A stretch of 64,000 nucleotides of DNA from Patescibacteria group bacterium (GTDB taxonomy: Bacteria > Patescibacteriota > Patescibacteriia > Patescibacteriales > UBA12075), in NCBI GenBank assembly GCA_022705905.1, contig JAKJDO010000002.1, positions 8,872 through 72,871 on the forward strand. The letters are read 5' to 3'. This document shows, one piece after another, positions 1 through 64,000 of the stretch; the stretch's first letter is position 1, and the number at the start of each line of letters is the position of its first letter. The position numbers and the translations under genes are program-made. The notes beneath the pieces are model-generated. The model searched no databases and was not told the origin of the DNA. It saw nothing but the letters and a program-made list of their open reading frames with translations.

Positions 1-477
1 CAAGAAGGTATTTTCGTTTACGATTTCCATGATCCGAATTTTCACGAGAAGTTAGTCGCCAGCGACGAATTAAAGAAAAAAGTTTGGCAACCGACAGAGA
101 TTTATATGTACCCTCATAATATATTGCTCAATTTTTGGAGTGAGTTGGGGCTCGTTGGAATGCTATTGTTTGTTTGGATATTTATTAAATTCTTTTGGGT
201 TTTAATTTCGAATTTGATAATCGAAAAAAGATATTTTTGTCATCCCCGCGAAAGCGGGGATCTAGAGCCTACTTGTAATAAGAATGAGATTCCCGCCTGC
301 GCGGGAATGACAAGAAGGTATTTTATTAATTTAGGATTATTGTGCGCAATGATAGTAATAGTAATTCACGGACTAGTTGACGTTCCGTATTTTAAAAATG
401 ATTTGTCGGTGATGTTTTGGATAATGGTAGCGATGCAGAGTTTAATAAATTTGCAAACAAAGAATAAAGAGATTTAA
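1..477 (+). CDS. O-antigen ligase/Wzy_C-like membrane protein, C-terminal part (5' end outside window)
   Basis: Frame 1 is open from base 1 into track ORF 106..477. The YPHNILLNFWSELGLVGMLLF loop is typical of Wzy_C ligases, with TM segments. An in-frame GC-rich repeat lies at 238-312. Confidence 0.55.
   Translation, partial: QEGIFVYDFHDPNFHEKLVASDELKKKVWQPTEIYMYPHNILLNFWSELGLVGMLLFVWIFIKFFWVLISNLIIEKRYFCHPRESGDLEPTCNKNEIPACAGMTRRYFINLGLLCAMIVIVIHGLVDVPYFKNDLSVMFWIMVAMQSLINLQTKNKEI
238..312. repeat. GC-rich double-hairpin mini-repeat (TGTCAT...ATGACA termini), copy inside a CDS
   Basis: tgtcatCCCCGCgaaaGCGGGGatc ... gatTCCCGCctgcGCGGGAatgaca. Read through in frame as FCHPRESGDLEPTCNKNEIPACAGMTRR. 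Confidence 0.8.
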
Positions 478-484
478 ATTTTGT

Positions 485-1213
485 ATGAAAATAGTTTTGC
501 AAAAGTATATAGCTGATTCCGGGCATTGTTCGCGTCGGCAAGCCGAAGAATTAATAAGAAACAAAAAAGTTGTAGTAAACGGAAAAACGTCAGAATTAGG
601 AATGAAAGTAGACGACCGAGATAAAATTCAGGTAAATAATAAAAACATTGCAGCTCAAAAAGAAAAAGTATACATTATATTAAATAAACCCAGAGGTTAT
701 ACTTGTACGAATAGAAAATTTACGGGTGAAAAAAATGTTTTTGATTTAGTTAACACACCCCGGCCTGCGGCCGCCCCTCTCAAGAGGGGAATAGAAACTA
801 GGTTGTTTGTGGTGGGAAGATTAGATAAAGATAGTCGAGGATTGGTTCTGTTGACTAACGATGGTGATCTGTCGTTAAAAATGACACATCCAAGATATGG
901 ACATGAAAAAGAATACATAATTACAATTTCTAATTTTAAATTTCTAATTTCTAAACAATTTATTAATGAATTAATTTTAAAATTAAAAAAAGGAGTTGAC
1001 ATTGGCGAAGGTGATGGGGTGGTAAAAGTCAAAGATGCCAAATATTTAGGAGACAATAAGTTTAAAATTATTTTGACCGAGGGGAAGAAAAGGCAGATTA
1101 GGAGAATGTTTAAAGCGATTGGTTGCGAAATAGAAGATCTGGTGAGAGTAAGAATCGGCAGAATAGAATTAGGCAATTTAGCGCAAGGTAAATTTAAAAA
1201 AATAAAAATATGA
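485..1213 (+). CDS. Pseudouridine synthase, RsuA/RluB family (S4 domain plus catalytic domain)
   Basis: S4-like N-terminus (KYIADSGHCSRRQAEELI) and the VVGRLDKDSRGLVLLTNDG catalytic motif. Ends with TGA at 1211-1213. Confidence 0.85.
   Translation: MKIVLQKYIADSGHCSRRQAEELIRNKKVVVNGKTSELGMKVDDRDKIQVNNKNIAAQKEKVYIILNKPRGYTCTNRKFTGEKNVFDLVNTPRPAAAPLKRGIETRLFVVGRLDKDSRGLVLLTNDGDLSLKMTHPRYGHEKEYIITISNFKFLISKQFINELILKLKKGVDIGEGDGVVKVKDAKYLGDNKFKIILTEGKKRQIRRMFKAIGCEIEDLVRVRIGRIELGNLAQGKFKKIKI
757..790. repeat. Short GC-rich twin-hairpin insert translated in frame (PRPAAAPLKRGIE)
   Basis: cggccTGCggccg and ccccTCtcaaGAgggg hairpins in an otherwise AT-rich CDS, just upstream of the GRLD motif. Confidence 0.5.
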
Positions 1214-1214
1214 T

Positions 1215-1550
1215 ATGACAAAATTTTTAGCTTTTTCAAGCGCAATATTACTAGGCTTAATCACTGTATTTGGTGATTATTTAATTAAAAAAGGAAGTTT
1301 GAAAATTAGTTTTTCTGGTTGGTAATATTTATTGGCAGGTTGTATAATCTATGGTTTAACTGGAGTTGGTTGGTTTTTTGTTTTTCGGAGAATTGAAATA
1401 TCTGATGTCGGCGCCATATATTCAATGACCTGCATTGTGGCGCTAGCCATGCTCGGCGTTATAGTTTTTCACGAGAGATTAAGTCCGGGAGAGATTTTAG
1501 GTATTGTTTTTGCGATAGCTTCCGTTATTCTGCTCTATAGATTTTCATAA
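1215..1550 (+). pseudogene. SMR/EamA-like small 4-TM transporter interrupted by an in-frame TAA (1323-1325)
   Basis: ATG at 1215 is in the same frame as track ORF 1332..1550. The combined product (about 111 aa, MTKFLAFSSAILLGLITVFGDYLIKKGS...W*YLLAGCIIYG...) reads like one small multidrug/ArnE-like protein. Confidence 0.45.
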
Positions 1551-1565
1551 ATATTTTTAAAATAT

Positions 1566-1880
1566 ATGAACAACAAAGATATAATAAAATGGAGTTTAAT
1601 TAATTCGTTGGGCGTTGTAGTTTATGTAGCATTGGTGTCAACAGTAATGCAGAATGGGGAAAAGATATTTGGCGAGATGAAAAATTATGTCGGACCGATG
1701 GCTTTTTTGTTGCTATTCGTTTTTTCTGCGCTAGTTACTGGGCTTCTTATCTTAGGTCGTCCCGTTTATTTATTTTTAGACAGTGCCAAGAAAGAAGCGG
1801 TAAAGATGCTAATTTATACCGTCGGTTGGATGTTCGTAATTATTATCTTGATGTTGGTAGTAAATATGTTATTGAAATAG
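1566..1880 (+). CDS. Small membrane protein, unknown function
   Basis: Track ORF, three predicted hydrophobic helices. Confidence 0.5.
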   Translation: MNNKDIIKWSLINSLGVVVYVALVSTVMQNGEKIFGEMKNYVGPMAFLLLFVFSALVTGLLILGRPVYLFLDSAKKEAVKMLIYTVGWMFVIIILMLVVNMLLK

Positions 1881-1887
1881 AACTAAG

Positions 1888-1977
1888 GGAGAGGTGCTAG
1901 AGTGGTTGAATAGGACGCTCTCGAAAAGCGTTGGGCTCGCAAGAGTTCCGGGAGTTCGAATCTCCCCCTCTCCGCCA
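1888..1977 (+). tRNA. tRNA-Ser (anticodon CGA), CCA encoded
   Basis: Acceptor ggagagg/cctctcc, anticodon stem acgct/agcgt with loop CTCGAAA, long variable arm, T-loop ttcgaat, 3' gCCA. Confidence 0.9.
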
Positions 1978-2007
1978 GTTGAATTTTTATAAAATATTTT
2001 TTATTTT

Positions 2008-2937
2008 ATGTTAAATTTTATCTTTTTTATCATTTCACTTTTTTTAGTTATTAAAAGCGCTGACTATGCCATTCATTATTCTTCTTGTTTGGCTGAAGGT
2101 TTAAAATTTTCAAAGTATGTAATCGGGTTTTTGTTGGTCGCCTTTATTTCTATCATTCCCGAAGCTTTTATTTCTATCGCTTCGGCTATGCAGGGGGCGC
2201 CAGCTTTTGGTTTAGGGACGATTTTTGGTTCCAATGTTGCTGATTTAACTTTGGTATTCGCAATCGTCGCCTTTGTTGCTTCCGATCATATTAAAGTTGA
2301 AAGCAAAATTATAAAAAATAGCCTGCCTTATATTTTAATAATGTCTACACCTATAATTTTTGGATTGAATGGGCACTATTCTAGAATAGAAGGAGCAGTT
2401 TTGGTTTTAATTGGCGTTTCTTTCTATTATTTAGTTTTAAGAAAAGAAAAGAGGGAAAATATCGTCGAGAAACGCTGTTTTATCTGGAGGCATTTTTTAC
2501 TATTGCTAATTAGCATGGTCGTTTTGTTGTTTGCTTCAAATATGACGGTAAAATTCGGAGTGTCTTTAGCTAACTTTCTTCAAATCAACCCAGTTTTAGT
2601 GGCTATGCTGTTTGTCGGTTTAGGCACAACTTTACCGGAATTATTTTTTTCTATCAAAGCAGTTAGAAATAATCACGACAGCTTAGCTATGGGCGATATT
2701 TTGGGTACTGTAATAACCGACGCTACTATTATCGTAGGTATTTTAGCCCTAATAAATCCATTTATTTTTGATCAAAAAATTATTTACGTTACTGGAATGT
2801 TTATGATTTTTGCTGTTATTTTACTACTTCATTTTATGAAAACTGGAGCGGTTTTAACAAAAAAAGAAGGATTATTTCTGTTGTTTTATTATTTGGCTTT
2901 TGTTTTAACCGAATTTTCTATTAACAACTTATTTTAA
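2008..2937 (+). CDS. Ca2+/Na+ antiporter family (CaCA, YrbG-like) membrane protein
   Basis: Two alpha-repeat motifs, GSNVADLTL and GTTLPELFFS; about 10 TM segments. Confidence 0.8.
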   Translation: MLNFIFFIISLFLVIKSADYAIHYSSCLAEGLKFSKYVIGFLLVAFISIIPEAFISIASAMQGAPAFGLGTIFGSNVADLTLVFAIVAFVASDHIKVESKIIKNSLPYILIMSTPIIFGLNGHYSRIEGAVLVLIGVSFYYLVLRKEKRENIVEKRCFIWRHFLLLLISMVVLLFASNMTVKFGVSLANFLQINPVLVAMLFVGLGTTLPELFFSIKAVRNNHDSLAMGDILGTVITDATIIVGILALINPFIFDQKIIYVTGMFMIFAVILLLHFMKTGAVLTKKEGLFLLFYYLAFVLTEFSINNLF

Positions 2938-3126
2938 ATTGTAAAATACTTGGTCTTCTGGAGAAAATAGCAAACCTAAAAAACAAGAAAAAGGCAGCGA
3001 GTGGGCACTCGTTTTTTTATTTAGCCAGTCAGAAAAATAGCTTCACTTTTTAGCATTAATTTGCTATTGTAATAGTAGGAAAATGGCAAAGAAATAAATT
3101 TTTATAGGTAAATTTAGCGAGATATT

Positions 3127-3948
3127 ATGTTCATAATTGGCAGCAAATTCAGTAGAATTATGGAGATTTTAAAGCTAGACAAGCCCTTGGTTATTTTTGA
3201 TATTGAAACTACGGGTCCTAATATTAGTATTGATAAAATTGTAGAAATTGCTTATATAAAAATTTGGGAGAATGGGAAGATGAAAAGAGACGATATATAT
3301 ATAAATCCAGAAGTAACGATCGGCAAAGAAGTTAGCGCCATCCATGGCTTGGATAACGAAAATTTAAAGGACAGACCAACTTTTCAACAGAAGTCTCAGG
3401 AGTTGTTTGATGTTTTTAGCAATTGTTTTTATGGCGGTTTTAATATCATTAATTTTGATTTGCCGGTCTTGCGCCGAGAATTTGTCCGGGTGGGCATGGA
3501 TTTAGAATATAGCCCAAGTCAGATTATCGACGCTAAGGAAATCTTTAAATTTTTAGAGCCAAAAAATTTGTCAGCCGCCTATTCTCATTATTGTCATAAA
3601 GAGATTAAGCAGAAGCCGGGAGCGATGGGTGACTCAGAAATAGCTGCCGATGTTTTGCTGGCGCAAATGGAAAAATATCAAGACTTAATGAATGTTGATT
3701 TTATAAAAAGAATTTATCACCCAAATTACGGTACCTTCAAAGATAATTCGCAAAAATTTTATTGGCGCAAGGGAGAAACATATTTATCCTTTTCCAAATA
3801 TAAAGACCGACCTTTGTCAGAAGTAGCTAAAGAAGATCCTTCTTTTTTAGAATGGATGTTAACTGCTGAATTTTCTAATGAAGCTAAGGACATTATCAGG
3901 ATGATTTTAAATAACAGTAAAAATAATAAAAAAACAATTGTAATGTAA
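3127..3948 (+). CDS. DEDDh 3'-5' exonuclease (DnaQ/PolIII-epsilon-like) with C-terminal extension
   Basis: VIFDIETTG ExoI motif, HGL and FDLPVL motifs. The start may be the internal ATG at 3160. Confidence 0.75.
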   Translation: MFIIGSKFSRIMEILKLDKPLVIFDIETTGPNISIDKIVEIAYIKIWENGKMKRDDIYINPEVTIGKEVSAIHGLDNENLKDRPTFQQKSQELFDVFSNCFYGGFNIINFDLPVLRREFVRVGMDLEYSPSQIIDAKEIFKFLEPKNLSAAYSHYCHKEIKQKPGAMGDSEIAADVLLAQMEKYQDLMNVDFIKRIYHPNYGTFKDNSQKFYWRKGETYLSFSKYKDRPLSEVAKEDPSFLEWMLTAEFSNEAKDIIRMILNNSKNNKKTIVM

Positions 3949-3975
3949 ATATCAAGGAAGTTGTTTGTAAAACTT

Positions 3976-4995
3976 ATGAGCGATGACAGAATAATAAGCG
4001 GAAGTGAAACGAATGATGACGGAGTTTTAGACGTGGCTTTGCGCCCTAAAAAAATGGATGAATATATCGGGCAAAATAACGTCAAGGCTAATTTGAAGAT
4101 TGCTATCGAAGCTGCTAAAAAGAGGGGCGAGCCGATAGAGCACGTTTTGCTTTATGGCGCTCCAGGTTTAGGCAAAACGACTCTAGCTCATATTTTAGCT
4201 AACGAATTAGGCGCTAATATAAAAATTACCTCCGGACCAGCCATTGAAAAAAGCGGGGATTTAGCTGCGATTTTAACCAATTTAAGCGAGGGCGATATTC
4301 TTTTTATTGACGAAATTCATCGTTTGAATAAAGTGGTGGAAGAAATTCTTTATCCGGCTATGGAGGATTATGCTTTAGACATTATTATAGGCAAGGGTCC
4401 ATCAGCCAGAACTTTGCGCATTAATTTGCCTCGCATCACTATTATCGGCGCTACGACTAAAATGAGTTTGCTTTCCGCTCCGTTGCGAGATCGTTTCGGC
4501 ATGGTTTTTCATTTGAATTTTTACGAGCAGGCTGATATTGAAAAGATAATTAACCGTAATGCGAAAATATTAAAAATTGATATCGTCCAAGATGCTGCCC
4601 AGGAAATTGCTAAACGGTCACGCCGCACGCCAAGAGTCGCCAATCGTTTACTTAAACGCGTTCGTGATTATTGCGATGTTAAAGATGACGGCGCTATTAA
4701 AATAAACACTTGCCAGAGCGCTTTTGCCATGCTGGAAGTAGACGAACTGGGTCTGGATTGGGTAGACAGAAAAATTTTAGAAACTATTATTGAAAAATAC
4801 GATGGCGGTCCAGTCGGCTTAAATACTATTTCTGCCGCTACTGGCGAGGATATGGCAACAGTTGAAGATGTTTATGAGCCTTATTTGATGCAGCTCGGCT
4901 TTTTAGATCGCTCGCCGCGCGGCCGCATCGCCACAGATAATGCTTATAAGCATTTAGGCAGGGAGAGGAGGGGTGGGCAAAATAAGCTAGTTTAA
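3976..4995 (+). CDS. ruvB: Holliday junction branch-migration helicase RuvB
   Basis: [13 protein letters not shown] Walker A, DEIHRL Walker [16 protein letters not shown]. The ATG at 3976 is preferred over the TTG at 3961. Confidence 0.95.
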
Positions 4996-5120
4996 TTTTT
5001 AAATTTTGTAATTTTTGTTTTTTAAAAAATAATTAAATTTTAAATGTTTCAAAAATTATTAATTCAGGACATTAGAAATTATTTTAAAATTTAAAATTAG
5101 AAATTAAAAATTTTAAAGCT

Positions 5121-5369
5121 ATGGCTATTCAATTAGCGCTTTTTCTCTATATTTATTACGGTTTTCTCGTTATCTGGGCTTTGTTGTTTTTGGCTGTGAT
5201 TTACCATATGTTGAAATTCGGTTTAAAGAGTTTCGCCACATTTTTATTGACATTTATATTTATTGCCGTTGCCATTTTATTGTTAAATGTTTCATATATC
5301 TATCTTTCACAAGTAGATTGGAGCAAGATGATTGTAATTTGGGGAAATTTTTCCAGTCCGCTTTTTTAA
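5121..5369 (+). CDS. Small membrane protein
   Basis: Track ORF, two or three TM helices. Confidence 0.4.
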   Translation: MAIQLALFLYIYYGFLVIWALLFLAVIYHMLKFGLKSFATFLLTFIFIAVAILLLNVSYIYLSQVDWSKMIVIWGNFSSPLF

Positions 5370-5372
5370 TAT

Positions 5373-5888
5373 ATGCTATCGAAATATAGACTGCCAAATC
5401 AACAAGAAGGCGAGGAAATTATAAAAATAATCAGGCGAGATTTTTTTATTCTAGTAAAAAAGATTGTTCTTTTTTTACTTCTCAATTTATTGCCTCTGAT
5501 TTTTTTCTATTTAGCCTCGCTTAATTTTCCGACTATGCTAGTTGGGGACATTTCCCCGCCCTTGTTAATTTTGGGGGCGAGTATTTATTATTTATTTATG
5601 TGGTTATTATTCTTTTTCTCTTTTGTTGATTATTATTTAGACGTTTGGATCGTAACCAATAAACGTATAATCGACATTGAACAGCGAGGTTTGTTTTCCA
5701 GAGTGATCTCCGAACAAAAATTGTATCGCGTGCAGGACGTGACTAGTGAAACCCACGGATTCTTTCCGACGATTTTTGCTTACGGCAGTGTTTTAATCCA
5801 AACAGCCGGCGAAAAAGAACGCTTTCATTTTAAACAAATACCGGATCCTGATAAAGTTAGAGATGTAATTATAAAATTAGCTGAGTAA
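5373..5888 (+). CDS. Membrane protein with bacterial PH (bPH_2/YdbT-like) domain
   Basis: Two N-terminal TM helices followed by a soluble beta-rich domain (TNKRIIDIEQRGLFSR...). Confidence 0.5.
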   Translation: MLSKYRLPNQQEGEEIIKIIRRDFFILVKKIVLFLLLNLLPLIFFYLASLNFPTMLVGDISPPLLILGASIYYLFMWLLFFFSFVDYYLDVWIVTNKRIIDIEQRGLFSRVISEQKLYRVQDVTSETHGFFPTIFAYGSVLIQTAGEKERFHFKQIPDPDKVRDVIIKLAE

Positions 5889-5942
5889 AATAAAAAAGAA
5901 GAAAAAATTAAAGATGATGTTTAAAAAGTTAAATATAAAATT

Positions 5943-6341
5943 ATGTCAGAAAAAAAATATTTTGAAAAAATTGGTAGTCAAATGCCTGAAGGCACAAGAG
6001 AAAATATGCTTCCCAACGGCAAGGTAGAATTTGATTTAGCAGACGTTGATAATGAGAAGAGCATGGATCAAAGAGCGCGCGAAGAGGTTGCTATAAAGCC
6101 AAGACAAGCCAGAGAAACAGAGTTGCACACCATTGTTAAAAGATCGCCGGATATTTTAAGAACTCGACAAACGTTATCTGAAAAACAAAATGCAATTTTT
6201 GGAAGTCGAGAAAGAAACTTTAATAAGTATGGCCTTAAGAAGGAATCTAAAGATAGGTTTTTAAATTCATTGGCTAGAAAGTTTAAAAGAAGTGTTGGTA
6301 GAGAAGTACCAGAAGATGATGCGTCAGATGTTAATATTTAA
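5943..6341 (+). CDS. Hypothetical charged protein
   Basis: Track ORF only. Confidence 0.4.
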   Translation: MSEKKYFEKIGSQMPEGTRENMLPNGKVEFDLADVDNEKSMDQRAREEVAIKPRQARETELHTIVKRSPDILRTRQTLSEKQNAIFGSRERNFNKYGLKKESKDRFLNSLARKFKRSVGREVPEDDASDVNI

Positions 6342-6357
6342 GTTACCCCTTCAGCTT

Positions 6358-7458
6358 ATGAAGCTTAGTGATTTTGATTATAATTTACCGAGAGAATTAA
6401 TTGCGCAAAAACCAGCAAAACCGCGAAATCATTCGCGGCTTTTGGTTTTAGATAAAAAATCTGGCAAAATTGAACATAAACATTTTTATAACATCATTGA
6501 TTTTTTGCAAGCCGGTGATGTTTTGGTTTTAAATAATTCTAAAGTTTTTCCAGCGCGTTTAATCGGCAATAAGAAAGAGACTGGTGGAAAGATGGAAGTA
6601 TTTTTGCACAGACGACAAAATGATTCTGTTTGGCAGTGTATGCTTGGCGGCCGCGGTGCGAAAGTTGGTTTGATGGTCGTGTTTAACAAAGGTTTAGAAG
6701 GAGAGGTTATAAAAAACAATAACGACGGAACTTGGGAGGTTAAATTTAATAAAGCCAGAGAGGCGATGATAAAAGTTGTTAACCAAATTGGGCAAGTGCC
6801 ATTACCGCCTTATATTAAACGGCATAATTCTAAAAAAAGCGACGTTGATAACTATCAAACTGTATATGCAGATAAAATTGGATCAGTGGCGGCGCCTACG
6901 GCCGGTTTGCATTTTACGCCGAGTTTGCTCAAAAAAATAAAATCCAAAGGCGTTAAAGTTTTGTATGTAACTTTGCATGTCGGTTTGGGGACTTTTTCGC
7001 CAGTTAAAGTTGATGATTTAACGAAACATAAAATGCATGCTGAGTGGGTCGAGATTAAAAAAGAAACCTTGCAAGAAATAATTAAAGCCAAAAAAGAAAA
7101 GAAAAGGATTGTTGCCGTAGGTACTACATCGGCCAGAACACTAGAATCATTTTTTAGTGTCATTCTGAGCGTAGCGAAGAATCCCGAAAATTGGCGCATC
7201 AATCATGGGATCCTTCGTCTTGATAAATCAGGACTCAGGATGACAGATTATTCTGGTTGGACCGATATTTTTATTTACCCTGGCTATAAATTTAAAGTTG
7301 TCGATTCTTTGATCACTAATTTTCACTTGCCAAAATCTAGTTTAATCATGCTTATTTCCGCCTTGGCTGGCAGTAATAAAATTAAAAAAGCTTATCGGGA
7401 GGCTATTAAGAAGAAATATAGATTTTATAGCTACGGCGATGCGATGTTTATTTATTAA
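6358..7458 (+). CDS. queA: S-adenosylmethionine:tRNA ribosyltransferase-isomerase QueA
   Basis: MKLSDFDYNLPRELIAQKP start, VAVGTTSARTLES, TNFHLPKSSLIMLISA, YRFYSYGDAMFIY C-terminus. Contains an in-frame repeat at 7158-7245. Confidence 0.9.
   Translation: MKLSDFDYNLPRELIAQKPAKPRNHSRLLVLDKKSGKIEHKHFYNIIDFLQAGDVLVLNNSKVFPARLIGNKKETGGKMEVFLHRRQNDSVWQCMLGGRGAKVGLMVVFNKGLEGEVIKNNNDGTWEVKFNKAREAMIKVVNQIGQVPLPPYIKRHNSKKSDVDNYQTVYADKIGSVAAPTAGLHFTPSLLKKIKSKGVKVLYVTLHVGLGTFSPVKVDDLTKHKMHAEWVEIKKETLQEIIKAKKEKKRIVAVGTTSARTLESFFSVILSVAKNPENWRINHGILRLDKSGLRMTDYSGWTDIFIYPGYKFKVVDSLITNFHLPKSSLIMLISALAGSNKIKKAYREAIKKKYRFYSYGDAMFIY
7158..7245. repeat. GC-rich hairpin mini-repeat inside queA
   Basis: tgtcattctgagcgtagcgaagaatccc...gggatccttcg...ctcaggatgaca. 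Translated as SVILSVAKNPENWRINHGILRLDKSGLRMT between the LES and TDIFIYPG motifs. Confidence 0.8.
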
Positions 7459-7540
7459 CTTGACGTAGATAGCATTTTTAGTTTATACTTAAATTGTAAT
7501 TTTGTATTTTTAATAAATAATTTTATAGTTTTTCCTTTTT

Positions 7541-7741
7541 ATGACAATTCCTAAAAAGAGGCACACCAGCAGCAAAGTTGCTAGACGAAGGTCGCATCAT
7601 GCACTTAAAAAAGTTAAATTAACTGCTTGCAAGAAATGTGGCAAAGCAATTATGCCGCATCGAGCCTGTTCATTTTGCGGAAGTTATGACGGCAAAGAAG
7701 CGATTAAAATAAAAACAGCTAAAGCAAAGGGCAAAAAGTAA
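7541..7741 (+). CDS. rpmF: 50S ribosomal protein L32
   Basis: MTIPKKRHTSSKVARRRSHHALK N-terminus, CxxC...CxxC zinc ribbon. Confidence 0.9.
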   Translation: MTIPKKRHTSSKVARRRSHHALKKVKLTACKKCGKAIMPHRACSFCGSYDGKEAIKIKTAKAKGKK

Positions 7742-7775
7742 TTCTTTTTGCTCTTTTGTTATTTAAATTTTGATT

Positions 7776-8219
7776 ATGTCCAATAGACATTTGGGTCGCA
7801 CCATCGCTATGCAAGCTCTTTTTCTTTGGGATTTTCAAGGTAAGAGCGGAAGTATGAGCGAAATTACACGAATGGTTTTAGAAAAATTTAACCAGAATTT
7901 CGACGATCAGGCTTTTGTTAAGCATTTGTTAGAAGGTGTTATCGGCCGCTTGCCAGTGGTTGATAAATATATTATTAAGTATGCAACTGAGTGGCCGTTA
8001 GACCAAATTACAATAGTCGATCGCAATATTTTACGTATTGGTGTTTATGAATTGGTTTTTGACGATGACATACCGGCAAAAGTTGCCATCAACGAAGCTA
8101 TAGAAATCGCCAAAACTTTTGGCTCCGAATCTTCCGGTAAGTTCGTTAACGGTGTCTTAGGAGCAATTTATAAGGACATTCTTAAAGAAAAGGGAGAAGC
8201 AATTAATAGCACTAAATAA
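7776..8219 (+). CDS. nusB: Transcription antitermination factor NusB
   Basis: Size and the [11 protein letters not shown] ... [10 protein letters not shown] motifs. Confidence 0.85.
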
Positions 8220-8299
8220 TAATTTTAAATAATTGCTTAATTGTTAAATTGCTAATTAAAGCGGTAGCGATTTGCCAATGCAGCAATGTCTTTAAAGGC

Positions 8300-8992
8300 A
8301 TGAAAGATTTCTCTAAATTAGAAAAGGAGATTGGTGTAAGATTCAATGACATCAATCTACTTAAACAATCCGTTGTTCATCGTTCTTATTTAAATGAGCA
8401 TCCTAAATTTGAACTAGGTCACAATGAACGTTTAGAATTTTTAGGTGACGCAGTTTTGGAGATTGTAGTTACAGAGCATTTATTTCGCACTTTTCCCGAC
8501 ACTCCGGAGGGGGATTTAACTAACTGGCGCGCTAGTTTAGTCAATGCTAATATGCTAGCAGAGGTGGCTCATGATATTAAATTAGGAGACTTTCTCTATT
8601 TGTCAAAAGGAGAGGCGAAAGATTCTAATTCTAAAGCGCGACAATATATTTTAGCTAATGCCGTTGAAGCTTTAATTGGTGCTATTTATTTAGACCAGAA
8701 GATAAGCGTGGCCAGAAAATTTATTCTTGGTAAGATAGTTTCAAAACTAGACAATATTTTAACTCATAAATTATATCTAGATCCAAAATCTAGATTTCAG
8801 GAAAAAGCCCAGGAAATTTACCGAGTGACCCCGCATTATAAAGTATTAAAGGAATCAGGACCAGACCATGCTAAGATTTTCGAAGTCGGGCTCTACATCG
8901 ACGATAAGTTAATCGCTCGTGGCAAGGGTTCGTCGAAACAAGAGGCGCAAGTTGATGCGGCTGCCAAAGGGATAAAAAAAGAAAATTGGTAA
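8300..8992 (+). CDS. rnc: Ribonuclease III
   Basis: NERLEFLGDAVLE signature, C-terminal dsRBD (KSRFQE...GKGSSKQEAQ). The ATG at 8300 is preferred. Confidence 0.9.
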   Translation: MKDFSKLEKEIGVRFNDINLLKQSVVHRSYLNEHPKFELGHNERLEFLGDAVLEIVVTEHLFRTFPDTPEGDLTNWRASLVNANMLAEVAHDIKLGDFLYLSKGEAKDSNSKARQYILANAVEALIGAIYLDQKISVARKFILGKIVSKLDNILTHKLYLDPKSRFQEKAQEIYRVTPHYKVLKESGPDHAKIFEVGLYIDDKLIARGKGSSKQEAQVDAAAKGIKKENW

Positions 8993-9005
8993 TAATTATT
9001 ATATC

Positions 9006-9084
9006 GTCATGCTGAGCCAGTGGGCGAAGCATCCCGAAAATAGCACATAAGACAAGGGATCCTTCGCTGACGCTCAGGATGACA
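9006..9084. repeat. GC-rich hairpin mini-repeat (intergenic rnc/pilT)
   Basis: gtcatgctgagc...gcgaagcatccc...gggatccttcgc...gctcaggatgaca, the same family as 7158-7245. Confidence 0.8.
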
Positions 9085-9094
9085 GACATATACT

Positions 9095-10147
9095 ATGGAT
9101 ATCAAGGAGCTATTTAAATTAGCAGCCCAAAAAAATGCATCCGACCTACATTTAGTTGTCGGATTGCCGCCTTTATTGCGCATTGACGGCGATTTGTCTT
9201 ATGTCGAGGGTGAAAATGCATTGGACGAAAAGGATATGGAGAAGATTGTTGATTCTTTAACGACCGAAGAAGAAAAGAAAAGATTTTTGGCAACCCGCGA
9301 ATTGGATATCGGCTGCGCGATTGATAATTTTCGTTACCGTATTAATTTGCATTTTGAAAAGAACAATATTGGCTTGGTAGCTCGTGTTATTAGCGACAAG
9401 ATGCCGAGTTTAGAAGAAATTGGTATACCTAAAATTATTTATAATTTGCTTGATTTAAAACAAGGATTGATTTTAGTCACTGGTCCAACCGGCTGCGGTA
9501 AATCGACAACCCTCGCCGCTATGATTGATTATATAAATAATAATCGTTTTTGTAATATCATAACTTTTGAAGATCCGATAGAATATTTATTTAAACCAAA
9601 GAAAAGCGTGATAGTCCAACGCCAGCTAGGAACCGATATGTTGTCTTTTGCTTCTGGCCTTAAACATGCTTTACGCCAAGACCCGAATGTTATTATGGTC
9701 GGTGAAATGCGCGACTTAGATACGATTGCTGCGACGATTACACTCGCCGAGACTGGGCACTTAGTGCTCGCCACTTTGCATACATACAGTGCCGCCCAGA
9801 CAATAGATCGTATAATCGACATCTTTCCCCCACACCAACAAACTCAAGTACGCATGCAACTTTCTATGACGTTAGCTAGTGTTATCTCTCAGCGCTTGGT
9901 TAGCAAAAAAGATGGTGGCAGGATTGCGGCTCGTGAGATTTTACTTAATACCCCGGCAGTCGCCAACATGGTTCGTGAAAATAAGATTGCGCAAATCAAA
10001 ACCGTTCTACAGACCAATATGAAGGAAGGCATGATTAGCCTCGATCAGGATCTCATCAGACTTTATAAAGACAAGACAATAGAAAAAGAAACTGCGCAGG
10101 TGTATATGGAAAATCCGGAAATGCTAGAAAAATTTAAGCTTATATAA
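9095..10147 (+). CDS. pilT: Type IV pilus retraction ATPase PilT
   Basis: GPTGCGKSTT Walker A, VGEMRD, ATLHT motifs; 350 aa. Confidence 0.85.
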   Translation: MDIKELFKLAAQKNASDLHLVVGLPPLLRIDGDLSYVEGENALDEKDMEKIVDSLTTEEEKKRFLATRELDIGCAIDNFRYRINLHFEKNNIGLVARVISDKMPSLEEIGIPKIIYNLLDLKQGLILVTGPTGCGKSTTLAAMIDYINNNRFCNIITFEDPIEYLFKPKKSVIVQRQLGTDMLSFASGLKHALRQDPNVIMVGEMRDLDTIAATITLAETGHLVLATLHTYSAAQTIDRIIDIFPPHQQTQVRMQLSMTLASVISQRLVSKKDGGRIAAREILLNTPAVANMVRENKIAQIKTVLQTNMKEGMISLDQDLIRLYKDKTIEKETAQVYMENPEMLEKFKLI

Positions 10148-10369
10148 CGCATAACATTAAACACGTAACATATGAAAAGAAAAGTTTATTAATTGATTGA
10201 TTGTTCTAGAATATTACTGAAAGAAACTGTATTCTGTGGAAGAACTGTTAATATGAGAAATGTTTAAAAGTTAGACAAGAGAAAAATTTAATGATTTTTA
10301 ACAAAAAAATGCTAATTTTAGTTAATAAAGATAATGTGTAAGCGTTAAAAATAAAAGAGGGCCTAATTC

Positions 10370-10397
10370 TTGACAGAAATTATAAATACTGTATAAT
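10370..10397 (+). promoter_or_regulatory. Strong sigma70-type promoter (TTGACA, 16 nt, extended TGTATAAT)
   Basis: ttgaca at 10370-10375, tgtataat at 10390-10397. Confidence 0.6.
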
Positions 10398-10426
10398 ATA
10401 AGCACGTGTAAAATTCGATAAAAAGT

Positions 10427-10518
10427 ATGAAAAAAATCAGAATAACTACTAAATATAAAAGCGGTTAATTACTTGCCTAATTAGGTGTTGTAAAGCAACC
10501 GCTGAAGGGCGGTTTTTT
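10427..10518 (+). promoter_or_regulatory. 13-codon leader ORF plus antiterminator/terminator switch upstream of the 23S rRNA
   Basis: ORF MKKIRITTKYKSG (10427-10468). agcggtt (10460-10466) and gcggtt (10509-10514) both complement aaccgc(t) (10497-10503). T6 run at 10513-10518. Confidence 0.4.
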
Positions 10519-10675
10519 GTTTCTTTAAATAAGGCAGTTTGGAAATTTAATGTTGGAAGTTAAAGTAATTTAATTTTCAACTGCAATTTCTAAGAGAAGC
10601 TGAACTTTGACAATTTAAGAGAGCATCTAAAAATATAAGAACCAATAATAAGATTATTAAAATCAATAATGTGAG

Positions 10676-13945
<3,270 letters not shown>

Positions 13946-14001
13946 CACATTATTGGTTTTAAAAAAATTCGTTCATAGTTAAAATATAAAAAGCGCCATC
14001 G

Positions 14002-14118
14002 TTCTGGTGGTCCTAGCGAAGAGGTCACACCTGATCCCATCCCGAACTCAGAAGTTAAGCTCTTCAGCGTCGATGATACTTGGGCCTGAGCCCTGGAAAA
14101 GTAGATCACCGCCAGAAC
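14002..14118 (+). rRNA. rrf: 5S rRNA
   Basis: ttctggtggtcctagcg...cccatcccgaactcagaagttaagc...caccgccagaac, followed by a T-run. Confidence 0.9.
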
Positions 14119-14256
14119 AATGGTGCTTTTTTTGTACTTATATTTTAGCATAGTTATTTGCCAAAGATGTTCAATAATATAATATTGATTATTTTTTTTA
14201 TTTTGGTATAATTAAAATGAGATGCAATATAATAGTTAATTAATAACTTATTAATT

Positions 14257-14664
14257 ATGAAGAATCCTTTAGAGATGTTTCAAAAACCAAAACCATATTC
14301 AAGAGATGAATATGACAAAAAGGCAAAAGCTATAGAGGAAAAACAAGAAGAAGTTGAATTGGCAAGACACTCAGTAATAAGACAAGTTAAAATTTCTAAG
14401 ACAGGTGAATTGCTAATGCGTGAAGGCACCTTTACACCGAAATATTTTGAACAAGCCATTGAAGAAATAAAAAAAGAGCAAGGTAGTTTAAAGAAATTGG
14501 AGGGTCAGGCTCAAAGTGAAGCGCTTGATCTCAATCAAGAATACGATGCGTTGTTAGAAAGAGCCAAAACTGCAAATTTAGAATTGTTAAAATTTCAACA
14601 AGAAAAACTTGGCATGAGAGTTGGGGGAGATGAAATTGAAGCGAGACAAGACAAGGCGGCTTAA
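14257..14664 (+). CDS. Hypothetical coiled-coil protein
   Basis: Track ORF; hairpin terminator at 14685-14720. Confidence 0.45.
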   Translation: MKNPLEMFQKPKPYSRDEYDKKAKAIEEKQEEVELARHSVIRQVKISKTGELLMREGTFTPKYFEQAIEEIKKEQGSLKKLEGQAQSEALDLNQEYDALLERAKTANLELLKFQQEKLGMRVGGDEIEARQDKAA

Positions 14665-14741
14665 ATTATTCAAATTTTTAATACAAAAACCTATGGTGAA
14701 AGAATCATCATAGGTTTTTGTATTTTTACTCAATGAAATAA

Positions 14742-14846
14742 TTAGTTCATCAAAAAGGCTGCTACGGCCACCATGGTGAATCCGCCCATGGCCATGCCGA
14801 TGAAAATTGCCCAGAAAATTATTGAGTAGACGTCAACTTGTTTCAT
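14742..14846 (-). CDS. Possible 34-aa single-TM peptide (MKQVDVYSIIFWAIFIGMAMGGFTMVAVAAFLMN)
   Basis: Hand-translated; locally GC-richer than its AT-rich surroundings; below the track length cutoff. Confidence 0.3.
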   Translation of the reverse strand: MKQVDVYSIIFWAIFIGMAMGGFTMVAVAAFLMN

Positions 14847-15248
14847 AGCTTAAGCCTAATTTATTTATTTTTAGTTAACTAATTTTTAGTATGTGGATGA
14901 ATTAATTTTATTATAACATAATTTTTATTTTTTGGACAGAAAATATATAAAAATATTTTTTATTTTTTAGAAAAAGAAAAAAATGTGGATAACTTATATT
15001 TTTATCAAAAGAATATTGACAAAAATAATATTAAATTTTATTTAATATTAAATAAAATAAGAAAATAATAATATTTTTGTAGAAAAAATATTGACATTAT
15101 TTAATATAGCATTATAATAACAATAAGATCATTCCAACATAGAAAATGCCTAAAAGATGGCTAAAAAAGTCATCTCAAAGCTTTTTAAAAAATAACAAGC
15201 CAACCAAAAACAACGGGGAGTTTTTACAGCTCCCCTCAACTTATTTTT

Positions 15249-15992
15249 ATGGATATCAATATTTTTAAAAAATTAAATTTATCAGAAAAAGAAATAACGG
15301 TTTACTTAAGCTTGCTAAGAAGTGGCGGCGCTTCAATTAGAAATTTAGCGGAAGCATCTAATTTGAATCGAGGCACTGTTTATGATGTTTTAAAAAAACT
15401 ACAAGAAATCGGTTTGGTAAGTTTTTATCATCAAGACACGAAGCAAAAATTTGTAGCTGAGGATCCAGAAAAAATTACTGAGCTAATCCATCTGCGCGAA
15501 CAAGAGCTAAAGCAATTAGAAGTTAAAGTGCAGGAAATTATTCCAGAACTAAAATCATTGCAGGAAAAAGGCGGCGAAAGGCCAGTCACAAAGTTTTATG
15601 AAGGCAAGCGCGGCATTCATTTTATTTTAGAAGACATTCTTGAGCAAATGAAAAAGAGCCACGAAAAAGATTATTATATTTATTCCGCTGTTGGCGTGCG
15701 CGAAGATGTTTACAGCGCTTACCCAGATTTTAACAAAAAAAGAATTAAAAATAATATAAGCGCCAAAACAATTTCTTTGTCTCCTGGCGGCGGTACTTAC
15801 GGAATGGACGATCGCAAATGGTTGAATGTAAAAAGTGAAAGCGAGGGCATGACTTATATTTTAATTTATGATGGTCATTGTGCCTTTATATCTAGAGATG
15901 TTAATAGCAATCCAGTGGGGGTAATTATTGAAAATAAAATGATTTACGAAACGCAAAAGACTATTTTTTTGCAACTTTGGAAATTATTATAA
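15249..15992 (+). CDS. TrmB-family transcriptional regulator
   Basis: N-terminal winged HTH (LSEKEITVYLSLLRSGGASIRNLAEASNLNRGTVYDVLKKLQEIGLV). Confidence 0.75.
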   Translation: MDINIFKKLNLSEKEITVYLSLLRSGGASIRNLAEASNLNRGTVYDVLKKLQEIGLVSFYHQDTKQKFVAEDPEKITELIHLREQELKQLEVKVQEIIPELKSLQEKGGERPVTKFYEGKRGIHFILEDILEQMKKSHEKDYYIYSAVGVREDVYSAYPDFNKKRIKNNISAKTISLSPGGGTYGMDDRKWLNVKSESEGMTYILIYDGHCAFISRDVNSNPVGVIIENKMIYETQKTIFLQLWKLL

Positions 15993-15996
15993 TTTT

Positions 15997-17820
15997 ATGT
16001 GTGGTATAGTCGGCTATGCCGGGAAAAACGAAGCTCGACTAGTTCTTTTAGAGGGACTAAAGAGGTTAGAATATCGCGGTTACGATTCTGCTGGTATAGC
16101 TATTTTAGGCGATGGCATTATTGTGAAAAAGGCGGTTGGCAAAATAAGAGAATTAGAGAGTAAAATAGATGGAGTCAATTTATCTGGCAACTTAGGTATA
16201 GCTCATACTCGTTGGGCTACTCATGGGCAACCTTCAGAAGCTAACGCCCATCCTCATTCTGATTGCACTGGTAAAATTTGGGTAGTGCATAATGGTATTA
16301 TCGAAAATTACCAGACTTTAAAGAAGTGGCTGGAAGAACGAGGGCATGTTTTTAAATCAGAAACAGACACTGAAGTTGTCCCCCATTTGTTAGAAGAATT
16401 TTACGAAGGTAGTATTACCAAAGCCCTGCAACGAGTTGTGAAGATGTTGCAAGGAGCTTATGGCTTAGCTGTTTTACATCAAGACGAACCCCAAAAATTA
16501 ATAGCTGTTCGCTATGGCAGTCCGCTGGTAATCGGTTTAGGCGACGGAGAAACTATTGTCGCCTCCGATGTTTCGGCAATAATCAGATATACTAAACAAG
16601 TTATTTATTTAAATGATGGCGAGATAGCGGAAATTAATAGTTCAGGATTAAAAATTTTAGATTTTGATTTCAATGAAATAAACAGAGAGGCACAAAAAAT
16701 AGAGTGGGATGTCAGTCAAGCAGAGAAAAACGGTTTTTCTCATTTTATGCTTAAAGAGATATTTGAGCAGCCCAAAACAATTTCTGATAGTATTAGGGGT
16801 CGATTGGTAATTAAAGATGGGAAAGTTAAATTAGGCGGCCTCGACAATGTTATTGATAAAATACGTAGTATTGAAAAAATAATAATCGTCGGTTGTGGAA
16901 CTGCCCGCAATGCAGGGTCAATAGGTGAGTATATGCTGGAAGAATATGCTGGCGTCGCCACTGAAGTTGAATATGCCAGTGAATTTCGCTATCGCAAACC
17001 AGTACTAGATAATAAAACGGCCATTATCGCTATCAGCCAATCAGGAGAAACCGCCGATACTTTAGCCGCAGTTAAAGAAGGCAAAGAAAAAAATATTTTA
17101 ACCTTGGGCGTCGTTAATGTTGTTGGTTCGACGATTGCTCGCACCACTGATGCTGGCGTTTATAATCATATCGGTCCAGAAATTTCTGTTGCCTCAACTA
17201 AAGCCTTTACTTCCCAGGTGGCAATTTTAGCTTTAATCACTATCTTGTTTGGTCGTCAACGCAATTTATCTTTGGCTGTGGGAAAAAGAATAGAAGAAGA
17301 ATTATTAATCTTGCCAGATAAAATTGAGAGCATTACCAGACAAAGCGAGAAAATAAAAAAGATAGCTGAAAAATACTGCCATTTTAATAATTTTATTTAT
17401 TTAGGGCGCAAGTACAACCAGCCGGTCGCTGCTGAGGGTGCCCTAAAATTAAAAGAAATTTCTTATATTCATACTGAAGGATTGCCGACTGGCGAGATGA
17501 AACATGGCTCAATTTCTTTGATTGACAAAAACTTTCCTTGCCTATGCATTGCGCCGCAAGACAGTGTTTATGAAAAAAATGTCAGCAACATTGAGGAAAT
17601 AAAAGCGCGTAGCGGTAAAGTAATCGCCATAACTACCGAAGGTAATGATCAGCTAAACAAATTGGTTGATGATGTAATTTTTATCCCCAAAACCTTAGAG
17701 ATGCTAACTCCAATTTTGTCGGTAATTCCGCTACAACTTTTTGCTTATCATGTAGCGGCTTTGCGCGGTTGCGATATTGATAAGCCTAGAAATTTAGCTA
17801 AAAGCGTAACTGTTGAATAA
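15997..17820 (+). CDS. glmS: Glutamine--fructose-6-phosphate aminotransferase GlmS
   Basis: MCGIVGY N-terminal nucleophile, two SIS domains, KPRNLAKSVTVE C-terminus. Confidence 0.95.
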   Translation: MCGIVGYAGKNEARLVLLEGLKRLEYRGYDSAGIAILGDGIIVKKAVGKIRELESKIDGVNLSGNLGIAHTRWATHGQPSEANAHPHSDCTGKIWVVHNGIIENYQTLKKWLEERGHVFKSETDTEVVPHLLEEFYEGSITKALQRVVKMLQGAYGLAVLHQDEPQKLIAVRYGSPLVIGLGDGETIVASDVSAIIRYTKQVIYLNDGEIAEINSSGLKILDFDFNEINREAQKIEWDVSQAEKNGFSHFMLKEIFEQPKTISDSIRGRLVIKDGKVKLGGLDNVIDKIRSIEKIIIVGCGTARNAGSIGEYMLEEYAGVATEVEYASEFRYRKPVLDNKTAIIAISQSGETADTLAAVKEGKEKNILTLGVVNVVGSTIARTTDAGVYNHIGPEISVASTKAFTSQVAILALITILFGRQRNLSLAVGKRIEEELLILPDKIESITRQSEKIKKIAEKYCHFNNFIYLGRKYNQPVAAEGALKLKEISYIHTEGLPTGEMKHGSISLIDKNFPCLCIAPQDSVYEKNVSNIEEIKARSGKVIAITTEGNDQLNKLVDDVIFIPKTLEMLTPILSVIPLQLFAYHVAALRGCDIDKPRNLAKSVTVE

Positions 17821-17837
17821 AATTAATTTTATAAAAT

Positions 17838-18176
17838 ATGACAATTAATGAAAAACAAGTAGGTTGTTCAAACTGCAAGGGCACTAAAATTTTTATAGAG
17901 AAAAATGATGAAGAAGTTGCTCGCGCCTATCTTTACTTTATACAAAATGATTTACGATCGGAGCGCTATGGCTTAATGGAAGATTTATTCGTTGACGAAA
18001 GTTTGCGCGGGCGCGGCATAGGAACAAAATTAATAAAAAAAATTATCAGATTGGCCAAAGAATACGATTGTTATAAATTAATTTGCACTAGCAGGTACGA
18101 GAATGAGAAAGTTCACGCCATTTATGAACGTTTAGGTTTCAAAGATCATGGAAAAGAATTTAGAATTGATTTTTAA
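17838..18176 (+). CDS. Small GNAT-family N-acetyltransferase
   Basis: RGRGIGTKLIKKII acetyl-CoA P-loop-like motif, YERLGF. Confidence 0.75.
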   Translation: MTINEKQVGCSNCKGTKIFIEKNDEEVARAYLYFIQNDLRSERYGLMEDLFVDESLRGRGIGTKLIKKIIRLAKEYDCYKLICTSRYENEKVHAIYERLGFKDHGKEFRIDF

Positions 18177-18177
18177 T

Positions 18178-19146
18178 ATGCAAAAAAAACAAAAAATAGT
18201 TACTATTGGTGGGGGTAGCGGACAGTATGTGCTGCTTTCCGGCTTGCGGGATATAAAAAAAATTGATATTACTGCGATCGTTTCAATGGTTGATAGCGGA
18301 GGTAGTACTGGCAGGTTGCGAGACGAATTCGGCATTTTGCCTCCTGGCGACATTTTAAAATGTACGATCGCTCTTTCGTTTTATCGTGAAGCAGCTCGAC
18401 AAATATTACAAAAGAGGTTTGCAAGTAATAATCGTTTGAATGGTCATGTGGCCGGCAATATGCTTTTGACTATTTTATCTCAATATACCGGTAGCTTTCC
18501 AGAAGGCGTAAAAGCATTGGGTGAAGCTATGAATATTCGAGGGCGGGTTTTGCCGGTGACTACTGACAAGGCTACTTTAGTCGCAGATCTAGATGATGGG
18601 ACTACTTTGTATGGTGAGGGCGTGATTGACGTTCCTAAGTCAGGAAGGAGAGGGAAAATAATTAAAACTTTTTTAGTGCCGCATCACAGCGACAGTATTA
18701 ATGTTTATCCTCCGGTTATCAAGGCGATAGAAGAAGCGGACTTGATTATAATCGGTCCCGGAGATTTATACACCAGCATCACGCCTAATTTTTTAGTCGC
18801 AGGAGTTAAGGAGGCTTTAAAAAATAGTAAAAGTAAAATTATTTATATTGTAAACATAATGACAAAATTTGGCGAGACTGATGATTTTACCGTCAAAGAC
18901 TTTATTTTGAACTTAGAAGGTTTTCTTGGACGCAAGATAAACGTAGCTATTGTGAATTCAAAAAAACCAAAGGGTAAAATGGCCAAAGAATACGAAAAAC
19001 AAAAAGCTGGATTTGTTAAGATAGATGTCGCTGGTAATTGGCAGGGCAGAAAAGTCATAAGAAGAGATTTGCTGAATACAAAAGGCGATTTGGCCAGACA
19101 TGACGCTAAGAAGCTAGCTAATTTTATTAGTCAGTTAATAGATTGA
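18178..19146 (+). CDS. YvcK/CofD-like (UPF0052, gluconeogenesis factor family) protein
   Basis: IVTIGGGSGQYVLLSGLR, VSMVDSGGSTGRLR. The ATG at 18178 directly follows the GNAT stop codon. Confidence 0.8.
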   Translation: MQKKQKIVTIGGGSGQYVLLSGLRDIKKIDITAIVSMVDSGGSTGRLRDEFGILPPGDILKCTIALSFYREAARQILQKRFASNNRLNGHVAGNMLLTILSQYTGSFPEGVKALGEAMNIRGRVLPVTTDKATLVADLDDGTTLYGEGVIDVPKSGRRGKIIKTFLVPHHSDSINVYPPVIKAIEEADLIIIGPGDLYTSITPNFLVAGVKEALKNSKSKIIYIVNIMTKFGETDDFTVKDFILNLEGFLGRKINVAIVNSKKPKGKMAKEYEKQKAGFVKIDVAGNWQGRKVIRRDLLNTKGDLARHDAKKLANFISQLID

Positions 19147-19147
19147 T

Positions 19148-19762
19148 ATGATAATAATTTTTGATCTTGACCACACGTTGATGAATTCGGAAAAATTTAA
19201 AAATTGTTTGCCTGGGATTTTTAAGTTGACTAAAAAAAGATTTTTGTGCGAGATTGACATTTATTTTAAAGGTAAAAAAGATTTATACAGCCCCTTAAAA
19301 CATGCCGTATTAAGATATAAGAACGGTAAAATTAATAAAAAAAGTTATGTAAAAACGAAAAACAAACTTTTTTATTTAGCCAAGTCCACAAATTCATATG
19401 TTTATTCAGACGCCGATCGGCTATTAAAAAAATTGCGTCAAAAAAATAATTATTTATTGCTTTTATCGCACGGAAATTGTCAGTGGCAACGACTTAAAAT
19501 TAAGGGTTTACATATCAAGGGGTATTTTGATAGAATAATTATTACGGATAAGAAAAAAACAGCCGCTTTAAAATTTTTAAAGAATAAGAAAGAGGATATT
19601 CTGATTGTTAACGATAGTTCGCTAGAAAATAAAGAAATGCTTGATTTTTTAGGAAGAGGAAGGGCAATTTTAATAAAAAGTACTCATAGTTACGAGATTA
19701 AACACAATTATAAGTTGCACAGTTTTAAACAAGCAACTAAAGTTATAATGAATAACTTTTAG
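19148..19762 (+). CDS. HAD-superfamily hydrolase-like protein
   Basis: FDLDHTL motif I; LLSHG and VNDS motifs. Confidence 0.5.
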   Translation: MIIIFDLDHTLMNSEKFKNCLPGIFKLTKKRFLCEIDIYFKGKKDLYSPLKHAVLRYKNGKINKKSYVKTKNKLFYLAKSTNSYVYSDADRLLKKLRQKNNYLLLLSHGNCQWQRLKIKGLHIKGYFDRIIITDKKKTAALKFLKNKKEDILIVNDSSLENKEMLDFLGRGRAILIKSTHSYEIKHNYKLHSFKQATKVIMNNF

Positions 19763-19775
19763 CATCGACAAAATT

Positions 19776-20510
19776 ATGATAAAAGTTGTTATTTTAGCCG
19801 CCGGCAAAGGCACGCGCATGAATCATAAATTACCGAAAGTATTAGTGCCAATTAAAGGCAGGCCAATGATTGAATACTTGTTGCAAGCGATTGTTGATTC
19901 GGGTATTAATGGTCGGCCGATGATAGTCGTATCTCCTGATAATAAAGATATAATGCAAAAAAATTTAGCCAATTACGATTGTGATTATGCCATTCAATAT
20001 AAACAATTAGGAACTGGCCATGCTTTGTCTTGTGCTCTGTCTGAAATTGATGAGCCAATTGATCATGTCGTTTCTTTTTATGGAGATCATCCTTTTGTTC
20101 ATCCAGAAACTATAAAAAGGCTAGCTGAATATGAAAACGGCGCCTTGACACTAATGACGACAACTGTATCTGACTTTGAAGATTGGCGAAAAAATTTTTA
20201 TCATTGGGGCAGAATCGTTCGTCATCATGAAAAAGTGGAAGCGATTGTTGAATTCAAAGATGCAACTGATGAAATAAGAAATATAAAGGAGGTAAATCCA
20301 GGTTTTTATTGTTTTGAATATAGTTGGTTGAAGAAAAATATAGATAAGCTAGAAAATAAAAATGCCCAACAAGAATATTACATTACTGACTTAGTGCAGA
20401 TTGCTTGTAGCCAGAACATTGAAGTTGGCACCATTTCAATTGATCCACGTGAAGCAGTCGGCATAAATAGTAAAGAAGAGCTAGAGATAGCTGAGAGTCT
20501 GATAAAATAA
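19776..20510 (+). CDS. Sugar-1-phosphate nucleotidyltransferase (GlmU N-terminal-domain-like)
   Basis: VILAAGKGTRM...LPKVL signature, QLGTGHAL. Confidence 0.75.
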   Translation: MIKVVILAAGKGTRMNHKLPKVLVPIKGRPMIEYLLQAIVDSGINGRPMIVVSPDNKDIMQKNLANYDCDYAIQYKQLGTGHALSCALSEIDEPIDHVVSFYGDHPFVHPETIKRLAEYENGALTLMTTTVSDFEDWRKNFYHWGRIVRHHEKVEAIVEFKDATDEIRNIKEVNPGFYCFEYSWLKKNIDKLENKNAQQEYYITDLVQIACSQNIEVGTISIDPREAVGINSKEELEIAESLIK

Positions 20511-20522
20511 AATTTTTAGATA

Positions 20523-20591
20523 ACAAAAAATCAACTTGTGATTTAGATAGACCTTTTTTAGATCTACCTAAGAAATAAGTTGATTTTTTGT
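20523..20591 (+). terminator. 15-bp perfect inverted repeat hairpin after the nucleotidyltransferase gene
   Basis: acaaaaaatcaactt (20523-20537) pairs with aagttgattttttgt (20577-20591). Confidence 0.5.
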
Positions 20592-20895
20592 TGATGTGTT
20601 GTGTTGATTGTTGATTTGCATTCCGTTTGCTATAAAACGGAGGCATCGAAAGTTTGAAAGAGCGTGGTTGTTTGGGAAAAGAAAAGGGTGTGTGGGTGAT
20701 ATGTTGTTATAATAACAATTATTTTATTGAGCGTCAAATTAAATTTTTTATACTAATTTTAGCCATTTATTAGAAATGTTCAAGTTTTTTTAGATTTTTA
20801 AAAATAAATGTGTGGAAAACTTTTTTTATTTTTTTGATGTTTGTCTTTAAGTTTGATAGGTGATAAAATAAAAGTACTAGCAATAATAAAAAAAC

Positions 20896-21870
20896 ATGGC
20901 AAAAATTAATTATAAAATGATAAAAGAGATAAAAGAGCAACCGCAAGTCATGGAAAAAATCATTAATAAGCATATTAAAGGTAGTGAGATAGTGTTTGAT
21001 GAATTTAAAAAGATGGCTCGCGATTTAAAGAAAATAAAAAGATTTATTTTTTTAGGTTGCGGCTCTTCTTTTCATTCGGCTGTTTATGGCAACTTAGTTT
21101 TTGAAGAAATAACTGGTCTAAATTGCGAAGTTGACTTCGCTGATGAATTTAATAAACGCAACCCGGTAGTCGAGACGCAGACCGTTGTTATAGTTTTAAG
21201 TCAATCGGGAGAGACAAAAGAAGTTATAAAAGCGATTAAAACAGCCAAACAGAAGAAGACATTCGTAATTGGTATTACGAACAATAAAAAATCAAAAATT
21301 GCAAAATTGGTTGACGTCCATATAGACCAAGAAGCTGGTAAAGAAGTGGCTGTGCCAGCAACCAAAACTTTTTCTAGCCAGTTGTTGATTTTATTTTTAC
21401 TGGCTTTATTTATAAGACAAGATGTTAAACGCGGTTTGAAAATAATAAATGATGTGAAAAAAATACCAGCGTTGATAAAAAAAAGTTTGACTGACGAGAA
21501 GGTAATTAAAAAATTGGCGATTGAAATTAAAAACAAACATAAGTTCATTATTTTAGGCCACAAATATAATTACCCCCTGGCTTTAGAGGGAGCTTTAAAA
21601 TTGAAAGAAGCTGCTAATGTTTTTGCTGAGGGCATAACTACGGTCGAATTTGATCACGGACCCAAAGCCTTGCTTAATAAAGTCGAATTGATAAAAATAG
21701 ATAAAAGAATTTTAGAAATTAATAAAAAGAAAATAATAACACCATTTGCGCCAGAGGCAATATTACCGATTGTGTCAGTAATTCCATTGCAGCTTCTAGC
21801 CTTCAATTTAGCTATACAAAAAGGGATAAATGTCGACAAGCCGCAAAATATAAAAAAAATTGTTAAATAA
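20896..21870 (+). CDS. Double-SIS-domain sugar isomerase (GlmS isomerase-domain-like, AgaS/GlmD-type)
   Basis: IKEIKEQPQV, GCGSSFHS, LSQSGETKE; the C-terminal KPQNIKKIVK parallels the GlmS C-terminus. Confidence 0.75.
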   Translation: MAKINYKMIKEIKEQPQVMEKIINKHIKGSEIVFDEFKKMARDLKKIKRFIFLGCGSSFHSAVYGNLVFEEITGLNCEVDFADEFNKRNPVVETQTVVIVLSQSGETKEVIKAIKTAKQKKTFVIGITNNKKSKIAKLVDVHIDQEAGKEVAVPATKTFSSQLLILFLLALFIRQDVKRGLKIINDVKKIPALIKKSLTDEKVIKKLAIEIKNKHKFIILGHKYNYPLALEGALKLKEAANVFAEGITTVEFDHGPKALLNKVELIKIDKRILEINKKKIITPFAPEAILPIVSVIPLQLLAFNLAIQKGINVDKPQNIKKIVK

Positions 21871-21877
21871 ATATTTA

Positions 21878-21990
21878 TGCCATTCCCGCGAAAGCTTGCC
21901 TGCCGGCAGGCAAGCGGTAATCTCCACCCGAACGGCTGGCATTCAGTCGGGCAGACAGAAGTGGATTACGGCTCAAAGTCCGGGATGACA
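21878..21990. repeat. Composite GC-rich repeat (nested hairpins) fused in frame to the 5' end of the next ORF
   Basis: ccattcccgcgaaagc[ttgcctgccggcaggcaa]gcggtaatc ... cccgaacggctggcattcagtcgggcag ... gattacggctcaaagtccgggatgaca. Confidence 0.75.
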
Positions 21991-22002
21991 AGAGCAATAG
22001 AC

Positions 22003-23259
22003 ATGCAGCAAATAGCCGACCTACATATTCATTCTAAATACTCCCGCGCTTGTTCGCGGGATTTAACGCTTCCCAATATTGATAGAACTTGCCGTATTAA
22101 GGGAGTCGACATCATTGCTACTGGTGATTTTACATTTCCGGCTTGGTGGCGCGATATAAAAAAATTGTTAGAAGAGACGACGTTTGGCTCTGGTTTATAT
22201 AAATTAAAAGAGACTGGCGATGATAATGTAAAATTTATACTTTCCACGGAGTTAGCGTTAATTTATAAAAAAAATGATAGGGTAAGGCGCATTCATATTG
22301 TTGTTCATGCACCTAATATCGAAGCAGTCGAGGAGCTAAATAAATTTTTAGATAGTAAATATAATATCAAGTCAGATGGTCGGCCAATTTTAGGTATGCC
22401 AGCCGAAGATTTAATAAATACATGCCTAGCTATTCATCCGCAATTTTTAATTTATCCGGCGCATATTTGGACGCCCTGGTTTTCGGTGTTTGGTTCTAAG
22501 TCAGGCTTTAATTCGATGGAAGAATGCTTCGGTGATTTCACTAAAAATATCTATGCTTATGAAACAGGATTATCAAGCGATCCGGAAATGAATTGGCGCT
22601 TGTCAGCGCTAGACAAATTAACGTTACTTTCCAACTCCGACGCCCACTCTTTACCTAATATCGCCCGTGAAGCTAACATTTTTGATCTGAAGGAGGCAAC
22701 TTATAAAGAATTATATGGAGCTATCAAAAATAAAGATATAAAAAAGATAAAATATACAATTGAGTTTTATCCAGAAGAGGGCATGTATCATTACGATGGT
22801 CATCGCGATTGTCGTGTTAGGTTTTCTCCAGAAGAATCAAAACTACATAAGAATATTTGTCCGGTCTGCAAAAAGCCTTTGACGATTGGCGTGATGAATA
22901 GGGTCGACGAACTAGCTGACCGTCCTATGGGGTTTGAGCTGAAAAGTTTGCCTGGTTTTATAAAATTAGTAGAGCTGGACAAGATTATCGCTGAAAGTTT
23001 GGGTATAAAAAGCCGCCATTCGTCCAAAGTGCAGAAGGAATACAATGCTTTAATAGAGAGGTTTGGCAGCGAAATGGACATATTGATAGATAGGGCAGTT
23101 GAAGATTTAGAACAAGCTACTTTACCAAAAATCGCTGAAGGAATAAGGCGAGTTCGAGAAGGTAAGTTGATAATTGAACCAGGATTTGATGGTCAGTACG
23201 GAATAATAAAAATATTTGATCGCGAGGAGGCGGCTAGCCAGCAGTCCAGTCTGTTTTGA
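22003..23259 (+). CDS. Endonuclease Q-like PHP-domain nuclease (TIGR00375 family)
   Basis: IADLHIHSKYSRA, YPAHIWTPW, LSNSDAHS, zinc finger CPVCKKPLTIGV, C-terminal GFDGQYGIIKIF. Collinear with archaeal and Bacillus EndoQ as I recall them. Confidence 0.7.
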   Translation: MQQIADLHIHSKYSRACSRDLTLPNIDRTCRIKGVDIIATGDFTFPAWWRDIKKLLEETTFGSGLYKLKETGDDNVKFILSTELALIYKKNDRVRRIHIVVHAPNIEAVEELNKFLDSKYNIKSDGRPILGMPAEDLINTCLAIHPQFLIYPAHIWTPWFSVFGSKSGFNSMEECFGDFTKNIYAYETGLSSDPEMNWRLSALDKLTLLSNSDAHSLPNIAREANIFDLKEATYKELYGAIKNKDIKKIKYTIEFYPEEGMYHYDGHRDCRVRFSPEESKLHKNICPVCKKPLTIGVMNRVDELADRPMGFELKSLPGFIKLVELDKIIAESLGIKSRHSSKVQKEYNALIERFGSEMDILIDRAVEDLEQATLPKIAEGIRRVREGKLIIEPGFDGQYGIIKIFDREEAASQQSSLF

Positions 23260-23281
23260 AAAGTTTTTACAGACAAATAAC

Positions 23282-23316
23282 AAAGGCACTGACTGTAAAG
23301 TCAGAGCCTTTGTTTT
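23282..23316. terminator. Bidirectional intrinsic terminator
   Basis: aaaggcactgac tgtaaa gtcagagccttt, flanked by A/T runs. Confidence 0.7.
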
Positions 23317-23335
23317 AAAAGAAATGCTTACGCAA

Positions 23336-23422
23336 TTATTTTTTCTTCTTTTTTGCAGCTTTTTTCTTTTTTGGTGCAGCTTTTTTTGCAACTTTCTTTT
23401 TGGCTGCTTTCTTCTTTGCCAT
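23336..23422 (-). CDS. Possible 28-aa Lys/Ala-rich basic peptide (MAKKKAAKKKVAKKAAPKKKKAAKKKKK)
   Basis: Hand-translated; the terminator lies immediately downstream; weak RBS. Confidence 0.35.
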   Translation of the reverse strand: MAKKKAAKKKVAKKAAPKKKKAAKKKKK

Positions 23423-24001
23423 GGAAATTCTTTCTGGCTTTACAAATTGGTAAACCAATTTTTTAAGCCTTATTTTTTAAGAATTATTATATATAATAGT
23501 TATCCACTATTTATATTTTACAATAGAAACTGAATAAGCGCAAGTATTTTTGTCAAAAAAAATAAAGTTTGTGAAAATAGTTAATAAATATACTTTCGAG
23601 AGAGATAAAAATAATTAGCAGAGATGTCATCTGCAATGTGAAGTTAAAATTTCGACAAGAATAATTTTTTATTTGCTTTCAAAATATTTTTTGTGATTAG
23701 AAGATTAAATTTAGGAGAAAATTAAAAATTTTTGAAAAAGCTAGTTGCTTTTTTGCAAAAAAGGCGGAAGAAGAAAGAAGTCTTTGGGATATTTTATTGA
23801 TCTGAGTATTAAGGATTATTATTTTTTAATAATTCATTAACAATAATTTGCTAATATAAAATTACTAATATTGTATTATTGTTTATTTTATTTTTTTGTC
23901 TAATATTAAATAAAAATTTGGTTGTAAAAAAGTAGACCTTGACAAGCTCGTAAATTTGTGATAGGATGTAAGGTCATTTAAAAAACAAAAAGTTTTATAA
24001 A

Positions 24002-24126
24002 AAAAGACCGCTTTGAGCGGGCTAGGCACGACAAGCATGGGGATTTTTCTGTAAGGGCTATTTCGGTTCTAGAACTAAAATTCTCCTTACAAAAATTTCT
24101 TGCCTACCCGCTTAAGTCGGTCTTTT
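24002..24126. terminator. 125-nt imperfect hairpin (about 26-bp outer stem) abutting the VanW stop codon; possible sRNA
   Basis: aaaagaccgctttgagcgggctaggca (24002-24028) pairs with tgcctacccgcttaagtcggtctttt (24101-24126). Inner stem tgtaagg/ccttaca. T-runs on both strands. Plus-strand promoter TTGACA-17-TAGGAT at 23939-23967. Confidence 0.5.
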
Positions 24127-26011
24127 AATTTTGTCCGGTGGTGCTAGCTGAACCGCTGCCGGCAGCTGCCGAGCTGGAAGCTATTTGATGATCTGACAAT
24201 TTTTCAACTCCCAAGAGACACACCTCTTGCCAAGGAACGTAATGGGAGATAAATTTCTCTTCTTTAATTTCGCCGCCTGGATATTTAACTGTGTAAAAGA
24301 AATAAGCATCGGCGCCATTATGAGACGTTTCTGTGCATTTTTTTACTCCTGGTTTTAAATCTAGAGTCTCTATTATTTTAGTGGGCGGTGGTTTTTTAAT
24401 ATTATATATTTTAGGATAAGTTGTTGTTGCTTCTCTCCCATCTTTTTTCCCCCAAAAATCAAAGTATAAATTGTCCCCCTCTATACGTGATTGAATCAAA
24501 ATATAATTATCGGTGTCGTTTATAAATTTTAGATCCGGCCAAGGATCGTAAATAGTGGCGTCAGTGCCAGCTGGTTCGTAATATTGAACGCGGTAGGAAT
24601 GATTTCTTCTCTCGGTAATAGGCAGGCCGGAAGCCAGAGCGGTTCTAAACATAGTAGTACCGATTTGACAAAGTCCCCCGCCATATTCCGGAATTGTTTT
24701 GTTTTGCTTAATAACCAGTTCGGGCAGATAGCCAGTAGAAGCGTCAATCGGAACCAGTGATTTCATAACTGCAAATTCTTCCCCTGGTTTTATCAGCATT
24801 CCATTTAAGGTGTTGGCCCCTGTTTTTATGTTGTGGCGTCGATTGGCAGGCGAACCAGCAAAGTTAGAGTGGCCAGTGCCGATAATTTCTTCAATTTTTA
24901 ACTCGTTAACATCATCATCTCCAACCTCGCTTTTTATAGTGTTGATTACCAGTTCAACGTCTTTTTGATTTTTTATCAAAGCCTCTTTAATTTTAACAAT
25001 ACTTGCCTCGACATCTAGCTCAATTCCGTCTCTACTAGTCTGAAACTCGGTTACCCTTCCATTTTTAATTGTGAATTTTGAATTTTGAGGTTGCTTATCG
25101 ACTTCTGTTGATACAGCTTTTTTTAAATAGTTTTTAATTAATTCCAGCGCCAGATCAACGGCGATTTTATCATTACTGTCTTTATTAGCAACTAGTTCCA
25201 GCCATTCAACAACAGTGTTCGTTCCTATCGTTTTATTTTTTCCATCGTATTTTAAAATTAGCGGCATTTTATTTAAAACAGCGTTGGCCTTTTCTTCAAT
25301 GTTCTGACAGTCTCTCTGGTAAACAACCGGATATTGATTTTGGCTTTTAAGCACAATAATCGAATTGTCAAAGCTGGCTAGGTTTTGTTTTAATTGCTGT
25401 ATTCCCGAATCATAATCAGCAACAACTCCGTTTTTTTCTTCAGTGATATTGAAAGTATATTTATTTTTATTTTTGTCGTAATTATAAGTTAATCCAGCGT
25501 TTTTAGCCGGCGTTTCGTAAATTGAGAATTCGTCAGTCAGAATTTCTTTTATTTTTTCTTGATTGATTGTTATTTCGACCGATGTTTGTCTGTTTTTTCT
25601 GCCGTCCCATAATCTATTTTTTATATTTATAAGCGCATTTAAGCCGCGGCCGATATCGTAAGCCCTGTCAACAGTTTTTTCTAAGTCAAAATTAATTAAT
25701 TGATAGGCGACCTCTCCTTGTGGTGATGCGGCAATGGTCATTAAAACAGTTTTATGATCTAGGTAGCTGAAAATAATACCATTTTGGTTTATGATGTCGG
25801 CGCGTTTTTTTAGGGTTTGCACAGCTTCTTCTTTAGTAAGCCCACCTATATTGTCTTTTCCGACATATATCCCCGGATAGATTCTGTCTCGGTACTCTTT
25901 AGTAAATTCATAATAAACAACTCCCACTAAAATAACCGCAATTAAAAAAATGGCTATGATAATAATTAGCCACTTCCAATCAACTTTTTGTAGTATCGCT
26001 CGCGAGTCCAT
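24125..26011 (-). CDS. VanW/YoaR-family cell-wall protein with N-terminal TM anchor
   Basis: GGGLCQIGTTMFRTALASGLPITERRNHSYRVQYY VanW core. Confidence 0.8.
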   Translation of the reverse strand: MDSRAILQKVDWKWLIIIIAIFLIAVILVGVVYYEFTKEYRDRIYPGIYVGKDNIGGLTKEEAVQTLKKRADIINQNGIIFSYLDHKTVLMTIAASPQGEVAYQLINFDLEKTVDRAYDIGRGLNALINIKNRLWDGRKNRQTSVEITINQEKIKEILTDEFSIYETPAKNAGLTYNYDKNKNKYTFNITEEKNGVVADYDSGIQQLKQNLASFDNSIIVLKSQNQYPVVYQRDCQNIEEKANAVLNKMPLILKYDGKNKTIGTNTVVEWLELVANKDSNDKIAVDLALELIKNYLKKAVSTEVDKQPQNSKFTIKNGRVTEFQTSRDGIELDVEASIVKIKEALIKNQKDVELVINTIKSEVGDDDVNELKIEEIIGTGHSNFAGSPANRRHNIKTGANTLNGMLIKPGEEFAVMKSLVPIDASTGYLPELVIKQNKTIPEYGGGLCQIGTTMFRTALASGLPITERRNHSYRVQYYEPAGTDATIYDPWPDLKFINDTDNYILIQSRIEGDNLYFDFWGKKDGREATTTYPKIYNIKKPPPTKIIETLDLKPGVKKCTETSHNGADAYFFYTVKYPGGEIKEEKFISHYVPWQEVCLLGVEKLSDHQIASSSAAAGSGSASTTGQN

Positions 26012-26038
26012 AAAATATGATATTTATACTAGCGCAAT

Positions 26039-26251
26039 TTAGACTGTTTCTTCTACGTCCAAAATTTCATTAAGAATATCTTTGGCTGTCTTTTGGTCGC
26101 CGTTTCCGCTGTTGACAGCAAAAGCAAGCAAGGTTCCTTCCTTGACGTCTTTCGGCAATTTAGCGCGAGGCCAAATAACCATATCATTATCTTCCGACTT
26201 TAAGATTGCCTTGTCTTCTTCCAGCTTATCAATTTTAAGCTCGATAATCAT
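26039..26251 (-). CDS. DUF3006-like small protein
   Basis: Pattern ...EEDKAILKSEDNDMVIWPRAKLPKDVKEGTLL... Confidence 0.5.
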   Translation of the reverse strand: MIIELKIDKLEEDKAILKSEDNDMVIWPRAKLPKDVKEGTLLAFAVNSGNGDQKTAKDILNEILDVEETV

Positions 26252-26256
26252 ATTTT

Positions 26257-26748
26257 TTATCTCTCCTTGACTTTGATAGAGATTTGTTTGGCGCTTTTAG
26301 CTTTTGGTAAAACGACAGTTAAAACGCCGTTTTCTAAGTAGGCTTCGATTTTTTCCGCCTCAACTTCTACCGGTAAAATAATAGAACGGGAAAAAGAGCC
26401 CCAATAGCATTCGCGGTATAAATAATTTTCCTCCCTGATTTTTTCCATCATTTCTCGGCGACCACGGATAGTTAGAAGGTCGTTATTGATAGAAATATCA
26501 ATATCTTCCGGTTTAACTCCGGCAATAGTTGATTTTACGACTATGGTATCAGGAGTCTGGTAAACATCAATAGAAAGTTGACCCTCTTCGTAATCGGTCT
26601 GCATCCATTTTTTTTCTTCCTCGTCAATTGCTAGCAGACTGTCTTCGTTGTCTTTAAAATATTCTTCAGCTTCTTCAGCCAGCATTTCTTCTTCGTCCAT
26701 TTCTTTGTTTTTATCAAAACCAGATAATTTTTTTAGTATGCTGTTCAT
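26257..26748 (-). CDS. Hsp20/alpha-crystallin small heat-shock protein
   Basis: Alpha-crystallin domain (DVYQTPDTIVVKSTIAGV...GVLTVVLPK). Confidence 0.85.
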   Translation of the reverse strand: MNSILKKLSGFDKNKEMDEEEMLAEEAEEYFKDNEDSLLAIDEEEKKWMQTDYEEGQLSIDVYQTPDTIVVKSTIAGVKPEDIDISINNDLLTIRGRREMMEKIREENYLYRECYWGSFSRSIILPVEVEAEKIEAYLENGVLTVVLPKAKSAKQISIKVKER

Positions 26749-26869
26749 AGAATTTTATAAATGTAATTACACCCTCCTTTAAAGAGTGGTTTTAATAGTT
26801 TTATTATAAAATTTTTTATAATATAATGCAAGCAAAAAAGAAAATGGCTAAAAAGCCATTTTATAATAG

Positions 26870-26943
26870 TGGACATAAGAGGACTCGAACCTCTGGCCTC
26901 CACGATGTCAACGTGGCGCTCTAACCAACTGAGCTATATGTCC
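26870..26943 (-). tRNA. tRNA-Val (anticodon GAC), CCA not encoded
   Basis: Minus strand: ggacata-ta-gctc-agttggtt-agagc-g-ccacg-TTGACAT-cgtgg-aggcc-agagg-ttcgagt-cctct-tatgtcc-a. Confidence 0.9.
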
Positions 26944-26969
26944 AGTATATAAAAATATTTAAGATAATT

Positions 26970-27040
26970 AACGTGGCGCTCCCCGCCCGACTGAACGATG
27001 ACAGTCGTTCGGGCGGGTAACCAACTGAGCTATATGTCCC
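26970..27040 (-). pseudogene. Degenerate 5'-half copy of tRNA-Val with a 36-nt GC hairpin in the D-loop
   Basis: gggacatatagctcagttggtt[acccgcccgaacgactgtcatcgttcagtcgggcgggg]agcgccacgtt; identity with the real gene stops inside the anticodon loop. Confidence 0.6.
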
Positions 27041-27120
27041 TACTTCGCCAAGTCTACATGGGGCAAGCTAAAACTTTCCGTCAAAAGATTGCTTGTCATC
27101 CGAAGCTTAAGCGTAGGATA
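27041..27120. repeat. GC-rich repeat fragments between the tRNA genes
   Basis: cttcgccaagtctacatggggcaag (compare 49643-49670) and tgtcatccgaagcttaagcgtaggat. Confidence 0.55.
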
Positions 27121-27121
27121 G

Positions 27122-27194
27122 TGCGCTAGGATGGATTTGAACCATCGACCCCCGCTTTATAAGAGCGGTGCTCTAACCACTGAGCTACTAGCGC
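27122..27194 (-). tRNA. tRNA-Ile (anticodon UAU)
   Basis: Minus strand: gcgctag-ta-gctc-agtggtt-agagc-a-ccgct-CTTATAA-agcgg-gggtc-gatgg-ttcaaat-ccatc-ctagcgc-a. Confidence 0.85.
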
Positions 27195-27220
27195 AGTTAA
27201 TTTGTACAACCGACTTTGGC

Positions 27221-27308
27221 GAGCGGTGCTCCTCGCTCGACTGAGCGATGACAGTCGTTCGGGCGGGTAACCACCGAATCTGCCTGCGCAGGCAGACTAC
27301 TAGCGCCC
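27221..27308 (-). pseudogene. Degenerate 5'-half copy of tRNA-Ile with two GC hairpin insertions
   Basis: gggcgctagtag[tctgcctgcgcaggcaga]ttcggtggtt[acccgcccgaacgactgtcatcgctcagtcgagcgagg]agcaccgctc; homology ends at the anticodon loop. Confidence 0.6.
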
Positions 27309-27385
27309 TGCTACATTTCTAACAAAAAAAGGACTTACATCCTGATTTTTAATATATCATTGTCAATGGTTTTTTTCAAGATATT

Positions 27386-28558
27386 TTACAGAGGCATTTG
27401 TCGTAACTGTTCTTTAATTGTTTCACTCACTTCTTTTTCAGCATCAAAAATATTTTTATTCAATGTTATTTTGACTAATGATTTCGTACCAACTGGGTGC
27501 CATTTTTTAGCTAGTAGTAAAGAATTGATATTGCGGATAGAATAAATTAAGGCTTTAGTAATAGTCTCTTCCGACTCCTGGTTATCATCAATATTTTTTT
27601 CTAGAGTTTCATAAAATAGGACAATTACTTTAGCTTGTGGTATGTTGATAATTAATTCGTCTATGACCTCGTTTAAATCTTCTTCTTCTGAACCGGTTTT
27701 GCTAAAATCGGCGGAAGTTAAAACTGACCAGATTAAAACATTATCTAAGTCGCCAGTTAATCGCGCCAATACTCGCCCCCAAAGTTTTAGAACATTAAGT
27801 GGACGCGAACGATAAAGATGATTAACGATTTCCTCGCGGCGCGCTCCCATCGCTATTAATTGCGCGGAAGCTGATAAAGAATTAGGCGTAATATTTTGTG
27901 TTTTAAAACTTTTAGTTTTAGAAATAATACCAGCTAAAAGGCAAGTAGCAATGTCTTCATCGATTAAATCCCTAGAGTATTCTGAAAATAAATTGAAAAG
28001 AATTTCGGCGGTGGCAATGGCTGTAATTTGGACATTATTAATTTGGCCATATTCTTCGTTTTCGGAATGATGATCAATATTAATAATCGGTACTTGATAG
28101 AAGAACTCTGTGTCATTGTCATAAATAGAGCCAAGCGATTCTAAATCGGGTGTATCCAGAGTAATAATTAAATCATATTTAAAACTACCGGCGTGGGTAG
28201 TTATGTCTTCTTTGGTAAAAAAACCTTCTTTTGGCGAGATAATGAAATTTAAAGTGTTAGCTTCAGCTTGGTATTTTATTTTTTCAACCTTAGCATTAGT
28301 CGTATCTAAAGAAATGACAAATTTACGCAAGTTGTTAAACGAATTGCTAATTTTGCTGAAGGCTGGTAAAAATTGGAATAATTTACCATGGTCAAGCTGT
28401 TCAGCTACCACATCAACATTTTTATCCATCTTTTTCAAAATCAAATACATAGCTAAAGCCGAGGCCACAGCGTCACCATTCCAAAGTTTATTAAAAGTAA
28501 CCACGATATTGTTAGCTTTTTTTATTTGTTCAAAAATTTGTTGGTTTTGATCTAACAT
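27386..28558 (-). CDS. DHH/DHHA1 phosphoesterase (NrnA-like)
   Basis: DGDAVASALA, INIDHHSENE (DHH), GGH-like region. Confidence 0.75.
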   Translation of the reverse strand: MLDQNQQIFEQIKKANNIVVTFNKLWNGDAVASALAMYLILKKMDKNVDVVAEQLDHGKLFQFLPAFSKISNSFNNLRKFVISLDTTNAKVEKIKYQAEANTLNFIISPKEGFFTKEDITTHAGSFKYDLIITLDTPDLESLGSIYDNDTEFFYQVPIINIDHHSENEEYGQINNVQITAIATAEILFNLFSEYSRDLIDEDIATCLLAGIISKTKSFKTQNITPNSLSASAQLIAMGARREEIVNHLYRSRPLNVLKLWGRVLARLTGDLDNVLIWSVLTSADFSKTGSEEEDLNEVIDELIINIPQAKVIVLFYETLEKNIDDNQESEETITKALIYSIRNINSLLLAKKWHPVGTKSLVKITLNKNIFDAEKEVSETIKEQLRQMPL

Positions 28559-28727
28559 AATTTGTCGCTCCTTGTCGTTCGATTTACAACTTTATTATCA
28601 TATCAAGCGCGGGGAGAAAATGCCAGCTATTAAATATATCTGATAATTACTCACGTGTCAATAGATGTAACTTTTTTGTTTTTAATTCAATTTTAATTTA
28701 ATGTTAGCACTGATTTTAGTTATTTCC

Positions 28728-28884
28728 TTGACATTAGCGAATTGAAGATTTAATATTCAGACATTCTTCTCCTTTAGGTTGGAAAACGTCAATTTGGGAA
28801 CGGCCCCCTTATTAGTTTTCCAGAATAAAGGCGTTTTCTGTAAAAAGAATAGGCGACATTAAAGAAACAAAAAATAAGGGGGCC
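28728..28884 (+). promoter_or_regulatory. Promoter (TTGACA-17-TAATAT) plus structured 5' leader of about 140 nt with interleaved stems
   Basis: ggcccccttatt (28802-28813) pairs with aataagggggcc (28873-28884). ggaaaacg (28781-28788) can pair with gttttcc (28815-28821) or cgttttc (28832-28838). Confidence 0.35.
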
Positions 28885-28904
28885 ATTTTAAAAAGGAGGA
28901 AAAG

Positions 28905-29312
28905 ATGAAAAGGAGAAAGCACGTCCCAAGGGGTTACTACGATGCTATAAATTATTCAGTTTCGTGGGGGGATATATTACGCATCGTTGGGATTACTACC
29001 AGTCTTAAAGCTAATCCAAATCCAGTTCGCTATTTAAAATTGAAATGTTGTTTCCATAAAGAACGAACACCCTCTATGTATTTGTATGAAGGAGGGACTT
29101 TTAAGTGTTATAGTTGTAATGTTATAGGGGATGTTTTTGGCTTCGTTATGAGACTTAAAGGATTTGACTACTGGAAGACGGTAGATTTCTTTAAGAAACA
29201 TTTTAAAATTACGCCCGATAACTTCCAAAAGTTTATCGAGGACAGAATCAAAGAAGTTAGAGAACAAGTGGTAGTTAAGAAAGACGATGGTCTTGACACC
29301 TTGCCTTTTTAA
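28905..29312 (+). CDS. Stand-alone CHC2 (primase-type) zinc-finger protein
   Basis: CCFHKERTPSMYLYEGGTFKCYSCNVIGDVFGF matches the zf-CHC2 pattern of DnaG/TraC primases. Strong SD AAAGGAGG. Confidence 0.65.
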   Translation: MKRRKHVPRGYYDAINYSVSWGDILRIVGITTSLKANPNPVRYLKLKCCFHKERTPSMYLYEGGTFKCYSCNVIGDVFGFVMRLKGFDYWKTVDFFKKHFKITPDNFQKFIEDRIKEVREQVVVKKDDGLDTLPF

Positions 29313-29407
29313 TGTGAGGTGTCTTTTTTTTCTTGTAAAAATTGGCTAATTCTGGTAAAGTAAAGCTACAAATACAGTGAATTAAAATTATAAAAATTGA
29401 TTATATT

Positions 29408-32032
29408 ATGAAAAAAGAGATTCCAAAAGCTTATGAACCGGATAAATATGAAGATGATATTTACACTTCTTGGGAGAAGTCAGGCTATTTTAATCCAGAT
29501 AATTTAGATTTGCCAGAAAATGCTCATACCTATACCATTGTCTTGCCTCCACCAAATATCACTGACAAACTGCATTTAGGACATTCATCAATGCTTGCGA
29601 TAGAAGATTTAATGATTCGTTATCATCGTATGAAAGGTGATCGTACGCTTTGGATTCCAGGCACCGACCACGCGGCTATTGCTACGCAAAATGTAGTTGA
29701 AAAGAAACTACTAAAAGAAGAAGGTTCGAGTCGACATAATTTAGGTAGAGTTAAATTTTTAGAAAAAGTTTGGGAGTTTTTGAATGTAACGCAAAGTACA
29801 ATTTTGCATCAGACACGAAAAATGGGAGCTTCACTTGATTGGTCGCGTCAAGCCTTTACTTTAGACGAGCAAAGAGAAAAAGCAGTAAGAAAAATGTTTG
29901 TTGATATGTATAATGCCGGGATTATTTATCGTGGAGAACGAATAGTAAACTGGTGCCCGAGATGTAAGTCGACTTTAGCAGACGATGAAGTCGAATACAA
30001 AGAGCAGAAGACAATGCTTTATACTTTTAAATATAGTAAGGATTTTCCAGTTACTATTGCGACGACTCGACCGGAGACAAAATTGGGTGATACAGCCGTA
30101 GCCGTTAATCCTAAGGACGAACGCTATAAAGATTATATTGGCAAGACCTATGAAGTTGATTTCGTTGGTGTATCTCTTCAATTAAAAATAATTGCTGATT
30201 GGCAGGTTGATCAAAATTTTGGTACAGGCGCTTTGGGCGTAACTCCTGCACACGCTATGGTTGATTGGCAGATGGCGGGAGCTAATAATTTGCCGATTAT
30301 AAAAGTTATTGACGAAGACGGGAATATTCATAAGGGCTTTGGCGAATATTCTGGCAAAAAAGCCGTTGAAGCAAGAGAAATGATTTTGGGAAAGTTAAGG
30401 GAAAAAGGACTTTTAGAAAAAGAAGAAGAAATAACTAATAATCTATCACTTTGCTATCGTTGTGAAACCCCCATAGAGCCTTTGCCGTCGAAACAATGGT
30501 TTGTAGCTATTGATAAAGGTTTAGAGCATCTAGGTGGCAGATCGCTCAAAGCTAAGGCTATAGAAGTAGCCGAAAAGGGGGAAATCAAATTTATTCCCGA
30601 TAGATTTAAAAAACGATATTTAGATTGGATGAATAGTCTTCACGATTGGTGCATCAGCCGTCAAATTTGGTTTGGTCATCGTATTCCTGTTTGGTATCGC
30701 GGAGAAGAGGTCTTTGTCGGAGAAGAAGAGCCTGAAGGTAAGGGCTGGGAGCAGGATCCCGATACTCTTGATACGTGGTTTTCTTCTGGCATGTGGACTT
30801 TTTCGACTCTAGGTTGGCCCGATAATTATAAAGATAAAAAGAAGATTGGCGATTTAGCAAAGTTTCATCCGACACAAATACTTGAAACCGGTTACGAAAT
30901 TATTACACTTTGGGTTTCGCGTATGATTATTATGTCACTTTTTGCTTTAAGCGAAATTCCGTTTGAGAATGTTTATTTACACGGCATGGTCCTAGATAAA
31001 AACGGTAAAAAAATGAGCAAGTCAAAAGGCAACGGCATCGATCCAATTGATGTTATCGATAGGTTCGGTACCGATTCAGTACGTTTGTCATTATTAATCG
31101 GCAATACTCCTGGCAACGACCTGAGATTATCCGAAGAAAAGATTGCCGGTTTTAGGAATTTAGTTAATAAAATTTGGAACGTAGCGCGATATATAATTAC
31201 GAATTACGAATTAACAATTACGAATTACGAATTTGATGGGGGAGAGTTAACTTTATCAGAACAGTGGATCTTATTAAAGCTTAATCAATTAACAAAAGAA
31301 GTTAGTGAAGATATTGCTAATTATCGTTTTTCGCCGGCCGGAGAAAAGTTACGCGAATTTACTTGGGACTGTTTGGCTGACTGGTTTTTGGAAACGACTA
31401 AATTTGAAGATAGTAAAGAAAAAGAAAAAGTATTAAGCCATATTTTAACTACTATTTTGAAGCTTTGGCATCCTTTCATCCCGTTTATTACGGAAAAAAT
31501 CTGGCAGGATATTGATAGCGGTAAATTTTTAATGGTAGAAAAATGGCCTGAAGAACTAAAAATAGAAAAGCCAAATAACGATTTCGAAATTATTAAGGAT
31601 ATTATCATTGCCATTCGCAATGCGCGGGCAGAAAATAAAGTTGAGCCGGCTAAAAAAATAAAAGCTATAATTTATGCCGGCAGTAAAAAAGAGCTGATAG
31701 AAAGTCAGACGACTTTAATAAAAAGTTTACGCACCGGCATAGAAAACTTAGAAATAAAAGAAGGTGGAGGAAAAATTGACAACGCGATATATGCGACCAC
31801 CAATGGAATGGAAATATATTTGATTGGCGCGATTGATACGGCTAAAGAAAAAGAGCGCTTGCAAAAAGAAATAGCTAATTTAGAAAAGATGGTAAAAAAT
31901 ATAGAGACAAAATTAGCTAACGAAGAATTTATCGTCCGTGCGCCGGAAGAAATTGTTAATCAAGAAAAAGAAAGATTAGAAAAATATAAAGAAGAATTAG
32001 AAAAGCTGAAAGATAGATTTGAGAAATTATAA
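29408..32032 (+). CDS. valS: Valine--tRNA ligase
   Basis: PPPNITDKLHLGH (HIGH), KMSKSKGN, C-terminal coiled coil. Confidence 0.95.
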   Translation: MKKEIPKAYEPDKYEDDIYTSWEKSGYFNPDNLDLPENAHTYTIVLPPPNITDKLHLGHSSMLAIEDLMIRYHRMKGDRTLWIPGTDHAAIATQNVVEKKLLKEEGSSRHNLGRVKFLEKVWEFLNVTQSTILHQTRKMGASLDWSRQAFTLDEQREKAVRKMFVDMYNAGIIYRGERIVNWCPRCKSTLADDEVEYKEQKTMLYTFKYSKDFPVTIATTRPETKLGDTAVAVNPKDERYKDYIGKTYEVDFVGVSLQLKIIADWQVDQNFGTGALGVTPAHAMVDWQMAGANNLPIIKVIDEDGNIHKGFGEYSGKKAVEAREMILGKLREKGLLEKEEEITNNLSLCYRCETPIEPLPSKQWFVAIDKGLEHLGGRSLKAKAIEVAEKGEIKFIPDRFKKRYLDWMNSLHDWCISRQIWFGHRIPVWYRGEEVFVGEEEPEGKGWEQDPDTLDTWFSSGMWTFSTLGWPDNYKDKKKIGDLAKFHPTQILETGYEIITLWVSRMIIMSLFALSEIPFENVYLHGMVLDKNGKKMSKSKGNGIDPIDVIDRFGTDSVRLSLLIGNTPGNDLRLSEEKIAGFRNLVNKIWNVARYIITNYELTITNYEFDGGELTLSEQWILLKLNQLTKEVSEDIANYRFSPAGEKLREFTWDCLADWFLETTKFEDSKEKEKVLSHILTTILKLWHPFIPFITEKIWQDIDSGKFLMVEKWPEELKIEKPNNDFEIIKDIIIAIRNARAENKVEPAKKIKAIIYAGSKKELIESQTTLIKSLRTGIENLEIKEGGGKIDNAIYATTNGMEIYLIGAIDTAKEKERLQKEIANLEKMVKNIETKLANEEFIVRAPEEIVNQEKERLEKYKEELEKLKDRFEKL
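31195..31234 (+). repeat. Tandem attacgaatt-type repeat inside valS (translated ITNYELTITNYEF)
   Basis: aattacgaattacgaattaacaattacgaattacgaattt. Confidence 0.8.
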
Positions 32033-32053
32033 TTTTTTATTAACATTTAAAAT

Positions 32054-33838
32054 ATGGCCTCCGATCCTAGACAAGAAAAAATACTTTGTATAGATTTAGA
32101 AAGGGCATGTAACGATCCTTCAGTACCAGAGGAAGAAATTTTTTCAAATACTCCTTTTGATGCAAAAAAAAAGAATAAAAATTCGGCAAAGAAGGAAGAT
32201 GCAATACAAAGTATTGAAAAAAGAAAGGAGACAGAAGAAAAGTCTAGAATTCGTGCGATTCAAGAAGCACAAGAAGCACAAATTAGAAGCGAGCTTGAAC
32301 AATTAACCAAGATTAGAGCTTTATCGAGCGAGACAGCTAAAGAATTGCCAGATAAAAAAAATCAAGCAAGCGAGCAGCAACCCCAAGACGACGGAATGAC
32401 TCGACGAGGGTTTTTGCTGACTGGTTTAAGTATCGCAGCTGCCTGGGCTTTTAGTAAATTTAGAAAGGAGAGTAAAGGTGACGCAGTGCACATTGAGATT
32501 GAAGGCCACAACGATCAAGAAACTGAAATTATAGAACCTGACATAGAAGTGGTGCAAGAGCGATATTCTGAAATGTTTAAAACCCTAGGTCTCGATAAAG
32601 ACGGAGAAATACAATTAGATCTAGACAAAATGGTTGAGGTGAAAGATTTGATAAAAAAGCAGATGATAACTCGAGAAAACCTTTACTCTGGATATGAGCA
32701 GGCAACTTATCGAATGGGTGGTTGGGAAGATAGAATAAAAGCTGAATTCAGAAAAGCAGGGGTACCAGAAAAATATGTTAATCTGGCTATTATTGAATCG
32801 CATATGATTTGTCGAGCAAAATCGAAAACCGGGGCAGTCGGGCCTTATCAATTTATGCCAGATACAGCCAAAGAACATGGTTTAAGATTTCAGGAACCTG
32901 ACGGAAAAGGAAATTTTGTTTTTGACGAAAGAAGAAGCCCAATAGCTAGCGGGAAGCAATGTGCAGTTTATTTGAAAAGACGCCAGAGAATTTTTAAAGA
33001 TTGGATGTTGACGCTTAGTTCTTACAACGGAGGATATGCCTCGCGATACAGAAAAAAAGCATTGAAAAATAATGAGGAAGTAAATTACGCAGGCTTTGTT
33101 CCTTATATGGCAGATCTTATAAATGATAAGAAGGTAAGTATCGAGCGAGCGGGTGTATATGAATATAAAGTTGAAGCCGGTGATACCCTTAGTAAAATTT
33201 CAAAAAAATTCGTAGTGACGGAAAAAGAACTCTGTGAACTAAATCATATTTATATTACGAGTACTATTATAGAAGGATCGAGGTTAACCATACCCTTTAA
33301 AGAAGACAATAAGCAAGAAGTTTTAGCAGATGCTTTGTCTGGCGAGTTAGAAAATTTATTGTATGCCCAGAAATTTCAAGCTTACCAAGAGTTAAGTGAA
33401 GAAGGAGTTTTTGCAAAGAAACGAGAAGCTTATGATTTAGACGAAGAGAGAATAAAAAGAAATGAACGTAAATTTATCGGATACCAAGTGGAGCCTGGCG
33501 ATACATTATACGGAATAACTCATAGAAAGTTTAGAGAATATTTTCCTGATCAAAAAAATGCCGTTGCTATGCTACAGGCACAAAATAAACATATTGGTTC
33601 GACAATCGGGCCGAAAGATAAAATAAAAATACCGACTAATCAGCTCGAAGATGTGACAATCGGTAAAGTTGTGAGAAACAGAATAAGACAGAAGCATGAA
33701 GGACAACCAATATCGCACAAACAAATAACTCAAGAAATAAACTATTTAACAAAAGAATATTTAGAAGTAAACCCTGCTGTTAGTGGCACTAACGTAGCTT
33801 TGCCTGACGGCTATGTGCTAATGCACCCTAGAGCTTAA
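32054..33838 (+). CDS. Lytic transglycosylase (SLT domain) with LysM repeats
   Basis: IIESHMICRAKSKTGAVGPYQFMPDTA, SSYNGG, and two LysM-like YKVEAGDTLSKIS / YQVEPGDTLYGIT segments. Confidence 0.8.
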   Translation: MASDPRQEKILCIDLERACNDPSVPEEEIFSNTPFDAKKKNKNSAKKEDAIQSIEKRKETEEKSRIRAIQEAQEAQIRSELEQLTKIRALSSETAKELPDKKNQASEQQPQDDGMTRRGFLLTGLSIAAAWAFSKFRKESKGDAVHIEIEGHNDQETEIIEPDIEVVQERYSEMFKTLGLDKDGEIQLDLDKMVEVKDLIKKQMITRENLYSGYEQATYRMGGWEDRIKAEFRKAGVPEKYVNLAIIESHMICRAKSKTGAVGPYQFMPDTAKEHGLRFQEPDGKGNFVFDERRSPIASGKQCAVYLKRRQRIFKDWMLTLSSYNGGYASRYRKKALKNNEEVNYAGFVPYMADLINDKKVSIERAGVYEYKVEAGDTLSKISKKFVVTEKELCELNHIYITSTIIEGSRLTIPFKEDNKQEVLADALSGELENLLYAQKFQAYQELSEEGVFAKKREAYDLDEERIKRNERKFIGYQVEPGDTLYGITHRKFREYFPDQKNAVAMLQAQNKHIGSTIGPKDKIKIPTNQLEDVTIGKVVRNRIRQKHEGQPISHKQITQEINYLTKEYLEVNPAVSGTNVALPDGYVLMHPRA

Positions 33839-33869
33839 TATTATATTAGAAATATTTTGTAAAAAGTAG

Positions 33870-33912
33870 AACGACCCGGAAGGATTAGAACCTACACGGG
33901 TCGTTTTTTTTT
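33870..33912 (+). terminator. Intrinsic terminator
   Basis: aacgacccg...cgggtcgtt followed by T9. Confidence 0.8.
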
Positions 33913-33927
33913 GCGGAGCATAGATTC

Positions 33928-34269
33928 CTAGGTTGGCCTCCTCTTTTTCGTGAGGAAGGCCTCTCGGATGATCAGCCATAACGCCCTGATCATCGCCGAG
34001 AGCCATCCACAAAGGATTCCCACCAGGAACCCCCTGTAGACACCTCCGGGTATGGCGTTCTGGGTCTCACTGAACGAAGGGAGCAGCCCCGTCATGAAGG
34101 GACCGATCCAGCTCAGCAAGATCCAAAAACCGAATGCTGTCGCAACGACAGCCACTAGGACCAAGCTGTGCCAGAGAAATCCAAAGATAAAGTTCCATAT
34201 TGCCCCCAGATTCCGACCGAAGTCCTTTGCATCGTTTATCATGTTTTGGACCATTACGGGTGTTTGCAT
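33928..34269 (-). CDS. GC-rich orphan membrane protein (113 aa, about 3 TM)
   Basis: SD aaaaggag before the ATG at 34269. Own promoter TTGACA-17-TATGAT on the minus strand (34320-34352). Composition is clearly GC-richer than its neighbours. Confidence 0.55.
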   Translation of the reverse strand: MQTPVMVQNMINDAKDFGRNLGAIWNFIFGFLWHSLVLVAVVATAFGFWILLSWIGPFMTGLLPSFSETQNAIPGGVYRGFLVGILCGWLSAMIRALWLIIREAFLTKKRRPT

Positions 34270-34437
34270 TGTAGTCTCCTTTTCTTTTTTTTGTTTTTGC
34301 GCATTTTTTTTGCGCAAATCAGAATATCATAACTTAAAAGTGAAAACTTGTCAATAGTAATAAGCTGGACAAAATTAAAGATATGTGCTATTATATAGGG
34401 TTATTTGCAAAGATTAATAAATAACCTTTTATTTTAC

Positions 34438-35067
34438 ATGAAAAAAGCATATATTCAGCAGATAGTAATTTTGGCTATTTTTAGCCTTATTTTATTGTTT
34501 AGTACAGATAATAAAATAGGCCAAAATAATGCCCAGGAAGAGATAGTTAAAGCGGCTCTAGCCGAAGAAAATATAGATAATGACGGGTTTGACGCCGATG
34601 GCTGGAAAACCTATATAGTTAAGTCGGGCGATAGTTTGGCAAAAATCGCTAGACCTAATTTAGTAAGCGTTTATCAGCTTCGAGAATGGAATGGCTTAAA
34701 CGAATATTCGGTTTTACGGCCGGGTATGGAAATAAAAATAAAGAAAATAGAATACGAAGCTTACGAGGGTATGGCTAGCTGGTATGGTCCTGGTTTTCAT
34801 GGCCGACCAATGGCCAATGGCGATATTTTTAATCAAAACGAAATTGTGGTCGCTCATAGAACTTTCCCCTTGGGCTTAAAAGTGAAAATTACTAATTTAG
34901 AAAACGGTAAAAGCATTGTCGCACCGGTTTTGGATCGCGGTCCTTACGTTAAAAATAGCAAAGGCCAATATACTCGCGAAATCGATTTATCTAGCGCCGT
35001 TGCTGATGCTTTAGATACGAAGCATAAGGGCGTAGTGAAGGTTAAAATCGAACCGATCAATATATAA
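34438..35067 (+). CDS. rlpA: RlpA-like DPBB lytic transglycosylase with LysM domain
   Basis: ASWYGPGFHGRPMANGDIFN...LDRGPY; LysM segment YIVKSGDSLAKIA. Confidence 0.8.
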   Translation: MKKAYIQQIVILAIFSLILLFSTDNKIGQNNAQEEIVKAALAEENIDNDGFDADGWKTYIVKSGDSLAKIARPNLVSVYQLREWNGLNEYSVLRPGMEIKIKKIEYEAYEGMASWYGPGFHGRPMANGDIFNQNEIVVAHRTFPLGLKVKITNLENGKSIVAPVLDRGPYVKNSKGQYTREIDLSSAVADALDTKHKGVVKVKIEPINI

Positions 35068-35139
35068 GTTGGAAAAAATAATGTAGTGTGATATAACATA
35101 GAGACAGGTTAATAGCCTGTCTCTATCTATGTAAGAGTT

Positions 35140-36165
35140 ATGAAGATAAAAGAATTAGAAAAATTTATTGCGGCCAATAATTTACCGAAATATCGTTTGC
35201 AACAGATTGTTAAAGCGATTTATCAAGAAGGTGTAATTTTGTGGCAGGAGATTAGTACGTTGCCGAAAGATTTGCGCGTTGAGCTGGAAAAAAGAATTGA
35301 GATTTTGTCATGCCAACCAATCAGAATGTTAAAAGCTGATAATAAGTCTTCGTTCAAAGCTTTGCTTAAAGCCGGAGATGGCTGTGTTTTTGAAACTGTT
35401 TTAATGCGCAATAAACCAGGGCGCTGGACAGCTTGCATATCTTGCCAAGTTGGTTGTCCGATCGGCTGCGTTTTTTGCGCTACTGGCCAAGGCGGGTTTA
35501 AACGAAATTTAGAAAGCGAAGAAATAAATGATCAAATTCTTCTTTGGCTTAATTATATAAAAAACAATTTTCCGAAAGAAAAATTGAATAGCATTGTTTA
35601 TATGGGCATGGGCGAGCCGTTCTTGAACTGGGAAAATGTTAAAGAGAGCATTAAGGAATTAACCAATCCAGAACTATTCGGATTCGGCGACCGCAGTATT
35701 TCCGTTTCGACGATTGGCATTGTCGACGGATTCAAAAAGTTAGCCAAAGATTTTCCGCAGGTTAATTTAGCCGTGTCCTTGCATTGCGCTAACAATGATA
35801 AGCGTAGCGAATTGGTGCCGATAAATGATCAGTATAATTTAACTAAATTGCGCCAAGCGATTAATCAATATATCTCCTTAACAAATCGCAAGGTTTTTTT
35901 GGAATATGTTATGCTCGCCGACATTAATGATACCAAAGAAGATTCGGGATATTTGGTCGAGTATGTAAAATCTTTTGACAAGCCTTATTTACTGCACATT
36001 AATTTAATTCCTTATAATGAAACGAAAGGTAAATTCAAAATGACTAGCCAGGAAAAAGCAGACAGATTCAAAAATTATTTAGCTAAGAATAAAATTTCAG
36101 TAACGATTCGCCGCAGTTTAGGAAGAGAGATTAAAGGCGCCTGTGGTCAGTTAGCCGGAGAATAG
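35140..36165 (+). CDS. rlmN: 23S rRNA/tRNA m2A methyltransferase RlmN (radical SAM)
   Basis: CISCQVGCPIGCVFCATG cluster, GMGEP, C-terminal GACGQL. Confidence 0.9.
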   Translation: MKIKELEKFIAANNLPKYRLQQIVKAIYQEGVILWQEISTLPKDLRVELEKRIEILSCQPIRMLKADNKSSFKALLKAGDGCVFETVLMRNKPGRWTACISCQVGCPIGCVFCATGQGGFKRNLESEEINDQILLWLNYIKNNFPKEKLNSIVYMGMGEPFLNWENVKESIKELTNPELFGFGDRSISVSTIGIVDGFKKLAKDFPQVNLAVSLHCANNDKRSELVPINDQYNLTKLRQAINQYISLTNRKVFLEYVMLADINDTKEDSGYLVEYVKSFDKPYLLHINLIPYNETKGKFKMTSQEKADRFKNYLAKNKISVTIRRSLGREIKGACGQLAGE

Positions 36166-36256
36166 TTTTAATTTATAAATCAATTCTGAATATTTAGGGT
36201 TGATTTTTTTATATCCGTATTGTAAAATTTTTAAAAAAGAAAGTTGAGGAGGGGAT

Positions 36257-36625
36257 ATGTTTAGCATCGATGAAAATAGAATCAGGCATTCGTTTATTAG
36301 CTTTGGCACCAATGTTATCGGTATCAGTATTTTTCTCAAGTTTTGTCCAGATGAAATTCATGCCGCTCATAGATTTTTCAGCAATTTGCCAAAGAATGTG
36401 TGTTGCAAAAAAGCTGAAATAGCGCTTGACGATGGAGGGGTTTTTATCAAAGATGACATAGCCGACAGAGAGTTCTTTCTTTGCATTAAGAAGCTGGGCG
36501 TCGACAGCGAAAGATTTGCAGCTTTAAAAGCAAAGCTAGACGAACAAACTCCGCACTACAATATCAACAGATCGGCTGGAGATGAAATCCAAATTAGCGT
36601 TTGGACGCGAAGTTTGCGTTCCTAG
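36257..36625 (+). CDS. Hypothetical protein (uncertain; the codon-aligned antisense frame is also largely open)
   Basis: GAGGAGG SD 6 nt before the ATG; no recognisable motif. Confidence 0.3.
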   Translation: MFSIDENRIRHSFISFGTNVIGISIFLKFCPDEIHAAHRFFSNLPKNVCCKKAEIALDDGGVFIKDDIADREFFLCIKKLGVDSERFAALKAKLDEQTPHYNINRSAGDEIQISVWTRSLRS

Positions 36626-36713
36626 GCTTATAGCTTCATCGAAAAAAAATTGGTCGGCGATGTCAGTCGACCTTTTTTTGTTGAAAAATATAAAAAAATT
36701 TGTTATAATTAAT

Positions 36714-37331
36714 ATGTCTATGCAAACATTGAAGCTAGAGAGGGGCAAAAAAGCAATTGCGATCGTAGCTCATCCGGATGACGAAATAATTTTTATGGGC
36801 GGAGCGATTATGAAAAATCCGCAGATCGATTGGATGGTTTTTTCTTTATGCCGAGCGAGCGATAAGGATCGGGAGCCGAAATTTTGGCGAGTATGCAAAA
36901 GAAATAGGGTTAAGGGAATCATTGCCGACCTTGAAGATGAAGACAAAATGAGCGTCAAGCAGAGCCTGCCGATTATTGAAAAATTAATTAAGGATAATTT
37001 AAAAAGTAAGCGATACGATTATATTTTTACGCACGGAGCTAATGGCGAGTATGGCCACAAAAGACATGTTGGCGTTCATCAAAGCGTGAAAAAGCTAATT
37101 AAAAATAAATTTTTAAAACCGGAGGCGGTTTTTTATTTTAATTACAAAAGAACTGGCAGAAAAAAGATTGAGGCTAAATCAGGAACTAATTGCCAATTAA
37201 GACTGTCAAAAAAAGAACTTCAAACTAAAAGAGAAATTGTGGGTCATATATATGGTTACGCTATGGACGGAATTGATGTCGGTTTTTGCACTAACCCCGA
37301 GACATTTATAAAAGTTGAGATAAAAAATTAA
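36714..37331 (+). CDS. PIG-L/LmbE-family deacetylase
   Basis: AIVAHPDDEIIFMGG signature, HGANGEYGHKRH. Promoter TTGAAA...TATAAT upstream. Confidence 0.8.
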   Translation: MSMQTLKLERGKKAIAIVAHPDDEIIFMGGAIMKNPQIDWMVFSLCRASDKDREPKFWRVCKRNRVKGIIADLEDEDKMSVKQSLPIIEKLIKDNLKSKRYDYIFTHGANGEYGHKRHVGVHQSVKKLIKNKFLKPEAVFYFNYKRTGRKKIEAKSGTNCQLRLSKKELQTKREIVGHIYGYAMDGIDVGFCTNPETFIKVEIKN

Positions 37332-37356
37332 TTTTTTAGCAGTCAAAGATGATTAT

Positions 37357-37438
37357 TGTCATTTCGAGCGCTAGCGAGAAATCGCTTATAGATTGTCGAC
37401 GGAGTTTAAGGGATTCCTCCCTGACGGTCGGAATGACA
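37357..37438. repeat. GC-rich hairpin mini-repeat
   Basis: tgtcatttcgagcgctagcgagaaatc ... gggattcctccctgacggtcggaatgaca. Confidence 0.8.
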
Positions 37439-37452
37439 GTAAAAATAATTGT

Positions 37453-38598
37453 ATGAAAATAGCAGTTTTATTTGTTCATCCGGTGGAGGCAGATGGTTTA
37501 AGTATTCAAGGCAATTTACTTTATCATGGTCTAAAAGATATGGGCGTTGAAGTAATGCCTTGCCATTATTTCTCTAGTTTTCAAAAACAATGGTTGCTTG
37601 ATGTTTGGAAACCGGATGTAGCTATCGGTATTGGCTGCTGGACCTATGCGCCGGATATAATTTTTAGTCCGCAGCATGCCGGCGTGACACCGGTGCCGTG
37701 GTTAGTGGCTGATGGCTGGGTAGCTAATTATCAAAAAGAAATTGGTGATTTGCCATTAGTTTTTTCAACCAGTGATTGGGTGACTCAGACTTATAAGCGT
37801 GATGGCGTGGATACTAAAAATTTTAGAACTTTGCCGATCGGTTTCAATCCGAAAGAAATTTTCCCCGTATCTAAAAGCGATCCGCAAATAAAAAGATTGC
37901 GCGAGATGCTAGATATACGTCCGCATGAAAAAATGATTTTGACTGTTGGCGGCGATGTTACCAGTAAGGGCGCGCAAGAGATGCTAAAAGCGATTGCGGA
38001 AATCGATAAGGATTTTAAGGATTGGAAATATGTTTTAAAGCATTGGGATTCAGAATCAGCCGAAGTTCATGGTCGGGAAGAAGAGGTGCTAATTGAAAAT
38101 TTAGGTTTAGATAAAAATCGTGTTCGTTATTTATCAGGAGCTTTTTCTCATGACTTTATGTCGTATTTACTTTCGGCCGCTGATATTTATGCCGCGCCAT
38201 CGCGACTTGAAGGTTTTGGCATGATTCAGATGGAAGCGGAGGCTTGCGGCGTACCGGTTGTTTCTATTAACGTTGGCGGACCAGTTGACACGATTGTCCA
38301 CGGCGAAACTGGATTTTTAGCCGAAGTCGGAGATGAAGTGAAATTAGAAGAAGAATGGGCTTACGAACATATGGGCTTTGACGCTGATCATAAACGAAAG
38401 TTTGATGAGCCCAAAACGTTTGCTTATCGAGCCAGTATTCCAGATTTAGTAAAGTATACCAAAATGCTTTTAACCGACGACAAATTACGCGAAGAGATGG
38501 GTAAGAAGGCGCACGAGCATGCCATGGCCAATTTTCAGTATACGGATGTAGCTAAAAAAGCATTAAAGATGATTGGAGATAATTTAGGATTAAAGTAA
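37453..38598 (+). CDS. Glycosyltransferase family 4 (GT-B)
   Basis: EGFGMIQMEAEACGVPVV, GETGFL. The ATG at 37453 lies downstream of the repeat-encoded extension. Confidence 0.8.
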   Translation: MKIAVLFVHPVEADGLSIQGNLLYHGLKDMGVEVMPCHYFSSFQKQWLLDVWKPDVAIGIGCWTYAPDIIFSPQHAGVTPVPWLVADGWVANYQKEIGDLPLVFSTSDWVTQTYKRDGVDTKNFRTLPIGFNPKEIFPVSKSDPQIKRLREMLDIRPHEKMILTVGGDVTSKGAQEMLKAIAEIDKDFKDWKYVLKHWDSESAEVHGREEEVLIENLGLDKNRVRYLSGAFSHDFMSYLLSAADIYAAPSRLEGFGMIQMEAEACGVPVVSINVGGPVDTIVHGETGFLAEVGDEVKLEEEWAYEHMGFDADHKRKFDEPKTFAYRASIPDLVKYTKMLLTDDKLREEMGKKAHEHAMANFQYTDVAKKALKMIGDNLGLK

Positions 38599-38607
38599 TC
38601 TTTATAT

Positions 38608-38635
38608 TGTGTCATTCCCGCGCAGGCGGGAATCC
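38608..38635. repeat. Half-copy of the GC-rich repeat
   Basis: tgtgtcattcccgcgcaggcgggaatcc. Confidence 0.75.
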
Positions 38636-38728
38636 ATAATTTTTCAATGCTCGCACCGTTCTAGTTCAGTAATTTAAATAAAAAAAGAAGGCAAAATGCT
38701 TTGACCTTCTTTTTTTGTATTGATTCTA

Positions 38729-39193
38729 TTACAATTGAGTAATGAACTGATTTATTTTTTCTTCTGCCTGATCTTTTGTAACTTCTACGGTTTTTAGACC
38801 TAGCGTCGCAGTTGGTTGGGTGCCGACTAAATCACCCATTCGTTTAAAAGTTTTTTCAAGACCGCTACCACCATAGGTGACTAAAAAGGCAACTTTTTTT
38901 AGTTTATCTTTTTGATTCGTTATATAAGTTCTGACCGCTGGTGTCATATTTGACGCCCAATCCGGTGTACCGATAATTACTAAATCATAATCGACTGGAT
39001 TTTTTTCTATTGGTTTTATTTCTGTTAAAATTTCTTTCATAGCGTCGCGGCCGCCAGTAATATAGCCAATAGGACCTTTACGATCTTTGATATCAATTAT
39101 TTCTTCGATATCACAGTTTAGTTTTTGTTTTAAAATTTCCGCTACTTTTTTAGTTGTCCCTGTACGGGAGTAATAGATGATTAATGTTTTCAT
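38729..39193 (-). CDS. Flavodoxin-family protein
   Basis: MKTLIIYYSRTGTTKKVAE FMN-binding N-terminus. Confidence 0.8.
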   Translation of the reverse strand: MKTLIIYYSRTGTTKKVAEILKQKLNCDIEEIIDIKDRKGPIGYITGGRDAMKEILTEIKPIEKNPVDYDLVIIGTPDWASNMTPAVRTYITNQKDKLKKVAFLVTYGGSGLEKTFKRMGDLVGTQPTATLGLKTVEVTKDQAEEKINQFITQL

Positions 39194-39207
39194 ATTTTTG
39201 TCGTTTT

Positions 39208-39299
39208 TGTCATCCCGGGCCTGACTTGGGATCCATTTCTGACTGCCCGGCTGAATGCCAGTCTTTCGGGCGGGGATTCCTGCCTGCGCGGGAATGACA
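39208..39299. repeat. Composite GC-rich repeat (TIR halves plus a ggctgaatgccag core)
   Basis: tgtcatcccgggcctgacttgggatcc ... tctgactgcccggctgaatgccagtctttcgggcgg ... ggattcctgcctgcgcgggaatgaca. The core is the inverted form of the 21878-21990 core. Confidence 0.8.
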
Positions 39300-39307
39300 A
39301 AAAGAAA

Positions 39308-40459
39308 TTAGAAATGCAATACTTTTTTTCTTTTTGAGCACTCATAAGCATATAAATACATACCGGCGCTCCAGGCTTGATATGGTTCACCTTTCGGTTT
39401 GCCAACTTTACCGTCAAGCCATTCATTAAATTCGTATCCTTTTTTCATATCGCGAATTTGTAATTTTTGCAGATTAGCCTTAGCTAATGATTCTAAAGCT
39501 AATTTAGCTTTTTTATATTGTTTGGTTTTTACTAAAGCTGTGGCATAAAGTCCGCCGATGAAGGGCCAAATGCCAGCGTTTAAATAATGATAAGGTTCGC
39601 GCGCATCGCAAAGTTCAAAATAATTACGCCATTCTTTGTCGCCCTTTTTAATCGGTGGCCAAATAGCCTTGCAAGGGAAGGGTTTATTTATTTTGTTTTT
39701 CTCAATATAATTTAAAATATTTTTAGCGATTTTATCTGTCGCCAATCCGGTAATAATAGCCAATAAATTGCCGGCCGTGTCAAACCATTCTTCATGTTCG
39801 CGAATATTGTCATGATTTTTCCAACCCCACGGATAATAATAACCTAGTTTTTTGTTGTAAAGTGAGGCATAAGTATGGCCATCGCCATTAATTATTTTTT
39901 TTAAGTTGGCTGCCTTTTCATTTTCTCCCATCAACATTAAAACTGAATAAAAAAGAGCGTTGCAGTGAATCGTGTAGCCATATTTATGCGGAAAGGCATC
40001 TTCCCAGTCATTCGTTGGCTGCTGGGCTAAAAGTCCTAGATTGTCAGGATCTTGTGCACGTAGCCACCATAAAGTTTTTATTAGTTGCTTACTGTATTTT
40101 TTTAGTAGGCTTCTGTCTTTAAAATTTTCAGCGTAAACAAAATTACCAATAATAAACCAGAGCGAAGAATCAACGCTATTAAAAGTGACAGCTGATTTTC
40201 GATCCAGGTTATAAGAGCCAATACAGTTAGGAATCTGTCCCATCTCCGCTTGATTTTTAGCGAGCAAGCTAATGCTTTTAGCAATGACATTTTTAAACTG
40301 ATCGCCAACTAACGACGCACCAAGACTGGTAATCATAGAATCGCGCGCCCAAGTTGCTTCATAGCCGCCTTTTAAACCAGAGGCATAAAGACCAGTTGGT
40401 TTTGAGCAGGCAGTTATAACGTCAATCGCTTTATTGTATGCGAGTTGTTTTGTGTTCAT
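39308..40459 (-). CDS. Six-hairpin (alpha/alpha toroid) glycoside hydrolase, amylo-alpha-1,6-glucosidase/GDB1-like
   Basis: YEATWARDSMITSLGA, NDWEDAF, YHYLNAGIWPFIGG. The ATG at 40459 is preferred. Confidence 0.7.
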   Translation of the reverse strand: MNTKQLAYNKAIDVITACSKPTGLYASGLKGGYEATWARDSMITSLGASLVGDQFKNVIAKSISLLAKNQAEMGQIPNCIGSYNLDRKSAVTFNSVDSSLWFIIGNFVYAENFKDRSLLKKYSKQLIKTLWWLRAQDPDNLGLLAQQPTNDWEDAFPHKYGYTIHCNALFYSVLMLMGENEKAANLKKIINGDGHTYASLYNKKLGYYYPWGWKNHDNIREHEEWFDTAGNLLAIITGLATDKIAKNILNYIEKNKINKPFPCKAIWPPIKKGDKEWRNYFELCDAREPYHYLNAGIWPFIGGLYATALVKTKQYKKAKLALESLAKANLQKLQIRDMKKGYEFNEWLDGKVGKPKGEPYQAWSAGMYLYAYECSKRKKVLHF

Positions 40460-40547
40460 ATAAATCACGCAACACATAACATTGAGCACACAACAAATTT
40501 GTTTAATATTTTTTTGTTATGTGTTATGTGTTACGTGTTATATAAAA

Positions 40548-42758
40548 TTAATTGTAAACATTTTTAATTGCTAGTCTGGCCAAGAAGTATGACAGAGTCG
40601 ATTCCGCTCCTTGGTTAAAATTTAAAGAAAAACGACCTAGACCGTCGTAGCAGCCACCAGTGGCCTCGTCGTAGACCATTTGATTTAAGTGATTTTTGCC
40701 AAGAAACCATTCAAAAGCTAATTTTGCCTGGTTTTGATATTTTTTATTTTTTGTAATTTGATATGCAGCGACTAAAGTCTCAACAGCCGATGATGCATCT
40801 TCTGGTTGCTGGTCAAAGTAGGCGCGCTTGCCATTACGGAAATACCAGCCGTCTTGACCGATGGGTGAGAAATATTCCGGTTTTTCAAAGGTCACTCCTG
40901 ACAAGAAGTCTAGAGTTTTAATGGCTATCTCTAAGTAGGTTTTGTTGCGCGTGACTATGTAGGCTCGAAATAAAGCTTCGGGTAGTTTGTAATTTGAATA
41001 AGTTAAACAATCTTCAAACCAGCGCCAATCATCGCCAGTGTGCTCGCGATAATGTTTAATCAATTTTCCAGCTAAATCGTTGATAATATTAACAAGCTGC
41101 TCGTTGGTTTCTTTTTCGGCAACATGGCTCAAGCCAATAGCAGCGAAAGAAATAGCGCGCAAAGACTCCAGTTCATCCGCCCATTTTAAAGCCTTTTTTA
41201 AAATAGTATTGGCTTGTTTTTTAAAATTTTCCGGGATATAGTCGCGCGACAGTAAAAAACCTAATGCCCAAATAGCTCTGCCAAAAGAATCTTCACTTTC
41301 GGTTTGGTCAATAAATGTTTTTTGATAGCTGACGAAGTTATGGAAACGGCCATTTTTTTTCTGGACGAATTTGATGAAATTAAGATAAATTTCAATAGAA
41401 TCTAAAACTGATTGTTTCTTCTTTTTAGCGTAAAGTTCGGTAAAGCCGATTAGCGCGCGCGCGTTGTCGTCCAGACAGTAGCCGGAATGAGGATCGGGTT
41501 TAGTATGGTTGGCGAATTGGATAATTCCGAATTTGTCGGATAAATTTTTAATATATCTAATATCAACCGGTAGTATCTTATCTTTTTTCTTGGGAACAAT
41601 TTTAGCGAAATTGTTAAACAAATTAAAATATGACAAGGAGACATTTTGCCAGGTCATGTGGCGAGTATAAAAATAAGTGTTCTTGCTCATTTCTTTGCGC
41701 ATTTTTTTATCAGCAATCATTTCTAGAAGCGCTTTTTTAATATCGTTGGAATTACGAAAACGAACTAAGGTGCCACGCTCACGATTAATAACGCTTTGCG
41801 CATATTGGCTAGCGGTCGCGATTGTCGGGCAGGCGCAAGACATAGCGTCGGATAGAGAGCCGCTAGAAGCCTGTTCTTTACTGAGCATCGGATAAATATA
41901 AATATCAGTGGCTTTTAGAAATTCGGTTATTTCCCACTCTTCCAGATAGCGATTATAAAATTTAACATACTCTTCCAGTCCTAGCTGGTTTACCATTTTT
42001 ATTAATCTATTGCGATATTTTTCGCCTTCTCGTTTTAAAATTAACGGGTGAGTGGCGCCAATGACCAAGTACAAAATATTAGGATGCTGTTTAACGACTT
42101 CCGGCAGAGCCTGGATGGCATATTCAATGCCCTTATCGCGGCTAATCATGCCAAAAGTAGAAATAACGAAACGATCGTTTAAGTTTAAAGACTTTTTAGC
42201 TTTTGTTTTGGACGGAAAAGGAACGTGAAAAACGCCATGAGGGATTAAATGAATTTTATTCTTTTTTACTCCATAAATTTCATGCAAAATATTTTTGGCC
42301 GTATGATTCATGACAACAATCGCATCGCATTTTTCCGAAATAGTTTTGGTTATCTTCTTCATTTTTTCTTCCGGCCGAGGGAGGGTGGTGTGCATGGTAA
42401 CTACACAAGGCTTTTTTAATAATTCCAAAAAGAAAATTAAATATTCGCCTTGATCGCCGCCGAACAAGCCGAACTCATGTTGGATATTAACTAGTTTTAT
42501 ATTGGGAGAATGATTTATTTCGTTGGCGCGATTAATATAATCTTCAATTTCCTCTTCGTTAATTTGCGCAACAACTTTGCGCGGGTAATTATAAATTGAA
42601 GTATCGCTGTCGTTGATCGCTAAAATTTTACTTTTAATTTCTGGATTAAATTCTTTATCAAAAGAATCAGTTAGACGTTTAGTAAAAGTAGCAATGCCAC
42701 ATTCGCGCGGGGGGAAGGAGCTCAAGAATAAAATGGACGGACTATTAGGTTTGGCCAT
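40548..42758 (-). CDS. Fusion protein: N-terminal GT4 glycosyltransferase plus C-terminal alpha/alpha-toroid-like domain
   Basis: GT-B motifs (FPPRECGIATF, EQASSGSLSDAMSCACPTIAT); C-terminal half with repeated helical WxxA motifs. Confidence 0.75.
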   Translation of the reverse strand: MAKPNSPSILFLSSFPPRECGIATFTKRLTDSFDKEFNPEIKSKILAINDSDTSIYNYPRKVVAQINEEEIEDYINRANEINHSPNIKLVNIQHEFGLFGGDQGEYLIFFLELLKKPCVVTMHTTLPRPEEKMKKITKTISEKCDAIVVMNHTAKNILHEIYGVKKNKIHLIPHGVFHVPFPSKTKAKKSLNLNDRFVISTFGMISRDKGIEYAIQALPEVVKQHPNILYLVIGATHPLILKREGEKYRNRLIKMVNQLGLEEYVKFYNRYLEEWEITEFLKATDIYIYPMLSKEQASSGSLSDAMSCACPTIATASQYAQSVINRERGTLVRFRNSNDIKKALLEMIADKKMRKEMSKNTYFYTRHMTWQNVSLSYFNLFNNFAKIVPKKKDKILPVDIRYIKNLSDKFGIIQFANHTKPDPHSGYCLDDNARALIGFTELYAKKKKQSVLDSIEIYLNFIKFVQKKNGRFHNFVSYQKTFIDQTESEDSFGRAIWALGFLLSRDYIPENFKKQANTILKKALKWADELESLRAISFAAIGLSHVAEKETNEQLVNIINDLAGKLIKHYREHTGDDWRWFEDCLTYSNYKLPEALFRAYIVTRNKTYLEIAIKTLDFLSGVTFEKPEYFSPIGQDGWYFRNGKRAYFDQQPEDASSAVETLVAAYQITKNKKYQNQAKLAFEWFLGKNHLNQMVYDEATGGCYDGLGRFSLNFNQGAESTLSYFLARLAIKNVYN

Positions 42759-42781
42759 AAATCATTGCTAGAAGAATTATA

Positions 42782-43846
42782 CTATTTCTTTTTTGTTCTT
42801 GTTTTTTTAACCTTGTATTTTAATAGTTCTTTGAGTAGACTTTTAAAATTAACACTGGCCGCAGCAACATAATTGTCAGCGGCGCCATAATAAATAAACA
42901 GCCTGTCTTTAAATAAGGCGGTACCGGTCGGGAAGACAACATTATTAACTTGCCCGCGATTTTCGTATTCTTCATCTGGGCGCAATATTGGATAAGGTAA
43001 TTTAGCTATAATTTTTTTTGGATCTTTTAAATCAAGCAAGACCGCGCCGGCGTTATAAATTCTGCCCTTATTGCGTTCAGCGGCTCCATGGTAAATTAAA
43101 AGCCAACCGTGTTTAGTTTTAATTGGTGGCGCGCCAGCGCCGACATGGCGTTCTTCCCAGCCAAAAGTTTTTTCCAGCACCACGTGCTTGCCGATATGAT
43201 GCAAATGGTTGTGCCAGTATTCAGCATTTTTATACATTTCAAAATTATCTACGCGCGCTTGTTGTATGTCTGGTAAAATTCTATGTAATAAAGCAAATTT
43301 ACCGCGAATTTTTTCCGGGAAAAAAACTCCATCTTTTTCCCAAATTAACACTTTATCGCCAGCGTATTTTTCGTAATAAGAAGCAAACCAAAAATAATCA
43401 TCTTTGATTTTAGAAAAACTCATTAGTTTAGCTGCGCGCTTATAGGTGATTTGGGGGCTAATTATACCTCCGCGTTTTAAGTCAAGAATATTAGAGCCCC
43501 GCATATAGGCGATTTGAGCATTTTTACCGTCATGAGCAACATAGGTCATTAAAAGTTCATTACCAAATTTGGTAATCCGCGGATCTTCCAGCCCTTTTTT
43601 CTCATAAGTGTATTGGGGTTTAAATATCGGTTTTTTCCAACGCTCAACAACCTCCATAGGACCTTTTAATTTAGCATAGCCGATGGAAGAGATATTCTTT
43701 TTATTGACCGCTCGATAAAGAATGTGGACGTAGTCGCCTTCTTGGTAAACTCCAGGGTTTAAGACCGCCAAATTTTCAAAAGTTTGTTTAGTCGGATGCA
43801 AAATTACACCTTCACGTTTTACTTTTAGCATAAGGGGAAAATCCAA
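42782..43846 (-). CDS. GH130-family glycoside phosphorylase/hydrolase (DUF377)
   Basis: VLNPGVYQEGDYVHILYRAV, EDPRITKF, YYGAADNYV. Confidence 0.8.
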   Translation of the reverse strand: MDFPLMLKVKREGVILHPTKQTFENLAVLNPGVYQEGDYVHILYRAVNKKNISSIGYAKLKGPMEVVERWKKPIFKPQYTYEKKGLEDPRITKFGNELLMTYVAHDGKNAQIAYMRGSNILDLKRGGIISPQITYKRAAKLMSFSKIKDDYFWFASYYEKYAGDKVLIWEKDGVFFPEKIRGKFALLHRILPDIQQARVDNFEMYKNAEYWHNHLHHIGKHVVLEKTFGWEERHVGAGAPPIKTKHGWLLIYHGAAERNKGRIYNAGAVLLDLKDPKKIIAKLPYPILRPDEEYENRGQVNNVVFPTGTALFKDRLFIYYGAADNYVAAASVNFKSLLKELLKYKVKKTRTKKK

Positions 43847-44077
43847 CGCACCTAACCTATTTTTCTAATCTTTTTTGGAGACAATAGCCGATCTGTTAAA
43901 CAAAAATATGGCCTAACTCTCAGTATTTTAGGTGAGGTGGTGAATCAATAATTATAGTAAAATTATAGCAAAATCTATTCAGATAAGCAATCTGTTTGTT
44001 ATAAAATAGACTATCTGCGAACGGCACAGATAGTCTTAAGTGCATTTAATTTTTACAGCTTGAGAAAGAGCAATGGC

Positions 44078-44701
44078 CTAGATAACTTTATGAGCGAAAA
44101 TTTCGCCGATTTCATAGCAGGCATCGCCATACCACGAGCTGACTAAGATCCTGTTGCAGACACTGCCAACGTAGATAGGATTGTTTCTACAGAAATCAGC
44201 TGAGTTGAAACACATCTTTTTGGGTAGAAAGTCGCCAACAGCGGCATAAGACAAAACGTTGGCTGGCGCCCTACCTTGGTCAGTTCTCAGGACCGAACAG
44301 AGGCGCTTGAATATTGGAAGATTGTCTTTGGTGACAGGCGCCTTGCCCAGTAGCCACCAGGCAATTTGGCCGCGATCAAGAGCGAAATTCCGTCCACGGC
44401 AATAATGATCAAAGGCGTAATTGTCGAAAGCGCCTGGAGTTGATTCTATCTGCATTTCGCAGATTGATTTTGGCAGAAAAGCCACCAAGTTGCAGTGTTC
44501 AGCGCACTCTTTCAGCTGTTCTTCGGAAAGATTAATGTAGTTAAGGAAAGATCTTTCCGGTTGACTCGGACTTGTCCTAAGAAGACGAATGGCCGTTTCA
44601 ATCCCCAATACGTTATCCCTCCCGAAAATCTGCATTGCACGATTTCGTGATGTGACCCAGCTTCCTCTTTCCTGACAAGGAGACAAAAAACCTCTAGACA
44701 T
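44078..44701 (-). CDS. GC-rich orphan protein (207 aa, Cys-rich, no recognised family)
   Basis: SD GGGAGG 5 nt before the ATG at 44701. About 50% GC in the sampled row 44101-44160. Confidence 0.55.
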   Translation of the reverse strand: MSRGFLSPCQERGSWVTSRNRAMQIFGRDNVLGIETAIRLLRTSPSQPERSFLNYINLSEEQLKECAEHCNLVAFLPKSICEMQIESTPGAFDNYAFDHYCRGRNFALDRGQIAWWLLGKAPVTKDNLPIFKRLCSVLRTDQGRAPANVLSYAAVGDFLPKKMCFNSADFCRNNPIYVGSVCNRILVSSWYGDACYEIGEIFAHKVI

Positions 44702-44912
44702 GAAAACCTCCCATAAAGTTGTTTTGCTCAATGCGCCCGAGCAGACGGCCTGCTTATTTTGGGTAGGCCTTTTACATAGGCGTTCTGGCTGTGATTAGGC
44801 TGTGATTAGTTAGAAAGGACGACTCAAAATAAAGCGAAAGCTTTGAGCGAAAAACAAAACGCGCTCAAGGCGCTCGCTTCATTAGAATGAGTTTGACCTA
44901 AAAAGGCCAACC

Positions 44913-44942
44913 ATAATATACCGCTAAGCGCATGATTGTCAA
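44913..44942 (-). promoter_or_regulatory. Promoter (TTGACA-16-TATATT) giving a 5' UTR of about 200 nt for the 44078 gene
   Basis: Reverse complement of ccataatataccgctaagcgcatgattgtcaa. The UTR holds the tandem 11-mer taatcacagcc x2 (44787-44808) and several GC hairpins. Confidence 0.45.
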
Positions 44943-45124
44943 GGGGTCGAATTTTTTTTCCTTGTGGACAACATACTCGGACCCATATGGGCTAGACGCG
45001 GACTAAGGCTGACGAATTTTTTCCCTCTTTAGATAAAGAGGGAGGTGGAGGTGAGACGAAGAAATAAAAGAGCCACAGTCCTTGCGAGACTGTGACTTGG
45101 CTGAAATATTATCTAGCTAAAATA

Positions 45125-45580
45125 TTATTTACCTTTTTCTTTAAAGGTTACAATCCATCTTGCAGCTGACTCCATTTGGAATGGAACAAATCCTTGCAAT
45201 GTGAATTTACATCCCTTATCCCAATCCATTGGATCAATCCATCCACTATAAAAAATTTTGGCTAGTCCGCTATCATCGAGGATGGGGTGATTTCTAAAAC
45301 CATAAGGATCATTGTTTTCGCTACTTAGTTTTCCATCGTCAATTAGCTTTGCTATTATTCCTTTGGAGTTTTCTTTTACATATCCGTCATATTTTGGCAA
45401 CTCTTCTTTAAAAAATTTTTCAACTTCTTCATACTGTTCAGTTCCCTTTGTGTAAGGATTTCTTTTTTCCAAATTTATCGAGACATCTTCGATATTCATT
45501 TCTCTGGCTTCTTGAGCCATCTCCTCAGCCTTTTCAGCTTCTTTTTTCGATGGAACATATTGAAGTGTTTTTTCTTTCAT
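45125..45580 (-). CDS. Hypothetical protein
   Basis: Track ORF; terminator cacagtc...gactgtg downstream (45075-45100). Confidence 0.5.
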   Translation of the reverse strand: MKEKTLQYVPSKKEAEKAEEMAQEAREMNIEDVSINLEKRNPYTKGTEQYEEVEKFFKEELPKYDGYVKENSKGIIAKLIDDGKLSSENNDPYGFRNHPILDDSGLAKIFYSGWIDPMDWDKGCKFTLQGFVPFQMESAARWIVTFKEKGK

Positions 45581-45733
45581 AGTTTTTGTTTAATTCATAT
45601 TATTTATTTAGCTATTTCTATTTTACCCCCCCCCTATGTCAATTTGTCAATTTTAACGAAATAAGGGCATTTGCTAAAAACAACAAAATAAATTAAAATA
45701 GAAGAATAAAACAATAAAAATTATAACAATAAT

Positions 45734-46966
45734 ATGGCTAAAGTTATTACAGATAATAAAAAAATTGAAGAAATATTAAATAGAAGTATTGCAGAAATTT
45801 TACCAAGCAAACAAGCATTCAGAGAAGCGCTATTGTCTGGGAAACAGTTAAAAGTTTATATTGGCGCCGATGCTACGGGGCCGGCTTTGCATTTGGGGCA
45901 CGCCACTAATTATATGGTTCTTGAACGTTTGCGTCAGCTTGGGCATAAAGTGGTTATTTTAATCGGTGATTTTACTGCCAGAATCGGTGATCCGACTGAC
46001 AAGTTAGCGGTGCGCCAACAGTTGACCAGAGAAGATGTGAAAAGAAATGTAAAAACGTGGTTAAAACAACTGCAACCAATAGTTGATTTAAAGGATAAAG
46101 ATAATCCAGTTGAAATAGTTTATAATCATAGCTGGCTGTCAAAATTAAATTTTGAGAATATCATAAATTTAGCATCAAATTTTACCGTACAGCAGATGTT
46201 GGAGAGAGACATGTTCGAAAAAAGAATGGTTGAAGGAAGGCCGATATATTTGCATGAGTTTTTTTATCCATTAATGCAAGGTTATGACAGCGTTGAATTA
46301 GACGTAGATGCAGAGATGTGCGGGACCGATCAAAAGTTTAATGCTTTGGTTGGTCGCTCTTTGATGAAGAAGCTTAAAAATAAAGAAAAATTTGTTATCA
46401 TTACGACGCTTTTAGAGAACCCAGTTACTGGAGAAAAGATGATGTCAAAAAGTTTGGGAACAGGAGTGTTTTTAAACGAATCAGCTGAAAATATGTATGG
46501 CAAATTAATGGCTCAGCCAGACGAGAATTTGCCCCAGTTATTTATTGATTGCACTTATGTTTATACGGAAGAGATAGAAAAAATAAAAAAGGATTTAAAG
46601 AGTAACGCTGTTAATCCGCGCGACATAAAAATGCGTTTAGCTTACGAAATAACAAAAATTTATCATGGTGAAATAAAGGCGCAAGCTGCTCAGGAAAGTT
46701 TTGTTAACACTTTTCAGAAGAAAGAGATTCCGAATGAGTTGGAAGTTTATGAGGTTAATAAAGTTGGAAGCATTAATATTATAGATTTGTTGAGTGAGTC
46801 AGGATTGGTAAATAGTAAAAGCGAGGCGAGAAGATTAATTGATGAGAAAGCAATAAAGGTTGACGGTGAAGTAATTAGCGACACAAATAAGGAGATAAAG
46901 ATTACTGAAAAAGGATTTGTTTTGCAGAGAGGAAAGAAACAGTTTAAAAAAATTATAAAAGTATAA
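45734..46966 (+). CDS. tyrS: Tyrosine--tRNA ligase
   Basis: GPALHLGHATNY (HIGH), KMMSKSLG (KMSKS), C-terminal S4 domain. Confidence 0.9.
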   Translation: MAKVITDNKKIEEILNRSIAEILPSKQAFREALLSGKQLKVYIGADATGPALHLGHATNYMVLERLRQLGHKVVILIGDFTARIGDPTDKLAVRQQLTREDVKRNVKTWLKQLQPIVDLKDKDNPVEIVYNHSWLSKLNFENIINLASNFTVQQMLERDMFEKRMVEGRPIYLHEFFYPLMQGYDSVELDVDAEMCGTDQKFNALVGRSLMKKLKNKEKFVIITTLLENPVTGEKMMSKSLGTGVFLNESAENMYGKLMAQPDENLPQLFIDCTYVYTEEIEKIKKDLKSNAVNPRDIKMRLAYEITKIYHGEIKAQAAQESFVNTFQKKEIPNELEVYEVNKVGSINIIDLLSESGLVNSKSEARRLIDEKAIKVDGEVISDTNKEIKITEKGFVLQRGKKQFKKIIKV

Positions 46967-46970
46967 CCTT

Positions 46971-47038
46971 TGTCATCCCCGCGAAGGCGGGGATCTAAAA
47001 ATAAGGAAATAGATCCCGGCTCGGAGGCCGGGATGAAA
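46971..47038. repeat. GC-rich hairpin mini-repeat
   Basis: tgtcatccccgcgaaggcggggatc ... gatcccggctcggaggccgggatgaaag. Confidence 0.8.
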
Positions 47039-47049
47039 GTTTACAAAAA

Positions 47050-48750
47050 ATGTATACCTTAGAAAAAGTAAAAAATGAAATAGTTGAAAAACTAAATAAG
47101 AAATTTGGCGAGAAAAGCGTGCAAGTTTCCGATATTGTTTATCCGCCGGACGTAATTATAGGAGATTTAAGTCTGCCCTGTTTCGGCCTATCAAAAAAGT
47201 TGAGCAAAGCGCCAGCCGAAGTGGCTTGCATGGTCGTCAGCACTGTAAAGCCAGAAGGATTAATAAAAGGTATAAAAGCCGTTGGCCCATATGCCAATTT
47301 TACTTTAAATAAACAAGAGCTAGCCAAAGGTGCCATCAGTGAAATTAATAAGCAGGGGGGCAAATATGGGAGTAATAAAATTGGCCGCAGTAAACGGGTA
47401 ATGCTCGAATTTTCTAACGGCAATACCCACAAAGAATTGCACGTCGGACATTTGCGCAATATTTGCCTTGGTGATTCGTTAACCAAAATTTTAGAAGCGA
47501 ATGGTTTTGAGAGCATCCCCGTTTCTTATATAAATGATTTCGGGATTCATGTTGCTAAAACTATTTGGGCGCTACAGGAATTTTATAAAGACGAGCAGCT
47601 ACCAGAAAATAGGGGTTGTTTTTTGGGAAAGATTTACGTCCGCGCCTGCCAAGAGTTAGAAAAAGATTCGGCTGGAAAGGCAACAGTGAATTTTATCATG
47701 AAAAAAATTGAAGAGAGAAGGGGCGGGGAATACAAACTTTGGCAAGAAACTAGAAAATGGAGCATTGAACAATTTGATAAAATTTATAAAGATTTAGGAG
47801 TTGATTTTCAATATACATTTTATGAAAATGAAGTAATTGACAAGGGTAAAAAAGTCTCAGCCAAGCTTTTAAAGTCAGGTATTTTAGAAAAAAGTGATGG
47901 AGCAGTTATCGCTAATTTAGAAAAATATAATTTGGGAGTTTTGGTTTTTTTTCGCTCGGATGGAACAGCGACCTATCCGGTGGCCGACTTGGCTTTAGCC
48001 GAAGAAAAATTTAAAAAGTTTAAAATAGATAAGTCAATTTATATCGTTGACGTCCGCCAGGCTTTATATTTCAAACAATTATTCAAGATTTTGGAGTTAA
48101 TGGGCTATAAAAAAGAAATGATCCATCTGGGCTATGAATTTTTAAAGTTACCGACCGGCATGATGTCTTCGCGAACCGGACAAGTCATTACTTTTGAGGA
48201 ATTGCGCGACCAGATTTTTGCTAAAGCTCAAGAAGAGACTAAAGCGCGACATCAGGAATGGGATGAAGAAAAAATAAACGAAGTTGCTAGAATTTTGGCG
48301 CTCGGGGCGATGAAGTTTGAGATGATAAAAGTCGGAGCTGATCAAGTAATTACTTTTGACATTGAGCAAGCTTTAAGCTTTTCTGGTTTTACAGCCGCTT
48401 ATTTACAATATACTTATGCGCGGCTAGATAGCATAATCAGAAAAGCAGGCGAAATAAAAAATAAAGTTGAATATAGCTTATTGACTGAAAATAAGGAAAA
48501 TGAGATAGTGATGATGCTGGCTAAATTTCCAGAGACCATAATGCGCGCCGGCAAAGAATATAACCCATCCGAAATTGCCAAATATTTATTTGAACTAGCG
48601 CAAATGACCAACGATTATTATCATCAGATTCCAGTGATGAAGGCCGAGGAAGATATAAAACAGGCGCGCCTGTCTTTAATCAGCTCAGTTAACCAGGTTA
48701 TTGAAAGTGGTTTAGAGATGCTGGGGGTAGAGATTTTAAAAGAAATGTAA
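47050..48750 (+). CDS. argS: Arginine--tRNA ligase
   Basis: NTHKELHVGHLRN, anticodon-binding DALR C-terminal domain ending LKEM. Confidence 0.95.
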   Translation: MYTLEKVKNEIVEKLNKKFGEKSVQVSDIVYPPDVIIGDLSLPCFGLSKKLSKAPAEVACMVVSTVKPEGLIKGIKAVGPYANFTLNKQELAKGAISEINKQGGKYGSNKIGRSKRVMLEFSNGNTHKELHVGHLRNICLGDSLTKILEANGFESIPVSYINDFGIHVAKTIWALQEFYKDEQLPENRGCFLGKIYVRACQELEKDSAGKATVNFIMKKIEERRGGEYKLWQETRKWSIEQFDKIYKDLGVDFQYTFYENEVIDKGKKVSAKLLKSGILEKSDGAVIANLEKYNLGVLVFFRSDGTATYPVADLALAEEKFKKFKIDKSIYIVDVRQALYFKQLFKILELMGYKKEMIHLGYEFLKLPTGMMSSRTGQVITFEELRDQIFAKAQEETKARHQEWDEEKINEVARILALGAMKFEMIKVGADQVITFDIEQALSFSGFTAAYLQYTYARLDSIIRKAGEIKNKVEYSLLTENKENEIVMMLAKFPETIMRAGKEYNPSEIAKYLFELAQMTNDYYHQIPVMKAEEDIKQARLSLISSVNQVIESGLEMLGVEILKEM

Positions 48751-48772
48751 ATTTATTATTAAATTAAAAATT

Positions 48773-49444
48773 ATGAAGAAAACAATCGTCATTTCGTTAA
48801 TTGCCGTCTTTTGTTTAGCTGGTTGCAGTTTTGGAAAAAATAAAACGGAAGATGCAAAAAAAACCTCTGAAGACACAACTTTGTTAGGGCAGTTAAAAAA
48901 CAGCGAGGGGATATCATGCGTCGTTAATACTTTAAACGGTGAGGTTAATATTAAGGCTAAGGGCGACAGCATCAGAATTGAAGGAGTATCTTATGTCTAT
49001 GACCAGACAGCAACAGCTGATATGACCAGTCCCCAGACTAATTTAGGCACAATGTTGTCAGTCGGCGACGAGCAATATATTTGGAGTGGTCAAAAAGGCA
49101 CAAAATTTAACGCTAAGGAATTGAGCAAAATGACGGGCGAGCAAACCGAAATTGAGACGGCAGCTAAAGATTGGCAATCCACTATTGGCGAGTGGCAGCA
49201 GGCCGGATTTAATTATCGATGCGAAAAAGAGAATTTGTTAGACGATATATTCACCCCACCGAGCGATGTGGACTTTACCGATTTAAATGAGACGTTGCGC
49301 CTTTTACAAAATTTAAATCAGCCGACATCTAATGATATAGGTTCTGATGGTATAATTTCTGACTTAGTAAGTGATTCAGCGGGCATTGCTCTGCCAGTAA
49401 ATATTCCCGCCCTGACTGAAGAGGGTGACGTTGAAAACGAATAA
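48773..49444 (+). CDS. Lipoprotein, unknown function
   Basis: Signal peptide with lipobox LAGC. Confidence 0.6.
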   Translation: MKKTIVISLIAVFCLAGCSFGKNKTEDAKKTSEDTTLLGQLKNSEGISCVVNTLNGEVNIKAKGDSIRIEGVSYVYDQTATADMTSPQTNLGTMLSVGDEQYIWSGQKGTKFNAKELSKMTGEQTEIETAAKDWQSTIGEWQQAGFNYRCEKENLLDDIFTPPSDVDFTDLNETLRLLQNLNQPTSNDIGSDGIISDLVSDSAGIALPVNIPALTEEGDVENE

Positions 49445-49505
49445 GATATAAAAAGTGAAGATAAAAAGGCGACCTGTAAGGTCGCCTTTTGGTATGATAA
49501 AAAAA

Positions 49506-49726
49506 TTGACAAAATACCAGTGAGAGTTATAATATAAAAAGCAGCTTAAGAGGAGATTGGCACCTCATTTAAAATAGCTACTACGATTAAGAAGCCTTTC
49601 AAAGATTTTGGAAGGAAGCTAGATGGAACCGCGGGGCACCCGCCTTCGTCAAGACTACGGCGAGGCAAAGGAAACCTCGTTCTAGCAACTTAAATTTTAT
49701 TTAGGTTGTCAGAACGAGGTTTTTAA
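49506..49726 (+). promoter_or_regulatory. Promoter plus T-box leader (probable Gly specificity) with a GC-rich repeat in the antiterminator loop
   Basis: TTGACA-16-TATAAT at 49506-49533. Antiterminator gctaga[TGGAACC]gcgggg ... cctcgt tctagc (49618-49686). Competing terminator 49672-49724 plus T5. UUGGCA at 49557-49562. Confidence 0.7.
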
Positions 49727-49736
49727 ATTATCAATT

Positions 49737-50312
49737 ATGAATATTGAGTACGAAGCTACTTTTACTAATGTGGACAAAAACGAAATACGGACAAAATTAA
49801 AATCTATCGGCGCCCAATTGATTAAGCCAGAATTTTTAATGAAAAGAACTGTTTTTAATTTGCCGGCTGGCCACGAGATAAATGGTGGCTGGTTGCGCGT
49901 TAGAGATGAGGGAGATAAAATAACAATGAGCTTAAAGGTGGTTGAAGCTGGCAAAATTGAGAATCAAAAAGAAGCTTGTTTGATAGTTGATGATTATCAA
50001 AAGGCTGCAAATTTTTTAGAACATATTGGTTGCGCCAGAAAATCATATCAGGAAACAAGGAGAGAGTTGTGGATTTTTGATGATGTTGAAATTACCATCG
50101 ATGAATGGCCATTTTTAGAACCATTTGTTGAAGTAGAGGGAAAAAGTGAGGACGAAGTTAAGAGAATAAGTGAAATGCTCGGCTTTGATTATAATCAGGC
50201 ATTGTTTTGCGCAGTTGACACTTTGTATAGTCAAAAGTACGGAATTTCAGAAAAAGCGGTTGATAAAGAGTCCTTAATAATTTTTAATAATTCTAACCCA
50301 TTCATTAAATAA
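49737..50312 (+). CDS. CYTH-domain protein (CyaB/thiamine-triphosphatase-like triphosphate tunnel enzyme)
   Basis: N-terminal EYEATF (ExExK-like) and beta-barrel repeat pattern; 191 aa. Confidence 0.7.
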   Translation: MNIEYEATFTNVDKNEIRTKLKSIGAQLIKPEFLMKRTVFNLPAGHEINGGWLRVRDEGDKITMSLKVVEAGKIENQKEACLIVDDYQKAANFLEHIGCARKSYQETRRELWIFDDVEITIDEWPFLEPFVEVEGKSEDEVKRISEMLGFDYNQALFCAVDTLYSQKYGISEKAVDKESLIIFNNSNPFIK

Positions 50313-50317
50313 GTTAT

Positions 50318-51697
50318 ATGTCAAAAGAAAAAGAAAACGATCTCATGCAAAAAATAGTATCTTTATGTAAAAGAAGGGGTTTTATTTTTCCGGCTTGTGA
50401 AATCTACGGCGGTTTTGCTAATGCTTATAGTTACGGTCCTTATGGCGCGGAATTAAAAAATAATATCAAAAAGTTGTGGTGGAAAATGTTTGTGCAAGAG
50501 CCGGAAGAAATGATTGGTATTGATGGTCCGATCTTGCTTCATCCGAAACTTTGGGAAGCATCCGGCCATACAGAAGGATTTAACGATGCCCTGGTTGACT
50601 GCAAAGAATGTAAAATGCGTTTTCGTGCTGATCATTTGGTTGAAGAAGCTACGGGCAAAGATTTAGAAGGAAAGTTGGAAGAGATGACCAAAATATTGAA
50701 AGAGGAAAAAGTAAAATGTCCTAATTGCGGTAAAAGTAATTGGACTGATGCGCGTTTTGTAAACATGATGTTTCATACAGAAATGAACAGCTACGAAGGT
50801 ACAGTTTATCTGCGCCCAGAAACAGCTGGCGCTATTTTTGTTGAATTTAAGAATATAATCGATGCTATGCACCCTAAATTACCTTTCGGTATTGGCCAAA
50901 TTGGTAAAGCTTTTCGCAACGAAATAGTGGCGCGAAATTTTATTTTTAGAATTAGGGAGTTTGAGCAAATGGAGATTGAATACTTTTTTAATCCTCAAGA
51001 AAAGTGGGAACCGATATTTATGGATTGGCTAGAGAGACAGGAGAAATTTTTTTACGCCCTAGGATTAAAAAAAGAAGATATTAGACTGTTCGAACATCCG
51101 AAAGAGAAGCTATCTCACTATTCAAGAAAAACTGTAGATATTGAATATAATTTTCCTTTTGGTTGGGGAGAGCTTTCTGGATTAGCGCATCGCGGTGATT
51201 TCGACTTGACCCAGCATTCTAAATTTTCTAATACTAAACTTGAATATTTAGATCCGGTAAGCGGAGAAAAATTTGTACCGCATGTTATCGAGCCAACTTT
51301 TGGTTTAGATAGGACTATTTTGGTCGCTCTGTTAGCAGCTTATCATGAAGAAAAGGTTGAAGGCGAAGAGCGAGTAGTGATGAAGTTTCCTTTAGCAATT
51401 GCTCCAATAAAAATTGCAATTTTTCCGTTATTAAAAAATAAACCGCAACTAGTAGATAAAGCCAAAGAAATATATAATTTATTAAAGCAACAATATACGT
51501 GCGAATTTGATGATAATGGCAATATCGGTAAGCGCTACCGTCGGCAAGACGAAATTGGCACACCTTTCTGTATTACCGTTGATTTTGATAGCTTGGAAAA
51601 TAACGATGTAACGATACGCGACCGAGACACTATGAAGCAGGAGAGAATAAAGATTGATGAACTAAAAGAATATTTTGAAGGGAGATTTAACAAATAA
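50318..51697 (+). CDS. glyQS: Glycine--tRNA ligase (homodimeric GlyQS type)
   Basis: RRGFIFPACEIYGG, YLRPETAGAIF, GKAFRNE, EPTFGLDR. Confidence 0.95.
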   Translation: MSKEKENDLMQKIVSLCKRRGFIFPACEIYGGFANAYSYGPYGAELKNNIKKLWWKMFVQEPEEMIGIDGPILLHPKLWEASGHTEGFNDALVDCKECKMRFRADHLVEEATGKDLEGKLEEMTKILKEEKVKCPNCGKSNWTDARFVNMMFHTEMNSYEGTVYLRPETAGAIFVEFKNIIDAMHPKLPFGIGQIGKAFRNEIVARNFIFRIREFEQMEIEYFFNPQEKWEPIFMDWLERQEKFFYALGLKKEDIRLFEHPKEKLSHYSRKTVDIEYNFPFGWGELSGLAHRGDFDLTQHSKFSNTKLEYLDPVSGEKFVPHVIEPTFGLDRTILVALLAAYHEEKVEGEERVVMKFPLAIAPIKIAIFPLLKNKPQLVDKAKEIYNLLKQQYTCEFDDNGNIGKRYRRQDEIGTPFCITVDFDSLENNDVTIRDRDTMKQERIKIDELKEYFEGRFNK

Positions 51698-51750
51698 TAT
51701 TTTTACATTATCATTTTTAACTTTGATTTTTTAATTTTAAATTTTTTACA

Positions 51751-53127
51751 ATGGAAATTAATATCAAATATTTATCAATTCAAAATCCTTGGTGGTTGGG
51801 TGGTACTTTAAAATACGACCCGATTTTAGAAAATTACGACCAGCAAGACGTAAAATTTCGTCCTAAAATTTTAGATGAGATAATTTTGGATAAGAATTTG
51901 ATTTATATTTTGCGGGGTCCGCGCGGCTGCGGCAAAACGATTATCCTAAAATTAATTATCCAGAATTTAATTGAACGTCATGCTGTCAATCCGAAAAATA
52001 TACTATATTACTCTTGTCACAATATTAGCTCCTACGAGCAATTGAATGAAATTATTAAGGTTTTTTTGTCTGAATCTAAAGCCCGTGATAATAAGGATCG
52101 CCTTTACATTTTTATTGATGAAATTACTTTGGTTAAAAATTGGGAAAAGGGCATTGAGTATTTGCGTCGCGCCGGCTTGTTCAGTAATGCTGAATTGGTA
52201 TTATCCGGTTCTATGTTGTCCGACTATAAAGTTAGCTCCGAGTTTTTAGACCACAAATCCTATCGCCAGTTAATTGTGCCCACCTCATCTTTTCGCGAAT
52301 TTTTGGAGTCCCTTAACCCTGATTGGGAGCAGAATTTTGAAAAAGAAAAAATTAGTGTCAACCAACTAACTAAGCTTGATTACTATCTGGATATTTATTT
52401 TTTAACCGGAGGATTTTTAGGCGCTATCGACAGCTATAAAAAACACACCGCTGTCAAACAATATATCTATAGCAATTTTATTTATTGGCTAATTGCCGAC
52501 GTCGCTAAAATGGGACGAGACTTGGTTTTATTCCGGCAAGTATTAGAAAAGGTAATTTTTAACTTAGGCAAACCGTTGGGTTACAAGACGATTACGCACA
52601 AAACTAAAGCCAAGACGCATCTGACTGCCGAGGAGTATATAAATATTTTAGAAAAGATGTTCGTTTTAAAAGTCGTTTATCAGGCCGGTGATGGTGGCGT
52701 GCGCAAAAGTAAAGCCAAAAAAATATTTTTTCTTGACCCATTTCTTTTTTGGACTTTTTATTCATATATTTATGGCTCACTGAGCTATTGGCAGTTCAGC
52801 CGTATTTCTTTATATCAAGAAGAAACATTTTTGAATTTGGTAAAAAATTTGGTTTTTTGCCACTTGAATCGCAAAAGCCATGAAGATTTGACTAGTATAA
52901 CCTTTTGGCGCGACAATATTAAAAAAAGCGAGATAGATTTTATAGTAAAAATTGATCGGAGAACGACACCAATTTTGGTCCGTTATGGTCAAGAAATAAT
53001 CGAACAAGACAGGAAAATTTTTGCTCGAGCTGGCTTTGAGGAGGGCGTTGTTGTCAGTAAAAATAAGATGGATTTAGAAGGAAAAATAAAAATAATGCCA
53101 TTAAATTATTTTCTTTTATATTTTTAA
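51751..53127 (+). CDS. AAA-family ATPase with DUF4143-like C-terminal domain
   Basis: GPRGCGKT Walker A, IFIDEI Walker B. Confidence 0.7.
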   Translation: MEINIKYLSIQNPWWLGGTLKYDPILENYDQQDVKFRPKILDEIILDKNLIYILRGPRGCGKTIILKLIIQNLIERHAVNPKNILYYSCHNISSYEQLNEIIKVFLSESKARDNKDRLYIFIDEITLVKNWEKGIEYLRRAGLFSNAELVLSGSMLSDYKVSSEFLDHKSYRQLIVPTSSFREFLESLNPDWEQNFEKEKISVNQLTKLDYYLDIYFLTGGFLGAIDSYKKHTAVKQYIYSNFIYWLIADVAKMGRDLVLFRQVLEKVIFNLGKPLGYKTITHKTKAKTHLTAEEYINILEKMFVLKVVYQAGDGGVRKSKAKKIFFLDPFLFWTFYSYIYGSLSYWQFSRISLYQEETFLNLVKNLVFCHLNRKSHEDLTSITFWRDNIKKSEIDFIVKIDRRTTPILVRYGQEIIEQDRKIFARAGFEEGVVVSKNKMDLEGKIKIMPLNYFLLYF

Positions 53128-53184
53128 TAATAGTTCCCCAAAAAATGTAGAAGCTCCGGACCAAAGCCCGGAGCTTTTTAACGA

Positions 53185-53691
53185 CTACTTCTCTTTTTTG
53201 CCCCGACGATTATTAGCCCTTCGCCAAGTAGTTGACATCTTTTTCCATTTTTCCTGACACAACTTAAGGTCGGACTCATGACAGAAAGCAGTCTTGTCGA
53301 GTATGGGACTGTCGAACTGTCTGCTGCCGATTTTTTTGACAGCATAATAGGCATAGTGTTCGTCTCTATACATCGGCGCGTTGATATCGGCGCCGAACAT
53401 GACCAAGATATCAGGTAGAATTTTGCGGAAATTGCCTTGAGAACCAGACCATAATTCACTGCCACCTAAAATAGTGCAGACACCTACCGGAGCCCAAGTG
53501 CACTTAGCGACTTTGAGAACAATGCCGCTCGTCATTCGACAAGCAAGCGGGTTGACGATTACATGTCTATTTCTAGCCAGAAAATGATCGGGCTTGTTCA
53601 TTAAAAAATCGTGCATAATTTCAACGATTTTTTGCACCAGACTATATGTCATATATTCGAGGTCGCTGTAATTTTTGCCCCCTTCCTTCAT
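53185..53691 (-). CDS. GC-richer orphan protein (168 aa, basic C-terminal tail)
   Basis: SD AAGGAGGG before the ATG at 53691. Bidirectional terminator 53150-53178. Confidence 0.5.
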   Translation of the reverse strand: MKEGGKNYSDLEYMTYSLVQKIVEIMHDFLMNKPDHFLARNRHVIVNPLACRMTSGIVLKVAKCTWAPVGVCTILGGSELWSGSQGNFRKILPDILVMFGADINAPMYRDEHYAYYAVKKIGSRQFDSPILDKTAFCHESDLKLCQEKWKKMSTTWRRANNRRGKKEK

Positions 53692-53766
53692 GTCGCCCTC
53701 CTTATTTTTTATTATATATTACCAAAAAAATATGAAAAGTAAATTAAAATTTGATATAATTTAGTT

Positions 53767-54627
53767 ATGATAAAAAAGATATCCATAATTATATTTTTAG
53801 GCGTTTTGCTAGTTTTTTTTTCTGTTGTTGGCTATGGTTTGTTATTACAACGACAAGTAGGATTAGAAATTATTTTTTTAGATATCGGGCAGGGCGATGC
53901 TACGTTGATAAAAACGCCATTTGGGCAAAACATTTTAATTGATGGCGGACCAGATAGCGCAGTTTTGAAAAGATTGGGAAAAAATCTGCCGTGGTGGGAC
54001 AAAAAAATTGATTTAATGATTTTGACTCATCCTCACGATGACCATATAGTGGGATTGAATGAAGTAATAAGAAGATATGATGTGCAAATGATAATTTACA
54101 CCGGTATAATATATGATTCTCCTGCTTATGAAAATTGGCAGGAGCTAGTAAAAAAATATCAAATTTCTACAATTGTTGTTGATCGGCCACAAATAATAAA
54201 TTTGGGCGATAATTGCGACTTAGAGATTTTATATCCGCGGCAGGCTATTTACGGCCAAGGCATTGACAATTTGAATAATAGTTCAATCGCTTCTAGATTA
54301 ATTTGTGAAGGAACTAAAATTTTATTAATGGGAGACGCGGAGCGGGAAGAAGAAAAAGAATTATTAGCAACAAACATTGACCTGTCGACCGATATACTTA
54401 AAGTCGGACATCACGGTTCAGATACGGCGTCTAGCCAAGAATTTTTAGATAAAGTCCAGCCAAAATACGCAGTTATTGAAGTCGGCGAAAATAATTTTGG
54501 CCTGCCAAGTCTGCGCGTAATAAAAAGACTGGAAAGATCGGGGGCAGTAGTTTATCGGACCGATCAAAACGGCGCCATCAAAGTAAAAAAAGATAGCCAA
54601 AACGTAATAATTTTATTTGAAAAATAA
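53767..54627 (+). CDS. MBL-fold metallo-hydrolase (ComEC C-terminal-domain-like) with N-terminal TM
   Basis: LDIGQGDATLIKTP, LTHPHDDH, VGHHGS. Confidence 0.8.
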   Translation: MIKKISIIIFLGVLLVFFSVVGYGLLLQRQVGLEIIFLDIGQGDATLIKTPFGQNILIDGGPDSAVLKRLGKNLPWWDKKIDLMILTHPHDDHIVGLNEVIRRYDVQMIIYTGIIYDSPAYENWQELVKKYQISTIVVDRPQIINLGDNCDLEILYPRQAIYGQGIDNLNNSSIASRLICEGTKILLMGDAEREEEKELLATNIDLSTDILKVGHHGSDTASSQEFLDKVQPKYAVIEVGENNFGLPSLRVIKRLERSGAVVYRTDQNGAIKVKKDSQNVIILFEK

Positions 54628-54711
54628 TTTTGGACGGCGTCTTGTTTAATTTAAAATAATTGCTATAATTATTTAAGATATTGGTAAATTAATAATTTAA
54701 AAGTTATATTT

Positions 54712-55089
54712 ATGGCAGAAAAAACAATTTTGATTGTTGAAGATGACGAATCCATCAGCAATATGTATCAGACCAAGTTAAAACAGCTAGGTCTAAATAT
54801 TTTAACAGCAACTGATGGCGCCAACGGCCTAGAGGCAGCCAAAAAAGAAAAACCTGACTTGATATTACTAGACGTGATCTTACCGCAGCTGGATGGATTT
54901 TCAGTCTTAGCAGATTTGAGGAAAGGCAAAGACACGGCCAAAATTCCAGTGGTGATGTTAACTAATTTGAGCACCACTGAAGACCAGGAAAAAGCCAATA
55001 AATTAGGCGCCAATGGTTATATTGTAAAAGCCAGTGTGACTCCAGCAGAAGTTTCGGGAATAGTACAAAAATTGTTAAATTTAAAATAG
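54712..55089 (+). CDS. Single-domain response regulator (CheY-like receiver)
   Basis: ILIVEDDE, LILLDVILP, MLTN, KP-type motifs. Confidence 0.85.
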   Translation: MAEKTILIVEDDESISNMYQTKLKQLGLNILTATDGANGLEAAKKEKPDLILLDVILPQLDGFSVLADLRKGKDTAKIPVVMLTNLSTTEDQEKANKLGANGYIVKASVTPAEVSGIVQKLLNLK

Positions 55090-55130
55090 TTAACTAGACG
55101 GCTTATAAAAAAGAGTCGCAAAATAATTTT

Positions 55131-55742
55131 ATGGAACATCCAAGCAAGGAAAGAACCTTAGTAATTATTAAGCCAGACGGAGTTCAGCGTTCGTTGATTG
55201 GCGAAATTGTCCGTAGATACGAGCGCACCGGTTTAAAATTAACCGGTTTAAAAATGGTAATTCCAACCGAAGAATTAGCAACTAAGCATTACTATGAAGT
55301 AGGCGGCGATGCCTGGATAGAAGAAGTTGGCCGTAAAGCCCGAGCTTCTTACGAAAAAAAAGGTTTAACTTCGCCTTATAAAACTAACTCCGAAAATGGT
55401 TGGGCGGTCTTAAAATCTAACGCTAAATATTTAAGCTCCGGTCCGGTAGTTTGTATGATTTGGCAAGGCAACCAGGCAGTGGCCTTAGTTAGGAAAATAA
55501 CCGGCGGCACCGAACCGTTAACATCAGATGTCGGCAGCATCCGTGGTGATTTTACTTTAGATTCATATTCAATTGCCGACACCGATCAACGTAGTGTCCG
55601 CAATTTAATCCATGCTTCCGGCGCTACCGATGAGGCTGAAAAAGAAATAGCGATTTGGTTTAAAAAGGATGAAATTTCTCAGTATAGGCTAATTGCCGAA
55701 AGTATCCTTTATGACGTTAACTTAGACGGAATAAAAGAGTAA
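55131..55742 (+). CDS. ndk: Nucleoside diphosphate kinase (long form with internal insertion)
   Basis: ERTLVIIKPDGVQR, NLIHASG. About 50 aa longer than typical Ndk. Confidence 0.85.
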   Translation: MEHPSKERTLVIIKPDGVQRSLIGEIVRRYERTGLKLTGLKMVIPTEELATKHYYEVGGDAWIEEVGRKARASYEKKGLTSPYKTNSENGWAVLKSNAKYLSSGPVVCMIWQGNQAVALVRKITGGTEPLTSDVGSIRGDFTLDSYSIADTDQRSVRNLIHASGATDEAEKEIAIWFKKDEISQYRLIAESILYDVNLDGIKE

Positions 55743-55797
55743 TACTTGGCGCGTCGTTATGGAAAAACGGACTTTTGACTTTTAAGTTCGTTTTTTA

Positions 55798-55990
55798 TTG
55801 ACAAAGCCCTTACTTTGGTATAAGATATTGTTATATGGAAAAAGCCATACTCAAAATTCAGAATGTATTTACCATTATTTTAGTCGTATTGGTCGGCATT
55901 ATTATGCCGGAATTTGAGATGGTCAAGAAAGTATAAGGTAAAAAAATAACATAGATTATAAAGGGCCATCTCAACCGAGACGGCCCTTTT
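55798..55990 (+). promoter_or_regulatory. Module U1: promoter, tiny ORF 55835..55936 (MEKAILKIQNVFTIILVVLVGIIMPEFEMVKKV), alternative hairpins, terminator
   Basis: TTGACA at 55798. ctcaaaattc (55850-59) pairs with gaatttgag (55910-18). gagatggtc (55916-24) pairs with gggccatctc (55963-72), which otherwise pairs with gagacggccc (55977-86) followed by T4. Confidence 0.5.
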
Positions 55991-56006
55991 AGTTTGTTCT
56001 TTGACA

Positions 56007-56296
56007 GTCCTTGCTAAACTCTAGCTTTAGAGGAATGGGGAGAAACATAGAATTTTTTTAAACAGCTTAGGGGGTGTAAATCTTATGGATACGGGCATTA
56101 ACGGAACAAACAGAAAAACGAATATAATCAAGAGCAATATCCAGTCCTTAAACGGCAGGCTGGAAATTGCCATAACAAGGGGTGACGAACATGATGCGAG
56201 ACTTTACCGATTTCAGCTGAAACAGGCCTGGACAGGACTGAGCCGTTTGGAACCGGCAGAGTTTCCTGAGACTTAAAACAGAGAGTTAGCAAGGAC
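56007..56296 (+). repeat. 16-17 nt inverted repeat bracketing ORF 56085..56276
   Basis: gtccttgctaaactct (56007-56022) versus agagagttagcaaggac (56280-56296), starting 4 nt after the stop codon. Small terminator at 56298-56319. Confidence 0.6.
56085..56276 (+). CDS. Island ORF A, 63 aa, unknown
   Basis: Track ORF; a purine-rich gggggtg precedes the ATG. Confidence 0.45.
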   Translation: MDTGINGTNRKTNIIKSNIQSLNGRLEIAITRGDEHDARLYRFQLKQAWTGLSRLEPAEFPET

Positions 56297-56395
56297 GAGT
56301 GGCGTTAGTCACTATTTTTCGGAGACTAGGATACCGTCCTACTCCATTCGGGGGTCTTACCCAGATCCCCTTATTTTCCTAAAAATAATTTATAT

Positions 56396-56527
56396 ATGAA
56401 AAATTTTCAGAAAAATTTAAACATTATTATTATCGTTATTATTATTTTAAATAATGTTGTTTAAGTTTTTTTGAAGACAAAAAGAAAATAAAAGAGGGCG
56501 GTCTTTAAAAGAATGTCCGCTTTTTAG
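56396..56527 (+). promoter_or_regulatory. Module U1b: tiny ORF 56396..56464 (MKNFQKNLNIIIIVIIILNNVV) plus AU-rich hairpin and weak terminator
   Basis: Seven Ile codons in a run of eight. aatttaaacatt (56414-25) pairs imperfectly with aatgttgtttaagtt (56453-67). gggcgg/ccgc stem followed by T5 at 56496-56525. Confidence 0.35.
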
Positions 56528-56570
56528 ACAAAACAAAAACGCTCTTATTAAATTTTTTAAGGAGGATAAT

Positions 56571-56846
56571 ATGACAGACGAGACTTCATGCGGAATTTTT
56601 TCAGGCGTATTTCTCAATGAAGATGCAGTGAGAAGTTCTTTACAGGAGCAACACGCTATCGTCGGCGTTATTTTGTTAGACGGAAGAGTTGCTACCTATT
56701 TAGATTCCCAGTCTGATCACGGTGGATGTGTCAGAAATAGGTTGAATAACAGGATGTCAATTGTTAGAACCATTTGTGACTGTAAGCGAATTTCCCATGC
56801 GGGGATAAAGATTATCAGCACCAACGATGATTTGGCGGCAAAATAA
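56571..56846 (+). CDS. Island ORF B, 91 aa, unknown
   Basis: SD AAGGAGG 6 nt upstream. Confidence 0.5.
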   Translation: MTDETSCGIFSGVFLNEDAVRSSLQEQHAIVGVILLDGRVATYLDSQSDHGGCVRNRLNNRMSIVRTICDCKRISHAGIKIISTNDDLAAK

Positions 56847-56874
56847 CCCAGACTTGAAAAAAAAGGAGAAGACC

Positions 56875-56931
56875 ATGAACCTGAAAGAATATTTTATCGA
56901 CAATGACGACAAAGACCAAAGAGTATTTTAA
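56875..56931 (+). CDS. Possible 18-aa acidic peptide (MNLKEYFIDNDDKDQRVF)
   Basis: SD AAAGGAG 6 nt upstream; hand-translated. Confidence 0.3.
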   Translation: MNLKEYFIDNDDKDQRVF

Positions 56932-56958
56932 GATATACTCTTGGAGAAGAGTGGAAAA

Positions 56959-57222
56959 ATGCCAGTTGGTTACTGTGCAGTGTACGGTTTTGACAATGGT
57001 GCGGCGTACATTATAGATGAACCCAGCGAGACAAAGAAGTCTTTCTCATATTTTGAGAGCTTAACTAAGCGAGAAGCTTCTTTAGGAAAAGACTCCGGTA
57101 TAGTTATCAGGTCGAATGGCGTGCCATTTTTAACTGTTGGCGAACCATTTGAGAAATGGCTCAGGGCTTATAAAATGCCTGGGCATGACGTATTTGTCCT
57201 GGAGGGGAAAGACGGAACCTAG
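56959..57222 (+). CDS. Island ORF C, 87 aa, unknown
   Basis: Track ORF 56941..57222; the ATG at 56959 is preferred. Confidence 0.5.
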   Translation: MPVGYCAVYGFDNGAAYIIDEPSETKKSFSYFESLTKREASLGKDSGIVIRSNGVPFLTVGEPFEKWLRAYKMPGHDVFVLEGKDGT

Positions 57223-57242
57223 ACCGTCAGCGAGTATTGCTT

Positions 57243-57290
57243 GCTCCTCGCCATATACCTTTTCAATTATTGGCGAGGAGCTTGATTTTT
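57243..57290 (+). terminator. Intrinsic terminator after ORF C
   Basis: gctcctcgcca...tggcgaggagc followed by a T-run. Confidence 0.8.
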
Positions 57291-57464
57291 CTTATTAATG
57301 TGTTAATATAAAAACAGTATGATACAAGCTAAGCAACAAGCATTGTTATTAGGTTTATTGTTATTACTACCTTCGCGGGTGGCTTGTTTTCATGTAAAAA
57401 ATAGGTAAATAAGATTTACATAAAAACGCAGAATGGCTGCCCGCATCAAGCGGGTAGTTTTTTT
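57282..57464 (+). promoter_or_regulatory. Module U2: promoter, tiny ORF 57319..57408 (MIQAKQQALLLGLLLLLPSRVACFHVKNR), alternative hairpins, terminator
   Basis: TTGATT-16-TAATAT. atgatacaagc (57319-29) pairs with gcttgttttcat (57382-93). gcgggtggc (57375-83) pairs with gctgcccgc (57436-44), which otherwise pairs with gcgggtag (57450-57) followed by T7. Confidence 0.5.
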
Positions 57465-57492
57465 GTGATCAAAAGGAGGAGGTTCATTCAAG

Positions 57493-57777
57493 ATGAGTAA
57501 ATTACAAGCACAAACATCTGACAAACAATTTTCGTGTATCGGCGGTTGTGGCGACCTCGTGTATAGCAAAGGTGAAAAGTGTGCTTCCTGCCAAAGAGCA
57601 GAAGCGACTGTAACTTTTTTGATCAAACAAGGAGGGGGTGAAATAAGAGACTGGGAAAGTTGCCCAACATATCAAAGGATCGAGCAACCGTGTGAAAATG
57701 AGTGCTCCGGTTGCATGAGGGCCTGGAGTATAAAAGAGACGAGAAGACAAGTCGGCGCAGCAATAGTCAATGCCTAA
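57493..57777 (+). CDS. Island ORF D, 94 aa, Cys-rich (two zinc-ribbon-like clusters)
   Basis: SD GGAGGAGG. CIGGC...CASC and CPTYQRIEQPCENECSGC. Confidence 0.55.
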   Translation: MSKLQAQTSDKQFSCIGGCGDLVYSKGEKCASCQRAEATVTFLIKQGGGEIRDWESCPTYQRIEQPCENECSGCMRAWSIKETRRQVGAAIVNA

Positions 57778-57797
57778 ACGATACAAGGAGGAGCTCT

Positions 57798-57947
57798 ATG
57801 AAAAATTCTATGGAAGATCGTGTTTGCCGTTGCTCCAATCCGCATTACAGAGGCGGAGTATGTATAACTTGCGGCGGGAAGTTTGTCGTCAAGTCAATTC
57901 GGCCGCTTTGTTGCCGAGTACCAATTCCGCCCAAGCCGCCTAGGTGA
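57798..57947 (+). CDS. Island ORF E, 49 aa, zinc-ribbon-like
   Basis: SD AAGGAGG. CRC...CITCGG. Confidence 0.5.
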   Translation: MKNSMEDRVCRCSNPHYRGGVCITCGGKFVVKSIRPLCCRVPIPPKPPR

Positions 57948-57972
57948 CAGTCGGATCAATGCTCTCTTGTTC

Positions 57973-58005
57973 GAGGGGTGGCTTTATGTCCACCCCGCTT
58001 TTTTT
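57973..58005 (+). terminator. Intrinsic terminator after ORF E
   Basis: ggggtgg ctttatgt ccacccc followed by T7. Confidence 0.8.
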
Positions 58006-58034
58006 ATTAAAATTAGGTAAAAAATAGGACATGC

Positions 58035-58237
58035 TTGCATTTTTGTGTAATTTTGGTATAATTATCCACAAGAGTAAAGATATGATTAAAACATCACTAA
58101 GAAACAATTTCTATTTTGGCTTTTATTTTAGTCTCCAGGGGAGATCGTTTCTTAGTGGTGTTTTGACGAAATAGTAAAAAACAAACACCATTAGGGAAAA
58201 CAAAACGAGCCTCCCCGTAAACCGGGGAGGTTTGTTT
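58035..58237 (+). promoter_or_regulatory. Module U3: promoter, tiny ORF 58082..58174 (MIKTSLRNNFYFGFYFSLQGRSFLSGVLTK), 18-bp hairpin, terminator
   Basis: TTGCAT-16-TGgTATAAT. aaaacatcactaagaaac (58088-105) pairs with gtttcttagtggtgtttt (58147-64). ggggag (58138-43) can pair with ctcccc of the terminator cctccccg/cggggagg (58210-30). Confidence 0.5.
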
Positions 58238-58261
58238 ATTAAGAAAAATAGTTTAAATAAC

Positions 58262-58389
58262 ATGAAAAAGATATTACAAACAACGAGCTTCTATTTCTAC
58301 CTTTACTTTTTTAGATAAAGGCTGGTTGTTTGTGATATTTTAAATCACAAAAAGAAAAAGAACCGGCCTTGAAGAAAGTCCGGTTCTTT
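58262..58389 (+). promoter_or_regulatory. Module U4: tiny ORF 58262..58318 (MKKILQTTSFYFYLYFFR), 14-bp hairpin, terminator-like stem
   Basis: atattacaaacaac (58271-84) pairs with gttgtttgtgatat (58325-38). ctggttgtt (58322-30) can pair with aagaaccgg (58358-66), which otherwise pairs with ccggttctt (58380-88). Confidence 0.45.
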
Positions 58390-58448
58390 AATTATATAGA
58401 TCTTTAGCAATTATCTTAACTATCCTACATCAGGGAGGAAGACGACAG

Positions 58449-58667
58449 ATGGGAAAAGAGCTTATTTGGGTTGGAGAAAAGTGTCATCAGCTAGTAACAA
58501 TCGCTAGTAACGACAAGCACGAGGGGGTGTGTCCAGAGTGCGGTAACGTAGAGTACGCGATACGCGGGTTTTTACATTCCGATGGCACTATTGAAGAGGC
58601 AACTATCGACAGCGTCAGTCGGTGGTTAAGGGAAAAGGTGCAAGAAGCAGCAGCAAAAGCTGCTTAA
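58449..58667 (+). CDS. Island ORF F, 72 aa, zinc-ribbon-like (CH...CPEC)
   Basis: SD GGGAGG; track ORF. Confidence 0.55.
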   Translation: MGKELIWVGEKCHQLVTIASNDKHEGVCPECGNVEYAIRGFLHSDGTIEEATIDSVSRWLREKVQEAAAKAA

Positions 58668-58686
58668 TACGAGGAGGTTTGAAACC

Positions 58687-59037
58687 ATGAAAGAAACACA
58701 GACACAGACGATAATTTCAGGCGCGATGTTTTTCCGGCTCGGCGGTTACTTTGAGGACGACACCCATCTTCAGTGGCTCAGAAAAGCCCTTGAGGAAAGG
58801 GGTGTTATGCTGATCGATACAGAGCCGTTGCCTTTGAAGCCGCATCTCAATCAGAAGCCGACAGGAACCCAGGTCTCAATCGAGGCCGGCATACTCGAAC
58901 CGCTTGAAGTGACGGAACTGATGTGTCCGGCATTGAGAGCAAGAGTCCTCGGCTTCTCTTGGACGGCTGAGCCCGACCCTGAGCATTCGGAAAGGATCGA
59001 TTCTGTCGGCACCAAGTCGCAGGAAGCTGCGAGGTGA
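58687..59037 (+). CDS. Island ORF G, 116 aa, unknown
   Basis: SD GAGGAGG; about 52% GC in the sampled row 58801-58860. Confidence 0.55.
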   Translation: MKETQTQTIISGAMFFRLGGYFEDDTHLQWLRKALEERGVMLIDTEPLPLKPHLNQKPTGTQVSIEAGILEPLEVTELMCPALRARVLGFSWTAEPDPEHSERIDSVGTKSQEAAR

Positions 59038-59041
59038 CGAC

Positions 59042-59209
59042 ATGGACGAACAGGCAGTAGGAGAATACAACTTCTTCACTTATGATTCAGGCGACAAGGG
59101 CGACCACCAGCCGGCAGAAGGGGAGACATCCAGTTCTTCTCCATCATCAACAACAGCGCCTTCAGAACAGAAGCGCATCAAGTACCTCTTCTCAGATGTG
59201 GGGAGGTAG
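59042..59209 (+). CDS. Island ORF H, 55 aa, acidic/Ser-rich
   Basis: ATG 4 nt after the ORF G stop codon; hand-translated MDEQAVGEYNFFTYDSGDKGDHQPAEGETSSSSPSSTTAPSEQKRIKYLFSDVGR. Confidence 0.4.
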   Translation: MDEQAVGEYNFFTYDSGDKGDHQPAEGETSSSSPSSTTAPSEQKRIKYLFSDVGR

Positions 59210-59249
59210 CAAAGCCCGATAGCAAACGGGGAAGGAGGTAGTCAGATTA

Positions 59250-59290
59250 GGTCCGGGGAACGTAAGTACCTGGACCTTCTTTTTATTTTT
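59250..59290 (+). terminator. Intrinsic terminator closing the F-G-H unit
   Basis: ggtccgg...cctggacc followed by a T-rich tract. Confidence 0.7.
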
Positions 59291-59359
59291 AAAACTTGAC
59301 AATTTTTAAAACTTATGCTATACTTTTTAAACAAAAAATGCCCTTTGAAAGGAAAAACA

Positions 59360-59713
59360 ATGGACAAAAAGCATATATTGGTTCTTGATGACGAGCCAGA
59401 ACTTACAAATTTTTTGTCAGATTGCCTTGACAGCTATGAAGTCAAGCAGTGCACCAAAACCGACGAAGCTATCGACGAGTTAAAAAACAGCCCAGAGAAA
59501 TATTTTGGCTGCATAATTGACAACGATATCGATGAAGTTGGTGGTGGCGTAAGGTTTGCCAAAACGATAAAGAGCCTAAAGATCGTAACCACGATCGTTA
59601 TGTTCACGGGCAAACCTTTGCAAAAAGAGGAAGAAGCGGTAATCAGGAATACGGTTGATCGGTTAGAAAAGAAGCCGGTCTCTGTCAAAACAATCAGAAC
59701 AATATTCCCTTAG
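59360..59713 (+). CDS. Divergent stand-alone receiver (REC) domain protein
   Basis: ILVLDDEPE, IIDNDI, MFTG, EKKP pattern. Promoter TTGACA-17-TATACT at 59296-59324. Confidence 0.6.
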   Translation: MDKKHILVLDDEPELTNFLSDCLDSYEVKQCTKTDEAIDELKNSPEKYFGCIIDNDIDEVGGGVRFAKTIKSLKIVTTIVMFTGKPLQKEEEAVIRNTVDRLEKKPVSVKTIRTIFP

Positions 59714-59724
59714 AGGAGGAAGAT

Positions 59725-60006
59725 ATGGACGTGATAGTTTTCTGGATTATTATTTTTTTTGTCAGTGTACTTTCTGGTATTTTATTTTGGGGTATGAGCA
59801 ACAACAAAGGACAGTCAATCGCGATGTTCATCTTGAGTGTTGCACTCATGTTTCTCGGGTTATTCTGGTTCCTTCCTGCCCTTAATCTTCAGAGGGAGCC
59901 GGGAGCAATCATTGTGGTCGGCTTCATTGTTCTTTGTATTTCATTTGTGTCGGGAGGCCTTCAGTCTTTCGTTGATTGCAATAACAGGAGAGTAAATAAA
60001 GCCTGA
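59725..60006 (+). CDS. Small 3-TM membrane protein
   Basis: Track ORF; the start is coupled to the upstream stop codon via GAGGAGG. Confidence 0.5.
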   Translation: MDVIVFWIIIFFVSVLSGILFWGMSNNKGQSIAMFILSVALMFLGLFWFLPALNLQREPGAIIVVGFIVLCISFVSGGLQSFVDCNNRRVNKA

Positions 60007-60032
60007 GCTAGTTAATAAAATAGCTCTGGCGG

Positions 60033-60072
60033 CCCTCGGTCCACCGTTTCACGGACCGGGGGTTGTTTTATT
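60033..60072 (+). terminator. Intrinsic terminator
   Basis: ccctcggtcc...ggaccggggg followed by ttgttttatttt. Confidence 0.75.
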
Positions 60073-60076
60073 TTCT

Positions 60077-60102
60077 GGATTCCCGCCTGCGCGGGAATGA
60101 CA
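60077..60102. repeat. Half-copy of the GC-rich repeat
   Basis: ggattcccgcctgcgcgggaatgaca, identical to the right half of the copy at 238-312. Confidence 0.8.
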
Positions 60103-60134
60103 ATGTAAAGTATATTTTGCTATAATAAGGTTAT

Positions 60135-60725
60135 ATGAAAATAATTTTTGCCACACACAACCAGGGAAAATTAAAAGAGATGAAAGAATTGTTGTCTGGA
60201 TTTGAAGTAATGAGCGCGGAAGAGGCCGGGGTTTCCGATGACGTTATTGAAGACGGAATGACGTTTAGAGAGAATGCTTTAAAAAAAGCGCGGTTTGTTG
60301 CAGGTAAAACTGGAGAATGGGCAGTCGCGGATGATTCTGGAATTTGCATTGATGTTTTAGATGGTGCGCCAGGGGTTATGTCAGCGCGTTGGGCAAAAAG
60401 CGATGAAGATAAAATTAATTTAACTCTAAAAAAATTAAAAGGTGTGCAGGATAGTGAGAGAGGTGCTTCTATGGAAGTAGTTTTGGCTTTAGTCGCGCCT
60501 GACAGACGCGAGTGGATTTTTGGCGGGCGTGTTAAAGGTAAAATTGCGCTTGACCCCAAAGGTGAAAGTAAAAAAAGTCTACCGTACGATAAAATTTTTG
60601 TACCCAAAGGTTATACTAGAACTTTTGCGGAAATGACGTCTGAAGAAAAAAATGCCCTGAGTCATCGCGGCAAGGCATTCAAAAAGTTAAAAGGATTTTT
60701 AGATAAAAAGCTATGGCAAGAATAA
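60135..60725 (+). CDS. rdgB: Non-canonical purine NTP pyrophosphatase (RdgB/HAM1)
   Basis: [36 protein letters not shown]. Confidence 0.85.
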
Positions 60726-61216
60726 AAATTATTCAAGGCGATATTACTGAGATTAAGGTTGACGCAATAGTTAACGCGGCAAATAATAGTCTACTGGGTG
60801 GAGGTGGTGTCGACGGCGCTATTCATCGCGCTGCTGGACCGGAACTACTAGCTGAATGCAAAACTTTAGGCGGCTGTGAGACTGGAGATGCAAAAATTAC
60901 CAGAGGATATTTACTACTGGCAAAGTACGTAATTCATACCGTTGGGCCGGTTTGGCACGGCGGTAAAAATAATGAAGAAGAATTATTGATTTCATGTTAT
61001 CGGCGTTCGCTGGAAGTAGCAGCAGAAAATAATATACAATCAATTGCTTTTCCAGCAATTTCAACTGGCGTTTATCATTTTCCGAAAGACAGGGCTGCGC
61101 AGATTGCAATTAGTACGGTAAAAGAATTTTTAGAAAAAAATAATGATATTGAAGAGGTTGTCTTTGTTTTATTTTCTGAAGATGATAAAAAGATATACGA
61201 AGAACTAATCCAATAA
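60713..61216 (+). CDS. Macro-domain protein (O-acetyl-ADP-ribose deacetylase, YmdB-like)
   Basis: [36 protein letters not shown]. Confidence 0.85.
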
Positions 61217-61314
61217 ATACTTTTCAAAATTAAAGAAGAGCGGGTCTGATAAAATTCTGCTTGTTGCTTAGAATTTTATTTTTCCCGCTCTTTTCTGTGT
61301 CGAATCCACGAATC

Positions 61315-61770
61315 TTACGACTGATGAATTCCGCTTTTCTCGTCGATACTCTCCAACGAGCAGGAGAATGACAACGATTTATGTCGCCCCTCGTTGTTGA
61401 CCCCTAGCTTTTCTAGAACGATTTCCAGTATTTCGATCGACCGACGATGAAAGTCGTCTTTGTGCATTAAGTCGAAGTTAAAATTGAACGCAGAGCCGTC
61501 ATTAAACACTCCGTATACACTTGGCACGTTTGTAAGGAGATCTAGTATCTCCTGGAGTCTCGCAGCTGGCTGACGAAATCCCTGTAATATAAACATCTTA
61601 AAAAACACCTTTTGTCCGTTGGGCATAAGCTTCGTCTGAATCTTGTCGACTAGATAATGCCTCTCGTCTTGTCCTTTAATTCTTTCCAGGATATCTACCT
61701 CGAATTTTGTCCTCCAACCTTCCGGGCCTATGTTCCAAACCATAGTCCAGCCACGCAGTCCATTGTCCAT
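61315..61770 (-). CDS. GC-richer orphan protein (151 aa)
   Basis: SD GAGGAGG 7 nt before the ATG at 61770. Long bidirectional hairpin terminator at 61238-61293. Confidence 0.5.
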   Translation of the reverse strand: MDNGLRGWTMVWNIGPEGWRTKFEVDILERIKGQDERHYLVDKIQTKLMPNGQKVFFKMFILQGFRQPAARLQEILDLLTNVPSVYGVFNDGSAFNFNFDLMHKDDFHRRSIEILEIVLEKLGVNNEGRHKSLSFSCSLESIDEKSGIHQS

Positions 61771-62005
61771 TGAGACTCCTCCTCGGCTGCTCATATTTTT
61801 TTCCAATCATATGACTGGTTTTTGGCAGCGCCTCTAAGTTCATAGAAACTCAAAAGTACTGCCAAAATTTTAAAAAGAACTTCATCGAAGAGTAACATAT
61901 TATTGATCTTTAGTCAATATTATCTAAAGTGGATAATTGACTTTCGGAGTAAGAAATGCTAATAATATGGATATTTGAAAAAAAGACGAAAAGGAGGAAT
62001 AAACA

Positions 62006-62332
62006 TTGAAAAGAAAACAGCAGAAAAACTACAAAGCAAGAAAGGTTTTCGTCAGAAAGGATAGCGGCGACAATCTTCAGGCGGCAACTTTCGAGGTCAG
62101 ACCTCGTTTGGTGCTTTTTCTCGAACAGCCCCAGAGCATCAGACCCTGTAGTCTAAGAGGTTTTTTACGAACATACAAGAAGATGTTTGAGGTTCTTGAG
62201 AACATACCTCTGAAGGTTTCTGATGTCTATTATCGGAAAGGGAGAGCCATGATCAGGGCTAGGTTCGGTTGTGGTCGCAACTTCGCCGAACTTACTTTGC
62301 CAGCGGCGGCTTTCTGCCGTCGGAAGAGGTAA
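62006..62332 (+). CDS. GC-richer orphan, very basic 108-aa protein (TTG start)
   Basis: SD AAGGAGG 8 nt before the TTG. Terminator agcggcgg...ccgccgct at 62349-62381. Confidence 0.5.
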   Translation: MKRKQQKNYKARKVFVRKDSGDNLQAATFEVRPRLVLFLEQPQSIRPCSLRGFLRTYKKMFEVLENIPLKVSDVYYRKGRAMIRARFGCGRNFAELTLPAAAFCRRKR

Positions 62333-62412
62333 TAAAGCTGTTTCCAGAGCGGCGGTTGTCTTCAGACACCCGCCGCTTCACCATTTTTAGAAAATAAGTT
62401 ATAGTTTTATTG

Positions 62413-62976
62413 ATGAATATTTCTATGCCCACACCTATTGCCCATACCGCAGTCTCCATAGCTCTCTACAAAACCATCATTAAAGATGGCAAGGGTTTTA
62501 AAATCTTTTTTTGGTCGGTTTTTTGCGGAATTATTGCCGACCTTGATTTAATCGGATATTTTTTAAATGTGCCAGTAGAGAATTTTTGGGGACATCGCGG
62601 CTTTACTCATTCTATTTTTTTCTCCGGTTTTTTAGCCTTTTTTGTTTGTTTTGCTTTTTTCCGCCAGCACAATATAAAAGATAAAAATTTTTGGTTCTTG
62701 TTTTTTAATTTTTGTCTGATAGGCGCGTTGCACTCTTTTCTCGACGCTTTAACGAGTCGATATTACGGCACAGCCCTCTTTTTACCTTTTAGCAATCATC
62801 GTTTTGTTTTTTTTGGTTCGCCGATTAATGACAATATCGGCGCGAATGATTTTTGGGGGTATTATTCTACCTGCGGTCTAAATTTGATTGTGGTTGAAGG
62901 AGCTATAATTATTCTTGCTTTGCTTTGGCTATGGTTAATAAACAGGCGAGGCAGGAATTGTTTTGCAAAAAAATAA
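62413..62976 (+). CDS. Membrane-bound metal-dependent hydrolase (DUF457/YdjM-like)
   Basis: N-terminal PTPIAHT, HRGFTHS motif, multiple TM segments. Confidence 0.65.
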   Translation: MNISMPTPIAHTAVSIALYKTIIKDGKGFKIFFWSVFCGIIADLDLIGYFLNVPVENFWGHRGFTHSIFFSGFLAFFVCFAFFRQHNIKDKNFWFLFFNFCLIGALHSFLDALTSRYYGTALFLPFSNHRFVFFGSPINDNIGANDFWGYYSTCGLNLIVVEGAIIILALLWLWLINRRGRNCFAKK

Positions 62977-62996
62977 TAATTCGGAAAATTTAATTT

Positions 62997-63104
62997 ATGA
63001 AAAAAACAGCTATAATTTTGTTAATAATTTTTCTTTTGATTGTTTTGGCCACTATTTATATAGTTTGGTTTATTTTTAAAGACCTCCTTTTGCTAGTTAA
63101 ATAA
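62997..63104 (+). CDS. Possible 35-aa single-TM peptide
   Basis: Hand-translated MKKTAIILLIIFLLIVLATIYIVWFIFKDLLLLVK. Confidence 0.3.
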   Translation: MKKTAIILLIIFLLIVLATIYIVWFIFKDLLLLVK

Positions 63105-63255
63105 TTTTGGTCAACTAATAAAAACTGCTGGGTGCCAGCTTTTAATTTTTTATTAATAAAAAATTAATTAATAATTAACTATAAAAAATTATAATATTTA
63201 TATAATAAACTTTTAACTAATTTAGCATAATTATTATTAATTAATTTTAAAATTT

Positions 63256-63468
63256 ATGAAAAGTTTAAATGTTTTTGATTGGACGGCGCTGGTGTTGGTA
63301 ATTGTCGGCGCTTTAAACTGGGGCTTGGTTGGTATATTTAAGTTTGATTTAGTGGCGGCCTTATTTGGCGACATGTCCATTCTTTCAAGAACTGTTTACG
63401 CTCTAGTTGGCGTTGCTGCAATTTATTTAGCGGTTATTGCCATGAATTTACAAAAAAGAAGCGCTTAA
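63256..63468 (+). CDS. DUF378-family small membrane protein
   Basis: ALVLVIVGALNWGLVGIFKFDLVAALFG pattern. Confidence 0.7.
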   Translation: MKSLNVFDWTALVLVIVGALNWGLVGIFKFDLVAALFGDMSILSRTVYALVGVAAIYLAVIAMNLQKRSA

Positions 63469-63619
63469 AGCCAGCATAGATTTTTTAAAGAGGGGCGCCT
63501 AAAACAGCCTGTTTTGGGCGTTTTTACATTTTAAAAAGATGCGTTATGTGCTACTATTAAGATTAGTTGTTACCTATCTTTAAGTTTTTCGTTATTTATT
63601 GTGGTGGCATAAAATTTTT

Positions 63620-64000
63620 ATGGACAACGAAAAAGATATTATTGTCTCTTGCCAGCAAGGAGATTTAGAAAAATTTTCCTGGCTCTACGATAAGTATATT
63701 AAAAAGATATACGATTTTATTTATTTTAAAACTACTCATAAAGAAACCGCCGAAGATTTAACGAGTCAAACTTTTTTTAAAGCTTTGGAAAAAATAAAAA
63801 CCTTTAATTCTGACAAGGGTACATTTTCCGCTTGGCTTTATCAGATTGCCCGCAATACCGTGATTGACCACTACCGTACAAGGAAAAAAACTGTTGACAT
63901 TGATGATGTTTGGGATATGGCTGAAGATCAAGACATTGAGCGCGATATTGACGTACAAGAAAAATTAAAATCAGTTGAAAAACATTTGGCTAAATTAAAG
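63620..64000 (+). CDS. ECF-type sigma-70 family RNA polymerase sigma factor (3' end outside window)
   Basis: Hand-translated open frame from the ATG at 63620 to the window end, with region 2 motifs (YDKYIKKIYDFIYFKT, FSAWLYQIARNTVIDHYR). Absent from the ORF track because no stop codon lies in the window. Confidence 0.8.
   Translation, partial: MDNEKDIIVSCQQGDLEKFSWLYDKYIKKIYDFIYFKTTHKETAEDLTSQTFFKALEKIKTFNSDKGTFSAWLYQIARNTVIDHYRTRKKTVDIDDVWDMAEDQDIERDIDVQEKLKSVEKHLAKLK

Follow-up and report, generated by a model that had tools for sequence, protein, structure and literature searches.

Described CGTC-tagged repeats and the Ssn system

CGTC REPs are short palindromic units with an 8-9 bp stem that carries A/T pairs at positions 1-2, a loop of 4-5 nt, a CCA tail and a CGTC tag, which is "changed to TGTC" in many repeats (Di Nocera 2013, PMC3733652). 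According to that survey, families CGTC-1 to CGTC-4, including dRS3 of Neisseria, are found in five phyla, mostly in Alphaproteobacteria; HH dimers with 20-100 bp spacers predominate, singles also occur, and intragenic units encode 20-30 aa. RPE-4 and RPE-6 of Rickettsia are counted there as CGTC REPs, CGTC-1 units are translated into peptides such as VIPAKAGI, SFPRKRES, DSRLRGND and WMPAFAGMT, and the survey detected no transposase gene in association with them.

The NTS hairpin, CGTCATTCCCGCGMAVGCGGGAATCYRG, is the ssDNA target of SsnA, a small single-domain GIY-YIG nuclease (Chenal 2025, PMC11893778). The Ssn system consists of a cd10448 single-domain GIY-YIG protein and motifs that typically flank its gene; the nuclease binds the hairpin in ssDNA, with cleavage a few bases 5' of the tag, and its sites are described by the SRM (Ssn-related motif) pattern HGTCWYN(0-2)YYVSBRHN(0-5)WNVSBRGN(0-2)RNCYNB (PMC11893778). 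The NTS/Ssn pair has a modulating effect on natural transformation in Neisseria. Ssn enzymes are not known to mobilise the hairpins.

Structure and identity of the repeats

The window, which is the whole stretch of 64,000 nucleotides analysed here, derives from Parcubacteria bacterium ADurb.Bin316 (Patescibacteria; 35% GC, genome of 1 Mb), and 88 kb (8%) of the host genome was read. Its repeats belong to the described and widespread superfamily of CGTC/TGTC-tagged REPs, that is, NTS/SRM. The first-pass annotation of this DNA had proposed a family of GC-rich TGTCAT...ATGACA mini-repeats; the family is real, and the repeat was present at 10 of the 10 loci listed. An assembly artefact is ruled out, as independent NCBI, ENA, JGI and Logan assemblies hold the window DNA at 99.9-100% identity. 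Strain-level insertion polymorphism was not seen among the contigs of the species, all of which are 99.9-100% identical.

The repeat unit is composed of TGTC or CGTC, AT, an 8-bp GC stem, a 4-nt loop, AT and CC(A), in which the (C/T)GTC tag is unpaired, the stem opens with A-T and T-A pairs, and the tail is C-rich. Type-1 stems are ATTCCCGC/GCGGGAAT and ATCCCCGC/GCGGGGAT, with GAAA, GCAG or GAAG loops. The type-2 module (ATTCT-GA-GCG...CGC-GA-AGAAT) is a variant of the CGTC-REP stem with nine positions, a conserved tandem G.A at positions 6-7 and loops of 3-4 nt, and shares tag, tail and dimer plan with type 1. Most units are arranged head-to-head with tags outward, in dimers of 68-113 nt in total. 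The window has seven of these inverted dimers, along with two modules that stand alone and one that is decayed; they are listed here together with a hairpin of another kind.

238-312, dimer A, a 75-nt pair of outward-tagged type-1 modules read in frame within a Wzy_C-like gene; the left module fits the SRM pattern
757-792, plus strand, double GC hairpin of another kind, 36 nt, without TGTC tag, in an RluF-like gene
7158-7245, dimer B, built of type-2 modules with 5 bp, a tandem G.A and GC pairs, in frame in QueA
9005-9084, dimer C, type 2, left tag CGTCAT (canonical CGTC), fills the RNase III / T2SSE spacer
21878-21990, dimer D, composite, left tag TGCCAT, downstream of an ORF that stops at 21870 and ahead of the probable EndoQ start (22003)
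27094-27120, plus strand, decayed single module (TGTCATCCGAAGCTTAAGCGTAGGATA), directly downstream of tRNA-Ile
37357-37438, dimer E, type 2, intergenic, upstream of a glycosyltransferase gene
38608-38637, plus strand, single module F of type 1 (TGTCATTCCCGCGCAGGCGGGAATCCAT), with convergent genes on either side, fits the SRM pattern
39208-39299, dimer G, between two minus-strand genes, with a 57-nt spacer core common to dimer D in opposite orientation
46971-47038, dimer H, a pair of type-1 modules whose right tag has decayed to ATGAAA, takes up the TyrRS / ArgRS spacer
60075-60102, minus strand, single type-1 module I (TGTCATTCCCGCGCAGGCGGGAATCCAG), one mismatch to the Neisseria NTS consensus CGTCATTCCCGCGMAVGCGGGAATCYRG

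Nearly all tags are TGTC, with CGTC on the left at 9005 and the decayed forms TGCC (21878) and TTTC (47038). The CCA tail is found at 38634-38636, at 60076-60078 (minus strand) and after 39232, and the other modules carry CTA, CTC or CCC. Dimer D bears a nested hairpin, GCTTGCCTGCCGGCAGGCAAGC, in the loop of its left module and the core CCCGAACGGCTGGCAT... in its spacer. At 27041-27120, which had been listed as a copy, only the part 27094-27120 is module-like, and this part is decayed, while the remainder does not resemble a module. The hairpin at 49637-49670, also suggested as a relative, showed no relation to the family and is located in a leader containing a terminator-like hairpin.

Strict modules with a tag and a GC hairpin numbered 7 in the window, where 200 shuffles gave 0.03 on average, and the published SRM pattern gave three exact matches (238, 38610 and 60075) versus 0.11 in 100 dinucleotide-preserving shuffles. 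Pairs of [CT]GTCAT...ATGAC[AG] at 50-110 nt (5 versus 0.98 in shuffles) are a weak test taken alone. The inner core CCCGAANGNCTGKCAT had four matches versus 0.27 expected and occurs in both orientations, as originally noticed. DNA folding z-scores ranged from -2.5 to -5.8 in six of the seven dimers; the composite copy at 21878 scored -1.1.

In the window, the tag, the stem and loop, the tail and the mostly tags-outward dimers are those of the CGTC REPs, and the translated peptides are the same as the CGTC-1 peptides listed in that survey (PMC3733652). The order of the dimer peptides given by the survey (SF..ES ... DSR.RGND) likewise reflects the tags-outward arrangement, and placement past the 3' ends of ORFs, intragenic copies of 20-30 aa and spurious N-terminal extensions are common to both; in contrast, the tandem-G.A type-2 module and the nested loop hairpins were not found described in the available part of the survey (PMC3733652). 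The window hairpin is also the same as that of NTS/SRM, and its dimers share the tags-outward geometry of NTS-ssn-NTS units (PMC11893778). Unlike NTS/SRM, however, TGTC, not CGTC, is the usual tag, the second module type falls outside the SRM pattern, the host belongs to Patescibacteria, a phylum absent from the main text of Chenal 2025 (PMC11893778), and no ssn gene is located between or near the window modules in the DNA read. The strict SRM pattern is matched by only 3 of about 17 modules and by none of type 2; the type-1 modules outside it are tentatively read as tail or single-base departures.

A cross-phylum scan recovered the unit in at least 120 stretches from more than 20 phyla, and among the 80 matches listed every close pair was in the (-,+) arrangement, 69-106 nt apart.

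Copies within protein genes and at gene starts

The copies at 238 (Wzy_C-like) and 7158 (QueA) were confirmed to be translated in frame. Copy 238-312 encodes CHPRESGD...IPACAGMT and is one of three in-frame dimers in the Wzy_C-like gene, the other two lying upstream of the window start; a 14-nt match at window positions 1-14 had been regarded as the sign of a further copy, and no copy precedes it. The QueA insert comprises about 29 aa (VILSVAKNP...GLRMT) relative to PDB 1vky/1yy3 and the closest homologs; P0003 and P0004, the closest homologs, are without the dimer, and in further QueA proteins of Patescibacteria the identical site is occupied by different inserts. The hairpin at 757-792 forms a 12-aa in-frame insert in an RluF-like pseudouridine synthase, which is without the insert in the sister species L220. 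In-frame insertion into conserved protein genes whose homologs are without it was thus found in QueA, in the Wzy-like gene (three times) and in the RluF-like gene, and conserved proteins of a minimal genome gain loops of 25-33 residues.

The same insertion sites hold unrelated inserts in the sister species, and the sites are therefore insertion hot spots or tolerant loops. The idea that in-frame insertion is selected for is unsupported: in the genic copies the frame in use is the only open one, and the intergenic copies measured (68-113 nt) include none divisible by three. The in-frame copies are survivors of selection.

This behaviour, in which palindromic repeats enter conserved proteins in frame in a small genome rich in AT, resembles that of the Rickettsia RPE, a likeness in shared behaviour, with sequence membership solely via the CGTC class. 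The hosts belong to different phyla, and nothing in the window corresponds to the long RPE-1 type. QueA of R. conorii has a CGTC-4 unit at residues 170-178 (PMC3733652), versus about 267-295 for the window insert. Coxiella QMITE1/2 are also small, structured, dispersed repeats that overlap ORFs, and QMITE2 contains a REP (Wachter 2018, PMC5896051); however, QMITEs measure 150-400 bp and have direct repeats of 2-11 nt, whereas the window elements measure 68-113 nt and have none (PMC5896051).

The copy at 21878 was initially taken for an in-frame N-terminal extension of EndoQ. Homology to EndoQ begins at residue 47 and an ATG is present at 22003, 12 nt past the element; the extension is therefore probably non-coding, with the copy upstream of the true start. 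EndoQ is annotated with 460 or 364 aa and a metallophosphatase with 263, 312 or 368 aa, depending on the gene caller, and the repeats probably create false N-terminal extensions in both.

Insertion sites in sister species and origin of the copies

Over 14.6 kb syntenic with sister species L220, the window species has five dimers and L220 has no module. Three insertion sites, including that of dimer C (9005-9084), are empty in L220 and L221, and the dimer A site (238-312) holds a different short insert in L220. The repeat family multiplied in the window lineage after the split from the sister species.

The copies might instead be regulatory hairpins evolved by the host, such as terminators or sites of mRNA processing or stability, that arose in place and were never copied between loci. 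The intergenic copies, which begin 4-25 nt past stop codons and finish 10-14 nt ahead of the next start, are placed as this predicts, and their stems vary in sequence yet stay paired. The explanation is nevertheless extremely improbable, given that copies lie in frame at four coding positions, that the syntenic DNA of the sister species is without them, that near-identical units of 26-30 nt are separated by 20-60 kb (the copies at 38610 and 60073 agree at 29 of 30 nt), and that the same unit recurs in more than 20 phyla.

Mobile elements of the classical MITE type, which are deletion derivatives of DDE-transposase IS elements with TGT...ACA termini and move by cut-and-paste with target-site duplication, are highly improbable as well. 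The inverted termini TGTCAT/ATGACA do end in TG...CA, as in many DDE elements, and the type-2 dimers fold into one long imperfect hairpin, as MITEs do. Target-site duplication, however, was found neither at nine insertions nor in three comparisons of filled and empty sites (W2, C and Rlu); the unit also stands singly (38608 and 60075), what would be the terminal inverted repeat is a tagged hairpin in its own right, identical to NTS, and no transposase was seen in the 88 kb read. The earlier description of a non-autonomous MITE/REP-like family holds in so far as the repeats are non-autonomous, REP-like, dispersed and tolerated in frame, and fails for a classical MITE.

Candidate partner enzyme

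The third alternative is that the units are REPs or REPINs moved by RAYT, an IS200/IS605-like Y1 transposase, as are the GTAG REPs of Pseudomonas and E. coli. The logic is similar, with tagged hairpins in inverted doublets, intergenic placement, no target duplication, an ssDNA substrate and, as proposed, a small enzyme encoded between two hairpins. Nonetheless, this assignment is very unlikely: the window tag is (C/T)GTC rather than GTAG, the survey reports no association of CGTC families with RAYT genes (Di Nocera 2013, PMC3733652), and the documented partner of the hairpin is a GIY-YIG nuclease rather than a Y1 HUH transposase. Pfam scans of ten flanking ORFs and the ORF list of the window revealed no Y1 transposase ORF. 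The TnpA(REP)/IS200 gene put forward in the first-pass annotation is thus probably the wrong candidate, while its statement that the window is free of transposases agrees with the lack of a cognate enzyme gene, no ssn-like gene having been found there.

It is quite likely that the repeats are CGTC/TGTC-tagged REPs of the NTS/SRM class whose dimers are gene-less NTS-ssn-NTS miniatures, mobilised in trans by an Ssn-type GIY-YIG enzyme. The dimers are read as such miniatures because their arrangement matches that of the hairpins flanking ssn genes. NTS-flanked small GIY-YIG genes were found in L025, L079 and L082, and NTS-ssn-NTS units in Methylotenera, Cloacimonadota and Omnitrophota.

Under this Ssn-type reading, the hairpin would form in ssDNA, where the nuclease would bind it and cut near the tag, and the trans-acting enzyme may copy or move units without target duplication. 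Copies would persist only where they are harmless, in short spacers after stop codons or in tolerant in-frame loops (QueA and Wzy-like), and by analogy with REP biology, copies that are transcribed may function within polycistronic mRNAs as RNA hairpins.

A candidate enzyme is P0165, an 81-aa single-domain GIY-YIG protein (PF01541) with 34% identity to the NTS-flanked protein of L025. No second GIY-YIG gene turned up in the 88 kb read. The P0165 gene adjoins no TGTC modules and is located between a tRNA-Glu half-copy and tRNA-Glu, and the protein appears UPF0213-like in a PDB comparison. No GIY-YIG gene was found beside type-2 modules in 1 Mb of viral contigs bearing such modules. The host genome is convenient for asking what mobilises CGTC REPs, with about 100-150 copies estimated by extrapolation from 88 kb and very few candidate enzymes. 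Dependence on DNA uptake is assumed for Patescibacteria, and an Ssn-type system in this phylum is for that reason worth testing.

tRNA 5'-half copies

Two truncated tRNA copies accompany intact tRNA genes in the window.

26970-27040, minus strand, truncated tRNA-Val 5'-half copy (positions 1-34), with a 36-nt D-loop hairpin at 26982-27017; 26 nt upstream of intact tRNA-Val (26869-26943)
27221-27306, minus strand, truncated tRNA-Ile 5'-half copy, with a hairpin at 27279-27296 and a decayed one at 27231-27267; 26 nt upstream of intact tRNA-Ile (27121-27194)

Formerly interpreted as a tRNA D-loop insert, the hairpins at 26982-27017 and 27231-27296 thus lie in truncated pseudo-copies and not in working tRNAs.

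We tentatively consider, as a possible though rather doubtful explanation, that these hairpins are remnants of an undescribed mobile cassette of Patescibacteria, and that Ssn-like GIY-YIG enzymes also use tRNA-gene hairpins. Such a cassette would consist of a duplicated tRNA 5' part with a GC hairpin in the D loop, a small stand-alone GIY-YIG nuclease gene, often ending at the TAG of the next tRNA's GGTTAG, and an intact tRNA; tRNA-Ile and tRNA-Val in the window would be gene-less versions with a 26-nt spacer. The tRNA-gene hairpins and the TGTC hairpins might then together be putative ssDNA sites of Ssn-like enzymes in the phylum, and GC hairpins would prefer existing hairpin loops, such as the D, anticodon and T loops and REP module loops, as well as dimer spacers.

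In relatives, tRNA half-copies recur, often accompanied by a small GIY-YIG gene. Short-read assemblies are broken by the hairpin repeats of the window: some same-strain contigs stop at 9087, where copy 9005-9084 has its edge, and further contigs end or begin in the tRNA/repeat region at about 26.8-27.2 kb.

Structure and enrichment of the repeats

The GC-rich hairpin repeats of the window form a real dispersed family, as the first-pass annotation had observed, and a repeat is present at each of the loci that it listed. Each module consists, in order, of an unpaired tag TGTC (CGTC once), a stem, a 4-nt loop, the returning stem, and a C-rich tail (often CCA). The stem starts with an A-T and a T-A pair, followed by six G/C-rich pairs, as in the module at 38610, TGTC-ATTCCCGC-GCAG-GCGGGAAT-CCA. 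At seven loci, two inverted modules are paired with their tags outward, hence the TGTCAT...ATGACA appearance; these dimers are 68-113 nt long, and their spacers are AT-rich and variable. Single modules are located as follows:

38608-38637, plus strand, single module
60075-60102, minus strand, single module
27094-27120, decayed single module

Occurrence of repeat features in the window and in shuffled sequence
Strict tag + GC-hairpin modules: observed 7; shuffles mean 0.03, maximum 1 (200 shuffles)
Published Ssn-related motif (SRM) pattern: observed 3; shuffles 0.11 (100 dinucleotide shuffles)
Inner core CCCGAANGNCTGKCAT: observed 4; shuffles 0.27

Two looser hairpin scanners returned AT-rich noise (12 matches vs. 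4 expected) and were replaced by a version requiring GC pairs, while the pattern TGTCAT N{20,50} ATGACA has no match in the window, the actual gaps being 56-101 nt. DNA folding z-scores range from -2.5 to -5.8 in six of the seven dimers, with -1.1 in the composite copy 21878, and no family in Rfam covers the repeats.

The copies fall into two types. Type 1, a perfect 8-bp hairpin, comprises copies 238, 38608, 39208, 46971, and 60075, together with the left module of copy 21878. In type 2 (copies 7158, 9005, and 37357, plus a further pair located upstream of the window), five A/T-rich pairs are followed by a tandem G.A/A.G mismatch, which is conserved, and then by two or three G-C pairs and a loop of 3-4 nt; the arms of type-2 elements also pair with one another over the whole element. 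Conservation of the tandem mismatch suggests a specific recognised shape, not a plain hairpin. A 57-nt spacer core is common to copies 21878 and 39208, inverted in one relative to the other, and copy 21878 has an additional small hairpin nested within the loop of its left module, as does a dimer on another contig of the species (L222, 8251-8336); the loops of pre-existing hairpins seem to be where new ones land.

Several minor features were also recorded. The tandem G.A/A.G occupies stem positions 6-7 in every type-2 copy (7158-7185, 9005-9034, 37357-37383, and right-arm partners). TGTC modules at window 21894-21915 and L222 8300-8325 have small nested GC hairpins of the GCCTGCC...GGCAGGC type within their 4-nt loop, and a CCCGAA...CGGGC core is present in dimer spacers and tRNA D loops. 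The 14-mer CAAGAAGGTATTTT occurs twice in the same Wzy-like gene (window 1-14 and 311-324), 310 nt apart and in different reading frames. It had been taken as a hint of an extra copy just upstream of the window, a suggestion that fails because its first occurrence is not adjacent to any repeat copy; the recurrence is probably chance in AT-rich DNA. The leader at 49.5 kb (49560-49736) was considered as a family member and rejected, being unrelated to the repeats. It is structured, contains a hairpin resembling a terminator (AACCTCGTTCT...AGAACGAGGTTTTT), and precedes a CYTH-like gene. It matches no Rfam family at threshold and could be a riboswitch or attenuator of an unclassified kind.

Relationship to CGTC-tagged REPs and the Neisseria NTS

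Compared feature by feature with the definition of Di Nocera et al. 2013 (PMC3733652), the repeats are CGTC-tagged REPs. In that definition, inverted dimers with 20-100-bp spacers predominate, sites lie near the 3' ends of ORFs, intragenic copies encode 20-30 aa, and misannotated N-termini occur. The CGTC-1 peptides in the supplement are VIPAKAGI, SFPRKRES, DSRLRGND, and WMPAFAGMT, and the peptides CHPRESGD and IPACAGMT of the window copies are the same translations. The same study identifies CGTC-1 with both Neisseria dRS3 and the Rickettsia palindromic element RPE-6, and CGTC-4 with RPE-4.

The dRS3 element has since been extended to a 28-nt hairpin, NTS, CGTCATTCCCGCGMAVGCGGGAATCYRG (PMC11893778), from which module 60075-60102 differs by one mismatch. 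SsnA, a 94-aa single-domain GIY-YIG protein, binds NTS solely as ssDNA and cuts a few nt upstream; ssn genes typically lie between such hairpins in an IS-like layout (NTS-ssnA-NTS), and of the genomes in which the motifs number over 200, 81% encode an SsnA homolog (PMC11893778). In one genome per species, the pattern CCCGCNNNNGCGGGRATGACA matched at least 120 stretches, with more than 20 phyla among the 80 listed, although about a hundred chance matches are possible for a 17-base pattern over 596 Gb, and lone matches prove little. Among the matches listed, close pairs are all tags-outward and 69-106 nt apart, and belong to Alpha- and Gammaproteobacteria, Abditibacteriota, and Parcubacteria. 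A 94-97-aa GIY-YIG gene is found between or beside such hairpins in Methylotenera (L025), Cloacimonadota (L079), and Omnitrophota (L082); the window dimers have the same ends as these loci, but the gene is absent. Coxiella QMITEs (PMC5896051), compared by description since their sequences are not given there, are larger elements with direct repeats.

This kind of repeat is already known, as CGTC REP, as dRS3/NTS/SRM, and as RPE-like in-frame insertion. The novelty lies in the host phylum, in how densely the repeats populate a minimal genome, in the type-2 variant and the nested hairpins, and in the fact that identical protein sites are used recurrently. Literature searches on translated repeat peptides and on REPs in Patescibacteria returned nothing relevant.

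Repeats within genes

Alignments and ORFs bore out the in-frame copies proposed for two conserved proteins, QueA (copy 7158) and a Wzy_C-like protein (copy 238). The QueA ORF aligns with solved QueA structures in two blocks, leaving query residues 257-286 unmatched where the T. maritima chain has six residues, and these unmatched residues are the repeat. The two closest insert-free QueA homologs (P0003 and P0004, 343 aa) are 72% and 71% identical. Many other Patescibacteria QueA proteins have different inserts at exactly the same position, several of which end in S-V-I... and ...M-T, i.e., TGTCAT and ATGACA translated in frame. The AlphaFold model of QueA (mean pLDDT 60.5, insert residues 278-293 below 50) is too poor to place the insert. 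On contig L128, which reaches 3.7 kb left of the window, copy 238-312 lies inside a 558-aa Wzy_C-like gene with two further in-frame dimers (L128 2934-3032 and 3259-3359). The 36-nt GC hairpin at 757-792 adds 12 aa to an RluF-like pseudouridine synthase.

The first-pass annotation had proposed that the family tolerates, or is selected for, in-frame insertion. Tolerance holds; an in-frame property built into the element does not. The tag is used in all three reading frames, each genic copy is open solely in the frame in use, and none of the five intergenic copies measured (68, 80, 82, 92, and 113 nt) is a multiple of three. In-frame insertion is thus no inherent property of the element; the copies found in frame are those that survived selection.

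Copy 21878 had also been read as an N-terminal extension of EndoQ. Homology to P. furiosus EndoQ begins at residue 47, with an ATG at 22003, and gene callers disagree on the start (460 or 364 aa); the extension is thus probably non-coding, and the copy is most likely intergenic. A metallophosphatase after another dimer (L222-L224, 8347-8662) is called as 263, 312, or 368 aa.

Source of the DNA and spread within the lineage

The window sequence is authentic and comes from a ~1-Mb CPR genome of digesters and sewage. A 100% identical QueA protein is found on contigs of independent assemblies (GCA_035388145.1, GCA_002069505.1, ENA, and Logan) that match the window DNA at 99.96-100%, and further assemblies span 23-30 kb at 99.9-100% identity, including JAXGYM010000001.1 (1,064,049 bp, GCA_040772285.1). 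Since independent assemblies are near-identical, the sequence is real. The GC content is 35%, the rRNA and tRNA genes are a bacterial 23S-5S pair and three tRNAs, and homologs carry Patescibacteria, Parcubacteria, or Falkowbacteria annotations. A protein from this genome bears the name 'Parcubacteria group bacterium ADurb.Bin316'. All contigs of the species are essentially identical, and no strain-level insertion polymorphism was seen among them. Contigs of the same strain (L004, L214-L219) end at window 9087 and 26779-27194, at or beside repeats and tRNA half-copies.

The spread of the modules is lineage-specific. The closest other species found (L220, QueA 78% identical) shares synteny with the region over its left 14.6 kb, and the syntenic stretch contains no TGTC module in L220 versus five dimers in the window lineage. 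The sites of the second Wzy copy, the RNase III/T2SSE spacer (empty in L221 too), and the RluF-like insert are empty in L220, and its QueA site, Wzy site of copy 238, and third Wzy site hold unrelated AT-rich GGAAATTGGAAATT-type inserts. Unrelated inserts thus recurrently occupy the three protein sites (QueA and two Wzy) at which this genome has TGTC dimers. None of nine insertions shows a target-site duplication, nor do the comparisons of filled with empty sites. Eighty more distant relatives (446 kb in total) yielded only two or three good type-1 modules, a comparison that is indicative only, as the loci are all around one tRNA region. The GGAAATTGGAAATT-type inserts of L220 lie at 2816-2850, at 10800-10900, and at the third Wzy site, with the peptides KLEIGN and WKFGFWHLDF.

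Candidate enzyme

Ssn nucleases recognise and cut the NTS-type hairpin in single-stranded DNA (PMC11893778). The modules might likewise be spread by a trans-acting Ssn-like enzyme encoded elsewhere in the genome, and transcribed copies could serve as RNA hairpins. No GIY-YIG ORF is present within the 64-kb window. Outside it, the genome encodes at least one GIY-YIG protein, P0165, an 81-aa PF01541 member that is 34% identical to the NTS-flanked protein of Methylotenera L025. P0165 is not flanked by TGTC hairpins and resembles UPF0213 proteins in PDB; on these grounds, its link to module spread is plausible rather than proven. The type-2 modules do not fit the SRM pattern, yet they are very common. 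A 23-base type-2 pattern matched more than 120 viral contigs (IMG/VR), again as tags-outward pairs, and no small GIY-YIG gene adjoining type-2 modules was found in 120 viral contigs.

tRNA half-copies and putative GIY-YIG cassettes

Two intact tRNA genes are accompanied by partial copies of themselves:

27121-27194, minus strand, intact tRNA-Ile(TAT) (ARAGORN and Rfam)
26869-26943, minus strand, intact tRNA-Val(GAC) (ARAGORN and Rfam)

Each has its own truncated 5'-half copy 26 nt upstream, which ends in the anticodon loop and carries a 36-nt hairpin exactly after the D-loop GGTTA (CCCGCCCGAACGACTGTCATCG...), with a second hairpin in the Ile copy. The hairpin previously described as a tRNA D-loop insert does lie in a D loop, but in that of a dead half-gene, not of a working tRNA. 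Three independent assemblies show exactly this arrangement. It is absent from the nearest relative (L132), whose tRNA-Val leader is homologous to the sequence immediately upstream of the Val half-copy. Simple tandem duplication was rejected as the origin, as the 26-nt spacer is unlike the leader, which is homologous to that of L132. No integrase adjoins the tRNA cluster; DHH and HSP20 genes border it. In ENA contig L214 (1-365 vs. window 27195-27400), a ~90%-similar DHH gene end is joined directly to an intact tRNA-Ile without the Ile half-copy, and beyond tRNA-Ile the contig is 99.97% identical to the window; L214 represents a recombinant strain or else was joined chimerically at the tRNA during assembly.

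Among 80 related loci, the DHH/tRNA-Ile/tRNA-Val synteny is widely kept and partial tRNA self-copies are frequent. Half-copies precede the intact tRNAs and in relatives sometimes follow them; their D, anticodon, or T loops carry GC hairpins. The half-copy and cassette loci are window 26869-27306 (minus strand), L140, L141, L158, L167, L170, L192, L197, L201, and L222 9915-10320. Several of the copies have the same D-loop hairpin, as CCCGCCCG...CGGGCGGG in L140, L141, and L167 and as CCCGCC...GGCGG in L192 and L201. In L141, L158, L192, L201, and L222 of the window's own genome (tRNA-Glu), the spacer between half-copy and intact tRNA encodes a small GIY-YIG protein (~80-90 aa, Pfam E-values 1e-13 to 1e-19), and in L158, L192, and L201 the ORF extends into the intact tRNA, its stop being the TAG of GGTTAG. 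The two half-copies of the window look like gene-less remnants of such cassettes. No description of a tRNA half-gene/GIY-YIG cassette was found in the literature, and a 2026 paper on Patescibacteria tRNA introns is silent on it; T4 SegB, a homing enzyme of the GIY-YIG type located within a tRNA cluster, is a distant precedent. These cassettes are the part most deserving further study.

Insertions in the 23S rRNA gene

The 23S rRNA gene is 3276 nt long. An insertion of ~185 nt (window 12089-12277), flanked by a 43-nt inverted repeat, lies at E. coli ~1163-1170 in helix 45, the classic location for intervening sequences. There are also smaller insertions around positions 270-290, 540-550 (helix 25), and 653 (window 10966-11107, 11364-11422, and 11532-11582), and a PF05635 (23S_rRNA_IVP) gene is located 2.2 kb upstream of the window (L128 1128-1502).

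What the first reader, a model, noticed from the sequence alone, without database searches (positions are those of the whole stretch)
55798..55990. Module U1: near-leaderless 33-codon Ile/Val/Leu-rich ORF with mutually exclusive hairpins
Seen in sequence: TTGACA at 55798 with a -10 element (TATAAG/TAAGAT) at 55819-55826 places the TSS a few nt before the ATG at 55835, and there is no SD. The ORF encodes MEKAILKIQNVFTIILVVLVGIIMPEFEMVKKV. ctcaaaattc (55850-55859) pairs with gaatttgag (55910-55918), enclosing the hydrophobic codons in the loop. The overlapping gagatggtc (55916-55924) forms 9 bp with gggccatctc (55963-55972). That segment is the 5' arm of the terminator gggccatctc/gagacggccc followed by T4, and the terminator stem itself contains an A-C mismatch. 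The stop codon (55934-55936) lies 10 nt after region 2, so a terminating ribosome would mask it. Inference: ribosome position could choose between terminator and antiterminator. Alternatively the peptide (polar head, TM segment, charged tail) is an Fst/Ldr-like toxin.
Basis: partly seen in the sequence, partly recalled or inferred. Interest (0 to 1): 0.6.

Follow-up and report, generated by a model that had tools for sequence, protein, structure and literature searches.

The report
Leaderless leader-peptide transcription attenuator in Parcubacteria
A tiny, translated 33-codon gene in an uncultured Parcubacteria (candidate phyla radiation, CPR) bacterium sits in an RNA that can fold either into a transcription stop signal or into a competing shape that blocks it, so it most likely works as a ribosome-operated switch for the unknown small genes downstream.

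Summary
A consensus promoter (55798-55826) sits 8 nt before an ATG with no Shine-Dalgarno sequence. The 33-codon ORF (55835-55936) is followed by an intrinsic terminator (55963-55990).

Four segments pair in mutually exclusive ways: region 1 (55844-55859), region 2 (55910-55924), region 3 (55963-72) and region 4 (55977-86).

Related Parcubacteria contigs carry the same module after ndk.
- The ORF frame is kept.
- The hydrophobic core shows 12 synonymous and 0 non-synonymous differences.
- The 2:3 (antiterminator) pairing is kept in 102 of 108 cells across 12 modules, with compensatory changes. That is as good as the terminator stem (97 of 108).
- None of 70 ordinary genes with terminators shows comparable complementarity.

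A second, unrelated module with a Leu run (57282-57466) has the same design. It lies 33 nt before the next gene's start codon, so that gene needs read-through.

Best reading: a leaderless leader-peptide transcription attenuator of the ilv/leu type, here controlling an island of small ORFan genes. The sensed signal is inferred, with branched-chain aminoacyl-tRNA supply as the leading guess. The Fst/Ldr toxin alternative is not supported. I rate it a new variant of a known kind.

The parts
55798..55803 (+). -35 hexamer TTGACA of the module promoter
   Evidence: It is invariant or near-invariant in all orthologous and analogous modules.
55821..55826 (+). -10 hexamer TAAGAT, 17-nt spacer. The ATG lies 8 nt downstream, which implies a leaderless or 1-2-nt-leader mRNA.
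   Evidence: The 8-nt spacing from -10 to ATG (6-9 nt in a few) recurs in window, L032, L033, L217, L219, L004, L005, L048, L037 and L015. There is no SD. The TSS is inferred.
55835..55936 (+). Leader ORF of 33 codons, MEKAILKIQNVFTIILVVLVGIIMPEFEMVKKV
   Evidence: It is called as a gene on 20 contigs of the same species. Orthologues keep the frame through 3-nt indels. Core codons 13-23 show 12 synonymous and 0 non-synonymous differences.
55844..55859 (+). Region 1 (W): 5' strand of the 1:2 helix, covering codons 4-9 and including the Ile, Leu and Ile codons
   Evidence: MFE fold. The pair 10-92 of alignment A3 is seen as G-C, G.U and A-U.
55871..55909 (+). Hydrophobic-codon core (T I I L V V L V G I I) carrying two small hairpins, ACCA..UGGU at 55871-93 and CGGCAU..AUGCCG at 55894-909. 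It is the presumed stalling zone.
   Evidence: The 3-nt indels fall in the loop of the second hairpin. There is no non-synonymous change in 5 orthologues.
55910..55924 (+). Region 2 (X). It pairs either with region 1 (55910-23) or, through GAGATGGTC (55916-24), with region 3.
   Evidence: The protein-level constraint here is weak (pN/pS 0.75), yet the pairing is conserved.
55934..55936 (+). Stop codon TAA, 9-10 nt after region 2. A terminating ribosome would cover region 2.
   Evidence: Sequence. The stop lies 0-20 nt after X in all modules.
55937..55962 (+). A-rich, unstructured and unconserved spacer between the stop codon and region 3
55963..55972 (+). Region 3 (Y): 5' arm of the terminator and partner of region 2 in the antiterminator
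55977..55990 (+). Region 4 (Z, 55977-86) plus the TTTT tract. Together with region 3 it forms the intrinsic terminator, with one A.C mismatch, at -14.9 kcal/mol.
   Evidence: Z is nearly a copy of X.
56085..56276 (+). First downstream gene (63 aa, SD-led, ORFan). It is the presumed regulated target and the first gene of the 56085-59300 island of small genes.
   Evidence: Similar small proteins follow the module in L032 and L040.
57282..57466 (+). Second, non-homologous module of the same design. Its parts are: TTGATT-16-TAATAT (57282-57309); ATG at 57319; ORF 57319-57408 encoding MIQAKQQALLLGLLLLLPSRVACFHVKNR; X 57374-85; Y 57435-44; Z 57450-59; T tract 57460-66.
   Evidence: Orthologues exist in L032 and L219. 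The Leu run shows 12 synonymous and 0 non-synonymous differences, and X is invariant.
57493..57777 (+). Cys-rich 94-aa gene whose SD and ATG start 33 nt after the second module's terminator stem, so it depends on read-through
   Evidence: The same pairing of module and Cys-rich gene occurs in L032, L219 and L051.

Best explanation
The element is a ribosome-operated transcription attenuator whose leader peptide is translated from a leaderless mRNA.

How I think it works
1. A strong promoter starts the transcript at or 1-2 nt before the AUG, and a ribosome loads on the 5'-terminal AUG.
2. The RNA has four segments. Region 1 covers codons 4-9. Region 2 covers codons 26-30. Regions 3 and 4 are the two arms of an intrinsic terminator.
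3. If the ORF is not translated, 1:2 forms first, region 3 stays free, and 3:4 terminates.
4. If the ORF is translated smoothly to its stop codon, the ribosome covers region 2, and 3:4 again terminates.
5. If the ribosome stalls in the hydrophobic Ile/Val/Leu codon block between regions 1 and 2, 1:2 is broken while region 2 stays naked. Region 2 then pairs with region 3 as soon as region 3 emerges, the terminator cannot form, and RNA polymerase reads into the downstream small genes.

What is shown computationally: the four segments, their mutually exclusive pairings and covariation, translation of the ORF, and the dependence of downstream genes on read-through.

What is inferred: the transcription start site, the stalling, and the signal. 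My leading guess for the signal is the supply of charged tRNA-Ile/Val/Leu (tRNA-Leu for the second module). For an amino-acid-auxotrophic CPR cell this would report nutrient supply.
For: (1) Anatomy is confirmed.

(2) The module recurs downstream of ndk in related Parcubacteria.
- Orthologues: L032, L033, L217/218, L219-221, L222.
- Diverged analogues: L004/5, L037, L048, L002/40, L051, L015.
- All have the same promoter-to-ATG spacing, a short ORF, a terminator, and then an SD-led gene.

(3) The ORF is translated.
- Indels are 3 nt long.
- Core codons show 12 synonymous and 0 non-synonymous differences.
- By contrast, the N-terminal transmembrane helix of the neighbouring MBL-fold gene diverges freely in the same genomes.

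(4) The RNA switch is supported.
- Alignment A3: 1:2 plus 3:4 gives 90.8% of cells paired, against 38-51% when partners are slid, with 4 pairs showing double changes.
- 2:3 gives 97.8% paired, against 35-53% slid, with 2 pairs showing double changes.
- Across 12 modules, 2:3 is paired in 102 of 108 cells, with two or more pair types at 5 of 9 positions. The terminator stem scores 97 of 108.
- The tail that contains X has pN/pS 0.75, so X is held by pairing and not by the peptide.

(5) In transcripts ending at region 3, the 2:3 helix is in the MFE in 12 of 13 modules. With a stalled-ribosome mask it beats the terminator even at full length in L004, L005, L048 and L040.

(6) Specificity: 0 of 70 ordinary genes with terminators have an ORF-tail versus terminator-arm duplex at or below -12 kcal/mol or z <= -2.5. 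The modules give -11 to -19 kcal/mol and z of -2.9 to -5.2.

(7) An independent Leu-run module in the same window has the same design. More were found by an architecture scan, at L051 4025, L023 4662/5195 and L004 5323.

(8) In L219-221, L051 and the second window module, the next start codon is 30-36 nt after the terminator. That leaves no room for a promoter.
Against: - There is no transcript, TSS, 3'-end or ribosome data for this uncultured organism.
- In the window's own full-length RNA the terminator remains the MFE even with a stall mask, so antitermination rests on a kinetic, co-transcriptional argument.
- Comparative depth is small. There are 5 close orthologues and about 7 diverged relatives, and they are not independent. 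Shuffle control (a) for 2:3 alone reached the observed score in 50 of 500 shuffles.
- The downstream genes are ORFans, not amino-acid biosynthesis genes, so the physiological logic is unproven.
- Every leader found is rich in hydrophobic residues (I/L/V/F). None has, for example, a His or Thr run. Amino-acid sensing therefore cannot be separated from some property of a hydrophobic or membrane peptide.
- In the window itself a weak promoter-like site (56026-56053, 9/12) could drive the first downstream gene independently.
- The X:Y duplex was not significant for L002, L040 and L015 in the narrow shuffle test.
Confidence: 0.7

Rival explanations
1. The switch architecture is the same, but the trigger is different. 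Stalling would be caused by the nascent hydrophobic peptide itself (an arrest peptide, note the conserved Pro after the hydrophobic run), by ribosome-targeting antibiotics, or by general translation capacity, and not by the supply of charged branched-chain tRNAs.
For: - Amino-acid identities in the core are strictly conserved (0 non-synonymous changes), including the Thr and Gly, which looks more like a specific peptide than a codon counter.
- All leaders share a polar K/Q/N head, a hydrophobic stretch and often a Pro.
- The targets are not amino-acid genes.
- From my own knowledge, antibiotic-responsive leader-peptide attenuators such as erm, cat and ABC-F have hydrophobic leaders.
Against: - Across the family the composition is conserved, not the sequence: Ile-rich, Leu-run and Phe/Trp-rich leaders all occur. 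This parallels ilvL, leuL and pheL.
- Synonymous drift among different Leu codons in the Leu run fits sensing of the amino acid.
- No resistance gene lies downstream.
Confidence: 0.2
2. The ORF is an ordinary gene for a small membrane protein, the first gene of an operon with its own leaky terminator. The peptide is the functional product and the alternative pairings have no regulatory role, or affect only mRNA stability.
For: - The peptide has a transmembrane-like shape and a motif shared between diverged clades, TII..G[IV]I.
- There is purifying selection on the core.
- Gene callers annotate it.
Against: - Segment X tracks its own terminator arm through compensatory changes while its amino acids drift (pN/pS 0.75).
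- No ordinary gene shows such complementarity (0 of 70).
- An unrelated Leu-run ORF has the same X-approximately-Z design.
- The ordinary transmembrane helix next door diverges freely, so the conservation is not generic membrane-anchor conservation.
- This reading is not exclusive: the peptide could also have a function of its own.
Confidence: 0.07
3. The module is a type I toxin-antitoxin system, with an Fst/Ldr-like membrane toxin mRNA controlled by an antisense RNA.
For: - The window peptide has a polar head, a transmembrane segment and a charged tail.
- A promoter-like site on the minus strand (55926..55898, 10/12) faces into the ORF and recurs in 4 of 5 close orthologues.
- The ndk terminator upstream looks bidirectional.
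Against: - There is no Pfam or NCBIfam match to Fst, Ldr, Hok, TisB or Ibs.
- The charged tail is absent in the L004, L048 and L002 relatives.
- The antisense site is made of the conserved X segment plus the ATT ATT Ile codons. It is missing in L219 and in all other clades.
- In L032 there is no terminator for such an antisense RNA, because ndk abuts the promoter.
- A consensus promoter driving a leaderless toxin would be constitutively lethal.
- The toxin model does not explain the X:Y covariation.
Confidence: 0.02
4. The transcript is a non-coding structured small RNA of about 155 nt, and the ORF is incidental.
For: - The fold is significant (z -3.4 on both strands).
- The transcript has its own promoter and terminator.
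- There is a weak sub-threshold Rfam hit, Atu_C9, at 22 bits against a gathering score of 40.
Against: - The frame and the start and stop codons are conserved, indels are 3 nt, and core substitutions are synonymous only.
- There is no Rfam family at gathering score.
- The Atu_C9 alignment is carried mainly by the terminator hairpin.
Confidence: 0.01

Closest known systems
Classical leader-peptide transcription attenuators of amino-acid operons in Proteobacteria (ilvGMEDA ilvL, ilvBN ivbL, leu leuL, thr thrL, phe pheL, trp trpL, his hisL)
   Same: - A short translated ORF carries a run of regulatory codons. From my own knowledge, ilvL and leuL are likewise hydrophobic I/V/L runs followed by Pro or Gly.
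- Four segments give mutually exclusive 1:2, 2:3 and 3:4 pairings, and 3:4 is an intrinsic terminator.
- The stop codon is placed so that a terminating ribosome masks region 2.
- The default state is termination.
   Different: - Translation is leaderless, with no SD.
- The host is a CPR/Parcubacteria bacterium, for which I found no report of attenuation.
- The controlled genes are small ORFans with no link to amino-acid biosynthesis.
- There is no sequence or structure match to the Rfam leader families.
- Both region 1 and region 2 lie inside the ORF, with the regulatory codons between them.
Leaderless polycysteine short-ORF attenuators of mycobacteria (Canestrari et al., bioRxiv 10.1101/834739)
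   Same: - A leaderless short ORF is the first cistron.
- Ribosome stalling in a run of one amino acid's codons remodels downstream mRNA structure and controls the operonic genes.
- Several such sORFs occur in one genome, which that paper calls a 'ribulon'.
   Different: [quoted passage not shown] Here the competing structure is an intrinsic terminator, which is transcriptional control.
- The codon runs there are Cys and the targets are Cys metabolism. Here the runs are Ile/Val/Leu and the targets are ORFans.
Leader-peptide attenuators of Corynebacterium glutamicum (ilvB, leuA, trpE, aroF)
   Same: Small leader peptides upstream of amino-acid operons are thought to act by transcription attenuation (PMC3890552). 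From my own recollection of Neshat et al. 2014, these leader peptides are on leaderless transcripts. I could not verify this here.
   Different: The targets are biosynthetic operons in Actinobacteria. There is no sequence relationship.
Type I toxins Fst/Ldr
   Same: The peptide is about 30 aa with a transmembrane segment, and the mRNA is highly structured.
   Different: - There is no family match.
- There is no conserved antisense RNA.
- The charged tail is not conserved.
- The RNA features are explained by the terminator/antiterminator switch.

Membership tests
Ribosome-mediated (leader-peptide) transcription attenuators | A short ORF in the 5' leader that is actually translated | tested here: met
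   Computational evidence only. The frame, start and stop are conserved. Indels are 3 nt. Core codons show 12 synonymous and 0 non-synonymous differences. There is no ribosome data.
Ribosome-mediated (leader-peptide) transcription attenuators | Mutually exclusive 1:2, 2:3 and 3:4 helices, with 3:4 an intrinsic terminator | tested here: met
   Folds. Pair counts and covariation. Negative control of 70 ordinary genes.
Ribosome-mediated (leader-peptide) transcription attenuators | A stop codon close enough to region 2 that a terminating ribosome masks it | tested here: met
   The stop lies 9-10 nt after X in the window and 0-20 nt after X in all modules.
Ribosome-mediated (leader-peptide) transcription attenuators | A run of codons for the sensed amino acid, with stalling there on starvation | tested here: inconclusive
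   Runs are present (TIILVVLVGII and LLLGLLLLL) and conserved at the amino-acid level with synonymous drift. Stalling and amino-acid specificity are untestable here. Only hydrophobic runs were found.
Ribosome-mediated (leader-peptide) transcription attenuators | Downstream genes depend on read-through of the terminator | tested here: met
   The gap from terminator to start codon is 30-36 nt in L219-221, L051 and the second window module. It is ambiguous for the window's first module, where the gap is 98 nt and holds a weak promoter-like site.
Ribosome-mediated (leader-peptide) transcription attenuators | The regulated operon makes or handles the sensed amino acid | tested here: not met
   The downstream proteins have no Pfam or PHROG assignment and are small ORFans. 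This is typical of the classical members but is not needed for the mechanism.
Rfam leader families (Leu_leader, Thr_leader, Phe_leader, His_leader, Trp_leader and others) | A covariance-model match at gathering score | tested here: not met
   There is no hit at gathering score. The only hit is Phe_leader at E = 6.9 over the terminator.
Mycobacterial leaderless Cys sORF attenuators | A leaderless transcript that starts at the AUG | tested here: inconclusive
   Inferred from the conserved 8-nt distance between -10 and ATG and from the lack of an SD. There is no TSS mapping.
Mycobacterial leaderless Cys sORF attenuators | A stalled ribosome unmasks the RBS of the next gene (translational control), and the codon run is poly-Cys | tested here: not met
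   The competing structure here is a terminator with a U tract. The runs are Ile/Val/Leu.
Type I toxins (Fst, Ldr and related) | Sequence membership in a toxin family | tested here: not met
   Pfam and NCBIfam scans of 7 peptides at E <= 10 gave no toxin family.
Type I toxins (Fst, Ldr and related) | A conserved cis- or trans-encoded antisense RNA antitoxin | tested here: not met
   The antisense promoter-like site occurs only in 4 of 5 closest orthologues and is made of conserved sense elements. It is absent in 8 other modules.
Type I toxins (Fst, Ldr and related) | The peptide is toxic when expressed | not testable with these tools
   This needs expression in a surrogate host.

The most novel reading that the evidence does not exclude
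Parcubacteria, which cannot make amino acids, use a set of leaderless Ile/Val/Leu-run leader peptides as a ribosome-based gauge of amino-acid supply. That supply comes from the host or the environment. A shortage would switch on, by antitermination, a hypervariable island of small ORFan and Cys-rich proteins next to ndk. This would be a 'ribulon' that couples starvation to an unknown and possibly host-directed programme. It would also be the first regulatory circuit of this kind described in the candidate phyla radiation.
Probability: 0.3. Interest if true: 0.8.

Novelty: new variant of a known kind. Interest (0 to 1): 0.6.

Why it matters
- Almost nothing is known about gene regulation in CPR/Patescibacteria, which have tiny genomes, few transcription factors and no cultures for most lineages. 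A ribosome-operated attenuator needs no dedicated regulator protein, which suits such reduced genomes.
- If confirmed, it extends classical attenuation to a new superphylum.
- It also joins transcriptional attenuation to leaderless translation.
- It shows attenuation controlling non-metabolic ORFan genes. That gives a handle on when those unknown small proteins are made, and therefore on what they are for.
- It provides a simple sequence signature for finding more such switches: a consensus promoter about 8 nt before an ATG, a short hydrophobic ORF, and an ORF tail that copies the 3' arm of the following terminator.

Tried and rejected
- Rfam at gathering score on the whole window, and at E <= 10 on 55700-56600, found no family. 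The sub-threshold hits (Atu_C9, GibS, RefA9, Phe_leader) are carried by the terminator hairpin.
- blastn and tblastn of the region against the first 31 ndk loci found nothing significant. The relatives were recognised only by reading the ndk-downstream sequences.
- A degenerate DNA pattern scan of viral contigs returned over 120 unspecific matches and was discarded.
- Look-ups with P0008, P0011, P0020 and P0017 gave either no DNA or loci without the module.
- I guessed that the structured RNA after ndk in distant CPR is SRP RNA. Rfam does not confirm this.
- Antisense promoter for a type I TA system: not conserved.
- Non-coding sRNA reading: rejected by the coding signature.
- The third Ile-run mini-ORF (56397-56465) does not fit the X:Y design. 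Its frame is not kept after the Ile run and no promoter is evident, so I did not count it as evidence.

Full report
**Context.** The window is 100% identical to contig MWBG01000001.1 of Parcubacteria group bacterium ADurb.Bin316, a Patescibacteria/CPR genome from an anaerobic digester. The finding lies directly after an ndk gene (55131-55742) and its terminator hairpin (about 55766-55796). It sits at the head of a 3.3-kb stretch (56085-59300) of small SD-led ORFs. None of these has a significant Pfam or PHROG assignment.

**Observation.**
- TTGACA is at 55798. After a 17-nt spacer comes TAAGAT, ending at 55826 (10/12 to consensus).
- Eight nt with no Shine-Dalgarno sequence follow, then the ATG at 55835.
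- The 33-codon ORF ends at 55936.
- The minimum-free-energy fold of the transcript pairs ORF nt 10-25 (55844-59, region 1) with nt 76-89 (55910-23, region 2). It also forms the terminator from 55963-72 (region 3) and 55977-86 (region 4), with one A.C mismatch followed by TTTT.
- GAGATGGTC (55916-24) is complementary to the terminator 5' arm at -14.7 kcal/mol. Only 0.8% of 2000 dinucleotide shuffles of the ORF do as well.
- The whole transcript folds with z = -3.4.

**Relatives.**
- Scans of genome and metagenome collections with the Ndk protein gave 88 loci.
- Look-ups of close Ndk homologues added more.
- True orthologues of the module are in L032, L033, L217/218, L219-221 and L222, the last cut by a contig end.
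- Diverged versions in the same position are in L004/L005/L035, L036/L037, L048, L002/L040, L051 and L015/L060.
- All share four features: a near-consensus promoter; an ATG usually 8 nt after the -10 (6-9 nt in a few, 13 nt in L002/L040), with no SD; an ORF of 24-36 codons with a polar K/Q/N head and a hydrophobic block; and a terminator followed by an SD-led gene.
- The conserved spacing is what a leaderless mRNA requires. The start site itself is inferred.

**The ORF is translated.**
- In the five full orthologues the indels are 3 nt and the start and stop codons are kept.
- In core codons 13-23 (TIILVVLVGII) there are 12 synonymous and 0 non-synonymous pairwise differences.
- The tail that contains region 2 has pN/pS 0.75.
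- As an internal control, the N-terminal transmembrane helix of the neighbouring MBL-fold protein is almost unrecognisable between the same genomes. The mini-ORF core is therefore not conserved merely as a membrane anchor.

**The RNA switch is conserved.**
- On alignment A3, the 1:2 plus 3:4 structure has 90.8% of cells paired, against 38-51% when partners are slid by 1-3 columns. Four pairs show changes on both sides.
- The 2:3 helix has 97.8% of cells paired (35-53% slid) and two pairs with double changes.
- One column set co-varies four ways across region 1, 2, 3 and 4: G,U,G,C (window); G,C,G,C (L032, L219); A,U,A,U (L033); G,U,A,U (L217).
- Across 12 modules from all clades, the 9-bp core of 2:3 pairs in 102 of 108 cells and has two or more pair types at 5 positions. 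The terminator stem itself pairs in 97 of 108.
- Region 2 is essentially a copy of the terminator's 3' arm, and it follows its own terminator when that changes, although the encoded amino acids drift.
- At one position the terminator has an A.C mismatch where the antiterminator has A-U (window, L004/5). In L037 this is the other way round, which looks like tuning of the balance between the two structures.

**Folding scenarios.**
- At full length the MFE is 1:2 plus terminator in most modules.
- If the transcript is cut at the end of region 3, which is the situation before region 4 is made, the 2:3 helix is in the MFE in 12 of 13 modules.
- With a mask imitating a ribosome stalled in the hydrophobic block, 2:3 beats the terminator even at full length in L004, L005, L048 and L040. 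It does not in the window clade, where the argument is kinetic.
- A mask imitating a ribosome at the stop codon leaves only the terminator.

**Specificity control.** In the same loci, 70 ordinary genes of at least 100 aa have a terminator within 75 nt. Their best duplex between the ORF tail and the terminator 5' arm averages -6.8 kcal/mol. None reaches -12 kcal/mol or z <= -2.5. The modules give -11 to -19 kcal/mol and z of -2.9 to -5.2, always at the ORF 3' end.

**A second, independent module.**
- A scan of the window for 'promoter, 5-10 nt, ATG, short ORF' returned only two hits. One is the finding. The other is 57282-57466.
- Its parts are TTGATT-16-TAATAT, then 9 nt, then the ATG at 57319. 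The peptide is MIQAKQQALLLGLLLLLPSRVACFHVKNR. X is CGCGGGTGGCTT (57374-85). The terminator spans 57435-59 and is followed by T7.
- The SD and ATG of a Cys-rich gene (57493) start only 33 nt after the stem, which leaves no room for a promoter.
- Orthologues in L032 and L219 show 12 synonymous and 0 non-synonymous differences in the Leu run, no change at all in X, and duplex z of -3.2 to -5.2.
- The same architecture scan over 608 kb of CPR loci found further cases: L051 4025 (LLLQLLLP), L023 4662 (LLGLLLLLLCLL, directly after ndk in a distant Parcubacteria), L023 5195 and L004 5323.
- In L219-221 and L051, the gene after the first module also starts 30-36 nt after the terminator.
- These downstream genes can only be expressed by read-through. 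The terminators are therefore regulatory by construction.

**Interpretation.** The element behaves like a classical 1:2 / 2:3 / 3:4 leader-peptide attenuator, with two twists: the leader is translated from a leaderless mRNA, and the targets are small ORFan genes.
- Shown computationally: the anatomy, translation of the ORF, the mutually exclusive and co-varying helices, their specificity, and the dependence of downstream genes on read-through.
- Inferred: the TSS, ribosome stalling, the kinetic preference, and the signal.
- My leading guess for the signal is charged tRNA-Ile/Val/Leu (tRNA-Leu for the second module). The reasons are the resemblance to ilvL, leuL and pheL, and the fact that composition, not sequence, is what is shared across clades: Ile-rich, Leu-run, and Phe/Trp-rich in L015.
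- All leaders found are hydrophobic, so a trigger that depends on the peptide, or a function of the peptide itself, cannot be excluded.

**Rivals.**
- Type I toxin. There is no family match. The charged tail is not conserved. The minus-strand promoter-like site at 55926..55898 is made of region 2 plus the ATT ATT codons and is absent outside the closest orthologues.
- Non-coding sRNA. This is rejected by the coding signature and by the absence of an Rfam family.
- Plain small-protein gene. This does not explain why region 2 tracks the terminator while its codons drift, and it does not explain the 0-of-70 control.

**Novelty.**
- Full-text searches found no paper that combines CPR, Patescibacteria or Parcubacteria with leader-peptide or transcription attenuation.
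- The closest described systems are the classical enterobacterial attenuators and the leaderless poly-Cys sORF attenuators of mycobacteria. The latter act on translation and not on termination.
- I therefore rate the finding as a new variant of a known kind. The mechanism class is textbook. The lineage, the leaderless initiation and the ORFan targets are new.

Noticed in passing
window 57282-57466 (gene 57493-57777): A second attenuator-like module with a Leu-run leaderless mini-ORF (MIQAKQQALLLGLLLLLPSRVACFHVKNR). It has the same design, with X resembling Z, and lies 33 nt before a Cys-rich 94-aa gene. It is conserved in L032, L219 and, in diverged form, L051.
   Followed up: yes
window 56397-56465: A third mini-ORF with an Ile run (MKNFQKNLNIIIIVIIILNNVV), located after a terminator-like hairpin (56350-56370) and before the SD-led gene at 56571. 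Its first ~17 codons are conserved in L032 and L219. After that the frame is not kept (indels of +1 and -7 nt), no promoter is evident, and there is no X:Y design. A weak hairpin with a T tract follows at ~56491-56520.
   Followed up: partly
window 55991-56002 (TAGTTTGTTCTTTG); also L032, L033, L217, L037, L002, L051, L023, L004: The motif G[AT]TCTTT recurs 5-12 nt after the terminator stem in about half of the modules, including non-homologous ones. It could be a distal part of the U tract, a processing site or a binding site. It is unexplained.
   Followed up: no
window 56085-59300: An island of small SD-led ORFs (55-116 aa, several with CxxC pairs) without Pfam or PHROG matches. GC rises to 0.48-0.52 at 57500-59000, against ~0.36 in the flanks. 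The content varies between related genomes, while ndk, the response regulator and the MBL-fold gene upstream are syntenic.
   Followed up: partly
window 58031-58174; L032 4589-4720; L002 5582-5692; L040 4461-4568: A conserved stretch that reads as a small ORF (..FGIIIHK..NNFYFGFYF..) without a convincing SD. A strong minus-strand terminator lies at 58230-58210. It may be a non-coding RNA or a minus-strand feature rather than a protein.
   Followed up: no
L016 ~2185-2340, L021 ~2920-3080, L063-L065 ~3640-3760, L066-L070 (after ndk): In more distant CPR genomes, ndk is followed by a promoter and a conserved structured RNA of ~130-150 nt (..GGGAGCC..GG[AG]CACCCACCT..) ending in a terminator. There is no Rfam family at gathering score, and the best sub-threshold hit is MCS4 at E = 0.03. 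My first guess of SRP RNA is unconfirmed.
   Followed up: partly
window 10673-13948 and 27121-27194: The 23S rRNA match spans 3276 nt for a 2925-nt model, which implies insertions. That is common in CPR. There is a tRNA-Ile with anticodon UAU.
   Followed up: no
window 55766-55796: The ndk terminator hairpin (AACGGACTT..AAGTTCGTT) is flanked by an A tract and a T tract, so it could terminate in both directions. It abuts the -35 of the module promoter.
   Followed up: no
L015/L060 1409-1529 and L006/L039 ~2174-2321: ndk-adjacent modules whose mini-ORFs are rich in aromatic residues (MEITSKNYFAFWFFTPNCRKRFSV and MIKTIQKTVFNFYFYFSS..), reminiscent of pheL. In L015 the X:Y pairing (UGUCGGA:UCCGACA) appears in the nascent-transcript fold but is not significant by shuffling.
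   Followed up: partly

Follow-up and report, generated by a model that had tools for sequence, protein, structure and literature searches.

A probable leucine-sensing leader-peptide attenuator upstream of two cysteine-rich ORFans in a Parcubacterium

Module U2 is most likely a transcription attenuator of the ribosome-mediated (leader-peptide) type, responsive to the supply of leucine. It lies in a stretch of 64,000 nt of Parcubacterial DNA, which is referred to as the window (features in Table 1). In the initial annotation, the module had been read either as a Leu-tRNA-sensing attenuator or as a signal-peptide-like or toxin peptide. The first of these is favoured by the conservation of Leu, the statistics of the pairing between regions 2 and 3 (2:3), folding with a masked ribosome and the leuA context of a relative.

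Table 1. Features of the U2 unit; positions are those of the window.
Feature	Position	Strand	Basis or remark
Hairpin ending the upstream 93-aa gene (ctcctcgcca...tggcgaggag)	57245-57281	+	Read in sequence; 5' boundary of U2 unit
-35 hexamer TTGATT	57282-57287	+	Read in sequence; TTG invariant across six homologs
Extended -10, TGT TAATAT	57301-57309 (TAATAT 57304-57309)	+	TG and TAnnnT invariant, six homologs
Leader ORF, 29 codons, MIQAKQQALLLGLLLLLPSRVACFHVKNR, no SD	57319-57408	+	ORF list; coding signature
P1, 5' strand (start codon and codons 2-4)	57319-57329	+	Pairs with 57382-57393
Leu run TTG TTA TTA GGT TTA TTG TTA TTA CTA (8 Leu and invariant Gly)	57343-57369	+	Sequence, homologs
Region 1 (CUACCU: last Leu codon and Pro), 5' arm of local hairpin H2	57367-57372	+	Minimum-energy fold
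Region 2, anti-terminator arm (GCGGGUGGCU), near-copy of terminator 3' arm	57375-57384	+	Best partner of terminator 5' arm
P1, 3' strand (GCUUGUUUUCAU)	57382-57393	+	Homolog alignment
Hairpin H3, last ORF codons and stop codon in 5' half and loop	57386-57427	+	Predicted fold; stacks on 2:3 helix
Region 3, terminator 5' arm (GGCUGCCCGC)	57435-57444	+	Terminator scan
Region 4, terminator 3' arm (GCGGGUAGUU)	57450-57459	+	Terminator scan, homologs
T7 tract of intrinsic terminator	57458-57464	+	Sequence, terminator scan
SD of ORF D (AAGGAGGAGG)	57473-57482	+	Sequence; 9 nt after T tract
ORF D, 94 aa, Cys-rich ORFan, proposed regulated cargo	57493-57777	+	ORF list
ORF E, 49 aa, Cys-rich ORFan, proposed regulated cargo	57798-57947	+	Sequence
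Terminator closing the U2-D-E unit	57975-57996	+	Terminator scan

The promoter that had been assigned to U2 (57282-57309), with a spacer of 16 nt between the two hexamers, was located correctly, and its key hexamer columns are invariant in six homologs. It is absent from the list of the generic promoter scan because it agrees with the consensus at only 8/12 positions. In the six-homolog alignment, both hexamers are kept, and so is the 9-nt distance from the -10 box to the ATG, although the spacer sequence varies; this distance measures 9 nt in seven homologs and 10 nt in L043. From the position of the -10 box, transcription would start about 2-3 nt before the ATG at 57319, and the conserved -10/ATG distance suggests leaderless or near-leaderless initiation of the leader. 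The hairpin at the upstream boundary was missed by the terminator scan because its loop is 17 nt long. A hairpin is found at the same place in L011 and, with a different sequence, in L049.

The leader ORF starting at this ATG, for which 8 Leu in 9 codons had been claimed, could be verified with its run at 57343-57369. Third codon positions of the leader take 14/27 of the minimum changes (p = 0.036). Among six homologs, at least five synonymous and no non-synonymous changes were counted in codons 9-17, and 4 synonymous and 11 non-synonymous changes in codons 2-8, where the N-terminus varies freely. The Leu positions stay Leu in all homologs, save a doubtful first one in the most distant of them, L034 (Asn as aligned), and the run is recoded with CTA/CTT/TTA in L034 and with CTN codons in L054 (ttg ctt ttg gga ctt cta ctc ctt ctt ctg). 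The TTA and TTG codons of the U2 run are the commonest Leu codons, not rare ones, which counts against the attenuator. By the substitution pattern, the run is conserved for its amino acid, rather than for its nucleotides or for hydrophobicity alone. Frame, start and approximate length of the ORF are common to 8/8 homologs, including the recoded L054. Based on the coding-type substitutions and the conserved frame and length, the leader is probably translated, without an SD sequence. No credible match for the U1 and U2 peptides was obtained in Pfam, PHROGs, PADLOC or NCBIfam.

The described terminator, gctgcccgc/gcgggtag followed by T7, is present at 57435-57464 and has a 10-bp stem (57435-57459) of -16.5 kcal/mol. 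In the homologs, stem 3:4 shows one compensatory pair (UA to CG) and one change from GU to AU. The near-identity of the two partners of the terminator 5' arm (gcgggtGg at 57375-82 and gcgggtAg at 57450-57) was confirmed, and the proposed pairing of 57375-57383 with 57436-57444 was found as 9 bp with two G-U. The 2:3 duplex reaches -17.5 kcal/mol (z = -3.7 and p = 0.004 against dinucleotide shuffles). Similar complementarity was observed in L014 (p = 0.004), L043 (p = 0.01) and L054 (p = 0.006), and in L045 and L049 none of 200 shuffles was as good. L034 is an exception, in that region 2 has its partner within the Leu run and 2:3 is complementary only with a bulge of 3 nt, short of significance (p = 0.14). 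Anti-terminator complementarity at p<=0.05 was found in 13/15 modules of the family compared with 0/56 ordinary terminators of the same loci, and it is kept with four different terminator arms. In the sister module U1 the anti-terminator is 100% paired with two compensatory pairs, and in U3 the complementarity persists through three different sequences. Statistically, the alternative between anti-terminator and terminator is real. Across five homologs the U2 anti-terminator is 91% paired and no position is changed on both sides; two of the nine 2:3 pairs are broken in L014/L043 (C.A and A.A). Covariation between 57375-83 and 57436-44, to which the initial annotation had pointed, was thus borne out as kept complementarity but not as a double compensatory change in U2. 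The invariance of region 2 is uninformative here, because coding, H2 and P1 also constrain this region.

Three further helices surround this pair. The suggested pairing of the start region (57319-57329) with 57382-57393, P1, is present and comprises 10 pairs along with a U.U mismatch and a bulge. Across five homologs, 98% of the cells of this helix are paired, and one compensatory change is seen, at a position that reads UU, UG, CG or AU and is changed on both sides. P1 occurs in the minimum-energy folds of L049, L014, L043 and L054 and is missing from that of the window. Its 3' strand shares 2-3 nt with region 2 and 8 nt with H3, and therefore P1 competes with the anti-terminator. Hairpin H2 (57367-57382, -5.2 kcal/mol) is part of the minimum-energy fold of the window and is followed by CUUGUUUUC. 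It is also listed by the terminator scan because CUUGUUUUCA comes after it, and it has a counterpart in L054 at 11840-11855. The functional 1:2 element is probably this local hairpin, in addition to the start-codon helix P1, and the predicted H2 may act as a pause site. The composite structure 57375-57444 amounts to -23.4 kcal/mol, with -5.2 kcal/mol for H3 alone, and in L049 a hairpin of different sequence was seen by eye at the place of H3.

The minimum-energy fold of the nascent RNA is region 2 (57375-84) paired with region 3 (57435-44). For the full-length RNA of the window, the terminator form (-41.7 kcal/mol) and the anti-terminator form (-37.7 kcal/mol) lie within 4 kcal/mol. Folding with a ribosome mask was carried out in six lineages (window, L049, L014, L043, L034 and L054). 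In 6/6 lineages, 2:3 formed without a ribosome or with the A site in the first six or so Leu codons, and was lost once the masked ribosome was beyond the Leu run. One result of the simple mask model speaks against this logic: a ribosome placed exactly on the stop codon permitted 2:3 again (window, L049). The geometry of the ribosome footprint is presumed in this model. The minimum-energy fold of the window contains neither P1 nor the anti-terminator; this seeming refutation was lifted by the nascent-RNA folds and the homologs.

The following mechanism is proposed. Because transcription would start 2-3 nt before the ATG, the 29-codon leader would be translated as a leaderless or near-leaderless ORF. 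The nascent RNA could adopt one of two folds, either 2:3 stacked on H3 (anti-terminator) or 3:4 followed by U7 (terminator). When charged tRNA-Leu is scarce, the ribosome would stall within about the first six Leu codons, where it would cover region 1 (57367-72) and leave region 2 free; otherwise H2 would lock region 2. Under Leu scarcity the anti-terminator would form and RNA polymerase would enter ORFs D and E. When Leu is plentiful, the ribosome would cross region 2 and H3, no anti-terminator would form and transcription would stop at 57464. P1 probably serves to shut the leader, either once a first ribosome has passed or in terminated RNA. From this scheme, U2 is predicted to respond to Leu itself.

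Eight homologs of U2, seven of them complete, were found in related Parcubacteria. The homolog in L054 (nhmmer E = 4.6e-15) lies upstream of a 534-aa 2-isopropylmalate synthase, leuA (NF002086, 720 bits, cut-off 532; TIGR00973, 643 bits, cut-off 599); this makes it most likely that U2 is a leucine-sensing switch of the classical kind whose cargo is now another. As a point against, promoter-like sites (9-10 of 12) are located between the leader terminator and leuA in L054. In the same locus, homologs of U3/U4 with Phe/Tyr runs precede a DAHP synthase (TIGR00034 at 244 bits against a cut-off of 173) and a gene for which a Pfam match to prephenate dehydratase (PDT) is on record, and an Ile-run leader precedes a protein with a citramalate/isopropylmalate synthase regulatory domain. 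The runs of U3/U4 read FYFGFYF or FYFYLYFF, and Trp is also present in two distant modules. A degenerate DNA pattern of the Leu run matched one JGI contig (L043) only and no viral contig. The 116-aa and 93-aa proteins of the island likewise had no match in viral contigs, and in a search against protein representatives the matches of the 116-aa protein were all to repeat units within giant proteins. As an anchor, the 102-aa gene that lies upstream of the copy in L014/L043 was rejected as unreliable; L018 has this gene and no module.

ORFs D and E, which had been described as SD-led zinc-ribbon ORFs, indeed have AAGGAGG-type SD sequences, but no Pfam zinc-ribbon match was found and only the CxxC-type Cys spacing remains of that assignment. 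The promoter scan gave no promoter-like site on the + strand in 57310-57492, and there is no room for one before D. Since D has no promoter of its own, the U2 RNA is its 5' leader at least some of the time. For ORF D, no homolog outside the species was found among 5.8e9 proteins, its AlphaFold2 model is unusable (pLDDT 37) and it has no detectable similarity to the protein behind the L049 leader (E = 0.23). The island proteins, including D and E, had no credible match in Pfam, PHROGs, PADLOC and NCBIfam, and the cargo DNA of the window had no match in the other loci. Among same-species contigs, polymorphisms fall on third codon positions in ORF D (2/2) and ORF E (1/1). No polymorphism was found in U2 in contigs L001-L010 (99.2-100% identical), and therefore the population data are uninformative on U2.

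Leu makes up 4.8% of the proteins behind Leu leaders, 8.1% of those behind other leaders and 9.3% of the genome (Fisher p = 0.011), which gives weak support to a depletion of the sensed amino acid from the cargo in the Leu case. As a member of the candidate phyla radiation (CPR), the organism would be expected to depend on outside amino acids. Tentatively, the ndk-adjacent island might assemble portable sensors of starvation, each specific for certain amino acids (Leu, Ile, a mixture of Ile/Leu/Val, or Phe/Tyr), that are kept about as well as a housekeeping gene, with cargo that is swapped between lineages: leuA, DAHP synthase and pheA in one, and fast-evolving Cys-rich mini-proteins elsewhere, including the window. 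The attenuators would then switch on small proteins, and not biosynthesis, when a given amino acid is short.

Four other explanations were weighed. Any slowing or failure of leader translation, caused by ribosome-targeting toxins, antibiotics, phage takeover or global starvation, could be sensed in general, with no special role of Leu. Such a translation-rate sensor agrees with the mask model of the window, in which the absence of a ribosome, or a ribosome anywhere before ~57364, leads to the anti-terminator, and with a cargo outside the Leu pathway, as found both in the window and in five of the six lineages. It is nevertheless unlikely, as Leu is strictly retained at 8-10 positions through many synonymous changes, one homolog precedes leuA, and the runs of the sister leaders in L054 match the pathways behind them.

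U2 could also encode a functional hydrophobic micro-protein, a small membrane or type I-toxin-like peptide, with the hairpin and T-run as its own leaky terminator. All peptides of the family have 18-39 aa, a polar N-terminus and a hydrophobic stretch. Every member carries a hydrophobic run, and runs of His, Thr or Arg did not turn up, as would suit membrane peptides too. The motif PSR[VA]AC is conserved in six of the leader-peptide homologs, and P1 hides the start codon like the fold-back helices of type I toxin mRNAs. A leader peptide with a second function is known in peTrpL (PMC7298713). However, a membrane helix should tolerate exchange between L, I, V and F, and none was seen; L034 has retained the RNA motif but not the C-terminal part of the peptide. 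The micro-protein explanation also leaves unexplained the complementarity between the terminator arm and the 3' part of the ORF (13/15 modules, none of the controls) and the leuA and DAHP synthase contexts, and is considered quite improbable. The signal-peptide or toxin-peptide alternative of the initial annotation was not upheld either, no toxin or leader family HMM matching the peptide. A Sec or lipoprotein signal peptide was rejected because only 12 codons follow the Leu run before the ORF ends in the window, and only 10 in L014/L043. A type I toxin-antitoxin system was rejected because no minus-strand promoter-like site is present in 57282-57470, U2 has no antisense promoter or terminator pair and the peptide has no NCBIfam toxin or leader match.

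There is very little to recommend a non-coding structured RNA (a small RNA gene) with the ORF as a by-product of U-rich sequence: the missing SD, the strong predicted structure at U2 (z = -3.8) and the dominance of 20-28 bp hairpins in the neighbouring modules U3/U4/U0 would agree with it, but the changes in the Leu run fall on third codon positions only, frame, start and approximate length of the ORF are kept in every homolog including L054, and the RNA serves D as a 5' leader at least sometimes. Least probable is a plain constitutive terminator or insulator between two units, with the upstream arm a near-copy by chance or coding constraint, since the missing compensatory change in the 2:3 helix of U2 homologs is outweighed by p = 0.004-0.01 in four lineages (L034, p = 0.14), by the 56 negative controls and by the same complementarity, with different sequences, in U1 and U3.

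For a leucine-sensing attenuator, known counterparts are the actinobacterial leuA leader (PMC1262725) and the Leu-rich peptide of the Staphylococcus aureus ilv-leu operon (PMC5794164). With leaders for Leu and branched-chain amino acids (e.g., the enterobacterial leu leader, RF00512), U2 shares the Leu-codon ORF, the 1:2, 2:3 and 3:4 hairpins and the intrinsic terminator, and, through the relative L054, leuA as the regulated gene. In contrast, U2 resembles none of the Rfam leaders, either in sequence or by covariance model; it has no SD, is apparently leaderless and carries the extra P1 and an extra hairpin on the anti-terminator. Its host is a Parcubacterium of the CPR and its cargo consists of two Cys-rich ORFans. 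In the Rfam search (55700-59400, E<=10) no family reached its gathering threshold, including RF00512, RF01743, RF00513 and RF01859, and the best score at U2 was that of Trp_leader (20.1 bits against a threshold of 41, E = 1).

In mycobacteria, leaderless polycysteine short ORFs regulate translation by freeing a sequestered ribosome-binding site (bioRxiv 10.1101/834739). They share with U2 a run of one amino acid and, presumably, a leaderless sensory ORF, a stalled ribosome that remodels the RNA downstream and several leaders per genome as a ribosome-directed regulon. U2 differs by having a canonical intrinsic terminator downstream, in place of a sequestered ribosome-binding site, and by the proposed sensing of Leu. 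For U3/U4, the E. coli pheA and pheST leaders (Rfam Phe_leader RF01859) are presumably the closest likeness: U3/U4 carry runs of Phe and Tyr, and their L054 homologs precede DAHP synthase and prephenate dehydratase. Their scores for RF01859 are sub-threshold (19.9-21 bits, gathering score 55), and, unlike the pheA and pheST leaders, they have mixed Phe/Tyr runs and an ORF inside a 20-bp hairpin. Among type I toxins, mRNAs of the Fst, Ibs, TisB and Hok/AapA1 classes encode hydrophobic peptides of <35 aa and have a 5'-3' helix that hides the start codon. U2 resembles them in its short hydrophobic peptide, highly structured RNA and start-codon helix, but has no antisense RNA locus, no SD and no family match, and a terminator/anti-terminator pair gates its downstream genes.

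Leader-peptide attenuation is a textbook mechanism that is documented in few phyla. A survey in 2010 added Firmicutes to Proteobacteria and Actinobacteria, by its account the only groups in which such attenuators had been demonstrated until then (PMC2965389), and a full-text literature search found no paper tying attenuation to Patescibacteria or CPR. The window and its relatives would hold a whole family of leaders in Parcubacteria, apparently leaderless and arranged as cassettes, in which a Leu leader is retained while its cargo shifts from leuA to tiny Cys-rich proteins without homologs. This offers a testable handle on the sensing of single amino acids by symbionts with reduced genomes and on the purpose of many CPR ORFan mini-proteins. 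For annotation it is a warning that 'hypothetical proteins' of 27-39 aa in these genomes are probably leader peptides. U2 is most likely a Leu leader-peptide attenuator whose sequence family is new, whose phylum is new to the mechanism and whose cargo has been exchanged.

All elements that the initial annotation had listed for U2, the Leu-run leader module, could be located in the window where it had placed them (see table). The stretch 57375-57383 is complementary to the terminator 5' arm at 57436-57444 over 9 bp, including two G-U pairs, and differs from the terminator 3' arm at a single base, both as had been proposed. When the whole leader was folded as a single sequence, the minimum-energy structure consisted of successive hairpins with the terminator last (z=-3.8) and lacked both the start-codon helix and the anti-terminator; therefore, statistics and homologs were needed to decide. 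The T tract and the Shine-Dalgarno sequence (SD) of the downstream gene D are only 9 nt apart, and no promoter-like site was found between them. Transcription of D must therefore cross the U2 terminator. The initial annotation had read U2 as a Leu-tRNA-sensing attenuator, and this reading is supported by the conserved Leu codons, by a complementarity between regions 2 and 3 beyond chance, and by a homolog in a leuA context. U2 is thus probably a Leu leader-peptide attenuator.

Leader modules of the island and elements of U2 (window positions)
Feature	Position	Description
Island	55743-59314	3.6 kb, flanked by ndk (55131-55742) and the gene of a response regulator (59315-59713)
U1	55798-55995	Encodes MEKAILKIQNVFTIILVVLVGIIMPEFEMVKKV, Ile/Leu/Val-rich; anti-terminator covaries
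U0	56396-56530	Encodes MKNFQKNLNIIIIVIIILNNVV within a 28-bp hairpin; z=-6
U2	57282-57464	Leu-run leader module
U2 promoter		TTGATT-16-TAATAT, extended -10 TG
U2 start codon		ATG 9 nt 3' of the -10 hexamer, without SD
U2 leader ORF		29 codons; 8 Leu in 9 codons at 57343-57369
P1	57319-57329/57382-57393	Start-codon fold-back helix
H2	57367-57382	Hairpin
Region 2	57375-57384	
H3	57386-57427	Hairpin
U2 terminator	57435-57464	10-bp stem and T7
Region 3	57435-57444	Terminator 5' arm
Region 4	57450-57459	Terminator 3' arm
D	57493-57777	Small Cys-rich gene
E	57798-57947	Small Cys-rich gene
U3	58035-58240	Encodes MIKTSLRNNFYFGFYFSLQGRSFLSGVLTK, Phe/Tyr run; enclosed by a ~20-bp hairpin
U4	58262-58395	Encodes MKKILQTTSFYFYLYFFR, Phe/Tyr run; enclosed by a ~20-bp hairpin

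Contigs of the same species contained no variants within U2 and were hence uninformative. A partial U2 (L011) was reached via a homolog (52% identity) of the 93-aa protein encoded upstream. An ndk-anchored scan with one genome per species yielded loci L012-L042, in which blastn and nhmmer detected U2-like modules in L014 and L034. L043 was found with a degenerate Leu-run DNA pattern, and contigs with close ndk homologs gave complete modules in L045, L049 and L054 (identical in L055). In total, seven complete and one partial homologs, representing five sequence versions, were obtained.

The locus L054, whose ndk is 82% identical to that of the window, carries leaders in front of biosynthesis genes. 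Its U2 homolog (nhmmer E=4.6e-15 against the U2 profile) has the promoter TTGACA-17-TAATAT followed after 9 nt by the ATG, encodes MIQAYLKNLLLGLLLLLLPQRVACFHVNA, and contains H2, the region 2 sequence CGGGUGGCUUG and the terminator CCACCC-AAGC-GGGUGG-U6. It lies ~200 nt upstream of leuA, encoding a 534-aa 2-isopropylmalate synthase that scored above the curated cut-offs (NF002086, 720 vs 532 bits; TIGR00973, 643 vs 599 bits). Promoter-like sites (9-10/12) were present between the leader terminator and leuA, and leuA may therefore have a second promoter. The U3 and U4 homologs of L054 encode YFYYFF and FYFYFFFGF runs and are followed by DAHP synthase (TIGR00034, 244 vs 173 bits), an ACT protein and a gene with a recorded prephenate dehydratase (Pfam PDT) match. 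An Ile-run leader (AIIITLIRIIII) precedes a 150-aa protein with a weak match to the citramalate/isopropylmalate synthase C-terminal domain (LeuA_dimer; 32.8 bits, far under the cut-off). In three L054 leaders the run fits the downstream pathway, the hallmark of a classical attenuation system. A sensor of translation as such, indifferent to the amino acid, would not call for this match and is unlikely. Several leader-gene units at L054 8847-14250 (also in L055) are flanked by repeated TACGAAT and TTACAAA motifs.

Judged by its evolutionary signature, the U2 ORF does appear to be translated. Among six homologs, third codon positions took 14 of the 27 minimum changes (p=0.036); the Leu run (codons 9-17) showed at least five synonymous and no non-synonymous changes, and codons 2-8 four synonymous and 11 non-synonymous ones. 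Leu is kept at every Leu position, the sole exception being Asn at the first position of L034, where the alignment is uncertain, with codons as different as ttg ctt ttg gga ctt cta ctc ctt ctt ctg in L054 and tta tta ggc cta ttg ctt tta tta ttg in L034. In a generic membrane helix Leu would be expected to swap with Ile, Val or Phe, each one mutation away; that the run belongs to a functional hydrophobic micro-protein or a type I-like toxin is considered quite improbable. In L034 the C-terminal peptide frame is shifted relative to the conserved RNA motif CGCGG..GGCUU.UUUU. Therefore, what is conserved is the RNA in the 3' part and the codons in the Leu run, as would be expected for a sensory leader. 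That the RNA is non-coding and its ORF spurious has very little probability beside the codon pattern of the run.

The invariant promoter columns among six homologs are the TTG of the -35 and the TG and TAnnnT of the -10 element. From the -10 element to the ATG, seven homologs have 9 nt and one has 10 nt, with a variable spacer sequence. This conserved distance suggests that translation starts at this ATG, 2-3 nt from the expected transcription start. For leaderless sensory short ORFs, an established mycobacterial precedent is described in bioRxiv 10.1101/834739.

Covariation differed between the helices. The start-codon helix P1 proposed in the initial annotation gained support, since one position occurs as UU, UG, CG or AU and 98% of the cells are paired. 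The terminator contains one compensatory pair (UA to CG). The anti-terminator was 91% paired without double changes; G-C replaces one G-U, and L014/L043 have lost two of the pairs. In the covariation analysis that had been suggested for 57375-57383 and 57436-57444, no compensatory change was found, the near-invariant region 2 being constrained otherwise by its triple role as coding sequence, 3' arm of H2 and neighbour of P1. Nevertheless, complementarity persists with four versions of the terminator arm (GCUGCCCGC, CCACCC, GCCACCCG and AGCCCCGC). In the sister module U1, four distinct sequences all keep the equivalent helix 100% paired, and two of its positions are compensatory (A-U/G-C/G.U and U.G/C-G/U-A); in U3 it is kept by three different sequence pairs (GGGGAG/CUCCCC, GGAGAGC/GCUCUCC and GAGGAG/CUCCUC).

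Dinucleotide shuffles served as the reference for the best duplex that the terminator 5' arm can form with the stretch between the ATG and the terminator. For U2 this duplex (-17.5 kcal/mol, z=-3.7, p=0.004) had exactly 57374-57384 as partner; p-values were 0.004 for L014, 0.01 for L043, 0.14 for L034 and 0.006 for L054, and none of 200 shuffles was as good for L045 and L049. The island and its relatives hold many similar modules, consisting of a promoter, a short ORF with an Ile, Val, Leu or Phe/Tyr run, a terminator and SD-led small genes. In 13 of the 15 family modules tested p was ≤0.05, and the partner always ended 1-26 nt before the stop codon end. As control, 56 ordinary terminators that follow ORFs of ≥90 codons were taken from the same loci; none reached p≤0.05 (mean duplex energy -6.4 kcal/mol). 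That U2 is a plain terminator is the least probable reading.

For an RNA ending just past region 3, thus without region 4, the minimum-energy fold is a composite hairpin (-23.4 kcal/mol) in which 57375-57384 is paired with 57435-57444 and stacked on H3. The full-length RNA reached -41.7 kcal/mol with the terminator, -38.6 with P1 and -37.7 with a forced anti-terminator. As the terminator form is just 4 kcal/mol better than the anti-terminator, the structure formed first should decide the outcome. When a ribosome was modelled by masking 30 nt around the A site, the anti-terminator formed at all A-site positions through the sixth Leu codon (57361), was lost at 57364-57391, had just 4 of its 9 pairs at 57394-57397, and was permitted again only at the last three codons. 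The same behaviour was seen in L049, L014, L043, L034 and L054; in the last four a ribosome at the ORF end also blocks the anti-terminator. The 5' arm of H2 (-5.2 kcal/mol) consists of the last Leu codon and Pro. The hairpin is followed by CUUGUUUUC, and a terminator scan detected H2 in the window and in L054. The trp leader has a 1:2 hairpin; by analogy, H2 could shield region 2 after fast ribosome passage and pause the polymerase.

The genes behind the Leu leader are exchanged between loci. D (94 aa) and E (49 aa), two Cys-rich ORFans, have three known polymorphisms between them, each at a third codon position, and for D no homolog outside its own species was found among 5.8 billion proteins. 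The leaders of the window and L049 share 76% identity, equal to ndk DNA; for the cargo no alignment at all could be made. The other Leu leaders precede a 96-aa Cys-rich protein (L049), a 60-aa CPQC protein (L014), a 176-aa protein (L043), a 61-aa zinc-ribbon-like protein (L034) and leuA (L054). The leader is the same in L014 and L043, the cargo is not. In these two (L014 1466-1999), leader and cargo are inserted between an unrelated conserved 102-aa gene and prfB, which shows a CTT TGA C frameshift site; in the relative L018 (240-384) this junction is empty, without leader or cargo, and in L044 the island is present and U2 absent. Therefore, leader plus cargo acts as a cassette. Leu content was 4.8% in Leu-leader cargo, 8.1% in cargo of other leaders and 9.3% in the genome (Fisher p=0.011), which is only a hint because residues and lineages are not independent. 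In L034, two copies of a palindromic element (CCTACGTCCCGC...GCGGGACT.CGG; 6585-6615 and 6853-6890) flank the Leu leader module and resemble a repetitive extragenic palindrome.

The window genome belongs to the Parcubacteria (candidate phyla radiation, CPR), its proteins carrying the name 'Parcubacteria group bacterium ADurb.Bin316', and identical DNA was found in GCA_002069505.1 and several anaerobic-digester and sewage metagenomes. The island encodes small proteins only, each with a strong AAGGAGG-type SD, and none matched Pfam, PHROGs, PADLOC or NCBIfam. It holds four further leader-like modules (U1, U0, U3 and U4), and each cargo operon has such a module ahead of it. Between the long U3 hairpin and the U3 terminator, a near-invariant CAYUAGGGAAAAC (58183-58200) is kept in the U3 homologs of L013, L015, L016, L017 and L049 while the flanking helices covary. 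At 58357-58419, the U4 'terminator' has a better T-run on the minus strand, where an antisense RNA across U4 could start at the promoter-like TTAAGA-17-TATAAT (58419-58391) and would stop at the bidirectional terminator 58230-58210. A 116-aa island protein (58687-59037) matches repeated units in two giant proteins, namely P0005 (2289 aa), with 19 matched stretches and E=7e-18, and P0006 (3837 aa).

Elsewhere in the window, ~160 nt upstream of the 23S rRNA gene, the segment 10370-10514 contains a near-consensus promoter (TTGACA..TATAAT), a 13-codon ORF (10427-10468) and a terminator (10497-10514), for the 5' arm of which there is a significant partner upstream; together these elements may form a regulated leader for the rRNA unit. 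The 23S rRNA match (10673-13948) spans 3276 nt compared with the 2925-nt model, so the gene contains ~350 nt of insertions. A tRNA-Ile on the minus strand (27121-27194) has the anticodon TAT (UAU) and not the usual CAT-derived lysidine type.

No Rfam leader family reached its gathering score for U2 (best Trp_leader, 20.1 vs 41 bits), and full-text literature searches returned no paper joining Patescibacteria or CPR with attenuation. Leu leader-peptide attenuators are described in Actinobacteria (PMC1262725) and Firmicutes (PMC5794164), and also in Proteobacteria. U2 shares their architecture and inferred logic, but differs in its apparent leaderless start, in P1 over the start codon, in the H3 extension and in the non-biosynthetic cargo in the window. 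New in U2 are the sequence family, the phylum, the probable leaderless start and the swapped cargo, and its main interest lies in a cassette-like family of amino-acid-specific leaders attached to ORFan mini-proteins.
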